From Dudresnaya verticillata (lineage: Eukaryota), in the NCBI GenBank assembly GCA_977862235.1, contig OZ374557.1:1550001-1614000 (forward strand): DNA of 64,000 bases, given 5' to 3'. Positions 1 through 64,000 of the stretch are shown here, piece by piece. The translations under genes were made by a program, and so were the position numbers. The notes under the pieces were generated by a model. The model saw only the letters and a program-made list of their open reading frames with translations, ran no database searches and was not told the DNA's origin. Numbering within the stretch: the stretch's first letter is position 1; every line of letters begins with the position of its first letter.

Positions 1-1340
1 ACAATGCTGGAGAGTATGGGAAGCTCGCGATCCTTGTCCTGTCGTGGAACAGGTATGGTTTCAGGACTATGAAGAACCGATAGGTCTCCGCGACTGCCAG
101 TAGGACAGAACGTATACGAATCGACTGTCGGCATTAACCTGTAAATGATCTCGCCGCCGCCTGCCAGTTGACCCTACAAGCGAAGCTACTGGCCCTAGGA
201 CTGCAATACCCCTCGCAGCCCGATACTGTAAAACAACTCGATAATGTCACAGCCTGCGATATGCAAGATGCTCCCGACCCAACGATATCTTGCCCTTTAG
301 TTCGGTGCGACTCTCTACTAGTGCCAACATTTCGGTTCACTAATGCAGCCGTCATCAGAGCAAGTACTCAGATCCGCCTCAAGCTTTCTCGAACCGCAGA
401 TGCGCTGTTAAACCCAGTCTGCCCTGCTGAGCATGGAGACTGACAGTTGCTCAAGGGCAGCTGCTCTCCCCAGACGCTTGACGATACTTTTCACTTAACA
501 CAGCCTCTATCGGAGCACCGCCTCGTGCTTTTTGCCACCCCTTCACGCGACAGCATACTTCAACCAGGAGCAACCGTCCTTTGCAAAATCGTCCTGAGGG
601 AGGCCTCATTAGTATGGGGTCCTGAAAGGCATCCTGTGCGATGGTCAAGATGCACGGCGTAACTCCAAAGGCGTGGCACTATGGCCGCGTGTCGACTCGC
701 TTTACCCCTCCCACAGGAGCAAACTTCATGGCAGTGGCTTGCATCGCTCAAGACTGCACATGCTTTCTATCACAATTTGATTTCCGTTGGGAGGTGATTT
801 CAGGGAGGTGTATACTGGCCAACTTGGGGATGCATGTTTCTCATTCATCCCCCTGATCCACTCCACCGTCCGCCCACCTAAACTCACAGGTCACGATCTG
901 GGCTTGCGGCCCATGCATAGATCCGCCTCATTTGCACACGCACGCGCGAACGAAAAGTAGTCTGTTTTGGCCTTCCTACCACCCTCTGCGCTAGCTCGCA
1001 AAAATCCCCGCCGAGCAGAGACTACCCGCAATCAGTCCCTGCGGTCACGTACACACACCCAGCTAGAGAATCACTGATCGTGGGAAATAGCAGCTGTGGG
1101 AAGTCCAGTTGGACCCAAGCCCCAAAACGCCACACACCGAAGCAGCCACAAAAGCAGTTGTATGCACTTCAGTACAGCTAAGTCGACATTTCCAGATCGA
1201 CTCCCTGCCGTTTTCCTGCATTACTACAACCAGCCAGCCCCCGATTCCCCGAAGGCCTGTACCCGGCCTTGGCTCCTTGACACGTTGTCTTCAGAGCTCT
1301 AAAACTCAATGTTGCCTCCTGCGCCAACCCAGCACATTTA

Positions 1341-1534
1341 CGTGATGTGTAGACTCGTTTATACGCATGAAACGTACTCAATGAATAGCGAGGGCGATCC
1401 TGTAAGAGGATGCTACACGATGCGTACGTGTCAAATTTCCGGGGAAAAAAGGCGCGCTTTTCTTGGACGCAACTTCGTCATAAGAGTGGTCGACGCTATG
1501 CCCCCGGAGAAATCTGGGCATGCTTCTCTCTTTC
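1341..1534 (+). repeat. Left direct terminal repeat of the YR retrotransposon
   Basis: Matches 5403-5595 with 3 substitutions and one 1-nt indel by eye. Confidence 0.95.
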
Positions 1535-1633
1535 GAGAGTCCCCAGAACGACTGGCGGTAGGCACATTTCTAGCTGGTCAAAAGGACAAGACCAAGGACT
1601 GGAGAAGACTGCAGTTCAGGAATCAAGATCGCT

Positions 1634-2317
1634 ATGGCTTCTCCGTTTAAGTCAAGTAAAGAACAAGCTGACACGCTCCTCGTGAAGGCTAAGATGATCG
1701 CCAAGGGAAAGACGCTCCATGAGGCTGGAATAGAGCCGGTATGGATGAACGCCTATGGCCAGATCGCCGAACGGGCATATCGTGATCGCCGATACGGGTT
1801 TAGCCGCTATCCATACGAGGCAGGACCTGCCGTTGGAGCCTTCGTGGGCGGCTTCTTCGATCACCGAGAGTGGGCGCCTCGCAAGGCCCTCGAAAGGCAT
1901 CAGAGCGTGCGGGCAGTAGCCGAATATGAAGCCAAATATGTTAATGCAGCTGGGTACTGGTCTGCGTTTCAGGAAGCGGCTATCGATCTTCGCCAAGAAT
2001 TTATTGCTGACGACAAGGTTGACCAGGCAAACCGTTTCGACGTTTGGGCAATTATTGCAGTACGATACACCTTGAGAGTACTGAGGCTACGTACGGAATT
2101 TTATCGCTTAGCGGTAGAGGACCCTACATATGCTAAGATGGTTCTTCCCGCTTTGGAACGCCGTGGTGATTTCGCGGCAGCCGATGACCTTGAAGGTCCT
2201 CTCGGTGAACTTGCGTCTCATATGAATACCTAGCTGATGAAAGCAGTCGCCACCCTAAATGCTAGTAACGCAACGAAGCGGGCAAAAGGTAAGGGTGGAG
2301 CTGCCGATGGACATTAG
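1634..2317 (+). pseudogene. ORF1 / gag-like protein of the YR retrotransposon, with in-frame TAG at 2231-2233
   Basis: 199-aa ORF (MASPFKSS...) in the position of DIRS gag. The frame continues for 27 more codons after the TAG to a stop at 2315-2317. Assignment is positional. Confidence 0.65.
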
Positions 2318-4271
2318 TCGTCATCGGAAAGAGGCGCCCTCTATGGCGCGCGGTGTAATCGCGTGTCGAAGAATGGCGCCAACTGGGGGTTTCGGATTAC
2401 CTATGCCGAGCCATCCAGTTTGGAATATTCGACGCTCCCCTCGATCCGTTCCAACCGGGTCAAGGTGTCGAGTTGGCGGATATTCCACAGTCAGCGGAGG
2501 ATCGGGAATTCGCCGCTGCCGATTTGGAGAAGGGTTGCTCCAGCGGTATCTACCAGGAAGTGTCGAAAGACCATGCTATGAGGGCGAAAGAGAAGGGGCT
2601 GTGATATCCTCCGCATTCACCGTCCCCAAGAGAAGGAGGAAGGAGCAAAGGGCCGGTTCGTAGTGAACCTTGCCCTTCGATCGAATTATTGGGCGAAGGG
2701 GTCTGTCCGAATGGAGACTCTACCGGAATTTTCGGTGAACGTGCAGAAGGGGGACCACTTCTTGACAATGAATATCGAGAAGGGCTTTCGCCATTTGCGT
2801 CTGCATCCCCTCATGCGCGACTGGTTCATTTTCCGATATGGTGGAAGATAATACCGATGCGTCGCTTTGCCGTTCGGTTGGACGCGTTCCCCTCTTTGGT
2901 TCGTATCGCTCATGGCTCCGTTCGTACGCAAGTTACGGTCCAACGGGGTTCGAGTGCTGGCGTACATCGACGATTTTCTAATAGCGCCGTCCCCATACGG
3001 GACCGTCGCAACTGCCTCGGACTGCCACCAGGCAAAGCATATGATCGAATCGTTGATGCGTCGCCTGGGAATCAGTCGGCAGACGGACAAGGGCGAGTGG
3101 GAGGGATCGCGTGTCGTAGAGCATCTAGGAGTGATGGGCGACAGCATCCGTATGGTATTCTACGTAGTGCCAAGGAAAGTGGCAAAGGTCCGGAACCTGG
3201 CGGGAAAGCTTCTGAAACAGGTGATGTTAGGGAAGCGCTGGGTCAACGCTCGGATGATCGCGAGTTTTTGCGGAACGTGCATCTCGCTAATGCTCGCTTT
3301 GCCCTGGGCAAGGTTCTATACCAGGTCTCTGTATTGGGACATGTCCTCCACGCGAGCCCGAGACTCGCGTGGTCGTTGTCGGCTCTCCCACCAGTCCATA
3401 CGGGACCTGCGCTTTTGGCGTCGGCTCTCCAAAGAAGCTTCGGAGGGTCGCCCGATTGTCCCTCCGAAACCACAGGCTGCAGTATACCGATGCTGCAGAC
3501 ATGGGATATGGTGGAACTTTGAACGTACAGGACCACAATCCTGGAGTGGCGGGTATGTGGTCGGATCAGGGGGTGTGGAGTTGGTACGATCGCAGCGAAT
3601 CGATAACCTTACGAGAGCTGCGGGCCGTTCGAAAACTCCTCACAGGTTTGATCGGTACGGAAGTTCGACGACAAGGCATAGAAGACTTGCTTTTGCACAT
3701 CGACGACCAGGCTGTAGTACACGTTACGAACAGTCTGCTTTCGGCAAGCCGACCTATGATGCGCGAACTTCGTCGACTCAAGGTCGTAATGGACCGCTTG
3801 GGAATTCGCATCCGCTCGGCCTGGATACCTTCAGCTGTCAACCAATTCGCAGACCGCCTCTCGCGACGCTTCCCCCGCGGAGACTTGCAGATCAGGAAGC
3901 AGCTTCGGCATTCCGTCTTGGATGGGATGTCAGCTCCAGTAGACGTTTTCAAGTTTCGCCCTCTCGGCGAACACCCATCCTATCTTCGCCGGGCACTGTA
4001 TCAGGAGGTGGAGAAGGACTGGGGACAAGAGGAAGGCCGCCTGTTATGCCCTCCAGTAGACCTCATCGGGGCTACGGTCAACAAGCTTGCTCGGACCGGA
4101 GCCCCGGCCCTGCTTCTCATTCCGGATTGGCCTCGGCAGCCCTGGCACCAAGCCGCGGTTCACGTGGTGAGTCGAGTGGAACGACTGCCGTACCCACCCT
4201 CGGAGCTGTGGACGGCTCAACGGAAGTTGAACCCTCTTTGGCGGCTCCTGCAGCTGGAGGTGAACATGTGA
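2307..4271 (+). pseudogene. DIRS-type RT / RNase H / DNA N6-adenine methyltransferase-like polyprotein, frameshifted
   Basis: Motifs ISSAFTVPK, GRFVVNL, IEKGFRHLRL, LPFGWTRSP, LAYIDDFLI, HLGV; RNase H YTDAA, ELRAV, HIDDQA, NQFADRLSR; MT-like LLCPPVDLI...LLLIPDWPRQPW. Several frameshifts and a TAA at 2849-2851. Start is approximate. Confidence 0.9.
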
Positions 4272-4291
4272 ATACACGCTCTGGTATTCGG

Positions 4292-5341
4292 ATGAATACG
4301 ATTGGGCATGCTGCCACGGATCATGTAGCATTCGTCGCAGGCTCCAGTGCAGGATCTCAGATGACGGCTGCCATGGTGTCGGAATTCGCGTGGAGCAACC
4401 GTACGACGGCTTCTCGGAATTCTCAGTGGAATGCATGGCTTGAGTTCTGTAGCTCAGAAAACCGAGCTCCGTTACCGGTCTCGGAAGGTAGTATCCTGGC
4501 CTTTATCGGATGGATGCGACTCGAGCGCGAGGCTGGTCGACGCAAAGTTAGCAGCGTCTCGCTTCAGCAATACCTTTCGGCCGTTCGACAGATGCACTTG
4601 CTCTTCACCGGTACTGCTCTGCCGCCGCTGCCTTTCGTCTCCCATCTTGTACGTGCTTATCGAACTTGGGAGGAGTCAAACTTCCCTCTGGAGACGGTTC
4701 GCTGCGGACTCTCTGCCGATAAGGTCCAACGCATATGGGCCTTAGGAATGGGTACAGCATCGCAGAGCCTTCTACGAGACTGCGCAGTTTGCGTGTTTGC
4801 CTACTGCTTTAACGGCCTTCGCGAGAGCTCCGTGATTACTTTGAAGACCGAAACATTCTGGTTCGAAAACACTACGCTGTACGCTAGAGCTAGTGTTTGG
4901 AAGGGTCGCACAGTCAGTCTAGAACCGCTACTCTCCTACCACCGGGTCGGAGACGTCTGTTCTCCTCTTGACCTTTTCAACCGCTGGAAGTCCAGCAGAG
5001 GTTCTCATCCACGCTTCTTCGGTCTTCCAGGCGAACTTTCTCAGCCGCAGAGCCAGACCCTCTCTCGTGCCCTTACGCGGGTATTGGACTTGGTTGCAAT
5101 TCGGCCACCACCCGATGGAAAGTATACATCGCATTCCCTTCGCATCGGTGCGCACCCGGAGCAGGTTCTGGTTGGAATTCCGCTAGAGGTCCGCATGGCT
5201 CGATTCGGATGGGGTCCTGACAGTGCTTCTATGGCGTCCCTGTACTTTGACAGGACAATAGGGCCTACCGCTGCGTCGTTCTGGTTTTTCGGAACCGGCA
5301 TTACTGCCGGCACCGCTTCCATTCCGCCGCCGTTGGCGTAG
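4292..5341 (+). CDS. Tyrosine recombinase (phage-integrase fold) of the YR retrotransposon
   Basis: Open frame with catalytic set GLRES (R), WKGR (K), HSLR (HxxR), FGW (W) and SLY (Y), plus an N-terminal core-binding region (QYLSAVRQMH). Confidence 0.92.
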   Translation: MNTIGHAATDHVAFVAGSSAGSQMTAAMVSEFAWSNRTTASRNSQWNAWLEFCSSENRAPLPVSEGSILAFIGWMRLEREAGRRKVSSVSLQQYLSAVRQMHLLFTGTALPPLPFVSHLVRAYRTWEESNFPLETVRCGLSADKVQRIWALGMGTASQSLLRDCAVCVFAYCFNGLRESSVITLKTETFWFENTTLYARASVWKGRTVSLEPLLSYHRVGDVCSPLDLFNRWKSSRGSHPRFFGLPGELSQPQSQTLSRALTRVLDLVAIRPPPDGKYTSHSLRIGAHPEQVLVGIPLEVRMARFGWGPDSASMASLYFDRTIGPTAASFWFFGTGITAGTASIPPPLA

Positions 5342-5366
5342 CGAAAACTCGGGGGCCTCGTTCTCT

Positions 5367-5385
5367 CCGCCCCATGTTGGGGCGG
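5367..5385 (+). other. GC-rich hairpin followed by a T-rich tract, between the YR stop and the right repeat
   Basis: CCGCCCCA-TGT-TGGGGCGG then TGTTTTTG. Function unknown. Confidence 0.5.
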
Positions 5386-5402
5386 TGTTTTTGTTGGGGT
5401 TT

Positions 5403-5595
5403 CGTGAAGTGTAGACTCGTTTATACGCATGAAACGTACTCAATGAATAGCGAGGGCGATCCTGTAAGAGGATGCTACACGATGCGTGCGTGTCAAATTT
5501 CCGGGAAAAAAGGCGCGCTTTTCTTGGACGCAACTTCGTCATAAGAGTGGTCGACGCTATGCCCCCGGAGAAATCTGGGCATGCCTCTCTCTTTC
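5403..5595 (+). repeat. Right direct terminal repeat of the YR retrotransposon
   Basis: Copy of 1341-1534. Confidence 0.95.
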
Positions 5596-6984
5596 CCACC
5601 CACCCGCCCTGTGCTTACGCACCCATGCCTCTCTCTTTGGTTTGCATTGCTGGCCACGTCGGTGGCCATATTTGGAAACGTCAATTTTCTTTGCATTGCT
5701 GGAAAGGTACAGCTATTACACGTGTAAGGATTTTGACCTACCCAAGCCGCACCGCAGTGGCTACCAGCATTTTTCAACTTCAGGGGTTCATCGCGGGGGA
5801 CGGTTTGTCTGTTTTCGCAGATGGGAGATTAGGCCCAACAGTCCTTTTTTTGGGATGGGGGACCGCGCCCATCTGGTCTCATTTTGGTGAAATGGGAGAC
5901 CAACCCCACTGCTGCCCAAGGGAGCGAGGCCTTTCCCTCGTCCCTCCCTGTGGGACTAACGACCGCTGAGGCCATTTGTATAGCGCGTGACGTCCCGCGC
6001 TGCCGCGATGATCCTAAAGCGACCGCTTCAGTGTACAGCCGCCCGGATGGGAAGCCAGGGGGGTGATCAGCCCCACTGACCCCTGCCGGGGTGGGGGGGT
6101 GACTACAGTGCGTGGGGGGAGGGTTTTATAGTGTATCTTGGTTCTAAATCTAGCGCGCTGCGGACGGCGGGCACCCGCATTCGACCGTTACTAATTTGGT
6201 GCGGGTGCAGCGGCCGTAGTAATCCGTAACGTGTAGAATTGCATGTATAAATGAACGTTTCAGGGCACGTGTCAAAAGCGCTCCGTAATATGCAATACAG
6301 TGAAACCGCGTTATAAGCATGCCAGTTGGGAGAGAGGGAGTTTATGCTTTTACGGAGGGTATACACCTGTCGAGAGCTAGACAACAATTCCTTTTTTGCC
6401 TGAAAAGTGGTCTAAGATCCTTGTTTGCTTCATGGAAGCAACTTTCTCCATTCTGAGAGAGCGCTGGCACTTGTAAAAAGCGTTTCGGCCTGCGTCGCAG
6501 AGGCTACCATACTTTAAGAGGATGGACCCACATTCTTTCTCTTATTATATTCTTCAAGAATAAGCCTTTTCGTTCTGTCGTTCTGACGAAAAGGCTATTA
6601 TACAGCAAAGCAGCGACTATCGCGCCTGGAAACGCCTGTACCACAAATGTGGCGTGCTGATCGAAATAAGTAGTGCAGAGACTTGAGGTTGTGGAGAAGA
6701 GAAGATGGGGAGAACCAAGCACGCATTAATAAGATAGAGCGGTGCATTTACTTTTGCGGGAAGCCCGCTGCGGGGATCTTTTTCTGTAAATAAGTGTAGC
6801 AGTGTGGCGCCAGCCAGAACAGCGAACAAAAGAAAGGGGACAGCTGTCCGGCGACACACGCTAGGGTGTGGTAGCTCGGTGGAGGTTGGTAGAGTCTTGA
6901 AAAGGGGAGAGGCCCTGATGGCTCGAAAGGGGGATGCGGAAGCGCGGTAAACACTCGGCGCGACCGACTCAAGGAAATATAGAG

Positions 6985-7820
6985 TGTGGCATAGACGTCA
7001 GATCGAACTGACGTCTAGCTGCGCTGGTCGATCAGTCGCACCCAGACCCGTCGAAGGGTGGTAGCTGTGGTGGTAGAGCGGTGGTGTCTGCCGCGCGCGC
7101 CGTCGACGGTCGCGGATCAACGGCGTCGAAGCCTGAGCGCGCACGGGGCGTACCGTACGCGGGCGGCAGCGGCCGGATCCCTGCGTCCCCGTCGTGGGGC
7201 GGCACGAAGCCGACGGTAGGGAAAGGAAAAGGAAATCCTAGACGGCTAGGGAAAGAGGGAAGCCGTAGGGCGAAGGACTGGGAAAGAAACCCAAAGCAGA
7301 AAGGGCAAGCCTGGCGTAGGCTGGCTTGCCTGGTTTACTGAAACCCGGAGGGGCGACTACTAGATATACCACAGGGCCTGCGGCGGCACCAACCCGGGAG
7401 GTGCGCCGGCGCGCCCCAGCACGCATCGACGCGTACGGGTAACGGTAACCCGGGGGCGCTCGTGGGCGAAACGGTCTACACGTACTCAACGGCTCGACGC
7501 CGGAGTGCACGCGCGCGTGTCACGCACTCAACGGCTCCGCGCCGGAGTGCGTGCGCGCAGCGCGCAGGACAGCAGGGCGTTCGACCGCCGCTTACACTAG
7601 ACGGTGCTGTACACTACAAAACAATAAACGTAGAAATTACATGGGAGTTTCAGTGTCACACGCGTACGCGTGCACACGCGGGCGCCACTGCGCACTTCCT
7701 TACAGTTCAGCGGGGCTTCGGCGCCACCGGCTGACAGCGTGCGCAAAGCAGTGCACACGTGGCGCAGCTGGACTTACAGCTGCGCGTGCGTGGCACAGCT
7801 GGTCTTACAGCTATGCCACA
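6985..7820 (-). mobile_element. Solo Gypsy LTR related to the LTR of element E
   Basis: 10-bp terminal inverted repeats TGTGGCATAG / CTATGCCACA. 5-bp TSD TAGAG at 6980-6984 and 7821-7825. Clear similarity to 52486-53258. Confidence 0.92.
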
Positions 7821-7930
7821 TAGAGGTAGCGACCTGGTGTTTCGTAGAGTACTTCGTGGCTATGATTGGCGTTTTCGGAATATTAAATCTCTTTGGTGAG
7901 CGTTTCAGCGCCCAACGGCTGTCTGTGGTT

Positions 7931-8321
7931 TGAAAATTGGGGGAAAAGGGTCTGCAGCATGCAGATCAGTAGTGAGAGGGAAAGCGTGGTACTGCAGTTG
8001 AAGTGTCAAAGTAGTTTTGATTGAGGTAGTAGATGGATGCCTCAGAAAGCAGAGGAGTGCTTGTCGAGTCAATACTTATAGACTACAGTCCGCCACACAG
8101 AATCTATCGGACATGATAAAGTGATGAGTATCGTCATCAACGGTATAGTCGTTCTAGTAACAACTAAAATACAATCGTAACAGTAAACTAGCAACGACTA
8201 CAGTGCAAAAGATATTCGTGCCATCTAAAACGATCACAAGTAGTTCTTCAAGCCATGAACGATTCCAAATACAGAAAGCATTTCCAAGCTGTTCAAGCTT
8301 GTAGCAACTCAAAGTTAGACA
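7931..8321 (-). repeat. Copia 3' LTR
   Basis: Matches 12839-13229. Preceded on the minus strand by PPT CGAAGGAGGAGGAA (8322-8335). Confidence 0.96.
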
Positions 8322-8342
8322 TTCCTCCTCCTTCGAGTGAAC

Positions 8343-11300
8343 CTATCCAAGGAAAGCATCAGATTCACGAGACTCGTGCATCGCGAGATCACAGGGTAGC
8401 TTGCCATCAAACATGAGTAGTTGTAAACTGTCTGATACAGCAGAATCAATCTTAGTTAGAGGGTCTGCGAATTTAAGAGTCCCTGGAATCCATGTCACCT
8501 GATTGAGCGCATGTGTTTCGAAGTTTTACCTTAATAGTGCAACATCAGCTGCAATTGACTTATCATCAGGCACTCTGCAGGTCGACATTGATGAAAATAA
8601 ATCCTTAGAATCAACTGCTAGTCCCAAATGCACTGAACCTCCCAGAAGCAATGTGTATGTAGCTGCGATGAATTTTCCAGCATCAAGTGCCTCCCCTGCA
8701 GCCATAACTTCGGCAGAAGCACTAGATTTAGCTGGACGTCTTGATAAGTGGGATTGCCAGCTAAGTAAATGAAACACAGACCCTTTTCTCAATGGGCCAA
8801 TGCAAAGGCCAGCAACATATCCAAGTTGACCAAACTCGTTAGGTCTGGCAGCATCAGAAAACATAAAAACACTTACATCATATGACCCCTTTTCTGGAGT
8901 TCTGAACTTGGTAGTAGACCCAATTCTCTGAAGTTTTCTTACTAAACCTGCCTGTCGCTGCAAATCATGTACAGTTGTGGACGACCGTCGCTGTTGCATA
9001 AAACTTGTGTACAGAGATGCAAAGGGAGAGACATTTTGACCCAAGAATCCAAAGGACCCATTCATAGATGAGAAGGAGAAATCCTCAATTGCGTTCAATG
9101 AATCATCAACCTGCTTTCGTCTTGTTCTTGTTTACCTGTACGGGGTGAGAGCTTCAACTTTGTCTTCAGCAGATATATGAATAACTCCGTCTTCATCTTG
9201 AGTAATAGTTAGCCCAAAGAATACGAACTCTCCTGGTAAATGAACGATTGTTCCGAGCTTATATCGTTTCGATAATGCATCTATGAACGAAGACTTAGCA
9301 TTTTCTTCGCCAACAATCAGAAGGTCATCGACAACTTTGGCCACTAGTAGTACTAAAACTCCATCCCTGCACATATAAAACAACTGGGGTATGTGAACGA
9401 CAGATGAAAGTCCCAGGTCAAGAAGTGTGGAGTCAGAGCGGTATTGCCATTTTGCATTAGCATTAACCAACCCATAACTTGCGGTCAATAGGAGCCAGTA
9501 GAACGATCGATTGACACACTCGCGTGGTGGTATGACATACACATCTCTTTGCGCTCTTCCAGACTGTAGAAATGCGCTCTTAATGTCAATTTTGCTGATA
9601 AACCAACCGAATATAACTGCAATGGACAATAATATTCTAAATCCCAACGGTGGGCATGCAGCAGAATCGGTCTTGAGTGATTTTCGCTCTCTGCCCTTAT
9701 TGCCATGTGGTGCAATCCTAGCCTTGCACCTCTTCGAACCATCATCTAGACGCTTGACCTTGTACAAGACATGACTTGAAATTATATTCGCTCCATGCAG
9801 AACCTTAGAGATGTGAATGCGTTCACAGGTTTGCAAGAAGCTTTCTTCTTCACTTCGGTATGCATTTTGTACTACAGAAGGCGGTAGACCTTGCGCATCC
9901 TTCAATAAGAACTCCTTGGTCCCAAAGCGTTCATAATAGCTGTCCAACAGAATTTTGTCTGAAGGTGTTAGCATCTGTCCTGGTTGCAGAACAATATCAG
10001 CTGCATTAGCATTTCGAGCTTGTGAGCGTGTAACCATTTGGCGTCAATCGTCATTAGCATCACCAAGGGAATTTAGTTCACGTGTGCCAACAGGACCTGG
10101 AGGTGGGTGGTATGTAAGTGAATCCGCACCAAACTGTCCATTGCGAGACACTGAGTCTGGGCTAGGGTGCACACCTTCACCTATATCCATGTAATTTCCA
10201 TCTTGTACATTATGTTTAGTTTTCTCATCAGCATCTACATCGCCATTATTTGTTACATCAGTAACACCAGTCCATCCATTGTCTTCTACATCATCATTAT
10301 TTCCAAAACAATTTCCATCATCATCGTTTCCATCATCATTATTTCCATCTTCTTCAATCACATCAATAGCTGAATATACTGCTGAGTTACATTGATCGAT
10401 AGCGGCTTAAACCATGTGGGAAAATCAGCCTGACTGGGCAATGCGAACCGAACATCCTCGACTGCTGCTTGAACGACACGACCAGCCTTGCCAGGTACAG
10501 TAACAGTTTGAGATTTTTTGTCAAAGGAAAGAGCAGGTCTTGGTAGAGTCCATTTGCCTCTTTTCTCATTGGGTTGCTTGATATAAAGTTCAACAAGAGT
10601 GCCGACATCAATTGCTGCATCTTGTGAAGACTTAGAGCGTAATATTGCCGTAAGCTTGCGGCGTGCAGATAAATCATCGTGTGCTTTGATTATCTCATCT
10701 GGTATAGTAATTGGAGAGTCAGTGGGAATGATAGGACGAGTAAACCCTTTCGCTAGCTCATATGCGGAAGCTATATCATTACCATAGAGGTCATTTGATA
10801 TCCTCATTGCCTGAATCACGAGTAGTCGTGCATTGGCATTTGGGTTGGCGTGACGCAATCGCATAAATATCGACTTAATAACTCTGTGCTTGGATTCCAA
10901 TGCATTTTTGCTTGGACAGCGTGGGGGAGCTGGACGAAACATAGTTCCAATAGAATTCAAATGGTTTTTGAACTCAGCCACATTGAAGGCAGGGTCTCCC
11001 TGTACAGCAGCTGGATTCCAGAACTGTGATATCCAATTTGATTCAAGCACATTAATAGCGTTGGTCATTCCCTTAGTTTGCACGCAATCCCCAGCAGAGT
11101 ACCTTGATACAGAATCCATAATGTGGAAGACTGATTCCTGCTCAGGAAAAAATGATCAATATATACGAGCTGGTTAAATCCCCTAGAGAAATGATTCAGG
11201 GAAACAGTACGGGATCTGACTGGAAGATCCGTCTCGTGGCAACTTCTGCAGGACTCAAGTGTCTTGGATAAATATGACGCACACTCATCTGTCCAAAGGT

Positions 11301-12834
11301 TGTTTCTCTGAAGCAGTGTCTTGATGTCGAAGTAGTTTGAATGTCCACATACATTTTTGTGGACTTTATCAATAATAGACTTCAAATGCCTCCATGACAG
11401 TGAGTTCGAATTTTCTGATGCTTCAGTAGCAGCACGCAAACTGGAGCAAACAACATTATCCTTTGCCGCCGTAAACCTTGAAAACGGCAAATAGTCCAGG
11501 AAGTCATGCTTCAATAGTGACACAGTGTCATATTGTCCGTTGCTTAACTCAGTAGGCAATTGGAGAAAACGGCCATCGATGTGTTGAATGTTGCAGTGGC
11601 TGGTAACATTTTTTCCAACAATCCATTGTGAGGACCCTTCAATAACAACATGTCGTACCTCTAAGACAGAACCAGAGTCACTTAACAAACGTAGAACAAC
11701 GGAACCAATAATTTTTCTAGTGCTGCTCGCATGAGAGCCTTGACCGTACTGCCAATAAGGTCTATCGGCAATTGATTCAGGAATCTGTTCGAGGCATTCG
11801 TCCCACGAACTTAGGACGAAGGGAGCAATTTTCCTTAGTTCAACAAGCCCAATGCCAGAGTAGGGTGCACCATCGTCAAGTAATGGGCCTGGAGCACGAA
11901 GTGGAGAGGCAGTAGCACTATGAATATTGACATTGTTGAATTTCAAGGTCTTTGTCTTACCCTTGTTATCACTTTCATTGTTCCCATTCGTGCCTTTCTG
12001 CGACATAGAACATTCAGCATCACCAGCCCAATGGCCTTTCTCCTTGCACGCACGGCATCTGGAGTTCTTCTTGAAAGCAGCAAGTTCGTCAGCTGTCATA
12101 TCCTTGAATGCCTTGCGTTTGACAGAGCGAGTTCTAAATGGGCGATGGGTAGCACTATTACCCGACAATGGGATAGTTTGTCGCAGAGAAAGCTCAGCAG
12201 GCTTGTCACATGCCCGCAAGATCGAAGGGACTTCTTCATATTTGATCTCATTTAACATTCCATGGATCTTGTTTTGACCGGGTCTCTGACGAATTTCAGA
12301 AGGTCTGGGGGCAGCAGCAGCTAGAATAGATACGCGCTGGTGAGATTCCACATTTGCATTTGCAAGCAACAGAAAGGAGGTAATTGATTCAGGCAGTCTT
12401 GCATCACCAGCTGCAGAATTGAATCTACTCAGCTTGGCATCAAACCGAGTCTCAAAGTTCTTAAATCCTTCAGAATCACCTCTCGTAGTCCCTAGCACAG
12501 ACATAAATTTCTGGAATACGTCATTGACCACTGCAAGAGGGTCGTCTTTGTGAAGAGCACGTGCTATTTCATTCGCGACATCATCCGACAGCAGTTTGTC
12601 TTCTGATATCTTCTTCACAATGTCTTGAGCACGCCCAAAAAGTTGAGCTTGCAACACAATCCCTTGAAGTCCTGGAGCAATCTTATTGCTGTTCGATTCC
12701 GGTAGCTTGTCATGGAACGATTTCCACAGCCGTACAGCACGTACAAACTCTTCTTGTGGACCACGACCGTCCGTCCAGGGAGCATCCTTGAGGGACCAAG
12801 AGAACTTGGGGCGAGATGGCAGATCTGGGCCCAT
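8343..12834 (-). pseudogene. gag-pol: Copia gag-pol polyprotein, disrupted
   Basis: Zn knuckle CRACKEKGHWAGDAEC; protease LLDDGAPYS; HHCC (H..H..CRSC); integrase IDHF, QGDP, LESKH; RT KARIAPHG, DIKSAFLQ, YGL, KVVDD; RNase H FSDA, EVMA, VDSK, ADPLTK. Stops near 10044, 9132 and 8526; frameshifts near 11140 and 10400. Confidence 0.93.
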
Positions 12835-12838
12835 AACT
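12825..12838 (-). promoter_or_regulatory. Copia primer-binding site complementary to the anticodon arm of initiator tRNA-Met (half-tRNA priming)
   Basis: Minus strand reads AGTTATGGGCCCAG directly after the LTR, against the Drosophila copia PBS GGTTATGGGCCCAG. Confidence 0.85.
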
Positions 12839-13229
12839 TGAAAATTGGGGGAAAAGGGTCTGCAGCATGCAGATCAGTAGTGAGAGGGAAAGCGTGGTAC
12901 TGCAGTTGAAGTGTCAAAGTAGTTTTGATTGAGGTAGTAGATGGATGCCTCAGAAAGCAGAGGAGTGTTTGTCGAGTCAATACTTATAGACTACAGTCCG
13001 CCACACAGAATCTATCGGACATGATAAAGTGATGAGTATCGTCATCAACGGTATAGTCGTTCTAGTAACAACTAAAATACAATCGTAACAGTAAACTAGC
13101 AACGACTACAGTGCAAAAGATATTCGTGCCATCTAAAACGATCACAAGTAGTTCTTCAAGCCATGAACGATTCCCAATACAGAAAGCATTTCCAAGCTGT
13201 TCAAGCTTGTAGCAACTCAAAGTTAGACA
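12839..13229 (-). repeat. Copia 5' LTR
   Basis: Matches 7931-8321 and abuts the PBS. Confidence 0.96.
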
Positions 13230-13314
13230 GTGGTTTGCCACACTCGGTGGGGGGTTCAAGTCGGGCCAGCGAGCCGCGTGGGGCCAAGTTGCATGCGTAG
13301 CATCACGGGCCATC

Positions 13315-13997
13315 TGTGGTGAAGTGAAAGTCACACCTGTAAAGTGTCAGACAATCCCAATAAGGAGTGATCTCACTATGGCACACTCACACGGCACCGG
13401 GGTGGTAGAGCTTAGTTCGTAGACCGAAGGGAGTACCTCGAGCGGCAACGCCTGTAAGTAGTAAAGGGAAGCAGGAGAAAAGGGGGACGGTACGGTGCCA
13501 GGGCAGCTACACCGGGACGGAGGTAAGAGGAATCGGTGCACGGGGCTGGCGAAGGGAAACCGTGAAGGAGTATGAGGGTAGGGCTTAGGGTAAGTCACTT
13601 TGCCCAGGGTTGCGTACCCGTTTACTGTATGACTCGCGTTGGCCACCTATTAATATACTGGGAGATACGCCCCGCGGTCCGGGCAGTGTGGGTCAGACCC
13701 CAATGGGTCTGGTCCACCAGGTGGGTCCGGCCGTACTGGTCCCGGTCACCGTTGCGGACATGCTCGGCATTCTCATTGGCCGGCTGACACTACGTACTGT
13801 ACAGCATCATTACAATTACCTAATTACAAATAAATAAACTACTTGGCTCCAATTGGTGGTGCGCACAGACTCCAGCGAGGCGTACAGTGCTGCTGTGTCG
13901 CTGCACTCCCGTTCGGTGTTTGGTGCCAGCTCACCGGTGCGCTGGTCGCGAGTCGGCTCAACCGTCGTCGGCACTCCACAACGGCCACTTCACCACA
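13315..13997 (-). repeat. Element A 3' LTR
   Basis: TGTGGTGAAGTG...CACTTCACCACA ends. Matches 35824-36498. Confidence 0.95.
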
Positions 13998-14004
13998 GAC
14001 CCCC

Positions 14005-14768
14005 TGTAGTATCTCTAAAGCACCACCGCATACGGCAGCCAAACCAGATCTCAAGAAGACCACAAAGACCTGACGGATTTCACCAAAAACTGGCCAGAAC
14101 GTAGAAGGGACCTGCGCGCCGGTAGGAATCGTGGTAGAGCGGGAGCGCGCAGACGAAGTCGTGACCAGAATCTGTGATGAGGACAGAAAATGGCCAAGTC
14201 GGGGGTTCAGTTGCTAACTTTACTCCCAACCTCTGGCGGGGTGGCTTCGTACCCTTTTCGGCTAAGCCGTGGTATGTGGCCAGCTAAGTAGTCCCAAAAT
14301 CGCCCATCTGAGCTAATCTAGAGCTGTTCTACAGTTAGTGGCCCAATTTACTCCTGTCGGCCATAATATCTACTTGTGTTCCGGCGTCGGGCCAATGTAA
14401 GGCCCTTGCGAGACTAAACCAAGTACTTTTGCGTTAATGGTTGGCCCTGCGAGTTAGATTTTCACTTGATTTTTCCACTGTCTTCGCTTTGATTCACCGT
14501 GCGGCCAAATCCAATTTCAATTTGTGTCTGGCCGCAAATCGGATCATGCGTGTACAACGGGCCACGTGGTGCGCTTCGGTGTCGTAGGTGGCCACGTGTG
14601 AGCCACGTGTACAATCGGTGGCCACGTTTCATTCTTGCGCGCGCTCGCTGCTGTCCGCGCGCCGACGTCACAACTTCATTGGCCCAGTGTCTTCGTTTGG
14701 TTGGGCCGATCGTACAGTTGGACCGTCGAGTTGCTTCCTTACGGTGGCCCCCTTGCTGTTGCACCACA
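14005..14768 (-). repeat. Element B 3' LTR
   Basis: TGTAGT...CACCACA ends. Matches 26441-27203. Contains clustered GCCACGT(G) G-box-like sites at ~14560-14630. Confidence 0.95.
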
Positions 14769-14980
14769 GAGACCCTTCGCAAGCGCGGACTCCTGGCCGC
14801 GTGGGTGTCATCTGGCCATATCAGCGCGCGTGATCCGCGCCGCTACCCCTCTCCCTGCACCCGGTCATCACCATCTTGTTCACACCGACCGTTTTCCCTT
14901 ACCGACACTTGCCAACAACATCGTGCGGACGTCCTTGCTTCGCTTTCCAACTTGCGCGCGCCTGGCCATCTCCTTTCCCC

Positions 14981-17900
14981 ATGGCAGGTGGTCCAGCGAA
15001 AACACGCCCGCGACACACAGTGTCGGCCAAGAAGAAGACCACGCGGCTGCATTCGTCATCCAGTTCGTCGTCCACACCGCCGTCGAGCGATGAAGAAGTT
15101 GGCGTGGCCAAAGTGAAGGCGATGCCGAAGAAGTCTGGCCAGAGTTCGAGGCCGCGCGCGATGAAGGCGCCCAGGGCGTCTTCTGTCCCAGCACCCAAGA
15201 CACCAAGTCGCGCATCTAACGATCCGCTGGCTGCTGTGAAGACCACCGCGGTGGAGGAGCCCATGAAGACTGGCCAGGAGAAGAGTGTCGCTGCGTCTGC
15301 AACTCCGGCCATAGTGCAAGCTACGCCCGACGTGGGCACCTACAAGTTGATGCAGGAGATTGCGGCCAGTCAAAAGAGGCACGAGCCTGAGGAGCAGCAA
15401 CTAGCCAGCCTCAAGAAGAAGCTTGTCGATACACAGAAGGCCAAGTTGGCGCGCAGCGTGACCATTGTCGCATCCTGCTCATCGGAGGAGGCAGCGGCGG
15501 CAATACGCCAACTTGGAGGGGCAATCCGAATGCATCTTCTGTCGTCGGCCCGTTTGCAAAAGAGACGCCGAAAGCTGGCCAGAAGGTAGCAGAAGCGCCT
15601 GAGAAAGGGTTGGTGCAGGCCGAAGTGAAGCGCCTTGAGGCGAAGAATTTGGTGCCGGTCGCAAGCACTACAGTGCCAACGGCCGTTAATCCTACTCCAT
15701 CGCCGTTAGCCACCGCTATTGAGAAGGCTGTGATTGCAATCTCACGTCCGTTGGTTACTCAAGCCACCACTGCGGCCGCGGAAGAAGTAACTGCGGCTCA
15801 ACCCGATTCCGACTCGGCCATGGTATTCGTGCCCGCTCGAGAAGAACCACTGGCCAGTAACGAAGAGTCGCTTGGAAAGGCTGAGAAGACTGGACCATAG
15901 CTAAAAGAAGGAGATAAGTCAGTGCAGAAGACTTCGGAAGCTTTGGCCAATATTCCCGTGCCGCGTAAGACATCGCATTCAGCTACGCCGAGTGCTTCAA
16001 GAAAGTCTACCCCGCGGCTGCGCTCTGTCCCTTCGCCATTCATGCCGACAGCAGCGAGCCGGGCGCGTCAACTGGCCAAGCTAAATATTGGGAAGGCAGC
16101 AGTGCAAGGTCCCCCTGCAAAGCAGCAGCGGTTGCCAAGCAAGGAAATCGGCCAGTCGTCTCGAGCAGACGTTATCGATTTTGATGCCTCTACACCTATT
16201 CCTCCGGCCAACCCTATGTCCGGTGGCGATCGGCGACAGTTTTTGGCTTTGCTTCGCGACGCCGATGATCTTAAAGCTGGCCCGTCTTCTTCTACGCCTT
16301 CTGCAGGCTTGCCGCCCAAGTCATCTGGCCTGAGTGAAGATCCTCGCGTGAAGGAAGTTATCCCGCGCGAAGAGACTTTGGATATCACCAAGGCTGGCCA
16401 GGAGATCCCAAGCTCAAGTGCTGGCCCTTCTGTTCCTACGCATCCGGACCGTGAGCCAGCTTCGCACACTCGTGCTGCTGTGTCTTTCCGTCCCGACCTC
16501 CCACCGGGCCTAGAAGATCAGGATAGCCCCGAGTTGGTTTTGGACGAACGTTTGCCTGGGACTTCTATCTGGCCAAAGTTACCTCGAGTGGATATACCTT
16601 ACACCGAGTGGTGGCCGATAGTGACAAGCTGGACATGATTCGCGTACGGGAAAGCCATTGCCCTCTCAACGAGTCGTGGCACCAATATCGCGAGTCGCAT
16701 GAAAATGGCCATCTCTTTGGATCCCTTCGGAGATCGAGTGCGACCGTGCTTTCTTGCTGTGCGCGCGGGATGTGATGTTCGTCCACGGAGCTTGTTTGAT
16801 GTTCAATGGAAATTCCAGTGTGTACCCTCATACTTCCACATGGTATTACGCCTTCCCTCACTCGTGGATGCTTGAGCGCTGGGAGCAGACGACCGTGCGA
16901 AACGCGAAAATGGCCAGTACAGACCTTCGTCGCATCATAGCGCCGGGAGATTGGTTGGCCCATCGCACGGGTGGTAGCTATGTCTGCCACGGCAACACTC
17001 GCGGCCAGGAAGGGTTTTGGCCCCCTGTCGAATACTTCCCCAGCGTTCCCGCTTTTCTGTGGAAGGAGTGGCTATCGAGAGGTGAAGCTTGCCTACTTAG
17101 CCCTCTGGCCTATTATTTTCTTGGCCAGTATCGTCGTCACGCGTTCGACCCCACTTGGTTTGAGTGCTTCCAGGAAACCGCTGTCGTTGAGTTACACGAA
17201 TGGCCAGCATCTTCTTTCGCTACGAAGCGCAGGCGTCGAAGAGGATGTGGTGGATGTCTTCCCAGGCCATTGCTCGACGAATTGAAGTTGTGAAAGACCT
17301 TACTTATGTCCCCGTCAGCCAGGAGCACAAGCATCAATTCAACCATGTGTATTGGCCAGATATTGTCTCGTTGTATGAGAAGTTGGCCGATACAGTGTTG
17401 CACCGTGACCATTTGTTTCAACGCAGAGCTGGCCACGATGAGAAGTATTGCGGCTTCGACTGGAACAAGCATGTGACTTTTCGGCATGGTAGTAGCTTTG
17501 GAGTTGAAGTGGCCAATAACGCTTCCATCGTGCGGGCCAGCATCCTGCATCCTCATCCGCATGTGGTGGCCGAACGTTCCGTGCGCGGCCATGTTAACCA
17601 AATGTCTTTGGCCAACATCTTGCGGCAGCTGAACCAGAACATTGGCCGTCTCAGCGACATGAAGCGTCGCCAGACTGTCGAGCTCAACCGCCTTCGTCAT
17701 CATGTTGATGACGTTGATCATGCGTTGATCATGTTGATGACGTTGAAGGAGTTATCCGGCGGGGCGAAGAGCGATTGGCCAATGTTAGGAGTCAAAAGGA
17801 TCATATCGAGGCTGAGCTGCGAAACGCGAAGGAGTCACTGGCCAGATGCAATGAACAAGGTCTGGAGTGGAAGAGGCAGCGCGACCACTGGTGCGATGAA

Positions 17901-18400
17901 GCTCATAACCAACAGGCCTTACTTGACTTGGAGCGCAACCGTGGATTTCATCAGCTGGCCAGTTTGCGTGCAGCTTATGCACCGCCGGTCTTTGGCCAGA
18001 TGCCTCAGTTTCCTCTGCCCTCCCTGCCAACGCCTGCGCCGCCTCCAACCGTGCCACAATATCCTGGGGTCTCAGTGGCACCGGCCACAACCTCCACGTC
18101 GTCTCATGCTGGTGACATCTCTGGCCATCCGCGCGCGCCGTCTCGACCGGCCGATTATCAGCCAGAGCCAATCCGTCCGGTGGTGTTGGCTCCGCCTACT
18201 CCTGTGGCCAATGTTGTTCAACCTGGCCTTGTTCCTGTTAGTTTGGCTCTGCCGATCACTTTGCCCTTCGTGACGCCGCCAACCGTTCCTGCGACGGCCC
18301 ACGTGCTCCTACGAAAGCGCCTCGCGCACCTTCACAGTCAAGGAGCAGAGAGCCCAATTCTTCGGGTTCTCCTCGCTCACCAAGTCCCTATGGCCGTTAG
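14981..18400 (+). pseudogene. Antisense extra ORF of element B (~1100 codons, unknown function, frameshifted)
   Basis: Chain of abutting + strand ORFs (14876-15589, 15610-15900, 15922-16638, 16754-17293, 17200-18273, 17775-18593). They join into a basic/disordered N-terminus, a W/H/Y-rich globular region, a coiled coil and a Pro-rich C-terminus. End is approximate. Confidence 0.8.
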
Positions 18401-19222
18401 TTTTCAAGGTATTGGATTAGTAGTTGGCCAGTTCGTCTTGTTATCTTCTGCTGTCCAATGCGTTGTTGTTAGTCTTGTGATTTCTTGTGTCTTGTGTTTG
18501 TGTTATCAAAAGTTGGTGGCCAAGTTCGTGCTTCTAAGATTGGACAGCCCCCCTTGTGTTTGGGGGATATTTAGTCTGTCCGGCCATTCTTGAGTTAAAA
18601 TGCACTGGTTGCCTTCAAACATTTTGTGTGTTATCGTGGCCAGTTACCAGTCAAGTGGGGCCGTATGGCCTCTGTTCGTCCGGGTCAGTAGGTCTTGCTT
18701 CTGGCCAATGCTCATGAGCACAGATTCTTCAAGTCACCAAAGGAGGAGTAACGGCCAGCTATTGTCTTTGTCTCATCGACTTCAAGCACCCCATCTGGCC
18801 ATGTTTTTTCTCTGGCCAATTTCCTTCTTGTTGTCAGTAGGGGGTTATCGTTGTCACCCCTGTCTCCTCACTCTGCGCAAGTCCCCGCTTCGGCGCACGA
18901 CGCGTGGGAATTAGAGTTACCTGGAGGAGGCAGCAAAAGATGAGACAGTTTCTACCATCTGTTTACACCCGCTGAATTTCGGCGTACACCGGGAGATTTG
19001 CTGGCCGCAATTTTTCTCACACAATGATTGGCCAGCTTACATTATTCTGGGTTAACCCTAAACACCGCCGTCGGGTTTTTGGTGAAGAGGTTCCAGCCGG
19101 GGTATTTTGTCACTCAGCATCTCCTTCCTTCGTCCACGACCGCCCCGCATCTCCGTCTTCACACGTTTTTGGCCAGACTCCGACTCCTCTCGCTTGACTC
19201 CCTGGCCATGTAGAGGTTGACC

Positions 19223-22200
19223 TTACGAACTGTTTTGGCCCGGCGTAGCTCGGCGCTTCATGCGCGCGAAGAAGCGGGATACCAACGTGGCCGGCAGAAG
19301 AGCCTCGGGCTCCCAAGTTCGGCCATAATACCCATACCAGTTGACCTGAAACCACCGCTGGCCAGTAGAATCCTCACGCATATCCGTGAGTTTGTCAATG
19401 ACATATTCCTCGGCCGTCGCAGCAACTCCTTCTGGAAGGGTTCCCAAAGCGGCGCTGGTCATTGTCTCCGTAGCCATCGGTTGCCCTTGTGGCCTCTGCG
19501 CGGCTACTACTCGGTCCGAACTAACACGCTCCAGTTGGCCAGCCCTGTCTATGACGAACGTACGGCCATCATTGCTTATAATTTTGTATGGCCCCTGGGC
19601 ATGATGCTCTAGTTTCTTTGGCTGCTTTTCTGGGTTGCCTAGGAAGACAAAACCCCCTGCGGCCAGCCTCTTATTCCCCGTCCTGACCGAGCGGTCAAAG
19701 TCCCTCTTGTAGCGCGCCTGTGTGCGGGTTAAACTGGCCGAAGCCTTGTCTACGGCCTCTGATAATCGGCGTAAAAATGCCTCTTTCACCGTCCCAGTTG
19801 GTTTTGGCCGGTTTAACGTAGCTTCAAGTGAAAATGGGCTCGGGGCCGACTGAGAACCAAGTCAAACGGTGTGGTTCCAGTGGAGCGATGTATATGGCAA
19901 TTATAAGCATACGTCAATGCCGCAGCGTACTCATCCCAGTCATTCTGATGTTCATTCACGTAGCTCCTCAGCATTGCGGCCAATGTTCGATTGTACCTTT
20001 CCACGTGGCCATTCTTTTGTGGATGATATGTCGTTGTGAAGATGTTGGCCACCTGTAATTGTCGGCAGACTGCCTGGAAGAACTTGGCCGCAAAATGTCC
20101 ACCGTTGTCGGTAAGAACTGTCTTTAGCGCGCCGTACTTGAAAATCCAGTGAACGCAAAACGCCGTGGCCACATTATAGGCGGTTATCTTCGTCAAAGGC
20201 ACCACCTGAGTCAGCTTCGAGAAGCGGCATGTAATGCCTAATATGTGCTCGAACCCCTTCTTAGTTCTGGGGGGCGGCCCAAGAAGATCCATGGCCACAC
20301 TCTCTAATGGTTGACTGGCCGGGAAGAGCTGTAACTTCGATGTATGTCGGAGACGACGAATCCGGTTTTTGGCGCAATGGCCACAGTTTCGAACCGTTGC
20401 CAGGCAATCAGCGGCCATGTGCGGCCAATAGTATGTCCGTCGAAGAGTCTGATACATTACATTCTGGCCGGAGTGACCTGGCAGAACGGTATGGTGACAC
20501 AACCGAAGAATCCGGCCATGTAGCAAGGCTGGAAGCACTATTTGTTTCTGGCCATCTGTCGGACATCGTCTGTAGAGGACCCCATCGACCCCTTCGAAGA
20601 AGAGATGTTTCTTGGATCGTCCCAGGCCAGCTCGCGTGGCGAGAATTGTCTGACAGAAGTCATCGCTTTTCTGGCCTTCTATTATTTCAGTCTGTGTCAC
20701 TGGCGTGGGGAGAGTCTCTGCTGTCTCTCCTTCCATTTGTGCACGACTGAAGACTTCCGCCCGGCCCTAGTCCGTATAATAGGCCATCAAGTGTTCCTCT
20801 TCCCGTGCGTCGACTCCATCGACTTGTTCTCTCCTGCCGGCCATATTAATTACTCGATTTATCCGGGCACGCGTGGTCGTGAGAATAGAGGGGGTACCGT
20901 CCAATACAGGTACAGTATCATCTATAGGCCGTGCATCTCCGCTCTCTTGCGGGCCCACCAAGCGGGACAAGGCGTCGGGGATTTGGTTATTGCGCCCTGG
21001 TTTATACTCAATCACAAAGTCGAACTCGGCCAAACGTAATCTCCATCTTGTAAGACAGCCAGACGAATCAGTGAGCGACATCAACCAAAGGAGGGAATCA
21101 TGGTCCGTGCGTACTGTGAACTTCGTACCTTCAACATATGGCTGTAATGATGTAATGGCCCACACCACAGACAGACACTCGCGCTCAGTGGCCGAATACT
21201 TTTTCTCGGCCGACGTCAGGGAACGATACCGATATCCCACGGGATAGTACGACTTGTCCTCTTGTTCTTGGAGCAGGACGCATTCAATCTGATATGCGCT
21301 GGTATCAGTTTCAATCACATATGGCCGTCCATATCGCGGTAAGGCCAGAATCGGTGGCGAGACCAGAGCAGCCTTCAGTTTCTCGAAGCTATGGCTTTTT
21401 TACTCTGTTGGCCGTTCGAAGTCCGGCTCGGCGTCCTCGCACAACATGCGCGTAAGTGGCCGTGCAATCGTGGAGTATTTAGCCACAAACCTTTGGTAGA
21501 TATTGCAAGCTCCCAAGAAGGAACGAAGTTCCGTAAGGGATCCTGAAAACGCGCCCTCTTTTATTTCCTTGGTACCCTGCATGGCCATACTTAGTTTTCC
21601 GGGAGTCACTACATGACCCAGATAATCCACTTTGGCCTGAAAGAAGGAACACTTCTTCAACTTCAACGTAATACCGGCCGCCTTCAACAAGGTTAGCACC
21701 TCGTCTAGATGGCCAAGATGATCCTCCACACTTTTGGAGAACACGATGACATCGTCCAGATAGATGAGGCATATCTGCCATCGGACGCCAGAGAGAACTA
21801 TGTCAAGCGCGCGCTGAAATGTGGCCGGTGCGTTCTTGAAGCCAAATGGCATTCGATTGTACCTGAATGTTCCCAAGTGAGAGGTGAAGGCCGTCTTATC
21901 CTTGTCCTCTTCGGCCACTGGTATTTGCCAATATCCGGAGTTGCAGTCCAAGGTTGAAAACACGGCCGCATCCCCAAGTGATTCTATACAATCATCCATG
22001 CGCGGGAGTGGATATGCGTCACCAACTGTCTTCGCATTGAGTCGGCGGTACTCGACGCAGAAACGAACGGTGCCGTCCTTTTTCGGTACCATCACAATTG
22101 GCGAGGCCCATTCTCCGTGCGATGGCTATATCACTCCGGCCTACAACTGCTTCCTAACGTCGGCCTCTGCGATCGCGCGTAGCGCTGGTCCCTGTCGGTA

Positions 22201-23660
22201 GGGTATCGCTCTTATTGGCCGGGTTACATCTTCGAAGTCTATCCGATGTTCGGTGGCCATGATCTGTCCCAGGGAACCGTCCCACATTGCACTGTGTTTC
22301 TCTAGAATGGCCATTATCTTTTCGCGTTGTTTCTTGTCCGGGATATGATCAAGCTTGATCTTATCCCGCCATTCTTCCGCCTCTTGTGTGGGTACCTTCG
22401 GTTCCGAAGGCTTACCTCTTTCCTGGCCAGATTCTTCTACTTCTACTTGACCACTATCCTGATCCACAAGTGGAGTGAGCCCAAGTACACTGGCCATACT
22501 CTCCACACTCCGTCGGTGTGGCGTCAGGATTTCCATGGGGTGGCGGACAGCATAGCCGCCCACGGTACCCTTTGGCAGTAAGACACCCTTTCTTCCCCAG
22601 TTGGCCATCATTTCCTGGAATGGTTTCTGCGGTCGAACGTCGGCAAATCCATTGGCCATCCGCGTATGGTGCCGGAAGCTCAAAGAATGTTTGGGCTCCA
22701 ACACGCATAAACCTCGGCCATCACTGCGAACAGACACGGTAGCCTGTTGACCTGCCCGTATGGTCAGACCTTTCGTCAAGCTTACAGTTTCTGCGTAGTG
22801 ACGCGGGGTCTTGCGTTCCACACTGGCCGAATTGGAATTCCCCTGCGCCGGCCCCCTTCGCAGCGGTTGGCGCTGCCCCCAGAGCCCTCGAGGTGCTGTC
22901 GGGTAAGAAGGGAAGGACGTCACCGCGCACTAACTGCACGATCTGTCCACGGCACTGGATACTATCCACGTGCGTGTTCAGAAATTCCGTACCCAACAAG
23001 ACGGGTACGGCAAAGCGAAGGTCGGCGATAAGGAACGGCACTCGATATGAATGACGGCCTAAGCGCATGACCAAGGAAACGGCCCCTCGAAAATGAATCG
23101 GCCGTTGGTTGGCATCCACCGGAAGAGGTGGGCACGTCAATGTGAGTGCGTTGTCCTTCCCATTGGGAGGCAACGCATCCAACCGTATGATGTTCCACCC
23201 CGAGCATGTGTCCAATGCAACTGGCCCGGGTAACAAGGCAGACATTGTGAGGCCAAATGAACCCGAGAGGGTATAGTTGGCCCCACCCAGGATGCAGACC
23301 ATACCTTGTGATGAAACACTGGCCAGCTGGGAATCTTCTTTCGGTTCTTCGTTCGATGATTTGCGACCACTCGTTGGCAAAGACCCCCCATCTTTTGTGG
23401 TGGGGGTGGATGATGATGATGTAGTGTGGCCAGACCCCCAGGGCTGTGACCGCACCAGACCGTTAGATGAAAATGGGCAGTGGTAGGTCAAATCATGGGT
23501 TGACCAAACCTGGATTGGCGTTGCCAAACGCCATGCAATGGCTAACAAAGAAGAAAAATGGAGATAACTAACAGGAAACAACTTAACTGAAACGAGACTA
23601 GCCGGTTTTGGGACGTGTACGGGCAACGGGATCACGACCGAAGATCTCGGCCCGACTAGT
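19223..23660 (-). pseudogene. pol: Element B pol (PR, dUTPase-like domain, RT, RNase H, integrase, chromodomain)
   Basis: LDTCSG, PKKDGTVRFCVEYRRLN, YLDD, ECLSVVW, HSG, CGHC, MDLLGP, TDNG, ERYNR, GPY and chromodomain motifs. Several stops. Confidence 0.94.
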
Positions 23661-25964
23661 TTCCCGATGCCAACGAAGAGTTATCGGACTCCACATCGGC
23701 CACCACCTCATCCATTGGATGTTCTTGCGTAGTGACTAACGTGGCCTGCCGATTCCCAGGGTTCAAAGATGATTGTTGCGGCCGTCGGAGTATTCCCTGA
23801 GGGGAAGGACGTCCCCTTCCATCCCCAAAGGAGACATTGATCGGGGCGGTAGCCTTGACCTTGGCCGGCATACTGCTCAGGGTGCCATCTAGCGTACTCA
23901 TCTCGGAAGCGGACGTTACGTATGGCAAACAAGTTCCTGATGGCCATTGGTAAGTGCACACAAGTGTACAAATCATGGCCCCATTCGCGACAACCCCAAC
24001 AACGGGCACTGGTTTTGTCACTGCGTAGCATAATAGCGACTTTGGCCAGCTCATCCGACGTCAACGTCGGAGGTTTCCGGAGTGGGTCCGGGGTGTTACC
24101 CCCGGATACCGACCCTGCCATTGACGGTGTGGTCGGCGCCATTGTCGGTGTTTGCTGAGAGCCATTCTGGCCAGGGGTAATGGCCATAACCGGTATGGTG
24201 TCAAACGGATCATCATAGTTGGCCGCTATATCCTCGGGCTCCGCCTGCCAAGAAGGTTCAGCCGCAAGGGTAGGGATGACCAACGCGCTTCGAGAACTGG
24301 CCGACTTTGTTTTGGGACGTGCAGAAGCCAAGTAGGCTCTGTGTGTCTCCCCCTCGGCGATGGCGATACGGCGCACCGTCGAGAAGTCCTTCTCCTCCGG
24401 CCGCATCTGGATACGCTTCTCAGCTACGGCAGAACGAGTGGTCGAAGGTAAACCCCTCACATAATGGTTGATCAGGGTATTCTCCGAGAGGACATCGGCG
24501 CACGACAGCGCCGCGTCCCCTAACCGGTCAGCGAATTCCGCTTCTGTCTTGGCATCTTTCTGTTTGTTTCTGGCCACTTTGTCGAACGCGGCGGCCAGAA
24601 CATCTTCGGTGCAGTAGCGCTTGATGAGAGCGTGGACTAAGTGTGGGCAGCTAATTTGCGAAAATCCACTCATTGGAAAGATGGATTGTACTGACCGTAT
24701 ACCACGGGACATCCGGCTAGAATAGAACCTCTTCGCATCACCGGCCGTAAAGAAGGACAGAAGACGCAAAGCGGCCCCTTCATGGACGTTCGTCCCATCA
24801 CAGGCATACTTGAACTCCTTGAGGAAGGACAGGAGCTCGATCGGACGTCGGCCGTCAAATGGGTTCATCTGCGGGAACAGGTTCCGGATTTGACGAGTCA
24901 TCCATAGTCATCGTTGGCCGAGTATCCAAAAGGCGATGGGTCCGGTAATCAACCACCCGCCGGAAGGGTTCTTGGAGGGTCTTGAGAGGCTCTAGACCTG
25001 GTTCCATTGGCCCCATCATCGCGACAGGAAGACCTGTTTCATCCAACTGGCCAGTGTATCCCATGGAAGGTTCCCCTGCATCAACGGGCCCCGAAGGTCC
25101 AACTAAAGCAGGCCGTGGGGCGGCACCACTGTTCTGAGTGTTGCCCTCTTGCGGTGCTACCCCTTATACAGGAATATTTGGCCGGGCCTTGTCAGGATGC
25201 GACTAGGCCGATATCTCATCTTGCAACTGGTCCAGTTGCTTCTGCACTGCTGCTACCAGTTCAACGACCTGTGGTGCCAAGACTGGTTGATTGGCCGGTG
25301 TTATCCGAGCGGACTCGGACCTTGTCTGGCCAGGGAGGGCAGGGAGTTTTACCTTCCCGTCGGAAGCGAAAACGGCCGCCTCAACCTTTTCCAGACTCTC
25401 ATCATAACGTTCCGCTATGGCCGTAAGTGCACCGTCTAGGATGACGGAGTGTATCTCCTGGCGAAGCTGTTGGTCCCTAATCAGAGCCGTGGTGGACATC
25501 TTGACTTGCATCTCGCCAAACTGGTTCTTCACCTCTTGTTGCCACTCGGCTGTACGTCGCTTATACTGGTAGAACTCTTGCCGACCCAACCAGACGTCGT
25601 GTTCTGGCTGGGAATAATCATCAACCGGGGGTGGACGAAGATTATCAGGAGCGCCCAGTGGAGTCATCGGCGGCGCTGTGGCGGGCGGTGGCGTGCGAAA
25701 CGGCGAAACCGGAGGGGCAGCCCGCGGCGGTACCTCATTACGGACGGCACCCGCCATGGAAGAAGACCCTGCTCGTCCAACTGTCGAAGGAATGAACTGG
25801 CCAGTCGATAACGGGACCGGAGGGGCTGGTGGCGGCCCCGATAACGGTGGATATAGGCCAGGAGCAGGTGGTGGGCCTATGGGAGCGCCCAACGTAGAGG
25901 GAGCCGGAGCGGAGCCTTGTAAGGGCTGCGGTTGTCCGCCTGCCGGTGAAGAAGAAGAAGACAT
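23656..25964 (-). pseudogene. gag: Element B gag
   Basis: Pro-rich N-terminus, capsid-like FDGRRPIELLSFL..., Zn knuckle CWGCREWGHDLYTC, ending GGGAAAC-TAG. Frameshifted. Confidence 0.88.
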
Positions 25965-26421
25965 GACGAAGTACGTCGGAGACTGATTGGCCAGATACTT
26001 CTAGCGATTCGTGGCCACCCCGTGGCCGACGTGTGCGAAGTGGCCTTGCTGGGAACCACACTGTCGTGTGCAAAACAAAGGGGTGGGAACGGACGATTAA
26101 GAGCTACTAGTCCCTATATCAAGGGCCGGACACTGCCGTGTGCAAAGCTCCCTGTGCTGGGAACGAACCAGTGAGTGTGCAAAGTGGCCACCCTGGGAAC
26201 GAACCAAGCGACGTGTATCTTGCCTATGGCCTAGACTACGGCCACAGAACCGGGTTGAAGTAGACTGACAATCAGATTGCGAAATCGGGTAGTTACTAAC
26301 CCCCAATCTGCAACTTGCGGTGTTTGGCCACCACTGCAGCGAGGAAGACACTGGCCGTCGTCGACTACGGCCAGCTACTCGAGTCTTCTAACGGAGAAGT
26401 AGGCCGAAATCACAACTGATC

Positions 26422-26439
26422 TTCTAGGTCGGGAGACCA
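26422..26439 (-). promoter_or_regulatory. Primer-binding site of B, inferred tRNA-Tyr; same PBS type in A (35800-35817), C (38168-38185), E (52467-52484) and F (54831-54848)
   Basis: TGGTCTCCCGACCTAGAA is complementary to a tRNA ending ...CTAGG-TCGGGAG-A-CCA. C1:G72 with A73 is the eukaryotic tRNA-Tyr signature, and yeast tRNA-Tyr ends CGGGAGACCA. The LTR-PBS spacer is 1 nt in B/E/F and 5-6 nt in A/C. Confidence 0.85.
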
Positions 26440-26440
26440 G

Positions 26441-27203
26441 TGTAGTATCTCTAAAGCACCACCGCGTACGGCAGCCAAACGAGACCCCAAGAATACCACA
26501 AAGACCTGACGGATTTCACCACAAACTGGCCAGAACGTAGAAGGGACCTGCGCGCCGGTAGCAAGCGTGGCAAAGCGGGAGCGCGCAGACGAAGTCGTGG
26601 CCAGAAGCTGTGATGAGGACAGAAAATGGCCAAGTCGGGGGTTCAGTTGCTAACTTTACTCCCAACCTCTGGCGGGACGGCTTCGTACCCTTTTCGGCTA
26701 AGCCGTGGTATGTGGCCCGCTAAGTAGTCCCAAAATCGCCCATCTGAGCTAATCTAGAGCTGTTCTACAGTTAGTGGCCGAGTTTACTCCTGTCGGCCAT
26801 AATATCTACTTGTGTTCCGGCGTCGGGCCATTGTAAGGCCCTTGCGAGACTAAACCAAGTACTTGTGCGTTAATGGTTGGCCCTGCGAATTAGATTTCAC
26901 TTGATTTTTCCACTGTCTTCGCTTTGATTCACCGTGCGGCCAAATCCAATTTCAATTTGTGTCTGGCCGCAAATCGGATCATGCGTGTACAGCGGGCCAA
27001 GTGGTGCGCTTCGGTGTCGTAGGTGGCCACGTGTGAGCCACGTGTACAATCGGTGGCCACGTTTCATACTTGCGCGCGCTCACCGCCGTCCGCGCGCCGA
27101 CGTCACGACTTCATTGGCCAGGCGTCTTCGTTTGGTTGGGCCGATCGTACAGTTGGCCCGTCGAGTTGCTTCCTTTCGGTGGCCCCCTTGCCGTTGCACC
27201 ACA
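26441..27203 (-). repeat. Element B 5' LTR
   Basis: Matches 14005-14768 and is adjacent to the PBS. Confidence 0.95.
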
Positions 27204-28696
27204 CCCCCCTCCTTAAATGGCGACACGTCCTCGTGCGCCCGCTTCGGTTTTCGTCCACACCGTATCGGTTTCGTTCCATTGACACCATAACGGCTTCGTA
27301 ACCGGCACCTGTGCTCGGGTGTGGTCAAGGTCCCCGTTTTGGTACAATCTGCCCCGCGCGTATTCCCAAAGCCAAAGTCCATCACACCAAAATGGAGTGT
27401 GGATCCACCGGTGGTTCGCCGTGTCAATGACCGAAGGACTCCAATCGGATTCGCAAATAATCCCTTGCGGAGTGCGCTGTAGTGCCCGTGAACAGTATGA
27501 GGAAACCATGCCGAAATTTGAACTTGGTCTCCCGCTCCACTTCACTTCCATCCAGTGTCGCGGTGTGGACACAACACACAACCCATAATGGCGTTTGAGC
27601 GAAACATATTCTACAGACGCCCGGGGTCCTTTGGCGGAGCCAGTACCGAAACATACTCCAATACGGTGTGCCATGCAGTGGCTGTTGACAACATGGGGGA
27701 AGCTATGCCCGATTTTTCGGTAATTGCTCACATATGGCGCGAAACGGTGTCACAACATCCCAATGACATCGTGTGCGAAGCCTAAAGCTTGTTCCTTTCC
27801 GACTCTTGGACGCGACTCTTCTTACACGGGCGGCACCGTTTCGGCGGAATATATTAATGTCAATATATCAACATTAATATATTAATGTTAAGTAAGCTGT
27901 TCTCCACATAAATATATTAATGTTAAGAAAAGACATAAAATTAATCTCAACATTAATATATTAACCCGAGCTCCGGTGGTGTGGAAATCCGAAAAAACGG
28001 TGCTTGAAGCGACGGTGGTAGACCGGAATCGGACTCCGGAAGGGTACGCGCACAGTCCCCGAGACGCGGAAACTTCCGGGTATCGTCTCCCTCGATACCA
28101 GAACGGTGTATGCGGCCGTGGTAACTGGCCGGAGCTATTTGCCAGGGCTCTACACTCCAAAAAAGCGGCGGCGCGCCCGATGCGGCAAGTCGGAACGTGA
28201 GAGTACATGCACAAGTGCACCTGTTTTGGAGCCAGCGTGCGCAAACGACCGCAAGCCTCCACTCCCTGTCCGTGTTTGCAGCGCAATGCCCCAAATTGCA
28301 CAAGCAGAGTGGGAACTGGGCTGGTATCAGTTTGGAACCAAGGACGAGCATACCAATATGGAGTGAAACCCCTTGGGCAAGGGCTCGGTGACCGTGAGTC
28401 CAGGGGTCATGCCGAATTTTACGGCATGCAACACCATCGGGGCGGAAATGGCGGGCAAAGCGCACGGCGATATGACGGTGTCGCGTAGCAGTTGTCTCGA
28501 CACGCTTCCCACTCCAATACCGGTATTTGTGACACGATAGTACCCCACATTACCGAAACGGTGCACACGACCTTGGCGCCCCGCGGGAAATGGTCTCCAG
28601 GGTCATTCCACTGCGAACACCACTCAGGGCACGTTCCGTATGCCTTATTAGGGACGGACAACACCGTAAAGGAGCGGACCGCTATCTCAATTCCGG

Positions 28697-31600
28697 TTAG
28701 GTGTGTGTGACTCGCGTCAGTTTCCGCCGACGCCGCGCAGATGCTGCGGCAGGGCGTTTGCGACTCCAATAGCGGCGAATAAAATTCTGTGGCAACTCCT
28801 CGGCGGGTTCATACGTATCCTGGTCTGGTGGGTAGCCGTACCAACGCACCTTGTCGGTCATGTCCGTGGGTTCTTCGCGGTGTCCCACGATCTGCTCGAT
28901 AATATACTCCGTGTCGGCGTCATTTGTCTCCGGAACGGGAGCAGGAATACCGCCTGGCGTTTGGGGCGTTACAGTAATACCACCTGGTGTTTGGGGTACT
29001 ACTGTGGTGCCTCCCGCCTGCTGGGGTACTGTAACGTCCACGTCGGTGTGTGGCGTAACCGGCGGAGCCAATAGCGGCGCCGGTTGCACGGGAACTACAA
29101 TTGGTACCTTAGTGATGCGATCGATGCTGATGGGAATCAGGACGCCATCCTTCTTGATAGTGACTACAGTATCCGTTGCGGTGTGCACCTCGTAGGGGCC
29201 CGTCGATCTTGGGAGGAGCTTCTTCATTTGCTCCGCAAATTCACCGACGTGGTCAGGGCCTTGACCCAATCGGACGCGTTCCTTTCGTTCGGTGGGTCGT
29301 AGATTACGCGGTGGGCGATCTACGTAGACTTGGTCGCCACCGCAAACCACCGGTCGGAAACGCACCTTACGGTCAAAGAGGGCCTTAGACTTCAACTGGG
29401 CTGTAGTCAGTTTGGTCTGCGCCTTCTGTAGGGCATAGCGCAAACGCCGCATGGTTCCCCTCTTTTGGAGCACGGGCGTCATACGCCCCTCCGTAACGGT
29501 TTCTTCCAACTCCATAGGGGTGCCACGCACAATAATATCCGATGGGTGTCGAGTTAACACTAAGTCAAAGGGAGTAGTATCCGTAATCCGGTGTATCTAC
29601 ATATTATAGGAGTAGGTCAACGGCTGTAGGTATAAATCCCAATCGGTGTGGTGATCCCCGACGTAGTGTCGAAGGCGCTGCGCGATGGTTTTGTTAAACC
29701 GCTAGGCTTGTCCGTTGGTTTGCGGGTGGTAGGCAGCGGTCAGCCAATGCCGCACTCCGAGTAGGGCACAGACAGCGTCGAAGAACTTCGCCGTGAACTG
29801 TCTTCTATTGTCGGTGAGTACAAATTTTGGTGCGCCATACGCATACACCCAATGGTCTAAAAATGCGTTCGCCACCACGACGGCTGTAATCGTCCGTAAC
29901 GGAATGCACCGTGTTAGTTTAGAAACCCGATCGGTGATGACCAGTACAAAGACGTATCCCCGTTTGGTTTTCGACAGCGGGCCCAGTATGTCCGTAGCGA
30001 CAAACTCCAGTGGGCCACTGGCGGGAAATAGCTTCATGAACTTCTGATGCTTAAACCGCGTGCCCTTGGTTTTGACGCGTGAGCGGCAACTCCGAACGGT
30101 CTCGAATACATCGTTAGCCATATGTGGCCAATAGTAGTCTCTCCGTAAGGTGTAGTACATCTTAATTCCACCAGAGTGTCCCGACATCAGGATGTAGTGG
30201 GCAAGATACAGGACCCTGCCGCGCATCTGTTGCGGTACCACGTTTTGGAGTGCACCGTCGAGGGCAGACTTGCGAACAAGAAACCCATGTCGGTCGTAGT
30301 CAAATTGTGATCCTGGGGATCCCACCGATTCGGCTTTAAGCTTGCAGAAAGTATCCGTTGCTTGCGCGGCTATGAACTCCTCACGGGTAAGGGTCTCATT
30401 TCGCATATCCTCTTGTTGGATGACCGTTTGCCGGAGTGGAGTGGGTGGTACTGTATCCTTTTCAGGCGTAGTATCCGTTTCGGTGGCTCCACTTTCAACG
30501 CCTAGGACAGGGCTGCTTGCGGCATCAGGCTGCTAGATCTGTTTCCAATTGGTTAGTCGCACACCATGTGGTACTACACCATTAGGAGTCGATTACATAA
30601 CGAAGCAAGGCACTTCTTCATCCAACTCAGCTTTGTCAGCACCACCTGTTCGGAGTCTTGACATACCGTCTGCGAGTTGGTGCTTGATACCAGGGCGGTA
30701 CTGTACTTCGAACTCAAATTCCGATAGGCGTAGGCGCCATCTTGCTAAGCGTCCAGACGCATCGGCTAAACTCAATATCCAGCGTAATGCGTCGTGATGC
30801 GTACGGAGTATAAACTTTTCACCATAAAGGTAGGGGCGTAGCGTTAGCATACTCCAAACTACAGCAAGGGACTCCTTTTCAGTGGTTGTGTAACTCTTCT
30901 CCACATCGGTTAGACTTCGGCTGCAGTAACCCACTGGTAGGTTATCTCCACTACGTTGCTCCTGGAGAAGGACACACCCAACTTGGTAATCACAAGCGTC
31001 GGTATCCAACGTATAATTGAAACCATGACGGGGTAAAGCCAATATTGGAGGGGAGATTAAGTGTCTCTTTAACTCCTCAAAGGCGTTAAACTCCGTTTCG
31101 GTGAGAGTTCCAAACTCGAATACCAGACCCTTGCCGGTTTTCTTATTGAGTGGCGAAACAATACGTGAAAAATTGGGAACGAAGCGTCGATAGACGTTAC
31201 ATAATCCTAGAAAAGAGCGCAACTCCATTTGGTCTGTAGGGGGCTTAGCCTCCTTGACGGCGAGAATATTCTTCCGTTCCACTTCCAGTTGGCCCGGGCG
31301 CACTATGTGGCCCAGATACTGTACAGAAGTGTCGAAGAAGGCACACTTCGATAATTTCAGAGTTACCTCTGCGGAACGGAGTAGCGTGGGGACCTCCTTA
31401 AGGTGTTAAAAGTGCTCCGTAACGGTATTTGAATATACAATCACATCATCCAGGTATACTAAGGCAAATTGCCATTTCACCGTGGATAGGATGATGTCAA
31501 CCGCTCGTTGGAAAGTAGCGGGTACGTTCTTGAGCCCAAAAGGCATTCTCCAGAAGCGGTATAATCCATAATGACTGGTGAAGGTAGTTTTGTCACGCTC

Positions 31601-33100
31601 CTCCTCGGGGATCACTACTTGCCAGTAGCCGCTATTACAATCCAGAGTAGTGAATACTGTAGTTTCTCCAAGGGAGTCGATACATTCATCCATCCGGGGT
31701 AAAGGGTATGAATCCCGAACGGTGACAGCGTTAAGACGCCTGTAATCGACAGAAAACCGCATGGAGCCGTCCTTTCTAGGAACGAAGACCACAGAGCTGG
31801 CCCACTCTGAAGCGGATGGCTCGATCACCTTAGCGGACAACATACGATCCACTTCTGCCTTCTCCAGCTCGCGCTGTTTATGTCCTGCCCGATATGGTGC
31901 TTGATATACCGGTTTGGCACCAGGCATTAATTCAATACGGTGTTTCGCGGCTGTTATATTTCCTAACTCGCCGTTCCACATAGTGCTGAACTCCTCGAGG
32001 AGTGTAATCACCGTAGCGCGGAGTTTTTCATCCTTGGCACCAATAAGGATGTTATCTTTCCAGTCGGTGTCAGGGGTTGTAGTTGATTCCGATACGGTGT
32101 TGCCTTTGAATCCATCTTGGGGTGTAGCCTTGCTGCTTTCATTAGGAGGAGTAGGAAAGGAATTAATATGTCCTCCCCCCTCCTTAAATGGAGGTACTCC
32201 GTTAACGGTGAGTATGGCAGAGGGAGCAGCAGTAGCGAGGCCCATGACGGTAGACTTGGGTAACCGCACCGGTTTGGGGGAAAATTAGTCAGCCACACCT
32301 TAAAGGGTTTGTTAGGGATGATATCCATAACCCCGTTAGCCATAAGGGTGAGGTGCTTATGGATGGGTTTGGGATGCTTTTGAAGAAAACACAAACCACC
32401 GGTAGGAGTGGCGACCAATGCAAGGGATTGGGTCATAGGGGGAATAACAAGGGATTGTGCTAGTCGGAGCTTTTGCGATACCGTAGCGGATGAAACAGGG
32501 GGCCCTGAAGAGTAGAAGCACCGTTTTGGAGTGTCTGAGTTGTCCCATTGGCGAAACCGGGGCGTGGTGATGAAAACAACTTTCCGTGTCGGTGGGAGGA
32601 TCGCCTTGACATGGCGAGCAATAAAACTGGTTCCCAGAATACACGGAGCAGCGAGGTTCGCGACCACCAGGAAGTGGACTCGAGTACGCAATTCTCCGAT
32701 ACGGACAAAAAGCTGAATGACACCAAGCGGGCGTATCGACCTATTGGACGCATCCCGTAAAGGTGGACTGGCAGCGGGGCGAATCAAAGACAACCAGTGG
32801 CGTGGAAGCCGTCTGGCGTTAATGAAATTTGGCTCAGCACCAGAATCCAATACGGTGACGAGAGGTAACATGAGGTCATTACTTCTTCCCGCAGTAATCT
32901 GGATTTTATAATTCTGCCGTTGTAGAAAACAGACAGAATCACCGGGTAGTGGAAATTCAAGGGGAATTTCTGGAACAAAATCAAGGGGGTACTCCGTAAT
33001 GGTGGCGGGCTGACAGTCCGGCAAAGCCCGTATTGGTGGGCGTACCACGTCGCATTGAGGAGACGGGGACGCCCTTTCACGTCTCCTGCGACGTTTTCCG
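28697..33100 (-). pseudogene. pol: Element A pol (PR, dUTPase-like domain, RT, RNase H, integrase, chromodomain)
   Basis: LDSGAEPN, YLDD, TDAC, TDILGP, TDN, HPQTNGQ, GPY, chromodomain YIIEQIVGH...VRWYGY...TYEP. Disrupted. Confidence 0.94.
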
Positions 33101-35659
33101 AGTCGGGGTGTGCCATGAGTGCCTCCTCTACCATATCAGCTGGGGGCTCGTCAACCGCACCACCATCGACAGTCAACACGCGCGCGGGGCGTTGCTGGTA
33201 GTTACCCGGCGGACGATTTCCCGTATTGGAGTTGGCGAAGGCCTGCCGCTGGAGGAGGATCGCCTGATAGTTGGCTCGCGTTCTTCCATCAAGGGACCCC
33301 TTTCGGTGTCGCTCAGATACGGACAAATTACGTGGTCCGGGGAGAGGCACAAGCGACAGTAGCCACTTGCATAGAGGCGTCTGATATCCGGTGAGGTGTG
33401 ATCCGTATGCTCTGCGGCAGGGGGTTGTTTTCCAATACGGTGTTCGCCCTGCCCTTGACGGGGAGGCGTGTTGCCGTGGGGGTGTCCAATATGGCTGGGA
33501 TGCTGCCCGATGGTTCCTTGACGGTGTGTGGCGGGACCGTAGCGGCTATCAGCCGGTCCGTAGCGGGGTTGCCGGAGTGGTTGCATCCGTGGCGCTGGGG
33601 GGCGTAGGTTAGGCGTCCGAGGCGGAGTAGGGTAGACACTACTGGGTGGGGAAGAGTACGCTGTAGTAAACGTAACCCCCGACGAGGTGCCGGCGCTGCG
33701 ACCCGCGCCACCTTCCAGAGCGAGCACGTGCTCCTCCGATTCAACGGGATACTCCGAGTAGGTGTACGCCGATGGAGAACCAATCGACGGAACGCCAGAA
33801 CGTCGTGACGTCTTCGGTGTTCCGTCGAAGACGTGCACCGCTGAGGTTTGGCGTCTGGTTGCCCGATGGGATTCTCCAAGCCCTTTAGCGTAGCGGGTGA
33901 TGGCTTGGTAATCCATATGGGGGGGTGTTGCCAGATAATTGCGCATCTGCTGACACGTTCCCGGTAGGAGTCCTTCCACAAACAGCGACTTGAGGGACCT
34001 GTCGGAGAATACTGTACCGCATCGGAGTGCCTTAGTCCAAAGTTGGTTGGCGAATTGCTCTTCCCTTAAGGCCGACGTTTGTCGAAACGACGTTACGTCC
34101 GAATACCCTTCGGTAATTACCTCATCGGTAGCAGAAGTCCTTAGCAAAACGTTCAACACTTCGGTATAGGTACGAAGCATCTCTGCTTGCTCCTCGTCGA
34201 TCGCCATGGTGCCACCAGCGAGACGGGCCTGAAGCAAAGCTTCAGCCTGTCCACTTAAGAAAAACTGGAAACACCACAGTGCGGTTCCTTCCGAAATGGA
34301 ATTGATGTTACACGCATCCTTGAACTTCGCGAGAAATCCAAGGACCGTGATGGGGTCTGTACCGTTAAAGGAGTGGGACTTCATTTGTACCTCCAGCTTT
34401 TTGCGGATGCGTCCCATATTCTGGGACAAGCTAGAGCTGTAGTATGAACTCTTTTTCTCCAGTCGGTATGTTCGGAAATCCAGCGCCTTCACGAACCTGT
34501 CGTTCAGGGGCCGGATTACCTTTGGGAGTGGCCTGTCGAACTCTCGGTGTTTGGCGTCGTGTTTTCTGGCCCGACGCCGCTCGTCCCTATCCGTATCGGA
34601 GTAGCTCGTATCAGAGCCAGAGGAATGGGAGGAGTCATGCCTTGTTCGGCGCCTATGGCGGGACTTGCGCTTTTTCTGCTTCCTATTGCGGTGTTGGCAA
34701 TCATCAGATTCCGTACCGGAGTGTTCTTTGTCCCGTCGTGAAGTGCGTTTGCTCCGTTGCGAACGGTCACGTTCCTTATCGGAGTGGGAGTCCTTGGCCC
34801 TTCTGACAGCACTGTCTCTACCACTCCGGGCTTGGTTTTTCTTGGAGTCACCCTCGGAGTGCTCACTGCCTCTACGCGATGCCACCGGCACGGTGATACG
34901 TTCCCCCACAGGCACTTCTGCGGGTCCAGGGACCGTACTCCGATTCGGTTGGGGTTGGTGTGCTGGATACAATTCGGTGTATTGAGTTTGGGTAGGTAAC
35001 CAAGGGGCTGCCGCTGTCCTTACCGGATCGGGCGGAAACACCTGAGTGGGGATTTCTGTCATTTACGTCGTTTATCCCTTGACCGGGAAGTTATTCCGTA
35101 TCGGTGTAGGTCCAGAAAAAAGCTGCTCCTTGGGTCCCGGTAGGGGTTGTCCGGGGATGAGCATCTGCTCGATCTCCGATGCCTGACGCTCCTGACGGAT
35201 GAGCGTCTGTACCAACTCCGGAAGGTGTTTCTCCAGGTAGGAGCTAACAATGACCGGAACGGTGTCAGCGAGCGTGGTCTCAACCTCCTTGACCATGTTG
35301 GGCTGCACCTCTATACGGAGATGCTCCAACAGCCGTGGGATGACCTCCAAAAGTATCCAATGGACACGATTGGAGTCACCTGGCTTGGATACACCCTTGG
35401 GGGAAGTGTCGGAACCAGGTCGGGATCTATAGAGCTTACTGGCTACACCTTTAAGGAGTTCTTCGGGGTTCTCCATACCGGGGTTCAGGTCGGCAGCATC
35501 GCCACGGCATGTTCTCGTGGCTGAGGCTACCTCCGGTTCGGTAGGCTCACTGCGGCTTGTTCTCGCAGTAGAGGGCACCTCCGGGACGGTGTTATCGTCA
35601 CCGCGGCGTGATCTCGCGGTTGACGGCACCTCACCTTGATCCGATACGGTAGGGTCCAT
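33070..35659 (-). pseudogene. gag: Element A gag
   Basis: ORFs 35072-35659, 33173-35062 and 32784-33350; FNGTDPITVLGFL capsid-like region; CRLCLSPDHVIC knuckle; homologous to gag of C. Confidence 0.88.
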
Positions 35660-35823
35660 GTGTTCTCCTATTCTTAGGTTACCAAAACGGAGTCAACGAG
35701 TGTTTTGCCTTGTCCTGCCTTTACACCAATACGGAGTTGTCACAAAGCTCACCTCCTACCGAAGCGGAGTCCCACGGAAATTCTTCTACCTTGACGGTCT
35801 TCTAGGTTGGGAGACCAAAACGA

Positions 35824-36498
35824 TGTGGTGAAGTGAAAGGCACACCTGTAAGGAGAGCTGATCAGGAAATCCCAATAAGGAGTGATCTCACACGGCACCG
35901 GGGTGGTAGAGCTTAGTTCGTAGACCGAAGGGAGTACCTCGAGCGGCAACGCCTGTAAGGAGTAAAGGGACGCAACAGACAAGGGGGACGGTACAGTGCC
36001 AGGGCAGCTACACCGGGACGGAGGTAGGAGGAATCGGTGCACGGGGCTGGCGAGGGGAAACCGTGAAGGAGTATGAGGGTAAGGCTTAGGGTAGGTCACT
36101 TTGCCCAGGGTTGCGTACCCGTTTACTGTAGGACTCGCGGTGGCCACCCATTAATATACTGGGAGATAGGCCCCGCGGTCCGGTCCGTGTGGGCCAGACC
36201 CCAATGGGTCTGGTCCACCAGGTGGGTCCGGCCGTACTGGTCCCGGTCACCGTTGCGGACATGCTCGGCATTCTCGTTGGCCGGCTGACACTACGTACTG
36301 TACAGCATGATTACAATTACCTAATTACAAATAAATCAACTACTTGGCTCCTATTGGTGGTGCGCGCAGACTCCAGCAAGGCGTACAGTGCTACTGTGGC
36401 GCTGCACTCCCGTTCGGTGTTTGGCGCCAGCTCACCGGTGCGCCGGTCGCGAGTCGGCTCAACCGTCGTCGGCACTCCACAACGGCCACTTCACTACA
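35824..36498 (-). repeat. Element A 5' LTR
   Basis: Matches 13315-13997. PBS at 35800-35817. Confidence 0.95.
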
Positions 36499-36899
36499 CC
36501 GTCACCTCAGTGCACAGGTGCCGTCTCGGCCGTCGACGGCTCGTGAGCGTTGCGGCTCACGAGTTTGCATCAGCCGATTTTTATGGTGAAGTGAGATTAG
36601 GCATCCAAGACGGTGGAAATGCATATAGTGTGGTCTCTACCGTTGTGAGACGTGTGAACGTGTATCCGTGTTGGTATTGTGCGCATTGCTGTACGCTGGT
36701 ACGCATTTCTGTACAGCAGTGTAGCGCACCAACCATACCGGAGTATTTGTAGTATTTATTCTTTATTTTTAGTGAGTATCTGTACAGTTTGAAGAGTAGC
36801 GCGCCAGCCAATGAGAATGCTGCGCATGTCCGTGTCGGAGATTGGGACCAGCAGGGCCGATTCCACCATGGGTCCAGACCACTAGGGTCTGGCCCACAC

Positions 36900-37799
36900 T
36901 GTGGTGCAAGGGGGGTGAGCCCCTTTTTCGCTGAAAGCGGAGCAACAAATATGTCGACCGATGGAGAAACCGCCACCGGCGCTCACCACCGCCGTTGGCG
37001 CGCGAACAAGTCATCGACGGCTCACTGGGGCGCGCGCGCACGTTGCGCGCCGCGCGCCATGCGGGCACTGTACGGTGATGGGCCGACATGGCGCCCCGGG
37101 GCACTGTAACACGGATCCAGATGGGATCCGGATCCGGTATCCAGATTGGCTATCTGGATCGCCTGAGCTGTAAGGTATGCGCCTATAAGGCTGCGAGTGT
37201 TCGCATTGCTGGCCCGGATCCGGATGGGGATCGGGGTCGAACAAGTATCAGATTAGATCAAGGGCGCACGCTGTACAGTACACGCGCGCGCACAGCTGTA
37301 AGGCACACGCGTCCACGTGTGTGTAAGCGCCCACGCAATGCGTTGCGCGGCAACCTGTCAGGCGCGCGGCTGCATGCGATGGGTGATCTGTCAGACGCGC
37401 CTCGGGACGACACGTGTCCCAAGTTCCCGCGCTACGCACACGCACCGCCGCCACCGCACCGCCGTACTATACTTAGGTAAGCCGTCCCAGACGTAGCAGT
37501 AAACGCCCGGACAAGCCGGCCTTGGTCCAGACTTCCCCGTTCCGCACGCGCGTACCCTATCGCTGCCTACGGCCTAAGCGTCTACCTCCCGTGCTTCCAC
37601 GTCGCTCACCGTCCTTGACGTGTTTCCTTTTTGTTCCCTTTTTCCTTCCTTTCCGCCTCGGGCGTCTACAGTCCGCCCAAGACGTGTCAACTGCTCTACC
37701 ACAAGCCGCCCAAGACGAGGCTACTCACGCCACTGGCGACGCTACCCACCGAGCCCCGAACTGCTCGGCGGTGTTTCATCTTCAGACGTTGGCACCACA
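36900..37799 (+). mobile_element. Solo Gypsy LTR inserted in the 5' LTR of C
   Basis: TGTGGTGC / GCACCACA ends and TSD CACAC. Removing it restores the sequence seen (reverse complement) in LTR 43754-44429. Confidence 0.92.
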
Positions 37800-38310
37800 C
37801 ACACGGACCGGACCGCGCAGTGCCACCTTGACTCGTATATCAGGGCGGCACCACAGCGACTCCTAAGGTAAACGGGTAAGCAACCCTTGAGCCTCAATTC
37901 CACTGTAGCTCTTTCCTTTACGGTTTTCCCCGCGCCGAGCCCGTTGCGGTCTACCACCACCACCGTTACGGAGTCCGTCCCGGCACTTGTACCACCCCGT
38001 TGTCTGTTGCTTCCCAACGTCCGTTTCGGTTAGCCGCTCGCTGTTCTCCCGTCTCGGTGCGACCTGCTCTACCACCCCATGGAGGTAGCGTCGATCTCGT
38101 CCCGTGTAGGAAAGTTAGGCCAGCTGTCCGTTACGGAGTTCATGGGTTTTCACCACACCACATCTTTTGGTCTCCCGATCTAGAACACCGTAACGGTTGG
38201 AAGAAACAGCCGTCGAAATCCGCTACGGTAGGAAGTCGGCTGTACCGACAACCCGTTACGGAATATTGGATATACAAGCAAGAACAACCGTTGTGTTCCG
38301 TTAAGATACC

Positions 38311-40788
38311 ATGCAGAACGAAGAACACGCAGACCCTCCCGTTACGGAACCTAAAGCGGGTGAAACTACCTCCGCTGCGCGCAGTCTTCGCAGTGAAGGA
38401 GGTGAAATCCGTTCCGGAGTGGAGAACCCAGAAGACATCCTTAAGGGTGCTGCTGGTAACGCTCCCAGTTCCCGTGTCGGATCAGACGCCTCAAAGAAGG
38501 CAGCTCCGCAACCCAAGCCGGAATCTCATCGGGTCCACTGGGTCCTGTCGGAGATCCTTCCTAGGGTGTTAGCGCATCTCTGATTGTAAGTACAACCTGG
38601 AATGGTAAAATAGGTGGAGATATCCCTCTCGGAAACTGTTCCATCTTTGGTTAATTCCTATCTGGAGCAGCACCTTCCTCGGATAGTGCAAGCTTTGATC
38701 CTACAGGAAAGGTGGCCGCCGAGCTCGAGAGCCAGATTGCTCCCGGCATGGCAAGGCCTCCCGCTACGGAATGTTTCACTGAGCAACCACCGTTACGGAA
38801 TGACCTCCCGGTCGAGGGAAGAACGCAGCAGCCGCAACAACCCCCCTTTATGGGATTACAGCCGGGTACAGTACCCTCTGGGCAACTGCCACCGGCTCCC
38901 GTAACGGATTCTCAACATCAATACGCCCCTACGGGACCAACACACACTCAGCCACCTTCACGGTATTCTCCTGGACACGTAGATGTGCCTACGCCAGGGC
39001 GCTATCAGCAAGAGCGCTATACCGTTCCGGTTCGATCAGGTGGAGGCAGCGACCATCTCAGCGATGCGTCCAGCTCACCCCATCTGAGTCGGAGGACCGG
39101 TCGAGGTCAGCATAAACGAGATGCCCGACACTCCCGCTCTGACCCGCCCCGTCGGTCGCACATGGGCGACCACACCCAGCGACGACGCCACCAATCCGGT
39201 ATGGAATCCAATGAGAGCAGCTCAGGGGATAGCCAACACCGCCGCCGCAAGAGGAGAAACAGAAGATCGCGGAAACGCGAAAAAAGAAATGACTCCTCTA
39301 CCTCTACGGATTCAGGCTCAGAGAATTCCTCCGTAACGGATAGAGAGAACAGGCACCGGGGCAGAAAACACGGTGCCAAAACCGGAAAGGTGAAGGTAAT
39401 CCGGCCGCTACATGACAAGTTTGTCAAGGCGCTGGACTACCACACCTACCGATTGGGTAAGAGGAGTAAGACGTACGGCTCTAAGTTCTCATAAAACATG
39501 AGCCGTATACGGAAGAAATTCGACGTCCATATGTCATCTCATACATTCGATGGGACGGACCCTATTACTGTCTTGGGATTTCTCGCCAAGTTCCGTGACG
39601 GTTGTAATATCAATGACATCGCAGAAGGGGTTGCCGTCTGGTGCTTCCAGTTTTTCCTAAAAGGGCAACCCAAAGCCCTTCTACAGCCTAGGCTTGCTGG
39701 AGGTACCATGGCGGTTGATGTGGAACAGGCTAAGATGCTCCGCTCTTACTCCGAGGTGGTGAATTACTACTGAGGACTTACGCTACGGATGAAGTGATCG
39801 CTGAAGCCTATACGGATGTCAACAATTTCAGGGAAACATCCGCCATGACGGAAGAACAGTTCTCTAACCAACTCTGGGCAAAGGCTCTCCGCTGCGGTAC
39901 TGTATTTTCCGATCGGGCATTGAAGTCACTGTTCGTCGAGGAGCTCCTACCTGGGACGCGTCAACAGATGCGCAATTATCTTGCAACACATTCCCAGCTG
40001 GATTATCAGGCCATAACTCGCTATGCGACTGCCCTGGGTCAGTCCCATCGGGCAGCTCGACGCCAAACCGTTCCGGCTCACGTCTTTGATGGGCGCACTA
40101 AAGCGCGCCCGTCTAAGGTGTTATCACTGGATTCCGTATCGGATGTACACTATGAGCCGCACGGGAATCTTTTCGCGACGCATGCGCAAGTGCTAGCCGT
40201 CGAGGGAGGCCACAGTACCGTTACTGGAACAAGTACGGGGGTTACCTTTTCAACCCCGTACTCTTCACCCCGCAAAGCGTGACCCCTACGCCACCCAGGA
40301 TGCCACGCGCGCAAGTTCCCCGCTATGGTGTATCTCGCCCGGCTCATGGCCCCCAACAGCAGCCAAATCACTGTTACGAAAATAATGCCCACGATGGGCG
40401 AGGACAGCAGCAACCAGAACCTCCGCTACGGGATGAGTCGGATCCTCGGGTCCGATGCCTTTACGGAAGTGGCAATTGCCGCATCTGCCTTTCCGCCGAA
40501 CATTTCGTTTGCCCGTGGATAAACGACGCCGATCGGGTTAAGCTCATGTAAGAGCGTGAGCGCAACTTCCAGAGGCACTACCCTGTAGGCCGCGGGTTGG
40601 TCGTGGGAACCAGTTCGAATCCGCAAGGGAATCGGGGCAAACCGCAAACGCCCGCTCCGTAATGGAATGCCCCGGTATTATCGGTGGAGGACCATGGCGG
40701 AGAGGAATACGCGGAATTGCGCGAGCCCATGGAAGCGGATCCGACTGGTGCACTCTTGATTTCGGAAAACTCAAGGGGGGACACGTAA
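38311..40788 (+). pseudogene. gag: Element C gag
   Basis: ORF fragments homologous to A gag (FDGTDPITVLGFLAKF; CRICLSAEHFVC). Multiple stops. Confidence 0.88.
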
Positions 40789-43636
40789 GGGCGCCGCCAT
40801 CCCCGCCTCACGGCGTTCCACCTCTCGTGAGTGTGGACTCGCCCGGGGATCGGCAAGATACCGTTACGGAACTCCCATTGGCTTTTCAGACCAATAATCC
40901 TATATGTGTTATGCAACAACAAAATTATAAGATTCAAATTACTGTGGGACGGACAGATAGCGTGGTGCTTCCTATAATCTCCGTATTGGACTCTGGCGCG
41001 GGGCCAAATCTCATTAGTGCCAGGCGACTTCCCCGTCAATGGCTACCCCTCATTCGCCCCGCCACCAGTCCTCCGCTACGGGATGCATCTAATCGTGCTA
41101 TCCGCCCCCTTGGTCAGATCCAACTTTTCGTCCGCATCGGAGAGCTCCGTGCTCGCATCCATTTCCTCGTGATCGCGAACTTAGCTGCTCCGTGTACCTT
41201 GGGGACTACCTTCATCGACCGCTACGTGAAGGCAATCCTCCCTCCGTTATGGAAAGTTGTTTTCCATCATTACCCACCGGTAGCCCTTGTTGGTCAAGCC
41301 AAAATTCCGAAGACGGGAACCACTGCAACCGTACAGCCCTCACCTCTTTCTACCGCTACGGTTTCTCAGAAAATTCGTTTAGCCAAATCTACCCTTATTC
41401 CCCCTATGACTCAAACCACCGTAACGGTTAATACCCCACGGGAGGGTTATGCTTTCTACACAATCATCCCAAGCCGGCTTTTAAGCACCTTACGTTAATG
41501 GCTAATGGTATTATGGATGTTGTACCTAATAAACCGTTTCGGATCTGGGTCTCTATTTTCTAACAAACCGGTACGGTTGCCCAAATCTACTGTCGTGGGC
41601 CTCGCTACTGCTGCCCCTTCTGCTATTTTTACCGTTGACGGTATACCTCCATTTAAGGAGGGAGAGGAATTATTCAATCATTTAATTCTAACCTTGCATC
41701 TGAAAAGGCCAGCAGCATCTCCCCTAATGACAATGAAGTAGGTAAACCCGTAACGGAAACTACAAATATTACCGACTGTAAGGATCAAGTCCAGATCGGT
41801 ACAGAAGAAGCATCGCTCCGTAAACGGATTTTAGCCCTACTCGAGGAATATAAGTCGATGTGGAGTGGCGACCTTGGCAACATTACAGCTGCCAAGCACC
41901 GCATCGAGTTAACGCCCGGATCTAAGCCAGTATATCAAGCCCCATACCGCGCCGGACATAAGCAGCGAGGTCTCGTAAAGACAGAGATCGATCGCATGCT
42001 TTCCGCTAAGGTAATTGAACCAGCCTCATCGGAGTGGGCCAGTCCCGTGGTTTTCGTTCCAAAAAAGGACGGCACCATGCGGTTCTGTGTTGACTATAGA
42101 AGGCTCAATTCCGTAACGGTTAGGGACTCATATCCCTTGCCCAGGATGGATGAGAGCATAGATTCCCTTGGGGAAGCTACTGCATTTACCACCCTGGATT
42201 GCAATAGCGGATATTGGCACGTCGAGATTCCGGAAGAGGAAAGGGACAAAACTACCTTCACTAGCCATTTTGGCTTATACCGTTTTCGGAGAATGCCATT
42301 CGGATTGAAACATGCACCGGCAACCTTCCAACGGGCAGTGGATATAATTCTTTCTACGGTTAAATGGAAATTTGCCCTCGTCTACCTAGACGATGTAATT
42401 GTCTACTCAAAAACCGTTACGGAACATTTCCACCACTTGAAGGAAGTCCTTACGCTTTTACGATCCGCTGGGGTAACGTTGAAATTGTCAAAGTGTGACT
42501 TCTTCAACGCGTCCGTACAGTACCTGGGGCATGTTTTCCGTCCCGGAAAATTAGAAGTGGATAATCGGAATATCCAATCAGTTAAGGTCGCGAAGACGCC
42601 GACTAACCAAACGGAATTGCGGTCCTTCTTGGGAATGTGCAACGTGTATCGTCGCTTTGTACCCAACTTCGCTCGGATTTCAGCACCGCTGAATAAGAAA
42701 ACCGGCAAGGGCGCACCCTTTGAGTTTGGAATATTATCCGATACGGAATACGAAGCCTTCGAGGAACTGAAGAGACGCCTTATCTCTCCACCTATATTGG
42801 CTCGACCCCGTCACGGATACAAATATACGTTGGACACTGACGCATGTGACCATCAAGTCGGCTGTGTCCTTCTGCAGGAACAACCGAATGGCGACCACCT
42901 CCCTATTGGATACTGGAGCCGAAGCCTCACCGATGCGAAGAAAAATTATACGACAACCGAAAAGGAATGCTTAGCCGTGTTCTGGAGCATGTAAACACTC
43001 CGACCCTACCTCTACGGTGACAAGTTTATTCTCCGAACGGATCACGATGCCCTGCGGTGGCTCCTGAACCTCGCAGACTCATCTGGCCGCCTAGCCAGGT
43101 GGAGGCTCCGCCTATCGGAATTTGAATTTGAAGTGAAATACCGTCCAGGAATTAAGCATCAACTCGCCGATGGGATGTCGCGACTCCGAACGGATGGCGG
43201 TGACGTTAGACCTTTGGATGAAGAGATACCCTGCTTTGTCGCCGAAAATACCGTCGACGGATTATATGAGCATGGAGTTTATTTAACCGATTGGGCCACA
43301 TCACAAGAAACCGCTACGGAAAATAACGTAATATGCGCCGTGGAGCCCGCCAGTGGGAGTGCATCCGCCTCCCCTGATAAGCCCGACGCAATACCGTCAC
43401 GGTTTACTGTAATCCAAGAATCCGACGTTAAGGATGAGACAATTACCAGGGAGGAGTTCCTTGCAGCGCGAGCCAGAGACCCTTTCTGTCGTCTCAAAGC
43501 CGATACGGTAGGCTCCCCTGGATCACAGTTTGACTATGACCGTAACGGATTCTTGGTACGCAAGTCCAATTGGATGGTGCTCTGCAGACGGTGGTGCCAA
43601 GCGAACTCCGTGGACGGGTATTTGCACTTATCCCAC
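40760..43636 (+). pseudogene. pol: Element C pol (PR, dUTPase-like domain, RT, RNase H, start of integrase)
   Basis: LDSGAGPN, YLDD, TDACD, EKECLA, ADGMSR motifs. Truncated. Confidence 0.92.
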
Positions 43637-43753
43637 GCACGATTGCCGACGAGAGCAAAAAACCCATATAGACGCTTCACACAATCGGTCTCATCGTCCG
43701 CTCGGCTCCCGCGTCGTCAAACACGACTTCATCGTGTGCGAGCGGTTGACGGC

Positions 43754-45670
43754 TGTGGTGTAGTGAAAACCCACGAACTCCGTAACGAACAGCTGGCCTA
43801 ACTTTCCTACACGGGACGAAACCGACACTACCTCCACGGGGTGATAGAGCAGTTCGCACCGAGACGGGAGAACAGTGAGCGGCTAACCGAAACGGATATT
43901 GGGAAGCAACAGACAAGGGGGTGGTACAAGTGCCGGGACGGACTCCGTAACGGTGGTGGTGGTAGACCGCAACGGGCCCGGCGCGGGGAAAACCGTAAAG
44001 GAAAGAGCTACAATGGGATTGAGGCTGAAGGGTTGCTTGCCCGTTTACCTTAGGAGCCGCTGCGGTGCCGTCCTAATATACAAGTCAGGGTGGCACCGAG
44101 CGGTCCGGTCCGTGTGGGCCAGACCCTAAAGACCCGGACCCATGGTGGAATCGGCCCTGCTGGTCCCAATCTCCGACACGGACATGCGCAGCATTCTCAT
44201 TGCCTGGCGCGCTACTCTACACACTGTACAGATACTCACTAAAAATAAAGAATAAATACTACAAATACTCCGGTATGGTTGGTGCGCTATACTGCTGTAC
44301 AGAAATGCGTACCAGCGTACAGCAATACGCACAATACCGAGACGGATACACGTTCACACGTCTCACAACGGTAGAGACCACACTATATGTATTTCCACCG
44401 TCTTGGATGCCGAATCTCACTTCAGCACAGACCCCCCTCCTTAAATGGTGACACGTCCTCGTGCGCCCAAGTTAACGGAGTTACTGCTAGGGTCCGCTGA
44501 ACCGTCAGCGGGTTCGAGCAGCTTTTCCAGGTCTCGCGTCAACTGCTCTACTGCCGTCACGGTTTGCTTCGATGCGTTGCGAAACTCCACGCACCTCCGA
44601 TACCATGACGACCGTCACGTAGAATAACCGAGACGCGCTTGACGCGAGTGGCGTGCTCATCCCCAAGGGATGCCGGCCCAGACCGGTCGTCGTGCTCTAG
44701 CCCATAAACGATCCGCAACGGGTTCCTCCCGTATGTCAGGGGAGCAGACACTAGATCTTGTCCCACTTTCACCGTAACGGGGTTGCAATCCAGGCACCTC
44801 GCAGACAGCCGCATTTGCAAACATTCGACATGGGGGTCCTACCACACCTAAAGGAGCAAACACCTTTGGATAGTGTTGCTCTCACCGTAGCGGAATAAGG
44901 TTCCCAACTGTCTGCTCGAACGCGCAGTCGATTACGCTCCCATATCCACAATGGACAATTAGTATTCCGATCGGACGACGGTACCTCACACCAGCTATCC
45001 CCTGACGGAAGGTGTTCCGACTTGGGTGGCGAGAAGCTGGAGGGCTAGGTACGCCACAAACCGGCGCAGGCGGCGTGTTTCAGGAATCCGTAGCGGTTAC
45101 GGGCGAATACCTTCACCCCTGCCTTTATTAGACACACTACGAACCCCTCCCTCTTGAGATGAACCCAACCCGCGACGGTGATAATATATTGTTATCGATG
45201 TAATAATATATTGAACATTATATAAAATATTAATATTAACATCAGTATTAACATATACCCCGGGACTCTGAGAAGAATAATAGGACCGAGGAATTTTCCT
45301 GTACCGTCGCGGAAGAGGCCGTTCTTGGCCCAAACGTGCTGGGCGGCCACCTATGGCAAGAAAAAGGCGTGCCGCTCCCGGAAAGGTCGACGACGAACAC
45401 CGTTGCGGTGGCTGACGGGGTGTTCAGAGCGATTTCCGTGACGGAAGAGTGCCGCGTAAGCGGTGGAACCTTGGCAGAGTACGCCGGCTGCGATATTGCG
45501 GAAAAACGAGAGTACCGTTTTGGGAAATGGGTCCCGTCATCAGCAGGGTACGCGACCCTCGCTGGCAAAATCCGTGACGTAGCGGTATGCCCCATGGGGA
45601 AACTGCAGTTTGAACAACAACGACATCCCGTAACTGTAGCAGGCGTCGACAAGACGCAGTTCCCGTAACG
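43754..45670 (-). mobile_element. 3' fragment D of a C-family Gypsy: 3' LTR (43754-44429), PPT (44430-44446) and 3' extra region
   Basis: The LTR is a reverse-complement match to the C LTR. PPT ATTTAAGGAGGGGGGTC is the same as in A. Contains CCGNTACGG motifs and an AT-rich island like A. Right boundary is approximate. Confidence 0.85.
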
Positions 45671-48600
45671 GGGTCGCCACATCTCGGGGAGTATCCTCCC
45701 GCAGCGGCGGGGGACAGTAGAAGGCGCGGTCCGCTGCGATGCGTTCGACCAAGCCGCCTCTGTCGATAAACAGCGTGCGCTTGTCACTAAGCAGCACGCG
45801 GTAGGGCCCTATCGCTGGGCTCTGGAGCTTCTTGGGTTTCTTAACCCCGTCGCTCGCGTAGGTGAAGACTTAGTCTCCCGATCGAATGCGGGAGTTGACT
45901 TTTCTGACATGCTTGTCAAAGTCTTTCTTGTAACGCCGCTGCGTTTTGTCGAGAGCGCTCGATGCGCTTGCGAAGGCGGCGTCGAGCCGCTTGAGAACCA
46001 CGCGCACGTCCTCACTAGGTTTCGGTCTGGCCGCTGCCTTATGAAACTTAGTGAACTCCGGCGGCGGCCGGGACAGCACGAGGCTGAAGGGTGTCGTCCG
46101 CGTCGTGCGATGGATATGGCAGTTGTAGGAATACATCAGCGCCGCTGCGTATCGATCCCAGTCGTCGTGGTGATCGTTGATGTAATTCCTCAACATAGCC
46201 ATGACGGTCCGGTTGTAGCGCTCAACCTGACCGTTCCCCTGCGGGTGGTAGGCGGACGTGAACACGTTGTTCAGTCCGAGGTAGCGGCACACTTCCTGAA
46301 AGAACTTTGAGGTGAATTGCTTCCCGTTGTCCGACAACATAGACCTCGGTAGTCCATAGTGGAAGACCCACCTCTCACAGAATACTACTGCGACGTGGTA
46401 CGCTGTGATGGTGCGCAGCGGCGCTACTTGAGTCAGCTTCGTGAATCGATCCGTCATGACGAGCAGGAATCGCTTTCCTGACTTCGTCTTGGGCAGCGGC
46501 CCTAGGATATCGATCGCGAGCGACTCGAGCGGCCTCATGGCCGGGAACAACTTCAACCGATAAAGGGACCTCCGCAAGCGTATGCGGTTCCTGGCCCAGT
46601 GCCGACAGTTCCGAACGGTCATGGCGATGTCTGTTGACATGTGTGGCCAGTAGTAACTCTCGCGGAGCGTGTAGAACATCCTGTTCTGGCCAGGATGGCC
46701 AGCCAGGAGGGAGTGGTGCGCGAGCGTGAGAAGCCGCGGCTGAGCGCTTCGGGCACCACTATTTGCTCCAACGAGGAGATGACGGGGTAACGCCGGCACA
46801 AGAGCCTGTCCTCGTCCTCAAAGAAGTGGCTATCCCGTCGACGGGACTGCCGTGCCAACACCGTTTGGCAAAAGGAATCGCGCCGCTGCGAATCAACCAA
46901 TTCTTTGACGGTTATTGGTGAAGGGAGCTTCACCGGTTCGACCCGGGTGAGGTCCGTCGGCTCTTGGCTCGCGTCGATGCGGCCGAGGTCGAAGAGGTCG
47001 ACGTCGTCGCAGTCATCCCAGGCTTCGTCGTCGGCAAGCCCCGGCGGCTCGTCGCTGTCCGATGGCTCCTTGGCTTCGCTGCCATTGCCACCCACTGCAG
47101 CCGGTCGATCCGGCGCCTTCCGCGTCGACGCGTTGGATTGGGACCGCGTGGTCAGCAAGACCGGCGGTGCCTTGGGTTCGGTACTCGAGGCACCCTCCTT
47201 CTGGCGGTCGACCGCCGGGGGGTCATAGGTAGGGACGTCGTCGTCAACCTCCTCTTGCTGCCGTCGAGGCCTCACCAGGCGGGACAGCGCGTCCGGCACC
47301 TGTTGTACCCTACCCGGGCGGTACTCGATCTGGAAGTCGAATTCCGCTAGTCGCAACCGCCAGCGGGTGAGGCGACCGGACGAATCGGTCAAGGATATGA
47401 GCCAGCGCAAGGCATCATGGTCGGTTCGTACCGTGAACCGGGTCCCTTCGATGTAGGGACGCATGGTTGTGATCGACCACACCACTGCGAAGCACTCGCG
47501 CTCCGTGGCCGAGTAGTTTCGCTCCGCTGAGCTTAGTGAGTAAGACCAGTACCCAACGGGGTGTAACTGGCCGTCCTCTTGCTCCTGGAGCAGGGCGCAT
47601 CCGAGCTGGTACGCCGATGCGTCCGTGTCGAGGACGTACGGATTCCTGTCGCGAGGGAGCCGTAGGATAGGAGGCGATAAGAGTGTCGCTCGCAGCGTCT
47701 CGAATGCCTCTAGCGCCGCTGCGCTTGGATTATCGAAATTCACATCCGCATCCTTGCGGGTCATATCCGTCAATGGACGAGCGATCTTCGCGAAGTTCCT
47801 GACGAAGCGGCGGTAAACGTTACACGCCCCGAGGAACGACCTCACTTTCGTTAGGGACTTCGGGAGCTGCGCATGGCGGAACGCGTCGATGCTTGTCTTC
47901 GTCATGCGCAGTTTCCCCGGCTCGATCACGTGACCGAGGTAGTCCACGCGGGACTGGGAGAAGTGGCAATTCTTCAGCTTCAGGGACATGCCGCCCTTTC
48001 GAAGCAGAGTCAGCACGCGGTCTAGGTGACCGACGTGCTCCGCGATCGACCGCGAGAATATGATCACATCATCGAGATAGATCAAACAACACTACCATCT
48101 AACTCCGCTGCGTATGATGTCCAGTGCACGCTGGAAAGTCGCAGGGGTATTCTTCAGTCCGAAGGGTATCCTTAGGTAGCGCAACGTCCCTAGGAACGTC
48201 TTGAACGTGGTCTTATCCCTGTCAGCCGCTGCGACAGGGATTTGCCAGTACACCGCGTTACAATCCAGCGTGGAGAAAATGGCAGCGTCGCCAAGACTAT
48301 CGATACAGTCATCCATGCGTGGGAGTGGGTACGCATCACTCAGGATTTTGGTGTTAAGACGTCGACAGTCCACACAAAACCTGAGTGTGCCATCCTTCTT
48401 GGGCTCCAGAACGACTGGCGATGCCCACTCCGACGTGGCGGGTTCGATTACCCCTGCACGCAGCATGGTCTCGACCTCGTTCTGTACGAGCTTCCGCATA
48501 GCGGGGCCCTGTCGATAGGGCATTGAGCGAATCGGCCGCTTGCCGGGTTCCACGTCGCTGTGGTGTTGCGTAGCGGCAATCGTGCCTAGCCTGCCGTCCC

Positions 48601-49990
48601 ACATGGACTGATGCTTCCGAAGCATGGCGAGGACTTCTTCGCGGGTGACCTTGTCTTCGATAGAAGAAAGGTCCACCTGCGACTCCCAGTCCTCGGTGGA
48701 CTCTCCGTTCTCCGCAGCTGCGTTTGCTGCTCCTTGGAGCTTTGTGGGCTCAGGGCCCCTTGCCATCGACGGCGTGACTTGGCGTTCATTGCTCCCCTTA
48801 CCCCTGGGCCGCTGCCCTTTGAGGGGAAGGGTGGTTATAGTCATCACCCTCCCGAACTCTTCCGCGACGTCGCGGTCCGGGGTTATCAGGACGACTGGGT
48901 TGCGGACCGCATAACCAACCACGGTACCGTTCGGTAGTGTCCGGGCTGTGTCCGTCCAGTTGCCCAAGATAACCCCGAGGGGTCGCCCCGGCTCGATGTC
49001 GTGCACCTCATTGGTCAGTCTCACGCCGTGGCGGAACTGCAACGAGGGTTTGGGATCCGTGTGGATCAACCCACTGGCCCCCGACGTCACAGAGACGAGC
49101 CTCTGCGAGTAGTCTGGGGCAACCACCTGCCTAGCGAGGCGTATGGTGTGGGTATCGTGATCCCAGTCGAGGAGCTCCCGCTGGTGCTTCTTCGACAAAC
49201 CCTTAGATGGGTTCTTCGGCTACGTTGCCGGACCGGTTTCCCTCGCTAGGGTTCCTGCAGCTGAGGATTGGCACCGAGACTCCTTTCCTCAGCGTCAGCC
49301 TTCTCAAATCGACGTCTATTCCGCGCACGTGCGCGTTGATAAACTGCGTGCCTATCAGTACGTCGACCGCGAGCGTGTCGGCGACGATGAAAGACACGCG
49401 GAACGTCGTGTTCCCCAACCTCATCGAGAGGTGGACGACGCCGGACAGCCTCAGCGGAGTCTTGTCGGTGCCTGCCAGGCATGGCGCGGAGTCGATCTCT
49501 GACGCGTTTTACTCCCAGCCTGTGGGCAGGGCACCTCGAGCGATGAGGTTGTACCCGGAGCCGGTGTCCACCGCGATGGTGTGTGTATCATAACCCGCGG
49601 GTCCGCACCGAGGGACCCGGACACTCGGTAAATCTCGGAGGACAGGAGGGACACGTACACATCGGGGGTAGTGGCCGGCTCTGCGTCGATGCATGGGGCC
49701 CCGGTACCCTCGCATCGAGCGTCGGGTACCGCCTGTCCCGCTATCGGGGAGCTGCACCCTTTCCGCCTGGCCTGCCGTCTGTGTCGACGCCGCGGCGGCC
49801 AGGGTGGTTTGGTACGCGTCGCCCGCGACGTCCCGTCGACCGGGGCGTCGTTCGTGTCCTTCGAGGCGCCGCTGCGCTCGACGTGGGGGCTCGCTGTCCC
49901 CAACGCCGTCGAAGGTGAAAGGGACGGTGGGTCTGGTGTTGGACAAAACGGTGCACGCGACCGCACGAGCGGCGCCGCCTTTATTCTTTT
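45670..49990 (-). pseudogene. pol: Element E pol
   Basis: VDTGSGYN, YLDD, TDAS, IDILGP, SDNG, ERYNR and GPY motifs. Disrupted. Confidence 0.92.
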
Positions 49991-52418
49991 TCCGGATCGA
50001 CCCGGTCAGAATTATCCTCGGAATCCGAACTTTAGTGCTCGATTCCGATTGGGTGTTTCGTAGCCCCTGAGGCGCCTCGCGTCGATCGCGGACGCGTGTC
50101 AAAAAGGAGAGGGGAATCGCTTCCCTGCCCGCTGGCTGTCTCTCCTTTGTGCTGCACATCAAGCGCTTGCGGAAGCCACTCGTCGGCAGTGAAACCGGTG
50201 TACTCCTGCACTGTCATAACTGCTCGGAGCAGTTCGCGGCGCGGGTCGGCCCTCGGAGGCATCGATGCCTGAGGTTGACGGCCAGCGGGCTCGTCGAAGC
50301 CGACCCGCTTATCGCGCAGCAGGAACCGCGGTGCATCGCCTTGGCGGTACTCGCGGCGTGGGTCTCGACGATCCCCGCGGTACCCCTGCAGCTCTCCGTG
50401 GTACCTTGGGGCGCCCATGCGCTGCGGTGGACCTCTCGCGTCGAAGCGTCGGCCCCCACCCCGCGGTGCGTCGTAGCGCCGCGCGGGGTTACTTGTCCTT
50501 GCGCCCGATGGCGCGCTCGTCGTCGCTCGTCGAGGAGCTGTTGGAGCATATTGCGCGAATGCGGCTGCGTTTCCATTCAATGGTTGCAGTTCGCATACGC
50601 GCAGTACGTCTGCTCTTCCTTCATGAGGTACGGGCACGAATACATGATGTGCCCGACCTCGCGGCAGAACCAGCAGATGTACCATCCCTGTCGATCAGAT
50701 GACTGCTCGTGCCATCGCCTCCTGCGTTGGAGTGAGCGGTGGTATGCGCTTGGGTAGGACCGCGTCGATGCGTCCTGTAATGTCCAGGGTCTCGACGGCC
50801 TCGGTCGATCCGGCTGTCGATAGCGCGGGTGCGACCATCACGGGTTCGAACCTGTGGGCGTCGGGGTCCACCAGCATTGTGCTGTCGATAGCAACGTCCC
50901 CGCTGGGATAGCTTGGTCGGCCCTCGATGAGCAGTGTACGGCCGCTTGCCGAGCTGCCACCTGACCTGCCGCGCCCCGAGGTGTTCGTAGGCTGCGCTTC
51001 CTTTACCGAACGGGCGCGGTAGGTTGTGCCCTCGCTATGGGCAATCCGACGAACCGTACTAAAATTGGTCTGTTCGACCATAGGCAGCTGCCTTACCTTC
51101 TCTGCCACTGCGGGTCTTGTCGTGGGCAACAGGCCCCGAAGGAACTGATGCGTGATGCTTCAAGTTCTCATCGGAGTGCAGGCCAGCGTAGGCGTCCGAA
51201 TACCCTTCGAGGCGAGTGGCGAACTCAAGCTCGGACTCGGCGTCCTTCTGCTTGGCGGTGGTCAGCCGATCATGGTCGTCTGCAATGACGTCGTCCGTGA
51301 CGAACCTCTCGATGAGGGTATTGACCACCGAGGCCCAACAGGGTGGGTGCCGCGCTGCGTTGTGCGCACCCCAGAGAACAGGTGACTCGAGTACACCTGC
51401 AACGCGGTTCCATCGAGGAACCAGAACACCACACGCGCCGCTGCGCCTTCGGATAGTCCAACGCCATTGAATGCTTGGCGTAGCTGTCGAAGCACACCAA
51501 GCAGGCGAATCGGCTCCTTGCCGTCGAACCGGTCGAGCCGGGGCATCAGGGCCTTCATGCGGCTGACAATCTTCGCAGTGTTGCCACTACACACCTGCTG
51601 TTGATTGTCCCGCTGATCTACGTCATCAAGACGGTACGAGCGGTAGTCGATCGCCTTAGCGAACTCTGGCACCAACGTGGTCAAAGGCTCGATGCCTGCC
51701 ATGAGTGGGCCCCAATGCCAATAGGCAGAGACGGGCCCTCGTGCTGTCAGGGGGTCGGTTCCCCCTTTGTGTTTTGCCCGTCGAGGGCTTGTTGGAGCAA
51801 CCTGGGGTCGACCCCGTAGAAGGGATTGAGGGTCCCCACTCGGATGGTGCGACCCCGCCACACTCCTCGGTGGAGATGGTGGTGGTGAAGGAAAGCGATG
51901 CCGAGCTCGTTGCTCGGCAAGTATGGCAGCGGCCAATTCTTGAACTGCACCCGCTGGTGACTGCGGTCGCGGAGGAGAGCGCTGCGCCGACGACGGGCCT
52001 GTAGCCCGCTGGCGTTGCCGCGTCGACGCGCGCTCTATCAACTCAACGCGGCGGCGTAGCTCATCGAGGAGCCCCTGTGACCGGGTTATTCCGTCCTCGA
52101 TGGACGCCAAAGGACCGCGTCGAAGCGTGTCCAGGTCTTGCTGGCTGTCGGCCTTCGCCGCAGCTATCGAAGCTGTAAGGTAGTCGTACACCTCGGCTAG
52201 CGAGTCCATGGTCTCCTCATACAGTAGCTGGAGGTCGGCCACCGAGACCAGACTGCCGGCGAGGGCCTTTTGCAGCGCGGCCCTCGCTCGGGCCTCACAT
52301 CGTGTAGAGGAGTACCTGAGACGCCGATGGTACTCAGTATTGAGGTGCGACGCGTCGCGTCCTCAACGTTTCCGGCAGCGGCCGATGTGGCAGCGGGCGG
52401 GTCAGGAGGACTCGACAT
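49981..52418 (-). pseudogene. gag: Element E gag
   Basis: FDGKEPIRLLGVL capsid-like region and a CWFCREVGHIMYSC knuckle near 50630-50675. Frameshifted. Confidence 0.85.
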
Positions 52419-52485
52419 CCTTTACTTTGATCGTGTCGATGCGAGAAGTACTTGGTTCTCGACGACTTCTAGGTCGGGATACCAG

Positions 52486-53258
52486 TGTAGTATAGACGTC
52501 GGGTCGATCCGACGTCTGATACTTGCTAGTCCGAAGCCGCCACACGGACCCGTCGATGGGTAGCTGTTGGGGTTGGTAGAGCGGTGTCGGCCTCGTGCGC
52601 CCCGCAGGTGCAGATCGACGGCGTCCATGCCGGAGCGCGCACGGGGCGTACCGTACGCGGGTAGGCAACGGCCGGATCCCAGCATCCCTGTCGAAGGGCG
52701 GCACGAAGCCGACGGAAAGGAAAAGGAAAGGGGAAAAGCCTAGCGAGGCAAGGGAAAAAGGGAAACCGCCCGCTGGCGTAAGGCAAAGGGATCGAACCCG
52801 AAAAGGCTGGGGCAAGCTTCAGCGCGAGCTGTTGCTTGCCCGGTTTACTGAGACATCGATGACCGACGGTCTTAAATACCCTACACTATGTGCACTACGA
52901 CTACTTCTACAGTAGGTGCGCCCCACAACACCAACGCTGGAGGTGTGCGAGCGCACGCCCATACACGTGTCGACACGTCCGGGTAACGGTTGCCCGTGGG
53001 GGCGCGCGGGGCGTAACGGGCAGCGGCCCTCTCAACGGCTCGACGCCGGAGAGCGTCACAGGGGCGCGCCGTGTGCGGCACGGCGCGCGGCCGCTGCCGG
53101 CAGCAATGCGGTCGACCGCTACTAAATCAACGAAAAAACTAAGGGCACGCTGCCCAACGACGACTCGCCAGCGAGCGTCATCGTGTGCACCATTACAGTG
53201 CAGGGCTGCCAGCATACCTTACAGCCGCCGCTGATAGTGTGCTGACAGCTATACTACA
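52486..53258 (-). repeat. Element E 5' LTR
   Basis: 10-bp terminal inverted repeats, adjacent PBS, homologous to solo LTR 6985-7820. Confidence 0.92.
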
Positions 53259-53469
53259 AGCGTCTACCTATCCGTGTTTCCACGTTCATAACCGTTACTA
53301 ACGTGTTTTCCTTTGGGTTTCCTTGCCCCTTTTCTCTCTCGCCTTGGGTGTTTACAGTCCTCCCTAGGCGTGTTCAATCTGCTCTACCAAGTTCGACACC
53401 AGCGGCTACCCACCGCGCTCCCGAACGGCCCGGAGGTGTTTTCTGTCTCTAGACGACGTTTGAACGACA
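53259..53469 (+). repeat. 3' part of an LTR related to solo LTR 36900-37799
   Basis: Aligns by eye with ~37578-37799 and ends in ...GACA with no PBS following. Confidence 0.75.
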
Positions 53470-53693
53470 CTAATGGCTGCCCGACAAGTGTGGGCACAAC
53501 AAGTACTAAATCCGTGAGTACGGAGTTAAGAAATTGGCCAACAACTGGCTATTGAGGGCCTGAACAAGCATCCCGTGGCCTGATGTATTCGTGCGTACGG
53601 AACAAGCTCATTGGCTCACCAGAAAAACACCACACCCTTGGTGTATTGGTCCGCGGCCCCCGTATATGGCTTGATAATTGATTCAGAGAATGA

Positions 53694-53865
53694 TGTGGTA
53701 TAGTAAAAACCCACGAACTTCCGTAACGGACAGTTGGACTGAATTTCATTCACGGGACGAGAGAGATACTACCTCCACGGGATGGTAGAGCGCTTCAAAC
53801 CGAGACGGGAGAACAGAGAGTGGCTAACTAAAACGGACATTGGGAAGCAACAGGAAAGAGGGTGG
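53694..53865 (-). repeat. U5-end fragment of a C-family-like LTR
   Basis: Similar to 43754-~43925. Confidence 0.8.
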
Positions 53866-54206
53866 TTTGGTGACTTGAGCATTGGGGATTCCCGAAGACG
53901 ATTGAGCCGATTCGCGACCAGCGTATCGGTGAGATCGGGCGAAAACCCGAAGCGGAGTGCAGCGTGACAGTAGCACTGTGTGCCTTGGCGGAACGTGCGG
54001 AGCCCAGCAATGGGAACCAACAAGTTATTTCATTTTTAATTGGGTAACTGTAATGCTTCTTTACATGTACATGTACTGCAGTAAGTAGTAATGCCGGCCA
54101 ATAAGAATGCAGAGCATTTCCGCAACGGGGGCTGGGACCAGCAGGGCCAGATCCACTGAGTGGACCAGACCCATTTGGATCTGGCCCACAAGGACCGGGC
54201 CGCGGG
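53866..54206 (+). repeat. U3 part of an A-family-like LTR
   Basis: Similar to the reverse complement of ~13670-13997. Similarity stops where LTR F begins. Confidence 0.78.
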
Positions 54207-55262
54207 TGTGGAATAATGAGCGCCCGAGCGCTGTAAGCACACACGTGTACAGACGACGCCTGTAAGGCGTGAGGTGCCCGAGGGTGCGATGGTTGAGATG
54301 GCCAAGTCCCATTGGTTGATTAATCATGGTCACCCATATTTTTGGCATTGCGCGCCAGACAGCAGCGCGCCTGTACCTCGTAGTGGTACTACCACTCATT
54401 CCTATCATTGGATTGTAATCCACCATTAGTGTACAGTATTAGATAACTGTCAGTATTATTACTCTAACTTAGAGTGGGTAGCATTTCCGGCTTTCCCCCG
54501 AATTTATTGGGCCCCTGAGTAGCAGGGGCCCCGCACTAAACCGGCAGCGGTTTGTACTTTGGGCTGTACCGATTTTCTGGTCTTCCTACGGTGCCACCGT
54601 TGTTCCCTTGCCTTGGGCGTTTACAAGCCCTATCGTGTACGACGATTGCTCTACGCTGTAGGGTTCGCCTTCCCTTTTCTTTGCTCCTGGGTATTACACC
54701 CATTACAAGTCTCTACCACACCCCTTTTCCCTTTTCCTTTGAGCTACCGCCCACCGTGAGTGTTTGTCCCCAGGACAGCTGTCGCACCGTTTTATCGCCG
54801 ACTACCTGGCCGAGGGCCTTTCTACTACAGTGGTCTCCCGACCTAGAAAAAGTTCTCAGGGTCGGACCCTTTTTCTACCTTGCCATCGACAGGCCGAATC
54901 GAGAAATCAAGCCAGGACGGAGTGTCCGTTGATTTTCAAGGTTCCAACCTCTCGAAGGGCAAAACCCTATTCATCTTACTGTCGACGGTTTCTACGCTTC
55001 ACGTTAAGCTCCAGAGTAGCGTCAAATCTGTGAGCAAGCACAAGTTCGTTTTACGGTTTTATCCGTTTTTAGAAGTACCCTCTCACGGCGGAGTGACGCC
55101 CGTAGTGAGACTACCTCAACAGTTTTTCCGTGCATCCTGAGAAAACACGAGTATAATACGGTTCCTACTGTCGAGGAGCCTGGGAAGAAGTCCCCGCTAC
55201 CACATCGGCTGAACCGAGAAGAACTTCATCAGACCGACAATACAGGTCCTGTTGAAGTCAAG

Positions 55263-57630
55263 ATGCCTACATCTAATGGCGATACAACGCGCCCCGGCTT
55301 ATCTAGCCGAGGCGCGAGTCGTACAGGCAGTCTTGCCTCTGTAAGAACGGTAGGCGCCCGCACCCGTGCGGTCGTAACCGCTGTTGCAAACAATCCGGCA
55401 ACGGAGGGGCTGGGACACCCACCCCAAACGACCGGCGTCCCAGCCGAAGAAAAACCACCTGGCCCTGGTAGGGATCAGGTCCTTGACGGAGAAAACACGG
55501 TCCGAACCGTTGAAGAAGTCCCCGCTGACATTGGGGAGAATGAAGGTTCAGGCCGTAGAATGATGCCGCCGCCCCTGGCGTTAGCCAGTGTTCAAGCTTT
55601 GGGCGGACGAGCCCAGGAAGAAGAAACTCCGGCAACCCGGACGAAGGGTTGCCAATTCGAACGAAGTATCATTCGTCTGATATCCGATGTTTCACGGAGC
55701 GCGAGATTGGACGAATGGTCGAATTAGGCATCGAGAGATCCTTAACGACTAGCGTCGTGGCACTGTTGGAAAGCCAAGCCGATGATACCTTTTTAAAGGT
55801 CAAGAGGTACATTGATGAGGCATCCGCGCGCCGTGATGATCGCCTCCTGGAGAGGTGTCAGCAAGAGATTGAATCTCGAGGTCGACCAGGTCCTCCCAGA
55901 GGATTAGACGAAGAAAGGGTCGAAACCCTGCAGGCGCAAATGGATTCCCTCGGGGACCAATTGGGTACCGTCCATGATTGCCGTGCGACACACGGTTCCA
56001 ACGTGTGCCGCAGTCGAATTGACTCACGTCAAGACCGGTACTCAAGCCGCAAGGCGGAAGATCAACGCCAAAGTAATTCCTATCCCGCTCCGAAACACTC
56101 GGATGAAGATGAACCCACCTCGCGAGGTCTTTCCCGACCGTCATGGAGCTCTTGGAGAGGCCCACGTCGGACGGGACTCAAAGAGTTGGCTCCATGAAAC
56201 CCTGCCTTTGTACAGGTTCTTTCGTACCGACGCTATCGGTTGTTGAATTTCGATTCATATCGAGGACCGGAAGTAACGGAAGCCACGTCCAAGAAGATTA
56301 AACGGGTTAAATCCGGAATGAGGAGTCGCCGTTTTGATGGGAGTGACCCAGTTTCCATAATTGTCTTTCTGGCCACGTTGAAACGACAGTTGGATCAAGC
56401 CCAAGTCAGTAAAGGCGCTGCCATTCTGGCTATCCCAGAGTTCTTGGAAAAAGACGCTAAGGACATGTTCGAAGCCCATTTCGATGCCGCAGGCGACGAC
56501 AATGGTGGTTTCAATGAATGACCGGGAGCCATTAGTTACCTCCTGCGTACTTACGCAGAGGACGTCTACATCGGGAAGATTTCTTCTGAAATGGACATGA
56601 TGATTCAGGAGTCTGATGAGAAGGAGGATATGTTTTCAAGACGTTTGCAGAACAAAGCGCGAAGGGTCGCAGGTGTTTACTCAGAGCAAGACCTGATCAC
56701 ACGTTTTATACGAGGTTTACTACCTGCGGTCAAACCGCTTTTAAGTACGCCATCACTGGACCCTCGCACGGCGGGACTGGCAGATTACATTGAGCTCGCA
56801 ACGGCTCAGGGAGATTCCCACCGAGCCCTCGTGGGTGGTGGACGCTCCAAGAAGGTGAGCTCAACGCTACCCCGGAAAACGCTCTCCAGGGTGAAGACGC
56901 ACAAGTCTGGTCGAGCTCTTCTCATTCGCCACAATAGGACGCAGATGTCCTCGGATTCCGATTCATCAAATAGCAGTAGCTCTGACGCGGATAGCGAGGA
57001 TGCTGTAGTGGCGGCCATCGACCACGAAGCGCCTCCATACACGGTAACCCAATCCGACTCGTGGTCTGGGGCGCCCAGTGACCAACCATACTATGGTGAA
57101 GTGGAAGCGGTTCTACAGAACTACAACCACCGACTGCCTGGATGGGCACAGCCAACAAGGACTCAGCGTCCTGGGTGGGCAACAGTCGAAGATGCACCCA
57201 ATTACATTTGTTTCGAGTGCTATGGCGTGGACCACAAAAAAAACCGAATAGCCCATATCTAGCTCGCACGGATGAACCGTCATTTGAGGCGCTCAAGCGC
57301 CGACAGTTTTATCACCTGTCGCGCAAGCAGAAGACATGGTTAGCCAACATAGGGCGCCTACCCGAGTTCGCAAACGGAGGTACCCTTGGGGACCACCGCG
57401 ACTACGCATCTTCAGGACGGGCCAGTGGGCCGCCGCCAGGTAGGCATCAAAATTTGGGGTCAACCTCAGGCAGGAACGGACATGTCCAATTTCAAGCGGG
57501 ACTTAATCACCCGGTTGACACTCCCAGACACCCACCGTCGACGTCACGCTCGCCAAGACCAGGGTCACGAACCCTTCCGCCGCCTCCACCGCTTCCACGG
57601 TCGCCTCTAGCAGGGCGAAAAACTAGCTAG
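55263..57630 (+). pseudogene. gag: Element F gag
   Basis: FDGSDPVSIIVFL capsid-like region and CFECYGVDH knuckle. Frameshifted. Confidence 0.85.
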
Positions 57631-60600
57631 GGGGGAACCGGTTTCGGTTCACTGGGCAACCCCAGTCGTATCGGAACCCCCGGTCGTTCAGAGGAATGTG
57701 ACTTCTTAAGCTTCTCCTCTACCAACCGATCGGTGTCGCGGGAAACCCCGCCTTCTCTTCCAAAGAATATTTTAGAACGCCCCGTGGGCCTACCTCCCGG
57801 GTATAAGTATCATGAGTATGTTAAGGACCCAGTTTGCTCTCTTTCGAGATACAACTACAAATTTGTCGCGTCCGTGGGGACTTCTGTTGAGAAACTTACT
57901 CAAGTGCTCTGAGTCTTGGACACTGGGGCGGGCCCAAACCTCATCCGAGCCGACGTGCTCTGTTTGGAAGAACGGAAGAAGATATCTTCGACCCGATCGA
58001 TCGTGAATTTGACATCCGCGTCAAGTCACCGCTTAACAACTATGGGAATGATCTCCCTGGCCGTCAGAATTGGCTCCTACACGGTACGACAACCGCTCGT
58101 CGTAGTCAAGGCATTAGCCGTTGATATGATCTTAGGATGTACCTTTATCCATACCCATGTCGAAGCGTTGCGTGTACGCAAACAAACCATCGCGCTACGG
58201 GACGGCTCGATACACACGATTCTACGACGTCAGTGCGGTATGCCGAGAGCCACGAACTCTGGCGAGCCCATGGAGGTCCCTCTCCTACCTAACTCGCGAC
58301 TCGTGAGAGTTGCCCAAACAACTAACTTACTACCCGGTTCAGAAACCTGGGTCGCCGTCACGTGCACGGCCAAAGGAACGCACTTCCTAGATTCGTTCCA
58401 ACGTCTATACGACCGTCAACAAGTGGTCATCACGAATGGCATCGTCAACCTCCAAGAGAATGTTCTCTTCCGGGTCAAGGTTGCCAACTTTTCTTCGCCC
58501 ACACAGCGGTTGAACAAACATCAAGTGATTGGTCGCGCAGTTCCAGCTCCCACGGCCACGCCTGTATATTCGGTTTCCATCGACGAAGTCTCCGAGGATA
58601 AAACCTCACAACCAAAGGACATGAATCCTCAAACGGAGACATCCTTCGATGTAGAGGGACAGGGCTGGCTGCTGCTCTTGTCGTGACCAATTCCAAACCG
58701 GGCGTTACAACCGCCGCTGAGAAGATAACAGTCGATGACTTAGCTTTGGAACACCTCTCTACGTCTGAAAGACGTCTCGTGCGCAAGATGTTGCGACCCT
58801 TCGCAGATATGTGGAACGGGAAGCTCAGGACCATAAAGGTCACGGAGCATCGCATCGATCTCACTGACGGGGCAAAACCCGTATTTGCACAACCATATCG
58901 GTCTGGACCGAAGGCGCGACAAGCGGAGCAAGATGAAGTCGACAAGATGTTGAAGGAAGGGGTCATAGAGCCAGCGCGCTCCGAGTTCGCAAGTCCAGTG
59001 GTACTGGTGAAGAAGCCAGACGGATCCCTCCGTTTCTGTGTTGACTACAGAAAGCTTAACGCGATAATCATCAAGGATTCTTACCCTCTCCCGCGAATGG
59101 AAAAGTGCTTCGACTCGTTGGGCGACGCCCAACATTTTACAACCCTTGATTGCAATTCAGGGTATCGGCAGATACCAGTCGCGGCGGAGGATAAGCCAAA
59201 GACTGCTTTTACCTGTCATGCAGGTTGCTTTTAGTTCTGCCGAATGCCATTCGGACTGTGCAACGCACCAGCAACGTTTCAACGAACAGTTGACATTTTG
59301 TTATCGGGATTCCGATGGAAGTCTTTTCTCGTCTACTTGGACGACATCATAGTCTTCTCTAAGAGTTTCAACGAACACTTAGGTCACGTTCAAGAGATCC
59401 TCTCTGTTTTGAAGGAAGCGGGTGTGTCGCTCAAGTTGAAGAAGTGTAATTTCTTCACAAAAAGCGTGGACTACCTCAGACACGTGATCCGATCAGGTCT
59501 CCTGGAGGTAGCTACCAAGAATACAAAAGCAATCGAAGGCTTCAAGGAACCTACGACGCAAACGCAACTACGGTCCTTCATTGGGCTATGCAACGTTTAT
59601 AGACGTTTTGTACCGAACTTTGCATGCGTAGCGTCTCCGCTTAATAGGCTCCTACAGAAGGACGTTGGTTTCGAATTACCTCCATTCGATGAACGGCAAC
59701 GCGAAGCTTTCGCTTTACTGAAGAAAGACCCCATCGCGCCGCCGATACTCCGACTTCCTAAGGAAGACAGACCCCTCTCGGTCGATACCAACGCGTGTGA
59801 CTACCAAATAGGGTGCGCCCTAATGAAAATGGAACTGGACGGGACTCGACACCCTATTGGATTTTGGAGTCGTTAGGCCTAACACCAGCAGAACGGAATT
59901 ACTCCGTCGGCGAGAAGGAATGCCTCGCTGTAGTCTGGGCTACACAAATACTCAGACCATATTTGGAAAGGTCTCATTTCGACCTCTACACAGACCATCA
60001 GGCTCTCAAATGGATGGTGAGCATGACGGACGCGTCCGGATGTTTAGAGCGATGGCGCTTGCGTCTCTTAGAGTATGACTTCATGGTTCAATACCGTAAG
60101 GGAAAGAAAAATCAGATTGCTGACGCTGTATAACGTTTACCTACCTATATGTTTACTAAGTGGGAACCGGATCTCGAGATCCCCTGCTTCATTATCGGTG
60201 ATAGCGATGGGGCAGATCCCCCTGACCCTTCGGCGAAGGAAAATCGCGAACCAGGTCGCGACCTCGCGAACCAGGTCGCGACCTTTGGAAGAATGGGAGA
60301 TGGAACCCGAAGACAATTCGTTCGAGTCGGGTCTCGAGGACGAGCAATTGACAGCCAACGTGGCTGAAAAGGAAATGGACGAGAAGAGTCTTTCCCTCCT
60401 CACAATAGAGGAACGTCTTCGCGCCCAACGAACAAGCGAATTCTGTAAGGGTATCCGATTAGCCATCGAAGCGGGAAAACCGGGACGTTATCTGGAAGAC
60501 GAACGCAGACTCCTAGTCCGAAGGTCTTACATTGACCGAGCTTTACAGGTAGTCATACCTAGAGTTCTTCAGGAGAGAGTCCTACATCTTGCACACTACC

Positions 60601-62232
60601 CGGATATGGCTGGCCATCCTGGTGACACACGGATGTACCACAACTTGAGGAGGCAAGTGTATTGGCCAGACATGGCCCTTGCCGTTTACTCGACAGTGCG
60701 CAACTGTGTCAAGTGCGCGATGGAACGAGTCCAGTTGAGGAAACATAATTCGCACATGCAGTTATTTCCGGCTACTATGCCGCTCGAATTCCTAGGAATT
60801 GATATCTTGGGCCTGCTGCCGCGATCAAGCAAAGGGAACCAGTATCTTCTCGTCATCACCGATCGTTTCTCGAAACTTACACGGGTAGTCCCGTTGAAGA
60901 CGGTAACGGCTTATACAGTAGCGAGAGCCTTCTGCGAATACTGGGTGTATATCTACGGGCCACCCCGTTACGTCTTGTCCGACAATGGATCGCAGTTTGC
61001 TTCCAAGTTGTTTATTGCCGTCTGCGGCATCCTCCGTATTCGGAATATGTTCACTTCTGCATATCATCCGCAGACCAATGGTCAGACCGAAAGGTTCAAC
61101 CGCACCCTTCTAGCAGGGTTGCGACACTTCATCGCAGATGATCAAAAAGATTGGGACGAGTTCACGTCGGCACTGACATATGCGTATAATACGACCGTTC
61201 ATCGTGCTACGGGATTCGCGCCCATTGATTTGGTTCTATCCAACCCACCTACTTCCATCCTAATGGAGAAAGCTGAAACGGTGGACGTGGCTAACGTACC
61301 TGAGACGAATGTCAAGAAGCGGCTGACCGCTAGACTTGAGAAGCTGATGGATACAGCGTTCCCTCGGCTAAAATTAGAACAACGTCGCTACGATGCTAAC
61401 TTCAACAACCGCATGCGTCTGAGAAATCAGAAGATACGCCCTGGACAATGGGTCTTTCTTGAAAGAGAAACTAAGATGAAAGACGCTAGAGGCGTAGCGC
61501 GAGAAAACTTTCCCAAAGGCTCTGGGGCCTTATAAGGTCCTCGAGAGAGGAACGCACACAGTCGTGCTTGAAGTCAAGGGCGAATGAGAGTCAATCTCGT
61601 TGGACCGTGTGACCTTAGCGCCCTCGCCAGACGAAGAGCTCGGAGCCCTAGGACAGGACTCCACGACAGTTGGTGAAGCACCAGAAGCCAGGGACCATAT
61701 ACAACCACCTTCTGGGCCAGAGCCCACCGATAAACCTCCCACTGAAGGGGCGTCAAGAACGCAAGGTGAAGAACGCTCATGAGGGGTCGTGGGACCCGCA
61801 AATGCGACGACTGCCCTCCCTCCATTAATTGGAAACAGCGACAATATCTACAACACCGTGGGCCCGGTTGCCCCTAACATAACCCCCACAGAATTACCTG
61901 TTACCCTATCGCAAGACGGTAACGCCACACAACCCTTACAAGAGTCAAGTCCGCCTGCCGCTCACACGGCAACGCCGGCGATTGAGGATATGGTGACGGC
62001 GCAACGCCGTAAGTTTTCCCGCTATAAGAAAGCACCCCCGCGTGAGTTCATGTATGACAAAATCGTCGACTATGACGCCGATACCCATACGTACCGTATT
62101 CGGTGGTTCCAATGCCCAGCGTCGCAAGACACCTGGGAGCCAAGGGATCATCTCCCTGACAATTTAGTCAAACGATACCACCGTTCAAAGAAGGTCCCCC
62201 TTCCAGGGGCAGCTGCCGACTCACTGGCTTAG
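57630..62232 (+). pseudogene. pol: Element F pol with C-terminal chromodomain
   Basis: DTGAGPN, YLDD, EKECLA, IDILG, SDNG, ERFNR, chromodomain YDKIVDY...YRIRW...DTWEP. A 20-bp tandem duplication at 60244-60283 shifts the frame. Confidence 0.93.
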
Positions 62233-63400
62233 TGATAAGCAAAGACGTGGAGTCTCGGGAGTATATAGCTATAAACGCTCTTAGACAGAGGCTTACGACT
62301 CAGTTAAGTCCTTGGAAATGAGATGAGGAGAGATGAATGGAGACTCAAGAAATGGATAGATGACATGGATAGATGTGGATAGATGTATAGAAGGTTCAAG
62401 ACCTGGAAGAGATGAGATCAAGGGAAATCTGGACGCGGGTAGAACCTTGTAACAGTAAGACTTGAACCGACGCTCACATGTATAGAAAATAATACTACCC
62501 CCGGTAGGAAGAAAGCCTTATACCTATATGGCAATTCCGTCATGGGGGTAGGCTCCAGCCACTTATGGGATCGAAACCCAGACGTGAGGGTTCGCCCTCA
62601 TATTGGACATATGCACCACTATATTAATCGTGATGGGAGTCCATAAAACTACCCTCATCTACCCTATCAGAGTTTTATAACTTAGTCGCTATTACAAGGC
62701 CGTCGTGAGGCTCGCTACTATGAAGAAGTGGCTCCACCATAACGGTGACCTGCCGGTAGCACAAGTGGCACACAAAACCTCGTGGACGACGACTAGGGGA
62801 TATTAACGACCCCTTCCGAAGGAAAGGACGGTGTATAACCCCAAACGCCATAGAGGCGGAATGAGCGCGAATCAGCTATGGCTGAAAAGCCCCCGCATCG
62901 GTTGACGCCAAAAAGCGCGCAACTCTACAGTGCAGTTTTTGTCTACTGTAGAGTCGCCTCTATCATTGCTGGCATTAATTGATTTGGCCAAGCGCCAAGG
63001 GAGGCGGATTGACTAACCAATCACAATCGTTTGGCACCACAAGCCACGGGGCACTGCCCCAACATCCCCGGCTCTCGCCACCAACTCCCCTGAGGAGTAT
63101 GACGCGCAAGTGCGCACAGCCCCTTCTCAGATTATGAAGGGCATTGACAAGAAAAAGGGTGACGGACCTGACTTAAAGGCAGTCACTCGAGGAAAGTCGA
63201 TGGGGGCTCCCTCGGAGCCTAGTCGCTGGTGCATGTTAGTGAGGACAACCTCAGTCGTTGGCTCTACTATTGGAAATCGACTGTACCGAAGTGACACATT
63301 CAACAACAAGTCACTTTACTTCAGCGGATAAGCCGCTCTTGCCCAAGTGTGGCGAATTACGTTGGCTAACGAGCCATTACTCGAAGAAGGACAACTTCGA

Positions 63401-64000
63401 CTAATCCGGTAACAGGTCAATAACCTCATCCTCACCCAACAGAGGATTCAGCTGGGGTGCCGAGTGAGATACGGCGACACGTCGCACCTCGCGCACGACA
63501 TTACGACTTCCCCCTCCGCGACGCAGACCACGACCACGCAGACTCCCCTCTAGTTCGCTTAACGCATGGCGACCGGCCGTTGGCTGGTCCACTTTCATGG
63601 CATCAACGCCATCAGTCTGGCTACCCTGTACAAGTGGGGCCACTTCGTCTTCTTCCTTAAAGACGAGCTCAGTATTCACGACGACGGCGTCTTGCCGGGC
63701 TACGTTAGATTCTCCAGCAATGGGCGAAGGCCCAGTCGCGATAGTCGCAGGCTTCACGCTCTCTTGGCCGGTGCCACTTGGTTTAACAACCAGGGAGCCG
63801 CCCTTGGGACCGCTAGTCTCGGGCTGACCCCGAGAATCATCTCGGGGAGAGATCTTGTTGACTAACTCGCCAGTGGCGATGAAGCCAGACATCTGCGTCG
63901 TAGGAGCAGCCGGCGCTATCGTCGATGAGGAGGCGCCCGCTGTCTTGATCGGCTTGGGAGCCGAATGGGATATGGTCGCTCCATGACTGGCAGAAGGTTC
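63401..64000 (-). CDS. Partial antisense extra ORF in the 3' region of element F (low complexity, unknown function)
   Basis: Frame appears open from the window edge to 63401. S/T/P/A/G-rich like the N-terminal half of the antisense ORF of B. A degenerate continuation is possible to ~62690. Confidence 0.55.
   Translation of the reverse strand, partial: EPSASHGATISHSAPKPIKTAGASSSTIAPAAPTTQMSGFIATGELVNKISPRDDSRGQPETSGPKGGSLVVKPSGTGQESVKPATIATGPSPIAGESNVARQDAVVVNTELVFKEEDEVAPLVQGSQTDGVDAMKVDQPTAGRHALSELEGSLRGRGLRRGGGSRNVVREVRRVAVSHSAPQLNPLLGEDEVIDLLPD

Follow-up and report, generated by a model that had tools for sequence, protein, structure and literature searches.

Conserved boxes upstream of the primer-binding site in tRNA-Tyr-type Gypsy LTRs as candidate pairing sites for the D arm of the primer

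Results

The window, by which we mean the whole stretch of 64,000 nucleotides analysed, contains Ty3/Gypsy LTR retrotransposons, identified by their pol order, LTRs with TG...CA termini, primer-binding site (PBS), polypurine tract and target-site duplication. Reverse transcriptase (RT), RNase H and integrase follow each other in this order in elements B, C, E and F, with a chromodomain after the integrase in C, and pol of element D is cut after RNase H. On the minus strand lie the LTRs of B (5′, 26441..27203; 3′, 14005..14768) and of C (5′, 35824..36498; 3′, 13315..13997), as well as the 5′ LTR of E (52486..53258) and a D-family LTR (43754-44429). The plus strand carries the 5′ LTRs of F (54207..54829) and of D (36584..38162), the latter split by a solo LTR, S1 (36900..37799), which is flanked by a CACAC target-site duplication. 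Paired LTRs are 92-96% alike, and a purine tract precedes positions 27203 and 44429. The LTRs had previously been described as otherwise dissimilar, and the 13 LTR ends in the window do fall into six groups defined by BLAST; however, C, D and fragment J are 68-93% alike, G and E 78%, and S1 and S2, both bearing TACAGTC, 77%.

A full 18-nt PBS was found at five junctions in the window and at six in an independent second source. Within the window it occupies positions 26422..26439 (B), 35800..35817 (C) and 52467..52484 (E) on the minus strand, and 38168..38185 (D) and 54831..54848 (F) on the plus strand, being exact in B and F and having one mismatch in C, D and E. L112, a nuclear, intron-containing tRNA-Tyr(GTA) gene, has a 3′ end to which this PBS is perfectly complementary (15 of 15 gene-encoded nucleotides, plus CCA), which bears out the earlier assignment of the PBS to tRNA-Tyr; tRNA-Tyr is the predicted primer of these elements. 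L112, the sole PBS-matching tRNA gene found, may not be that of the window's host. A Maf-type gene adjoins it. ARAGORN detected no tRNA in the window, and no PBS-matching tRNA-Tyr was present among 47 tRNAs from 19 regions of G001, one of two contaminated MAGs.

In the viral collection, a single PBS match lay away from any LTR and no RT relative was found; none of 40 matches to the 14-nt PBS complement was a tRNA, and among the best 80 of 104 matches to the T-arm none continues as the PBS needs. The prokaryote genome collection contained no tRNA with this 3′ end. A seventh PBS match, of archaeal origin (L048), had no LTR and was dropped as a chance occurrence, and none of seven looser PBS-like matches was an LTR junction. 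Gypsy RT was present in 2 of 201 and 2 of 301 genomes, these being further contaminated MAGs, and included one new in-clade contig (L233), which begins in the PBS tail and has no LTR. The nearest RT matches bearing the name of a eukaryote are from Agarophyton chilense, and a mitochondrion of red-algal type accompanied related elements; after these findings an oomycete origin, considered initially, was abandoned, and the group of elements is likely to come from a red seaweed. RT identity among in-clade elements is 55-88%, the RT tree being poorly resolved and used for identities alone.

The 9-mer GCTCTACCA (box A) occurs in nine exact copies in the window, compared with 0.42 ± 0.70 in shuffled sequences, none of 100 of which reached nine. 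All copies are located in Gypsy LTRs, on the sense strand of the element, and the 3′ end of box A lies 80-127 nt before the LTR end; over the elements as a whole, the range is 74-127 nt. They are found on the minus strand in LTR G (7071..7079, with the LTR end at 6985), the C 3′ LTR (13403..13411), the B 3′ LTR (14132..14140), the C 5′ LTR (35904..35912), the E 5′ LTR (52574..52582; CCGCTCTACCAAC) and the D-like LTR fragment J (53783..53791), and on the plus strand in S1 (37693..37701), the D 5′ LTR (38066..38074) and the LTR fragment S2 (53381..53389). Variants are present in LTR remnant H (ACTCTACCA, 6887..6895, minus strand), the B 5′ LTR (GCTTTGCCA, 26568..26576, minus strand; the sole copy with G facing tRNA nucleotide 20), the D-family LTR (GCTCTATCA, 43842..43850, minus strand) and the F 5′ LTR (TCTCTACCA, 54710..54718, plus strand). 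All 12 sites reported in the earlier note were thus recovered, nine with the exact 9-mer, as were their sense orientation near the U5 end and the degenerate copies in the B 5′ and D-family LTRs. That list contained neither the copy in H nor the second box, GCTACC, described below.

When LTR groups were compared, CTCTACCA was the top shared 8-mer, occurring in all seven, and 2000 shuffles never gave more than four of seven; the probability of a chance occurrence of the box is 0.5-1.3% per LTR. Since several LTR ends in the window were located by reading around box sites, the presence of the box at 13 of 13 of them is no independent count. The box recurs, however, in four of four PBS-picked LTRs of the second source with more than 110 nt upstream (among six true junctions). 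These LTRs form one related group and have no BLAST likeness to those of the window beyond the LTR end and PBS. A further PBS-picked LTR, L045, showed no box in its 101 available nucleotides. With in-clade RT identity as low as quoted above, the box outlasts the alignability of the LTRs. It is absent from three of three LTRs with other types of PBS, in agreement with the earlier expectation that it should not be equally common with unrelated primers.

The position of the box follows the LTR end. In the same 11 LTRs, its distance to that end is 93 ± 18 nt, compared with 299 ± 102 nt to a CAGTAAA-like word, downstream of which it sits by 197-441 nt. From this word we infer the transcription start site; it is found, on the minus strand, at 36122..36128 in C, 30 nt after a TATA-like word, and at 7334..7340 in G, about 28 nt after such a word. 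Box A was predicted to be more open than the remaining U5 in seven of nine folds.

Box B, GCTACC, is present in 12 of 18 LTRs and faces tRNA nucleotides 6-11. In all 12 it lies 3′ of box A, as required for antiparallel pairing, and 1-39 nt separate the two boxes. It is found on the minus strand in H (6870..6875; GAGCTACC, the complement of tRNA nucleotides 6-13), G (7060..7065), the B 5′ LTR (26557..26562; GCTACCGG, nucleotides 4-11) and the E 5′ LTR (52559..52564), and on the plus strand in S1 (37741..37746, with the 39-nt spacer), S2 (53405..53410) and the F 5′ LTR (54743..54748; TGAGCTACCG, nucleotides 5-14). Complementarity extends to 7-10 pairs in G, E, H, F, the B 5′ LTR, m098, m111 and m097. 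Box B is missing from C, D, J and the B 3′ LTR (6 of 18 LTRs), the last having a degenerate CCTACC. The word CTACC is common to both boxes, and in two LTRs of the second source a third GCTACC precedes box A.

An anticodon-arm box had been proposed for two LTRs. A 9-nt match is indeed present: TCTACAGTC in S1 (37665..37673, plus strand) is the complement of nucleotides 30-38, in the anticodon loop of spliced L112, and TTTACAGTC in S2 (53351..53359, plus strand) is complementary to the same loop with one G-U pair. Nevertheless, because L112 lacks GGAGG, this box is limited to 9 nt, and it belongs to a single family, S.

The proposed complementarity of box A to the D arm of tRNA-Tyr was upheld in part. 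Its columns of strong conservation (15-18 of 18) coincide exactly with the positions opposite tRNA nucleotides 17-25, but L112 reads TGGCAGAGCATTTGACTGTAG, which gives 8 of 9 pairs on the core and lacks GGAG; at C20 of this tRNA, 17 of 18 boxes place an A. The tRNA-Tyr stretch originally quoted, TTGGTAGAGCGGAGGACTGTAG, does exist in an animal-type tRNA (L067), the 3′ end of which misfits the PBS, and a U20 tRNA-Tyr not matching the PBS is complementary to box A at 9 of 9 positions, versus 8 of 9 for L112. The earlier note considered that its proposal should fall if the host tRNA lacked the quoted stretch; L112, with the core largely kept and GGAG absent, stands halfway in this respect, and it may belong to another host. 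We saw no instance in which box and tRNA had changed in a compensatory manner.

Shuffled tRNAs yielded a partner for box A at no more than one mismatch in 0.5% of trials and partners for both boxes at a frequency of 1e-5, a joint value which overstates independence because both boxes share CTACC. In pairing with L112, the D-arm window gave a mean z of -0.88 (2 of 15 below -2), compared with -1.67 for nucleotides 5-14, and T-arm windows (nucleotides 45-64) gave no signal against the LTRs (mean z -0.35 to +0.46). When we asked whether another primer goes with another box, using three LTRs whose PBS fits an initiator tRNA of animal type, a z of -2.98 was reached in 1 of 12 windows. Among 48 tRNAs, the 5′ 28 nt of L112 ranked 11th for pairing to LTR ends, and the top-ranked tRNA contains both partner words. 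As TGGTAGAGC occurs in 8 of 47 unrelated tRNAs, box A is not specific for tRNA-Tyr; of these 47, a single one has GGTAGC, a word present in L112, at its 5′ end.

Discussion

Judging from complementarity and placement, we lean towards the view that the box is an additional primer-pairing site, HIV PAS-like in its placement and aimed at the D arm of the PBS-bound tRNA-Tyr. Extra primer contacts have precedents (PMC5371799, PMC3592414, PMC1635307, PMC13191261). The last 18 nt of the tRNA, complementary to the PBS, would anneal to it, and it follows from tRNA structure that this should free the 5′ acceptor strand and loosen the D arm. Box A would then likely pair with nucleotides 17-25 and box B with nucleotides 6-11, the variable spacer being looped out, and the anticodon loop would be contacted by a third box in the S family. 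Since the boxes are situated downstream of the putative transcription start, within template that reverse transcriptase has to copy, such pairing would help to choose the primer or hold it in place and would control the passage from initiation to elongation, a role likewise proposed for the HIV-1 PAS. Should the boxes belong to R rather than U5, this pairing would link both ends of the RNA for the first strand transfer.

It is rather unlikely, in our opinion, that the boxes are instead a protein-binding or processing signal (a Gag/nucleocapsid packaging site, a downstream promoter element or a signal for 3′-end formation) built on the repeated CTACC, with an incidental likeness to tRNA. The third GCTACC of the two second-source LTRs would fit such a signal, as would the A kept opposite C20 and the base following box A, a C in most cases (12 of 18) although A is expected from the tRNA. 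On the other hand, few shuffled tRNAs offer box A a partner, the spacer between the boxes is variable, and the position of the box tracks the LTR end and PBS rather than the promoter words. Pairing could also involve the D arm of another tRNA, co-packaged with the primer, or 5′ tRNA fragments for which the box would be a small-RNA target. This would account for the mismatch at position 20 and for the fact that ten tRNAs, the best of them holding both partner words, outscore L112, and TGGTAGAGC recurs in unrelated tRNAs; but the GGTAGC needed by box B is rare at the 5′ ends of these tRNAs and present in L112, the box is absent where the PBS is of another type, and a target of silencing would be expected to decay rather than persist across families. 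We consider this explanation improbable.

An ancestral LTR might also have captured the 5′ half of a tRNA in antisense, which would persist as an antisense A box for RNA polymerase III, much as Cassandra TRIMs carry 5S RNA. Both boxes follow the tRNA 5′ half colinearly, and the 5-nt spacer of the tRNA recurs in G and the B 5′ LTR. Such an origin is nevertheless very improbable, as an A box needs fixed spacing, no more than 4 of 14 LTRs have an antisense word like the B box, and this at unrelated positions, and ARAGORN finds no tRNA in the window. Scarcely tenable is pairing of the box with the element's own RNA, in a U5-leader stem across the PBS or at a cyclisation site like Ty1 CYC5/CYC3. 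Two exact 8-nt complements exist in the body of element C, and the box is predicted to lie in a local hairpin in D and m057, but eight of nine elements, including D, the relative of C, have no 8-nt complement (m057 comprises 161 nt only), and the 380 nt after the PBS pair no better than shuffles in nine of nine (z -1.0 to +1.2); the shuffle comparison and the missing complements tell against self-pairing, which we reject. Common descent or chance alone might be suggested by the 68-93% likeness of some LTRs, but the box is shared by seven groups that BLAST does not align with one another (null maximum four of seven) and recurs in the independent source; with the excess of the 9-mer, these observations already refute this explanation, whose probability we regard as negligible.

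Pairing of the boxes with the primer might go further than a contact with the D arm. We put forward as a tentative and rather doubtful possibility that a red-algal Gypsy clade primed by tRNA-Tyr opens up the entire 5′ half of its primer along an ordered set of LTR boxes (for the anticodon loop, the D arm and the 5′ acceptor strand) upstream of the 18-nt PBS, thereby gating initiation or joining the RNA ends. If true, such an array would correspond to the retroviral PAS in a conserved form directed at the D arm; it could be read in many families and tested by covariation with the host tRNA.

Additional contacts between primer and template have been described in a small number of individual models (HIV-1, ASLV, Ty1, Ty3 and Drosophila gypsy), and some of them are disputed. 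The candidate contact described here is kept across families with RT down to 55% identical and unalignable LTRs, from at least two sources. It therefore offers a comparative test which single models lack, as box and tRNA should change together across red-algal genomes, position 20 first. Moreover, PBS and box together make simple annotation markers for this Gypsy clade.

In plant LTR lineages classified in REXdb, as here, the type of PBS is typical of the lineage, the most frequent named primers being Met, Arg, Lys, Asp and Asn (PMC6317226); the main text of that paper does not contain 'Rhodophyta' or 'red alga', and its single 'Tyr' denotes a residue. Drosophila gypsy is likewise a Gypsy element with a second primer-complementary site; this measures 11 nt, is located close to the 3′ end of the RNA and is directed at the anticodon and TΨC stems. 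Synthesis of cDNA does not require it, which shows that primer binding by a site of this kind need not imply an essential role (PMC1635307). Analogy with the Ty1 boxes, suggested in the earlier note, is loose. Ty1 is an LTR retrotransposon in which several short boxes (0, 1 and 2.1) also extend primer pairing beyond the PBS, box 2.1 having been seen in vitro but not in particles; it is, however, a Copia-type element whose PBS for initiator tRNA-Met spans 10 nt and is followed by the boxes (PMC3592414), whereas the elements studied here are Gypsy, with an 18-nt PBS for tRNA-Tyr and boxes upstream of it within the LTR. In Ty3, a Gypsy element with a bipartite PBS, the primer D arm contacts LTR sequence, as we propose for the present elements, but there the second site belongs to U3, at the 3′ end of the RNA and some 4800 nt away from the PBS (PMC5371799). 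In our elements, the boxes follow promoter-like words and precede the LTR end, in R or U5 if the start is correctly placed, about 90 nt from a full-length PBS, and a short PBS of about 10 nt completed by other boxes, of the kind found in Ty1 and Ty3, is absent. In architecture they are like HIV-1, with its PAS, and ASLV, with its U5-TΨC site, where an 18-nt PBS is combined with a short upstream site complementary to another arm of the primer; these retroviral sites face the TΨC arm, whereas the boxes described here would pair with the D arm and the 5′ acceptor strand (PMC13191261).

A conserved box in the LTRs of tRNA-Tyr-primed Gypsy elements

The LTR box, proposed in an earlier note to be complementary to the D arm and the anticodon arm of an inferred tRNA-Tyr primer, is a real and deeply conserved LTR element of a tRNA-Tyr-primed Gypsy clade. 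All sites quoted in that note were found in the window. The 9-mer GCTCTACCA of box A occurs there in 9 copies, against 0.42 expected, each of them in an LTR and on the sense strand. The exact 9-mer was present in 9 of the 13 window LTR ends, which were partly located by means of the box itself and which BLAST sorts into six groups; CTCTACCA was present in 11, and the box was degenerate in 2. The 3' end of box A lies 80-127 nt from the LTR end. In a motif-blind count of 8-mers in the last 200 nt of seven LTR groups (six of them window groups, the seventh from metagenome-assembled genomes, MAGs), CTCTACCA ranked first and occurred in all seven.

Wherever both were found, a TATA-like word was followed 15-40 nt later by a CAGTAAA-like word, the latter being present in 11 of 14 whole LTRs; these promoter-like words sit 197-441 nt upstream of the box. 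We take them, by their consensus, to be the transcription start region, and thus the box would fall in R or U5 and be transcribed. Its spacing is far tighter to the LTR end (93 +/- 18 nt) than to the CAGTAAA-like word (299 +/- 102 nt).

Elements of the window

The window consists of nested LTR retrotransposons. Five Gypsy pol regions have the order RT, RNase H, integrase; one of them is truncated after RNase H and another bears a chromodomain. The Gypsy elements are named B to F, and the solo or partial LTRs G, H, J, S1 and S2. RT identity within the Gypsy clade is 55-88%. Among RT matches with a named eukaryote, the nearest belong to Agarophyton chilense (58% and 50%). The polypurine tract of element C is interrupted by element B, with a G-run target duplication (13998-14004 and 27204-27213). 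Element E (43754-53258, minus strand) is chimeric or rearranged: its body ends with a purine tract of the C/D type, followed by an LTR of the D family unlike its own 5' LTR. At 53694-54206, two C/D-like LTR halves in opposite orientation are joined back to back near 53865.

Besides Gypsy, there is one young Copia (7930-13229, minus strand; LTRs 99.5% alike, ends TG...AA), whose PBS, 13 nt long, is complementary to the initiator tRNA-Met anticodon arm (half-tRNA priming), and one DIRS/Ngaro-like retroelement (1338-5595, plus strand) with 197-bp direct repeats 97% alike, an RT, and an ORF (2852-5341) whose C-terminal HSLRIG motif is of the tyrosine-recombinase type.

LTRs from a second source and with other PBS types

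An independent set was obtained by scanning a genome collection for the PBS adjoining an LTR end. It comprised seven loci: six true junctions from two contaminated MAGs, and one archaeal match, discarded as a chance one. BLAST similarity of the MAG LTRs to the window was confined to the LTR end and the PBS, one locus also having a weak internal match to B. CTCTACCA followed by GCTACC (box B) was found in all four PBS-picked LTRs with more than 110 nt upstream. Locus L043 had only 55 nt of upstream sequence, and L045 had no box in the 101 nt upstream of its LTR end; its RT is closest to that of B among window elements (75%), and as the box of B ends 127 nt from the LTR end, that of L045 may lie beyond this stretch. 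One more LTR, m097, is not independent, having been picked up through the box pattern, and the MAG LTRs, being related to one another, count as about one new group. A GGGTGGGGAC-like word is also conserved about 210-250 nt before the LTR end in second-source LTRs (L042, L044, L046, L047 and L097).

Both boxes were absent from all three LTRs with other PBS types (the window Copia, L103 and L104), from the window DIRS-like repeats, and from L106, the PBS of which was not located. L103 and L104, distant Gypsy elements whose RTs are 36-45% identical to those of the clade, have another PBS in common, TGGTAGCATCGC, likely for initiator tRNA-Met.

Elements of the same clade are also present in the contaminated bacterial MAG G001, alongside a mitochondrial contig with a long tRNA-Ile intron, a florideophyte trait. 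Together with the Agarophyton RT matches, this makes a florideophyte red alga the likely host of the window. Eukaryotic contamination was seen in G001 (contigs C4, C394 and at least 13 Gypsy contigs), G002 (C270) and G074 (C409); it includes intact Gypsy elements, a mitochondrion of red-algal type and a nuclear tRNA cluster of animal type.

The primer tRNA and what the boxes face

The 18-nt PBS, TGGTCTCCCGACCTAGAA, has 0-1 mismatch in five window copies and is exact in six MAG copies. In a metagenome scan for the complement of the PBS preceded by a T loop, the sole locus recovered was L112. Rfam scores it as a tRNA at 53.7 bits; its anticodon is GTA, a 24-nt intron interrupts it behind position 37, and it has a T-run terminator. 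The last 15 nt of this tRNA-Tyr, which may not be from the host of the window, are fully complementary to the PBS once CCA is added, and the primer had thus been correctly called as tRNA-Tyr.

Column conservation peaks, at 15-18 of 18 LTRs, opposite tRNA nt 17-25 and drops on either side. In 12 of the 18, box A is followed 1-39 nt later by box B, which faces nt 6-11 and whose complementarity reaches 7-10 pairs in eight LTRs; this order is the one required for antiparallel pairing. With shuffled tRNAs, box A had a partner in 0.5% of trials and the two boxes jointly in 1e-5, the joint figure being too small because the boxes share CTACC. One LTR family of the seven (S) has TCTACAGTC (37665-37673) as a third word; it is complementary to nt 30-38, and S2 retains it with one G-U; by a rough estimate, the chance of such a match anywhere among the seven groups is a few percent. 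Downstream of the boxes, palindromes occur in H (GGACAGCTGTCC, ~6830) and F (GACAGCTGTC, ~54775), which are candidate dimerisation sites; elsewhere the LTR ends either lack a palindrome or carry a different one of 8-10 nt.

Several features argue against pairing with this particular tRNA. L112 reads TGGCAGAGCATTTGACTGTAG, with C at position 20, opposite which 17 of 18 boxes have A (G only in the degenerate B 5' copy). GGAG, expected in the earlier note, is absent from L112, which leaves unpaired the CC that precedes box A and the TCC that follows TACAGTC; both extensions do pair with an animal-type tRNA-Tyr (L067), the 3' end of which misfits the PBS. TGGTAGAGC occurs in 8 of 47 unrelated tRNAs, and in pairing of the first 28 nt L112 ranks 11th of 48 tRNAs. 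Mean z of the pairing scores with L112 was -0.88 for the D-arm window and -1.67, the lowest of 32 windows, for nt 5-14. For box A, the duplex energy ranges from -8 to -16 kcal/mol when L112 is the partner and from -13 to -26 when it is the U20 tRNA; the computed cost of opening nt 4-26 in PBS-bound L112 tRNA is 5.7 kcal/mol.

Discussion

We somewhat favor a contact of boxes A and B with the primer. Once the tRNA is annealed to the PBS by its 3' end, its 5' strand would be free, box A could then pair with nt 17-25 and box B with nt 6-11, and this contact might stabilize the primer or gate initiation. The conservation and position of the boxes, their near-complementarity to the tRNA and the fit of its 3' end to the PBS are observed; transcription of the box, the pairing and any effect of it we infer. 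The position-20 mismatch leaves three options: the tRNA-Tyr of the LTR hosts carries U20, one mismatch is tolerated in the contact, or box A serves something other than the primer.

In the last case, the boxes might be a protein-binding signal, a reading to which we give a clearly smaller though appreciable share. Pairing with another tRNA, or with a 5' tRNA fragment, seems unlikely. A polymerase III relic is quite improbable, as neither the box spacing nor a polymerase III B box fits, and self-pairing with the element's own RNA, for which no conserved partner was found, is highly improbable. Coincidence deserves practically no credit; 2000 dinucleotide shuffles yielded no 8-mer in more than four of the seven groups.

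Our literature search, which covered listings for most matches and few subscription journals, turned up no report of this PBS or box from red algae; repeat libraries or genome-paper supplements may hold either. In the passages covered, a survey of conserved LTR motifs lists terminal repeats, TATA, AATAAA and a GT-rich stretch and does not model red algae (PMC3601003).

If the predicted primer pairing holds, the boxes would work like known extra primer contacts. As in HIV-1, whose PAS faces the TΨC arm (PMC13191261), the box is upstream of an 18-nt PBS; however, boxes A and B face nt 17-25 and 6-11 of the tRNA. In Ty1, the boxes are downstream of a 10-nt PBS (PMC3592414), whereas here they lie upstream of an 18-nt one. 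In Ty3, the D arm contacts the 3' U3 (PMC5371799), and Drosophila gypsy has a dispensable second site at the 3' end (PMC1635307). By tRNA arm or by position, the LTR boxes thus fall outside the PAS and the Ty1/Ty3 types.

Follow-up and report, generated by a model that had tools for sequence, protein, structure and literature searches.

In bacteria, point mutation has built up short motifs within genes, on both strands, that a dedicated protein reads (DUS/USS, HIP1, Chi); these motifs can bend codon and amino-acid use. In transposable elements, family motifs are described for the VANDALs of Arabidopsis, which are Mutator DNA transposons; according to the accessible part of Hosaka et al. 2017 (PMC5735166), these motifs (YAGTATTAY) are non-palindromic, lie in the same orientation, are mostly non-coding and are amplified in tandem repeats. 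For VANC21, homodimerisation via a coiled coil is predicted (PMC13547354, accessible part). Spm TnpA and Mu transposase are element-encoded, sequence-specific activators of cognate copies (bioRxiv 10.64898/2026.08.24.746577, accessible part).

Long conserved antisense ORFs between pol and the 3' LTR are described for the retrotransposons Grande, RIRE2, Retand (TRP28) and Boty. Their function is given as unknown in PMC7264820 and PMC11963269; nuclear, DNA-binding and regulatory roles were proposed, and some contain SMC-like coiled coils. Retand, from a non-chromovirus plant lineage, carries TRP28 (PF04195), and its family-specific tandem repeats are found in the 3' region only. The accessible parts of both sources (PMC7264820, PMC11963269) report no element-wide motif in these four elements. 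A literature search covering titles and abstract openings, mostly outside subscription journals, returned no description of element-wide family-specific palindromes in retrotransposons.

Structure of element B

The window analyzed here is a stretch of 64,000 nucleotides. Element B (14005–27203, minus strand; 13,199 bp) is a full-length but decayed chromodomain Ty3/Gypsy (Metaviridae-type) LTR retrotransposon, inserted just inside the 3' LTR boundary of element A. It is flanked by a 5-bp target-site duplication, CCCCC (14000–14004 and 27204–27208, no strand assigned), and the insertion site is not TGGCCA. Mimicry of an integrase target site was rejected as an origin of the motif described below, since the duplication is odd-length and the motif symmetry is even.

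The 5' LTR (26441–27203, minus strand, 763 bp, TG...CA ends) and the 3' LTR (14005–14768, minus strand, 764 bp) were 95.5% identical, and their 34 differences showed no CpG-type excess. The PBS (26422–26439, minus strand) starts with TGG one base past the LTR; a similar PBS was present in elements C and D of the window and in the relatives L089 and L090. The gag gene (23708–25964, minus strand) was found in several ORF pieces with ENA relatives at 38–39% identity, one of which gave a weak Retrotrans_gag match. The pol gene (19223–23680, minus strand), interrupted by stops and frameshifts, encoded a protease-like region, RT (21403–22125, minus strand), RNase H, integrase and a C-terminal chromodomain, in this order from RT onwards. 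RVT_1, RT_RNaseH, Integrase_H2C2 and rve were above the Pfam cut-off; Chromo was below it in B (E 0.004) and above it in A and relatives. An antisense ORF in about six pieces is located between pol and the 3' LTR (14981–18593, plus strand). A search of viral contigs gave no relatives. Database matches with a named source were distant animals and Chara; the host may be red-alga-like, which is a guess.

Distribution of the GGCC motif

A total of 225 GGCC, 150 YGGCCR and 75 TGGCCA sites were found in B, while the remaining 50.8 kb of the window contained 191 GGCC and 17 TGGCCA; the dinucleotide-Markov expectation for B was 74.6 GGCC and 4.7 TGGCCA. The preliminary description of this DNA had counted by eye seven TGGCCA in 14005–15000 and ten in 17000–18000, and exact recounting gave the same numbers. 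Its claim of saturation with TGGCCA thus stands in number, but the true unit is GGCC with independent Y/R flank preferences: the flank classes were TGGCCA 75, CGGCCA/TGGCCG 62 and CGGCCG 13, and under an order-4 Markov model 70.7 TGGCCA would be expected.

A GGCC-centred palindrome occurs about every 60 bases through all genes of B, most sites lying within coding DNA. GGCC density per kb was 16.2 in the antisense ORF, 16.3 in pol, 14.2 in gag, 18.0 in intergenic DNA, 25.2 in the 5' UTR, 23.6 in the 5' LTR and 20.9 in the 3' LTR, and all three codon phases were used (15/10/27 in pol); enrichment across LTRs, genes and non-coding DNA in all frames, as described earlier, is borne out by this range of 14.2–25.2. 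The longest GGCC-free gap (380 bp, 25419–25799) corresponds to the Pro-rich N-terminus of gag. The enrichment does largely vanish in Copia (1.3 per kb) and in the internal region of A (2.3 per kb), but A has a palindrome of its own, CCG-N3-CGG. Of the sharp boundaries reported earlier, the right one was confirmed (the best segment ends at 27184, the next GGCC is at 28114), whereas the left one (best segment start 13641) is blurred because the LTR of A itself contains four GGCC. No tandem repeats carrying the motif were found in B, its single 9-bp microrepeat being motif-free.

Synonymous-codon shuffling (2000 shuffles) gave 25.7 ± 3.4 GGCC in pol against 52 observed, 16.3 ± 3.0 in gag against 25, and 27.8 ± 3.2 in the antisense ORF against 50. 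Synonymous opportunities for GGCC were realised at 41–51% in the pol and antisense ORFs of B (52 of 102 in the RT-to-chromodomain ORFs) and at 31% in gag; in six other coding regions the rate was 5–17% (pooled 48/461). The GGCC excess is therefore not explained by dinucleotide or codon use. Motif-driven amino-acid change is not supported, realised and unrealised opportunities being equally lineage-specific (0.41 vs 0.37). Peptides compatible with TGGCCA amounted to 2.07 per 100 amino acids in B vs 0.8–1.4 in 20 relatives, a suggestive, partly circular comparison.

Spacing and symmetry of the motif

Within 15 bp of each other, 8 GGCC pairs were found in B against 41 expected. The observed/expected ratio was 0.12–0.29 up to 15 bp and changed in a step-like manner to 0.8–1.06 from 16 bp. 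Opportunities located 4–15 nt from a realised site were used in 6 of 63 cases, those elsewhere in 120 of 240 (Fisher p 1e-9), and the near-site usage of 10% equals the background rate of other families. The close-pair ratio of GGCC (0.19) was the lowest among 70 four-mer classes (median 1.09), while hairpins in general were not depleted in B (128 vs 111). Helical or nucleosomal periodicity was rejected (z 0.7 at 10.25–10.5 bp). Base-pair covariation between the flanks was absent (85 complementary against 81.3 expected; chi-square p 0.43), as was G-U wobble bias (TGGCCG 30 vs CGGCCA 32).

Short inverted repeats at many spacers are generally in excess in the retrotransposons of this set, which would suit an origin of the pattern as a side effect of base composition, of codon or dipeptide usage, of a reverse-transcriptase error spectrum, of quasi-palindrome correction, of tandem repeats or of an assembly artefact. 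This explanation, to which we assign almost no probability, is already refuted: the excess outlasts the dinucleotide and synonymous-codon controls, the motif is present in all phases and in non-coding DNA outside tandem repeats, its flanks do not covary, a single spacer is used, and independent mutation cannot yield the 15-bp exclusion step.

This arrangement is as expected if selection has favoured sites, free of overlap, for a dimeric protein that binds double-stranded DNA and varies from family to family. The reader would, with good probability, be a symmetric, sequence-specific binder of duplex DNA with a footprint of about 16 bp. Every added non-overlapping site would help a copy, and site-creating point mutations would be fixed over cycles of retrotransposition; a second site inside a footprint would be neutral and would stay at background.

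We judge it improbable that Gag or integrase reads the motif on the RNA or cDNA of the element, where it would serve as a scattered, family-specific signal for packaging or for the pre-integration complex and limit cross-packaging among co-resident families. Against this, the flanks are symmetric and independent, with neither pairing covariation nor wobble bias, and the predicted folding of B is no more stable than that of other elements (mean MFE z −0.94 vs −0.63 to −1.75), although 34 of 56 GGCC sites paired with another GGCC in predicted folds (an uncontrolled count). Gag and integrase are present in every element, so A would need no extra gene; however, gag and pol also occur in motif-free relatives. 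Footprint-like exclusion would equally suit a protein coat, and a mild sense-strand asymmetry of B (GGGCCA 19 vs TGGCCC 5) points the same way, whereas the fixed degenerate 3- or 6-bp spacers of related elements fit duplex recognition better than stem-loops.

Palindromes of related elements

Different families carry different palindromes. The internal region of A, the host of B (27204–35823, minus strand), contained 35 CCG-N3-CGG (4.5 expected), and that of its sister C (38163–43753, plus strand, interrupted in RNase H) contained 34 (3.3 expected), with the spacer in C mostly TWA or CTA. With any other spacer of 0–8 bp, CCG/CGG gave only 0–7 sites in A and C, which share 62–70% nucleotide identity. 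ACTCC, also enriched in A, as well as ACGGA and CCGTA, were rejected as separate A/C motifs, as they largely resolve into CCG-N3-CGG plus flanks.

Four relatives (L086, L087, L089 and L090) come from another assembly, G001. CTC-N6-GAG was found 25 times each in L086 and L087 (about 2.7 expected) and was enriched in gag, pol and the antisense ORF after codon shuffling. L089 has the same motif and L090, more weakly, CAC-N7-GTG, a shift in spacer parity at 72–75% nucleotide identity. Geometries within one clade therefore comprise N0, N3, N6 and N7. The interpretation put forward in the preliminary description is partly supported: a family-specific barcode is borne out, on more evidence than that description had available, the palindromes being distinct for different families, and the antisense product or a host factor is a candidate reader.

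Among 70 distant relatives (those of L001–L080 with at least 4 kb of sequence, from a GC-rich source), three reached a spacer-specific palindrome score of at least 5, with a maximum of 5.6 vs 38.7 for B; the other 67 had no sharp motif, and several of the 70 have intact antisense ORFs. CCC-N3-GGG of the L001 group was rejected as a barcode, being weak and spread over several spacers. No GGCC excess was found in the five closest RT relatives of B (L081–L085; 68–72% identity, short contigs). Window elements D and E scored 4.7 and 3.0, i.e., weak or none.

Host transcription or chromatin factors may instead read the selected sites, each family having recruited its own dimeric host protein for continued expression; we regard this as unlikely. 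A bears its motif without a long antisense ORF, and sharp motifs occur in this window and in G001 and hardly in the GC-rich source of L001–L080, often with intact antisense ORFs there. CCG-N3-CGG, moreover, is similar to the everted CGG half-sites known for zinc-cluster factors, and TAACGG within it is Myb-like. Four unrelated geometries in one clade, the parity shift between L089 and L090 included, would, however, require repeated switching among host factors. Host-factor sites in LTR retrotransposons are placed mainly upstream of the TSS in the accessible part of PMC13547354, unlike the motif sites of B, which are spread evenly through pol.

Conservation of motif bases

Synonymous conservation was measured in the sister pairs A/C and L086/L087, B having no sister copy here. 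Fourfold-site identity inside motif half-sites was 13/16 vs 43% (p 0.002) and 16/22 vs 42% (p 0.005) in A/C, and 11/15 vs 38% (p 0.006) and 12/18 vs 38% (p 0.013) in L086/L087, the p-values being optimistic because sites within one motif are not independent. Motif sites in both pairs thus exceed the synonymous background, as a selected motif was earlier expected to do. Identity of the A/C motif was 0.87–0.93 in half-sites vs 0.53–0.8 in spacer and flanks. Motif pairs at ≤20 bp, pooled over A, C, L086 and L087, numbered 0 vs 5.3 expected. Between the two LTRs of B, the GGCC core was altered at 2 of 18 sites.

Footprint protection would likewise give conserved sites and an exclusion zone if a sequence-specific enzyme or bound protein made the motifs mutational sinks via protection or biased repair, without functional selection. 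Such an idea has been proposed for cyanobacterial HIP1 or Dcm/Vsr sites. One relative has a pol (P0119) with a Dam-like methyltransferase domain at its end (E 6e-6, short of the Pfam cut-off), but no methyltransferase domain was found in B by Pfam search, and positions inside and beside the A/C motif were unprotected. This quite improbable explanation would still need a sequence-specific protein and differs from selection for binding only in the adaptiveness of the latter.

The antisense ORF as a candidate reader

Given a dimeric binder of duplex DNA, the reader is rather likely to be encoded by the element itself, given that motifs differ among co-resident families and are retained or shifted between sister families. 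The best candidate is the antisense ORF product, which would represent an unnamed protein family without Pfam or fold match; its putative role is protection of the integrated copy against silencing by the host, or maintenance of transcription from that copy. On sequence grounds, we propose, at just under an even chance, that the YGGCCR array of B was fixed by selection as putative binding sites of a dimeric protein, most likely its own antisense product, which would coat the copies of the family and keep them active.

The antisense ORF of B comprises a disordered basic N-terminus, a Trp-rich core (~16560–17600), a predicted coiled coil (~17730–17950) and a Pro-rich tail. The core, with a join chosen by eye, matched the antisense family of the clade weakly (7–8 bits, a score reached by 1 of 2000 shuffles) and did not match the L086/L089 pair profile; its second half had no relatives among 1.84 billion representatives and none in G001. 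The family profile matches the antisense strand in many relatives, and the antisense ORF or its tail was present in all four motif-bearing G001 elements. Coiled-coil-like segments were found in B, L087 and L089 and were absent from four motif-poor relatives (crude score, small n).

In A, pol and the 3' LTR are only about 1.5 kb apart, a long antisense ORF is absent, and the 3' ORFs gave no match to the family profile (at least 71 of 1000 shuffles scored as high). Element C is truncated and uninformative on this point. The strong motif of A without a long antisense ORF and the intact antisense ORFs of several relatives without a sharp motif both count against the antisense product as reader. 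A Reb1_MybAD match in the gag of C (E 8e-4, below cut-off) was rejected, being absent from the homologous gag of A.

Pfam gave no hit in 27 members of the antisense family, hence no Pfam DNA-binding domain, and no PF04195 (TRP28) hit in B or the family; no PDB sequence match was found for the antisense protein. The model of the L086 antisense domain (pLDDT 68.8, pTM 0.66) had no Foldseek match in PDB and BFVD (best VIA Z 3.9), a negative covering solved and viral structures, from which neither novelty of the fold nor a lack of relatives follows. The L001 domain model (pLDDT 42) was too low for use. Antisense neighbours in the ESM Atlas were solely low-recognition phage-portal proteins.

More tentatively still, a clade-wide self-recognition code may exist. 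The antisense ORF of each family would encode a predicted dimeric DNA binder of undescribed fold, with specificity drifting quickly (YGGCCR, CCG-N3-CGG, CTC-N6-GAG, CAC-N7-GTG), and synonymous sites would be rewritten into a packed footprint array. If true, this would make it the first case of sequence-specific self-protection among LTR retrotransposons; it would explain the antisense genes and provide a natural library of matched protein–motif pairs. The DNA itself predicts the binding site, symmetry and ~16 bp footprint for each family, and the naturally intact antisense proteins accompanied by a motif (L086 and L089, CTC-N6-GAG) make the function of this ORF a direct binding question. Even with a host factor as reader, synonymous sites of retrotransposon genes would be under strong family-specific selection for putative protein binding, which bears on transposon evasion of silencing, on neutral-site assumptions in dating and on motif-only classification of families.

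Comparison with known systems

The DUS/USS, HIP1 and Chi motifs are chromosome-wide, species-specific and prokaryotic, and 10–50 times sparser than the motif of B, whereas here a single transposon family of a eukaryotic genome is the unit. B resembles Retand/Tat elements in having a long antisense ORF in the stretch from pol to the 3' LTR; unlike Retand, as far as the accessible descriptions go, its clade has a chromodomain, no TRP28 (PF04195) hit and element-wide palindromes. The Spm and Mu regulators, in the accessible account, are transposase-derived and belong to DNA transposons, while no transposase-like features were found in the antisense family.

The VANDAL analogy drawn in the preliminary description holds only in logic. 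Measured against the accessible VANDAL/VANC descriptions, B fails the defining features of that family: it is an LTR retrotransposon and not a Mutator-like DNA transposon, and its motifs are palindromes dispersed by point change in coding DNA with an exclusion zone, not one-orientation non-coding tandem repeats. Searches of Pfam and of solved and viral structures gave no link between the antisense family and VANC, and the LTR pair of B shows no methylation signature or CpG-type hypermutation; VANC-type demethylation is thus not indicated. What B shares with VANDAL/VANC is a family-specific short motif, present at high density and differing between related families.

Palindromic motif of element B

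Element B, a decayed chromodomain Gypsy retrotransposon (14005–27203, minus strand), has LTRs of 764 and 763 bp that differ at 34 positions, a target-site duplication CCCCC and a PBS beginning with TGG. It encodes gag and a pol with RT, RNase H, integrase and chromodomain; an antisense ORF (14981 to ~18593, strand opposite to B), now in about six pieces, lies between pol and the 3' LTR. B is nested in element A, in the company of four other chromodomain-type Gypsy elements and one Copia. No clear polypurine tract was seen beside its 3' LTR (14769–14800). A has a purine run next to its LTR, and the insertion point of B lies within that run.

The 13.2 kb of B contained 75 TGGCCA and 225 GGCC sites, versus 17 and 191 in the remaining 50.8 kb of the window; the dinucleotide model of B predicted 4.7 and 74.6, respectively. 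The TGGCCA counts of the preliminary description (7 in 14005–15000 and 10 in 17000–18000) were exact, and the enrichment it had noted across LTRs, gag, pol, antisense ORF and non-coding DNA was present in all of them, at 14–16 GGCC per kb in the three coding regions and 18–25 in the LTRs, UTR and intergenic DNA. Of the sharp boundaries it had described, the right one was indeed sharp, but the left one was blurred by four GGCC in the LTR of A. The 3' flanking base of the core was A in 56% and G in 25% of cases, and flank preferences on the two sides were mutually independent; thus, TGGCCA is merely the commonest form of YGGCCR. The strongest extension of the motif was CTGGCCAG. Tandem repeats bearing the motif were not found in B. 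The barcode, a family-specific palindrome spread over the whole element, is real, and is more general and better structured than previously described.

When synonymous codons were shuffled with amino acids and codon usage held constant, GGCC still exceeded expectation in pol (52 vs. 25.7 ± 3.4), gag (25 vs. 16.3 ± 3.0) and the antisense ORF (50 vs. 27.8 ± 3.2) of B; the same control revealed no excess in pol of A, C and D. Synonymous GGCC opportunities were realised in 52/102, 24/78 and 50/123 cases in B and in 48/461 cases in six other coding regions. Dinucleotide and codon-shuffle controls ruled out composition and codon use, the explanation that could have undone the initial observation, as the source of the excess in B; that the motifs are in general a by-product of composition is highly improbable. 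The composition check found no CpG depletion in the Gypsy elements of the window, and CpG transitions were not in excess among the differences between the two LTRs of B.

GGCC sites in B were spaced more evenly than random (CV 0.76 vs. 0.92, p 0.003) because of a short-range step in pair distances: observed/expected ratios were 0.12 (4–8 bp), 0.29 (9–12 bp) and 0.19 (13–15 bp), and 0.87, 0.80 and 1.06 in successive bins beyond 15 bp. Among 70 four-mer classes tested, GGCC was the most self-avoiding; the sites had no 10-bp periodicity, and hairpins in general were not depleted in B. Coding opportunities within 15 nt of an existing GGCC were used in 6/63 cases, and elsewhere in 120/240. The near-site rate equals the background rate in other families. 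Such a rate would follow if a further site within the same footprint brought no benefit.

Palindromes of the neighbouring elements

The GGCC excess was missing from A, as described initially, but A was not motif-free: A and C, sister families with 62–70% nucleotide identity, both carry CCG-N3-CGG. Internal regions contained 35 sites in A (27204–35823; 4.5 expected) and 34 in C (38163–43753; 3.3 expected), other spacers yielding 0–7 sites each; an LTR copy of C (43754–44427) had 13 per kb. CCG-N3-CGG was absent from E and Copia. Codon shuffling left the excess in place (z of 6.6 in A and 9.8 in C, compared with 10.7 for TGGCCA in B). Of the 15 sites of A that fall within alignable sequence blocks, C retained 11, against a background of 10–12%, and conservation of motif bases at fourfold-degenerate positions exceeded the synonymous background as well. 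A and C differed in their spacer preference, and ACTCC was additionally enriched in A.

In D and E, any palindrome was weak or absent. Element D (44470–53054) was enriched in RTCGAY and GCAGCGGC, contained 100 mildly self-avoiding copies of TCGA (8 close pairs vs. 14.8) and gave a CCG-N3-CGG/TCC-N5-GGA signal that was weak. An LTR and PPT region of A/C type seem to be joined to the 3' end of D. C-type LTRs, located at 36584–38162, 43754–44468 and 53689–54206, occur on both strands. About 900 bp split one of them; another breaks the RNase H of C, and the sequence after it is 95% similar to the LTR-proximal region of A, an arrangement that suggests nested insertion or rearrangement. An unclassified element (1338–5595) had direct repeats of 197 bp; its 829-aa ORF included a partial RT, and there was no integrase match.

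Relatives from other assemblies

Assembly G001 holds ten eukaryote-type retrotransposon contigs, which are closer relatives (RT 59–72%). Four of them (L086, L087, L089 and L090), binned in this bacterial MAG, are intact, with antisense ORFs intact or cut by the contig end, and carry CTC-N6-GAG, TCT-N8-AGA or CAC-N7-GTG. CTC-N6-GAG occurred 25 times in both L086 and L087 (~2.7 expected), and L089 carried a TCTC-N6-GAGA-like form. The raw count of CAC-N7-GTG in L090 was 17 vs. 2.7, but with codons shuffled this motif did not rank first in the ORFs of L090. Sites in L086 and L087 were conserved in 10/18 and 10/21 cases against 13.5%, and conservation above the synonymous background held at fourfold sites here too. 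Neither a strong motif nor GGCC excess was found in the five contigs nearest to B (L081–L085) or in the 1.2-kb L088.

A spacer-specific palindrome scan scored B at 38.7, C at 22.3, A at 19.0, L086 at 11.1, L087 at 10.7, L089 at 6.5 and L090 at 6.3; 3 of 70 distant metagenome loci (at least 4 kb each) scored at least 5, with a maximum of 5.6. With so few elements bearing a sharp palindrome, the barcode is recurrent but patchy.

The pol of L018 (3000–4628), L089 and L090, up to 1700 aa long, contained a long low-complexity insertion separating the integrase core from the chromodomain. P0119, a chromodomain Gypsy pol in a cluster of seven members (six full length), ended with a Dam-like adenine methyltransferase domain (residues 1314–1382, E 6e-6, just below the Pfam cut-off).

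Candidate reader of the motifs

Symmetric motifs, independent half-sites, a fixed spacer with free middle bases, silent-site conservation and footprint-sized exclusion together make it likely that the motifs are sites of a dimeric double-stranded-DNA-binding protein, selection favouring more non-overlapping sites per copy. Non-adaptive mutational sinks appear quite unlikely, and reading by Gag or integrase on RNA or cDNA unlikely. Co-resident families have different motifs, which favours an element-encoded reader; reading by host factors is somewhat unlikely. The antisense protein, the only accessory gene and one with a fitting layout, was chosen as candidate reader, a tentative assignment with slightly less than an even chance. 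By analogy with VANC and TnpA, it would likely maintain transcription of cognate copies or hold off their silencing. Two facts count against it: the 3' region of A is only 1.5 kb long and has no antisense-family match, and intact antisense ORFs also occur in elements without a barcode.

An antisense ORF that follows pol characterises the clade: a profile grown from nine members matched 30 of 80 metagenome loci, L086 and L089, and 171 database proteins, of which the 120 listed included none that was named or had a Pfam domain. The antisense proteins of L086 (7213–10233, minus strand) and L089 (10134–12692, minus strand) are naturally intact; L001 and L015 are motif-poor elements that also encode such a protein. 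The B core matched the most conserved block of the family at 7–8 bits, equalled by 1 of 2000 shuffles, and is probably homologous by this sequence comparison. Coiled-coil-like segments follow the core in B, L087 and L089, and basic tails end the proteins of L086, L087, L089 and L090; four motif-poor relatives scored lower for coiled coil by a crude measure. The predicted structure of the L086 core was mostly helical (pLDDT 68.8).

Trp-rich ORF remnants lie in sense orientation within the 3' region of A (27216–28549, minus strand). Neither the antisense family nor Pfam gave a significant match, and the remnants may represent a different accessory gene. A 692-aa family member in L059 (5505–7580) lay on the same strand as the RT of that locus and could be part of a second element in the opposite orientation.

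Comparison with known systems

Element-wide palindromic barcodes were described nowhere in the literature searched, which was covered mostly as titles and abstract listings and poorly for subscription journals. Antisense ORFs are also present in Grande, RIRE2 and Retand, and PMC7264820 and PMC11963269 describe them as being of unknown function and possibly DNA-binding; B differs in having a chromodomain and no TRP28. The 9-base motif bound by VANC21 lies, according to PMC5735166, in tandem repeats that share one orientation and occupy non-coding parts of a Mutator element. The VANDAL/VANC analogy drawn initially holds in its logic, but B does not have these features.

Follow-up and report, generated by a model that had tools for sequence, protein, structure and literature searches.

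Organization of the host element

The window, i.e., the whole stretch of DNA that was analyzed, comprises 64,000 nt of contig OZ374557.1 from the red alga Dudresnaya verticillata. It harbors a 13.2-kb Ty3/Gypsy element at 14005-27203 that encodes gag-pol on the minus strand and contains, in the opposite orientation, the remains of a long additional gene at 14981-18400 on the plus strand. The element is bounded by direct repeats (minus strand), the 764-nt 3' LTR at 14005-14768 and the 5' LTR at 26441-27203, which share 95.6% identity, with 33 substitutions and a single indel between them. Both LTRs have TG..CA ends, and the flanking sequence carries a CCCCC target-site duplication at 14000-14004 on the left and 27204-27208 on the right. 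The decayed gag region spans 23400-25964 (minus strand; tblastn match to the gag of the related locus L084, E 4e-48), and the decayed pol spans 19223-23400 (minus strand), consisting of the protease region, reverse transcriptase (RT), RNase H, and integrase. The pol order RT-RNase H-integrase, the LTR ends, and the target duplication define the focal element as Ty3/Gypsy. Behind the 5' LTR, the sequence shows no self-priming match that reaches 8 nt.

The integrase C-terminus (19223-19410, minus strand) matches the chromodomain family PF00385 with E 0.0044 and 17.4 bits, which is under the curated cut-off. The three aromatic cage positions, which define group I chromodomains (PMC3350952), are present when the sequence is read by eye. 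The weak match and the cage residues together point to an integrase C-terminal chromodomain, the defining feature of chromoviruses; on this basis the element is a putative chromovirus. The chromodomain Gypsy element named in a preliminary description of this DNA is confirmed by the LTRs, target duplication, pol order, and chromodomain-like stretch. Among the 120 integrase relatives listed, the two with a named eukaryote genome are from Chondrus crispus, which on its own would make a red alga the likely host. The focal element sits beside an LTR that belongs to a second chromodomain Gypsy element (13315-13997, 35824-36498), within a run of the latter that resembles a polypurine tract. Five stops and three or more frame changes interrupt the gag-pol of the focal element, and the focal copy is dead.

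The antisense gene and its decay

The antisense gene occupies about 1,080-1,140 codons in pieces. It begins at ATG 14981, the first ATG past the 3' LTR and 212 nt away from it with no ATG upstream, in keeping with the ∼210 nt given in the preliminary description. Its 3' end is uncertain: an end at 18400 requires an extra, unproven frame change near 18290, without which the last frame extends to 18593. A basic N-terminus and a long predicted disordered region rich in Ser, Pro, Ala, and Thr (14981-16540) are followed by a globular domain broken by three frame changes (16540-17620; homology is statistically firm at ∼16660-17140 and weaker downstream), a predicted coiled coil (17620-17960), and a Pro-rich tail (17960-18400), all on the plus strand. 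The order of regions noted earlier, including the aromatic-rich character of the globular part, is thus reproduced, and the layout of the first region is the same in intact relatives. The gene lies antisense between pol and the 3' LTR and exceeds 250 codons as a decayed frame, which is the placement of the antisense additional open reading frames (ORFs) termed aORF-3R.

The single open frame of ∼1100 codons described previously does not exist in this copy. The reading uses three frames. It shifts near 15500-15535, 16615, 16712, and 17200, shifts again where a tandem duplication of 29 nt (17699/17728, about 17700-17745) interrupts the coiled coil, and crosses a stop at 15898-15900. At least six breaks (five frame changes and one stop) are needed, and the longest ATG-initiated ORF within 14981-18400 is 357 aa. 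Dinucleotide shuffles of the same span require 19.6 ± 2.6 breaks with a minimum of 12 (n = 300; none as low as six), while equal-sized stretches of pol and gag require five each. The opposite strand of the antisense span requires 14 breaks, a value reached by 28 of 300 shuffles. A former gene that decayed together with its element explains why the breaks number six rather than the ∼20 of shuffled DNA and resemble the ∼5 of pol and gag. The antisense span is a decayed copy of a real gene, which very probably encoded a protein of the element and was presumably intact when the focal copy inserted.

Assembly error was considered as the cause of the breaks, but the stop, the 29-nt duplication, the five gag-pol stops, and the 4.4% divergence of the LTRs point to real decay. 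All frame changes in the antisense gene run in one direction, and those breaks that involve single bases could be errors. The neighboring young Copia element, which bears on the same question, likewise contains two such frame changes and two stops.

Intact homologs under purifying selection

The broken window pieces used as queries gave no match by word-based protein search or by scans of viral and metagenome sequences, and phmmer found none among 1.84 billion representatives. The best value in the ESM Atlas was 0.86 for window pieces, which is under the usable level, and the intact domain of L158, a homolog, also had no usable match there. DNA was therefore fetched around integrase relatives, giving 157 loci that include repeat contigs misplaced in bacterial bins. 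Comparison of the first globular piece with three such bins revealed two matches in one of them, G001 (E 1e-5 and 2e-5, 27-28% over 140 residues). From these matches, two intact frames (746 and 1,015 codons) were recovered, as was a third that runs across two overlapping contigs; a family profile added one more protein, P0121 (703 aa). The G001 bin (L084-L093, L158-L179) is assigned to a bacterial genome and holds at least 12 eukaryotic retrotransposon contigs bearing chromodomains, an instance of bin contamination.

The intact proteins, here called group G, share a disordered N-terminus, a globular domain, a Pro-rich linker, and a predicted coiled coil, with heptad-like C-terminal stretches visible by eye. 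A profile of the four intact relatives, built without the window sequence and searched against 20,484 six-frame pieces, returned window positions 16703-17290 as its only match below E 0.3 (E 6.9e-7). When the window gene was read with X at each break, profile-profile comparison aligned 228 columns across the breaks with a probability of 93.6. The window piece 17200-17620 had no match when searched alone.

The intact homologs are under purifying selection. Between two group G relatives with 73% DNA identity, dN/dS is 0.085 in the domain (bootstrap 0.05-0.13, 222 codons) and 0.23-0.27 in the flanks. The dN/dS analysis proposed in the preliminary description for copies of the element thus reveals selection, on relatives rather than on copies of the exact window family. 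The group G contigs are short and attempts to join them to any contig with pol failed, so that the window alone ties the group to an element. The same bin contains the integrases closest to that of the window, but their contigs stop a short way past pol.

Antisense genes across the integrase clade

Many other loci bearing pol have long intact antisense frames directly behind it. These frames sort into six families, A to F, each of which lies within one integrase clade in a tree that comprised four window elements and those 118 members of L001-L121 for which 200 or more residues could be aligned. Of the 90 clade loci, 41 have 3 kb or more of DNA past the integrase core. An antisense family is matched by 35 of these 41, as opposed to none of 17 comparable outgroup loci; because the profiles behind the family labels were themselves made from these loci, among which near-duplicates are numerous, the counts denote presence rather than independent events. 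In seven pairs from families A-F, dN/dS ranges from 0.20 to 0.43, with 0.05-0.06 in two pol controls; dS values are near saturation. Purifying selection is therefore also seen where the antisense gene is physically linked to pol, and the conservation across copies and families under selection that characterizes aORF-3R is found in these relatives. The pol ends of 11 of 15 relatives match PF00385 at E ≤ 0.05. The earlier proposal of an accessory gene that belongs to the element is supported by the intact selected homologs and by the recurrence of antisense genes in this position throughout the clade. Elements of this clade likely make their own helper protein.

The relationships among the families vary in strength. 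Profile comparisons link A, B, and F (P 1e-7 to 7e-7) and C with E (1e-4), while other links are weak. The profiles of families A-F fail to find the gene of the window, and 74 of 500 shuffles reach the score of its own read-through against the joint A-F profile. For the four intact group G members, the corresponding numbers are 0, 1, 2, and 16 of 500 shuffles. Profile-profile comparison of G with A-F gives a colinear match (P 0.0003-0.05), and a similar helix run is present in the two structure models (mean pLDDT 55 and 43). A common origin of group G and families A-F is reasonably probable on this evidence.

In two clade elements within the window, no more than about 1-1.5 kb follows pol, which implies that the antisense gene is dispensable in cis. 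At L031:10516-11642 (minus strand), a decayed antisense frame behind pol weakly matches the A-F profile (E 0.005) and possibly represents a further family. Outgroup Gypsy elements (L094-L120) carry long third ORFs of 680-1,100 codons behind pol on the sense strand, which are possibly env-like.

Features of the predicted protein

No Pfam family above cut-off, and specifically no Transposase_28/TRP28 (PF04195), was found in the window pieces, the proteins of 15 relatives, or 26 domain sequences. Across these 26 sequences a single proline is the only invariant residue, so that the sequence hints at neither a catalytic site nor a mechanism. Sequence search of the PDB gave nothing below E 1, and a Foldseek search of the A-F model against PDB and BFVD gave no match at E ≤ 0.001. 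The best structural comparisons (VIA) covered 73 residues at Z 3.6 (rmsd 4.0) and 117 residues at Z 4.6 (rmsd 4.7). With models of low-to-middling confidence (mean pLDDT 55 and 43), too weak to fix the fold, these comparisons are evidence for neither a new fold nor a structural difference.

By hydropathy analysis, the N-terminus of the window protein lacks a hydrophobic stretch, and the maximum over 19 residues is a mean of 1.62, compared with 1.08-2.06 in 14 relatives. The gene is antisense to gag-pol and the scan detects no signal peptide or membrane anchor; the product is thus not env-like, in agreement with the preliminary description. The sequence AKKKTTR, described there as resembling a nuclear localization signal (NLS), does not match the monopartite NLS patterns scanned. 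NLS-like motifs occur in seven of 14 intact proteins and are absent from the other seven; all three full-length group G proteins have short basic motifs of this type. Families E and G contain strong basic clusters, and several families have large disordered tails rich in Arg, Gly, and Pro.

Relation to known accessory genes

Antisense additional ORFs between pol and the 3' LTR (aORF-3R) include gene23 of maize Grande and those of rice RIRE2, Silene Retand, and PvRetro13 (PMC7264820; PMC11963269). The Grande gene23 product is nuclear and the gene is separately transcribed (PMC7264820). The window gene and its relatives resemble these ORFs in position, orientation, the long region from pol to LTR, segments of coiled-coil type, and conservation across copies. 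Unlike the antisense protein of Retand, they lack Transposase_28/TRP28 and any other Pfam domain, and unlike Grande, RIRE2, Retand, and PvRetro13, the window element has a chromodomain integrase and a red-algal host.

Boty of the fungus Botrytis cinerea is a chromodomain element, i.e., a chromovirus. The brtn gene of Boty/BcGypsy1 is likewise an antisense extra gene in a Gypsy element from outside the land plants (PMC7264820; PMC8365987); it is fungal, and its comparison with the window gene is by description only. The preliminary description had set this element apart from plant Tat/Retand elements; that contrast is weaker than stated, as antisense ORFs are also described in fungal Boty (PMC7264820). 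In red algae, the Plavaka DNA transposons of Bostrychia carry accessory genes, PAG1-3, of which PAG1 has no known domain (bioRxiv 10.1101/2025.02.11.637652). The window gene shares with them the status of an accessory gene in a red-algal transposon. In contrast, Plavaka are DNA transposons, and the methylase, SET, ParB-like, and 2OG domains of PAG2/3 were not detected in the window gene.

The terms 'Rhodophyta' and 'red alga' have 0 occurrences in the part of the REXdb survey that was available (PMC6317226). A search of the literature outside subscription journals, Repbase entries, and supplements found no report of a red-algal Gypsy element with an antisense ORF. The layout is thus known from the antisense extra ORFs of Grande, Retand, and Boty, while the protein family and host lineage appear to be new in the resources searched. 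Antisense extra ORFs of LTR retrotransposons have so far come from flowering plants and one fungal group. The clade described here adds a third lineage with a large, selected, clade-wide protein family whose intact natural members are fit for expression, folding, and localization studies. In red algae, LTR elements drive most genome growth and silencing in red seaweeds is unexplored, according to the Bostrychia report (bioRxiv 10.1101/2025.02.11.637652). A regulator encoded by the elements themselves, if true, would hence be a handle on silencing in red seaweeds.

Putative role of the antisense protein

The account that best fits the whole, and is somewhat favored here, is an element-encoded antisense accessory protein that would act in trans in the nucleus. 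The antisense gene would be transcribed from the 3' LTR side, judging by its position, and the protein may self-associate through the predicted coiled coil. By analogy with Grande gene23 and the Retand ORFs, it could then act on the expression or chromatin of the element. Given a real gene, the chance of a nuclear regulatory role is judged slightly better than even. In general terms, the product is most likely a soluble regulator that the element produces for its own use.

The same gene may instead encode a protein that works outside chromatin, by binding the RNA or particle of the element or by blocking silencing through small RNAs, as modeled by some retroviral accessory proteins. Half of the intact proteins are without NLS-like motifs, the Arg/Gly/Pro-rich tails of several families would suit such a role, and no DNA-binding fold is recognized in the models of low-to-middling confidence. 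Against it stand the basic clusters of families E and G and the findings on the plant analogs studied, whose products are either nuclear or predicted DNA binders (PMC7264820; PMC11963269). This role is a tentative second choice.

The TGGCCA motif

The focal element contains 75 dispersed TGGCCA palindromes (14005-27203) located in the LTRs, spacers, and all genes, where 4.7 are expected, a ∼16-fold excess that confirms the enrichment reported in the preliminary description. The rest of the window has 17, with 13.6 expected. Among 92 segments, TGGCCA is the strongest hexamer bias (-log10 P 22.8, the next being 7.7), and no such enrichment is seen in the other 91. The excess persists at fixed protein sequence, with 21 motifs in the antisense gene (4.2 expected) and 24 in gag-pol (7.3 expected, from a synonymous-codon set that contained some out-of-frame codons); 0 of 300 shuffles reach either count. 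Spacing between motifs ranges from 13 to 1033 nt, including coding regions. Three other Gypsy stretches of the window, at 27209-35820, 37800-43750, and 43754-53050, display weaker private motifs (ACTCCG/ACACCG, TACGGA/CGTTAC, and CAGCGG, respectively; -log10 P 6.5-7.3), which are above nearly all outside loci and perhaps derive from a process of the host genome. No antisense gene was detected in these three elements.

It was suggested earlier that the antisense protein reads this motif. The model for such a mechanism is VANC of the Arabidopsis VANDAL DNA transposons, for which motif binding and demethylation have been demonstrated and whose motifs are 8-9 nt long and lie in non-coding tandem repeats (PMC5735166). 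The protein would be a sequence-specific TGGCCA reader, and the element would have filled itself with the motif for recruitment in VANC-like anti-silencing. The size of the excess, its confinement to the focal element, its persistence at fixed protein sequence, and the fit of a palindrome to a dimer are all consistent with this mechanism, and VANC is similarly an accessory protein encoded by an element rich in one short motif. However, the contigs of the intact group G homologs contain 0-2 TGGCCA and no enriched hexamer, and the majority of elements whose antisense gene belongs to family A, B, C, D, or E likewise lack one. The three window elements that have weaker motifs of their own and no detected antisense gene point to a process of the host genome. 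Unlike VANC, the window gene is part of an LTR retrotransposon, has no Pfam match, and is known from its sequence alone, and its motif is dispersed within genes rather than set in tandem repeats (PMC5735166).

The reader mechanism is accordingly unlikely. The most extended version is improbable too: an ancient antisense gene with a new-fold domain common to red-algal chromodomain Gypsy elements, which here would encode a dimeric, VANC-like, TGGCCA-binding anti-silencing factor with sites placed across the element even through synonymous codons. The TGGCCA bias is real and, as the sequences compared suggest, a feature separate from the antisense protein; a tie between the two is not supported.

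Passive cargo and chance

A captured host-gene fragment or nested element carried as passive cargo would account for the absence of a physical link between the closest intact homologs and pol. No named host protein is present among the homologs found, the same position and orientation recur in six other families across the clade, purifying selection also acts at loci linked to pol, and no internal terminal repeats of at least 40 nt occur in the focal span, all of which make such an origin very improbable. The occurrence of homologs elsewhere also sets aside the concern, raised in the preliminary description, of a host-gene fragment unique to the focal copy. Chance open frames in GC-rich non-coding DNA, which could explain the lack of any ORF above 357 aa and of any Pfam match above cut-off, are refuted to near certainty by homology to intact selected ORFs (E 6.9e-7, probability 93.6) and by six breaks versus ∼20.

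Other elements of the window

An open low-complexity frame of 199 codons at 63404-64000 (minus strand) lies antisense, 1.9 kb behind the pol of a plus-strand element that ends near 61535. It has no Pfam match and may represent the end portion of another antisense gene that the window boundary truncates. A repeat-bounded element at 1338-5595 contains an 809-aa ORF and overlapping long frames; neither of the two ORFs compared with Pfam gave a match at E 0.01. The young Copia element at 7930-13229, with its two frame changes and two stops, has a GC content of 43% and LTRs that differ at 2 of 392 nt.

Follow-up and report, generated by a model that had tools for sequence, protein, structure and literature searches.

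In a 64-kb window (the whole stretch of DNA analyzed, from one host, which sets the scope of the barcode analysis), two related elements of the Gypsy type, A and C, carry a short dyad, W-CC-(G)N3(C)-GG-W, whose density is 9–19 sites/kb throughout, in each of their LTRs, genes and UTRs (an interval of ∼80–85 bp), and two further elements, B and D, carry barcodes of their own. The site pattern is best read as the product of selection for even coating. We tentatively favor the explanation that the A/C dyads serve as binding sites for a dimeric protein that is specific to the element family and probably supplied by it, and that even coating would keep the whole element from host silencing. The sequence pattern is strong and unusual regardless of the identity of the reader.

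Elements and fragments in the window

The features used in the analysis are listed below (positions in the window).

13315..13999, minus strand: 3' LTR of element A, separated from the A body by nested B; 10 sites/kb
14005..27203, minus strand: element B, inserted in the PPT of A; YGGCCR barcode; 0.7 A/C sites/kb
27204..36498, minus strand: element A (3' UTR, chromodomain-integrase, RT/RH, gag, 5' LTR); 13 exact 9-mers; 9–13 sites/kb in each part
36584..38162, plus strand: 5' LTR of element C (Gypsy), interrupted by a nested solo LTR; 13–19 dyad sites/kb in two pieces
36900..37799, no strand assigned: solo LTR of a different family, nested in the C LTR (TG...CA, with a target duplication of 5 bp); its 900 bp contain 0 dyad sites and serve as an internal negative control
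37963..43548, no strand assigned: the CCGNTACGG copies of element C (24 exact, strongest dyad class)
38163..43635, plus strand: internal region of element C (gag, protease, RT, RNase H, integrase start); 10–15 sites/kb in each part
43754..45700, minus strand: C-prime, a separate C-family fragment (3' LTR 43754–44427, PPT, 3' UTR); 5 exact 9-mers; 11–16 sites/kb
45701..53060, minus strand: element D, 3' end lost; GCMGCKGC barcode
53689..54206, minus strand: A/C-type LTR fragment, 74–84% identical to the A and C LTRs; one 9-mer (53721); about 10 sites/kb

LTRs, PBS/PPT, the PR-RT-RH-IN order and a chromodomain on the integrase identify Ty3/Gypsy elements of chromovirus type. Element A has the full PR-RT-RH-IN order, with Chromo above cutoff (E 2e-8); its sister C (RT identity 79%) is truncated within integrase and has stops and frameshifts, and with this truncation no chromodomain is seen in it. 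The C-prime LTR shares 93–95% identity with the C LTR.

Distribution of the barcodes

Counting both strands, CCGNTACGG has 44 matches in the window as compared to 2.28 ± 1.27 expected (none of 100 dinucleotide shuffles reached 44), with 24 in C (22 internal and 2 in the LTR), 13 in A, 5 in C-prime, and none in B or Copia; the other two are at 1789 and 53721, the latter in the A/C-type LTR piece. These numbers agree with the first-pass annotation, which had counted 24 copies in C (all within 37963–43548, every quoted coordinate being exact), about a dozen in A (the 13 copies span 27260–35641), and none in B and Copia. Its assignment of four copies (44772–45663) to D had to be changed: together with the copy at 43945, these sit in C-prime, a minus-strand fragment of the C family, and D proper (about 45700–53060) contains none, so that the family specificity becomes sharper.

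The annotation also held that co-resident families have different motifs, and we indeed found three motifs in three lineages (A/C, B and D), i.e. family-specific short motifs in many copies, as in systems of the VANC/TnpA type. The B barcode YGGCCR has 150 sites with a mean gap of 87 bp, and the D barcode GCMGCKGC has 18 sites in the internal part of the element as compared to 1.2 expected; B and D share 61% RT identity. No comparable dyad was found among 79 related Gypsy loci from elsewhere, and one relative (L083), with RT 62–65% identical to B and D, has neither the B nor the D motif. Among the elements examined, the barcodes are restricted to those of this host. Four relatives known as proteins only (P0001, P0049, P0104 and P0117; 68–70% identical to C) show a peptide footprint (z 2.9–3.7; linkers PVTD, PATD and TDTD), which is only a hint of a trace of the barcode: some distant proteins also score about 3, and over all 120 proteins there is no significant trend (Spearman p 0.51; top 11 versus the rest, p 0.087).

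Shape of the A/C site

The 9-mer CCGNTACGG is the strongest class of the wider dyad. It had been described as eight fixed bases; we found that near-invariance is limited to CC and GG with a spacer of 5 between them, and that the flank preferences are graded. The spacer is specific (GG at spacer 5 follows 240 of 518 WCCG as compared to 29 of 390 in E+B), and orphan half-sites are not enriched (8.07 versus 7.85/kb). Watson–Crick covariation of the dyad flanks was absent in six of six A/C tests, which rules out a cUACGg or triloop hairpin reading of the A/C sites; in B, one of six tests was nominally positive (p 0.014). No Rfam match was found across 27000–46000. The earlier reading as a site for a dimeric protein on double-stranded DNA is, as far as sequence evidence goes, well supported by the exact-spacer dyad, the unenriched half-sites and the lack of hairpin covariation, as well as by the 20-bp exclusion and the silent-site conservation described below. 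We note that the 9-mers fall on the sense and antisense strands at 31:11, mirroring a general CTA > TAG bias (∼2:1) in A and C.

Density and spacing of sites

Dyad sites are equally dense in RT/RH and UTR, and they are evenly spaced, with gap CVs for A, C and B of 0.73, 0.65 and 0.73 versus 0.88, 0.87 and 0.92 under the null. Close pairs are depleted: only one pair of A/C sites is 11–20 bp apart (12.3 expected), and nine pairs of B sites are 6–20 bp apart (26.0 expected), with none of 300 shuffles as low in either case. Helical phasing of the sites at 10–11 bp was not found. Flanking sequences do not resemble each other from one motif copy to the next (mean identity 0.25), and none of the copies lies in a tandem array, which rules out an origin by tandem duplication. 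The nested inserts inside A and C lack the A/C dyad, so no local post-insertion process built the sites. Under selection for even coating, the predicted family-specific dimeric protein would bind the dyad sites, copies with better coverage would replicate more, and sites would in turn accumulate by point substitution.

Coding DNA and conservation

The first-pass annotation had asked whether a codon-preserving null could reproduce the motif frequency. Using synonymous shuffles, which preserve protein and codons, it could not: the coding DNA of C has 15 copies versus 0.88 expected and that of A has 12 versus 1.20 (0/1000 shuffles in each case), and the motifs of B and D likewise beat this null. 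In C, 12 of the 15 coding copies are in one frame, giving TVT-like peptides. This frame preference and the sense bias are what explanations by codon or peptide choice, by hairpins in the RNA or by tandem duplication have in their favor. We consider such explanations extremely improbable, given the codon nulls, the equal density in LTR and UTR, the absence of covariation and of an Rfam match, and a strand bias that is the general CTA > TAG one.

Excess conservation, together with turnover of sites, was seen at four-fold silent sites between A and C, where the dyad core is kept in 11 of 18 cases as compared to 28 of 84 for other G/C (p 0.035, a small and marginal test). The 3' UTRs of A and C-prime have diverged until nearly unalignable, yet each has 11 sites/kb. 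No protein cost was seen in RT/RH, where rare residues make up 8 of 52 positions within sites and 48 of 339 elsewhere. The motif is dispersed in coding DNA, frame-biased, evenly spaced and conserved, as are DUS and HIP1, and, unlike those genome-wide motifs, is confined within the window to one clade.

A mutational or repair bias, e.g. the combination of a methyltransferase and biased mismatch repair that has been proposed for HIP1 of cyanobacteria, could build sites without selection on the element. All three barcode cores are C/G palindromes, which we take to resemble the methyltransferase-site type, and between LTR copies the core columns show fewer differences than expected (9 versus 19.4, a naive expectation in an ascertainment-biased comparison). 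We nevertheless regard this explanation as very unlikely: the nested inserts are free of the motif, C-to-T changes are neither in excess nor in deficit among near-miss cores, and graded flank preferences with a 20-bp exclusion are unexpected from a point-mutation bias.

Candidate readers of the barcode

No candidate DNA-binding reader domain was recognized in a search of low sensitivity on broken, divergent ORFs. The earlier idea that motif identity follows the extra ORF gained no support: A and C-prime have no common 3' ORF, and in E an antisense frame is open although the motif is absent. Extra ORFs had no match in a search against 85 loci. For the Cys-rich antisense frame of A, no match was found in C-prime, Pfam or a protein search; for the long broken antisense ORF of B (about 14980–18590, plus strand), no homolog was found and structure prediction gave no informative model. 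The Gag N-terminal domain common to A and C is predicted to be one long helix, with no recognizable DNA-binding fold in the model (pLDDT 65). Gag matches to Reb1_MybAD (E 8e-4) and DUF2497 (E 0.11) were below cutoff and set aside.

As no reader protein was found and A and C have no extra ORF in common, we infer the function of the barcode. By analogy with plant VANC/TnpA, it is likely anti-silencing: the reader would derive from the element, and coating would benefit it by anti-silencing of its whole length. CpG o/e stands at about 1 whether or not the Gypsy and DIRS elements are barcoded, so that barcoded copies show no trace of being shielded from CpG methylation.

Alternatively, each family may have hijacked a different host DNA-binding factor (an activator, insulator or anti-Polycomb protein), with the same selection for even coating and a host gene as the reader. 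This would explain why A and C have no common extra ORF, why barcodes were seen only in elements of this host among the ones compared, and why L083 has neither the B nor the D motif. We find it rather improbable, because three host factors would be required for the three motifs, of which the related B and D carry one each, and private motifs would better match private readers.

It is also unlikely, in our view, that the sites serve self-recognition during replication, with the family's integrase or Gag binding the sites on cDNA to protect it, import it into the nucleus or integrate it, in a non-epigenetic drive comparable to the one behind DNA uptake sequences in bacteria. Integrases normally read LTR ends only, nucleocapsid is a single-stranded RNA binder of little specificity, and a dyad of this kind is missing from the 79 related loci, whose enzymes are the same; these points count against it. 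This explanation has no need of an extra ORF and predicts sites that run uniformly over the whole length, symmetric between strands and evenly spaced, and that take preferred frames where they enter coding DNA, as uptake sequences do in the account available from PMC2817400.

Extending our preferred reading, an element-supplied reader with anti-silencing coating, we put forward, again tentatively, that each LTR retrotransposon family in this alga has a private whole-body barcode and its own reader protein, forming a code for self-recognition and anti-silencing that diversifies like uptake-sequence dialects. Such a coat would touch the element at about two points in each nucleosome repeat, and even the sequences coding for RT and integrase would have been rewritten by it.

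Comparison with known systems

The systems closest to the barcoding of LTR retrotransposons include those with cognate motifs, for which VANC and TnpA are the anti-silencing precedents in DNA transposons, as far as the consulted text of PMC5735166 and bioRxiv 10.64898/2026.08.24.746577 describes them; in a red alga, TEs are described as repressed by PRC2. As in VANDAL/VANC of Arabidopsis MULEs, the motifs are short, family-specific, many per element and different between related families, and binding by a cognate protein, known there, is proposed here (the accessible part of PMC5735166). The VANC motifs of that account are asymmetric 8–9-mers, non-coding, tandem-spread and in DNA transposons, whereas the A/C sites are dyads in LTR retrotransposons, are distributed evenly over coding DNA as well and are not tandem-derived. 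Self-activation by Spm TnpA and the AtMu1 transposase likewise involves family-specific 8–10 bp motifs that co-diversify with lineages, and there the core enzyme itself can act as the reader, making an accessory ORF unnecessary; these are DNA transposons with high-density motif clusters, and 'LTR' is absent from the main text (bioRxiv 10.64898/2026.08.24.746577).

Bacterial DNA uptake sequences and cyanobacterial HIP1 share with the barcodes a lineage-specific short motif across coding DNA, with preferred frames and an influence on peptides, and HIP1 shares the quasi-periodic spacing (PMC13756078). They act on whole bacterial chromosomes, with transformation, according to the portions of PMC2817400 and PMC13756078 available to us, whereas here each motif belongs to a family of retroelements and several motifs coexist in one genome.

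Sequence-specific counter-silencing by cognate motifs has been described in plant DNA transposons, and we found no earlier report of such a retrotransposon barcode in the literature. If our reading is true, the arms race extends to Class I elements and red algae, via a family-private code, dense and evenly spaced, in LTR retrotransposon coding DNA. The three motifs are defined baits for readers, with which retroelement activity in repeat-rich algal genomes becomes directly testable.

The repeats of Retand, a Gypsy element with an antisense ORF and TRP28, are tandem arrays in the available description (PMC11963269), unlike the sites here, and A and C have no common antisense ORF. No TRP28 or plant-mobile-domain Pfam match was found in the pieces scanned. 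The likeness to Retand lies in B, whose antisense ORF is placed between pol and the 3' LTR and has a coiled-coil part.

Elements of the window

The window is made up of nested retroelements, five of them Ty3/Gypsy (A to E). Element boundaries and identities were obtained by self-alignment and Pfam; stops and frameshifts are present in all elements of the window.

1338-5595, DIRS-like element
7930-13229, Copia
13315-13999 and 35824-36498, LTRs of Gypsy A, - strand
14005-27203, Gypsy B, nested within the polypurine tract (PPT) of A
36584 to about 43635, Gypsy C, + strand, truncated in integrase
43754-45700, C-prime, part of another C-family copy (3' LTR, PPT and 3' UTR); LTR 93-95% identical to the C LTR
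about 45700-53060, Gypsy D, - strand
from about 54200, Gypsy E, + strand

An Agarophyton chilense protein (61% identical) is the sole eukaryote-named entry among the 120 best RT relatives, which suggests that the host is probably a red alga. Copia is young (its 392-bp LTRs differ at 2 positions) and is alone among the elements in having low CpG (o/e 0.66). The DIRS-like element contains an RT, is flanked by 197-bp direct repeats and, as judged by eye and with no Pfam match, likely includes a methyltransferase-like segment and a tyrosine recombinase.

Family-specific motifs

The 9-mer CCGNTACGG is found 44 times in the window as compared to 2.28 expected (24 copies in C, 13 in A, 5 in 43754-45700, and single copies at 1789 and 53721), which bears out the enrichment reported in the first-pass annotation. 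The copies it had assigned to D belong to C-prime, as shown by the LTR of that segment; the last A/C-type site lies at 45667 and the first D-motif site at 45702. The proposed CCG-N3-CGG dyad also holds, with 35, 34 and 10 occurrences in the internal parts of A, C and C-prime, respectively, and 0-8 for other spacers of 0-12. The proposed eight fixed bases do not: the motif recovered by palindromic EM is W-CC-(G)-N3-(C)-GG-W, in which CC and GG are near-invariant and the flanks graded. Among single-base neighbours of the 62 WCCGNNNCGGW sites, core variants are at background, and inner and flank variants are common. GG is found at spacer 5 for 240 of 518 WCCG, versus 29 of 390 in E and B, and half-sites alone are not enriched (orphan WCCG, 8.07 vs 7.85 per kb). 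The motifs may resemble Zn2Cys6 sites and restriction-enzyme sites.

A weight matrix finds 9.3–19.3 sites/kb in each of the 15 parts of A, C and C-prime (densities in A and C are partly circular because the matrix was trained on them), 0.6–2.0 sites/kb in B, D, E, Copia and the left end, and none in the solo LTR nested in the C LTR. C-prime and the LTR piece at 53689, both outside the training, have matching densities. The barcode pattern (a short motif private to one element family and repeated along it) is real, strong and wider than first described.

Different families do carry different motifs, as had been suggested: YGGCCR in B (132 vs 44.6, internal part) and GCMGCKGC in D (45701-53060; 18 vs 1.2). 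The mean gap between sites is 87 bp in B and 82 bp in A/C, which we treat as equal; the D motif is sparser than both. No strong motif was found in E, Copia or the DIRS-like element. TCGA is in excess in the coding DNA of D (40 vs 28.6; 0 of 1000 shuffles). GGCC, the core of the B motif, is depleted in A (27203-35823; 20 vs 43.8) and C (38163-43635; 13 vs 28.6), which may be a by-product of inflated CC/GG counts, or cross-avoidance.

The codon-preserving null, named beforehand as a refuting test, is beaten in C (15 copies vs 0.88) and A (12 vs 1.20), with 0 of 1000 synonymous-codon shuffles as high in either. In B, TGGCCA also beats it, as does CAGCGG in D. Codon or RNA effects as the source of the motif are a weak reading that we give almost no credence; the sense-strand bias (31:11) parallels the general CTA > TAG bias. 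A hairpin origin was rejected (the flanks lack base-pair covariation), as was tandem duplication (flanks of the C copies have a mean identity of 25%, and 0 of 10 tandem rows contain a motif array).

Spacing and conservation

Gaps between sites are more even than random (P = 0.016, 0.001 and 0.001 for A, C and B, respectively). WCCN5GGW pairs 11–20 bp apart number 1 vs 12.3, and YGGCCR pairs 6–20 bp apart 9 vs 26.0, with 0 of 300 token shuffles so low in each case; no deficit was seen at 21–60 bp, nor a close-pair deficit in control words. Between the pol regions of A and C (71% identity), 22 of 40 CCN5GG are shared, versus 7 of 23 CCN4GG. Core bases that fall on four-fold silent positions are retained in 11/18 vs 28/84 cases (p = 0.035), and in the reverse direction in 11/15 vs 28/67 (p = 0.044); the excess is small in LTRs (5/12 vs 2/7). 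Little sequence is conserved between the 3' UTRs of A and C-prime, but their layout and site density are, so sites turn over while density persists.

The strict-spacer dyad, graded flanks, 20-bp exclusion, saturating even density and silent-site conservation make up the pattern that a dimeric double-stranded-DNA binder selected for coverage would leave, and protein-site readings taken together are highly probable. Mutational drive building the sites is a weak and quite improbable alternative.

Candidate readers and known systems

VANC21 is described as binding YAGTATTAY in non-coding regions, with motifs spread via tandem repeats (PMC5735166), and MAIN-like proteins as the likely origin of VANC (PMC13547354). 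Spm families are reported to have family-specific motifs, and a transposase itself can activate cognate copies (10.64898/2026.08.24.746577). The barcodes behave like such a cognate-motif system, not as a VANC family member; their anatomy matches that described for bacterial uptake sequences and HIP1. TEs in Cyanidioschyzon merolae are reported to be repressed by PRC2 (10.1101/2022.10.24.513474). Our literature searches turned up no description of family motifs running through whole LTR retrotransposons; a repeat-database entry or supplement could contain one. Given the VANC/TnpA analogy and the privacy of the motifs to families, we tentatively prefer a reader (the protein that would bind the barcode) supplied by the element, with a putative anti-silencing role. 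A host protein as reader is rather unlikely. Recognition by Gag or integrase of its own cDNA via the barcode we rate slightly lower still.

No reader protein was identified among the candidates examined in A, B, C and C-prime, including two antisense frames:

14980-18590, + strand, B antisense ORF, long and broken
27964-28707, + strand, A antisense frame (248 codons, two stops, one Cys-rich stretch), beginning just past an AT-rich tract

The B ORF, our best candidate reader for YGGCCR, has in order a basic low-complexity N-terminus, a Trp/Tyr-rich middle, a coiled coil and a Pro-rich tail; protein and Pfam searches and related loci gave no homolog, and the predicted model was unusable. Neither C-prime nor one database search yields a match to the A frame; the 138-codon open frame that follows the AT tract of C-prime (45252-45668) is unrelated. 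For the Gag N-terminal domain common to A and C, a set of 1.84 billion representatives contains 2 relatives, and the predicted structure is a single long helix. In LTR pairs the CpG effect is only mild (25/379 vs 43/1047 in other contexts), and elements with and without a barcode cannot be told apart by CpG o/e. Antisense ORFs, described as of unknown function, are reported in Retand elements (PMC11963269). E, which has no barcode, is open in antisense over at least 199 codons (62980-64000), in a frame that runs past the window end.

Related loci

The comparison set of 85 related loci, with RTs 36–61% identical to that of C, consists of one viral locus, 80 of the at least 591 metagenome stretches and 4 loci from genome bins; 79 were scanned for dyads, leaving out six shorter than 2.5 kb. 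Palindromic dyads in these 79 score at best log10 P of -13 (simple repeats only) or -8 (all others); A, B and C score -21 to -22. The A/C and B motifs are enriched in none of the 79, and enrichment of the D motif is at most weak, in one distant clade. In the tree, for which 81 loci were available (about 77 passed the length filter), no locus falls in the A/C clade, so the DNA-level comparison outside the window covers other clades. Motif-type linker peptides in four protein-only relatives are no more than a hint. L082 and L083, contigs in bacterial genome bins whose Gypsy RT is of the red-algal type, are likely binning contamination. One clade (L005, L009, L013, L031 and L048) has weak dyads (GGCN4GCC, GCCN4GGC and GTCN4GAC; log10 P -5 to -8), which may be a fainter form of the barcode pattern.
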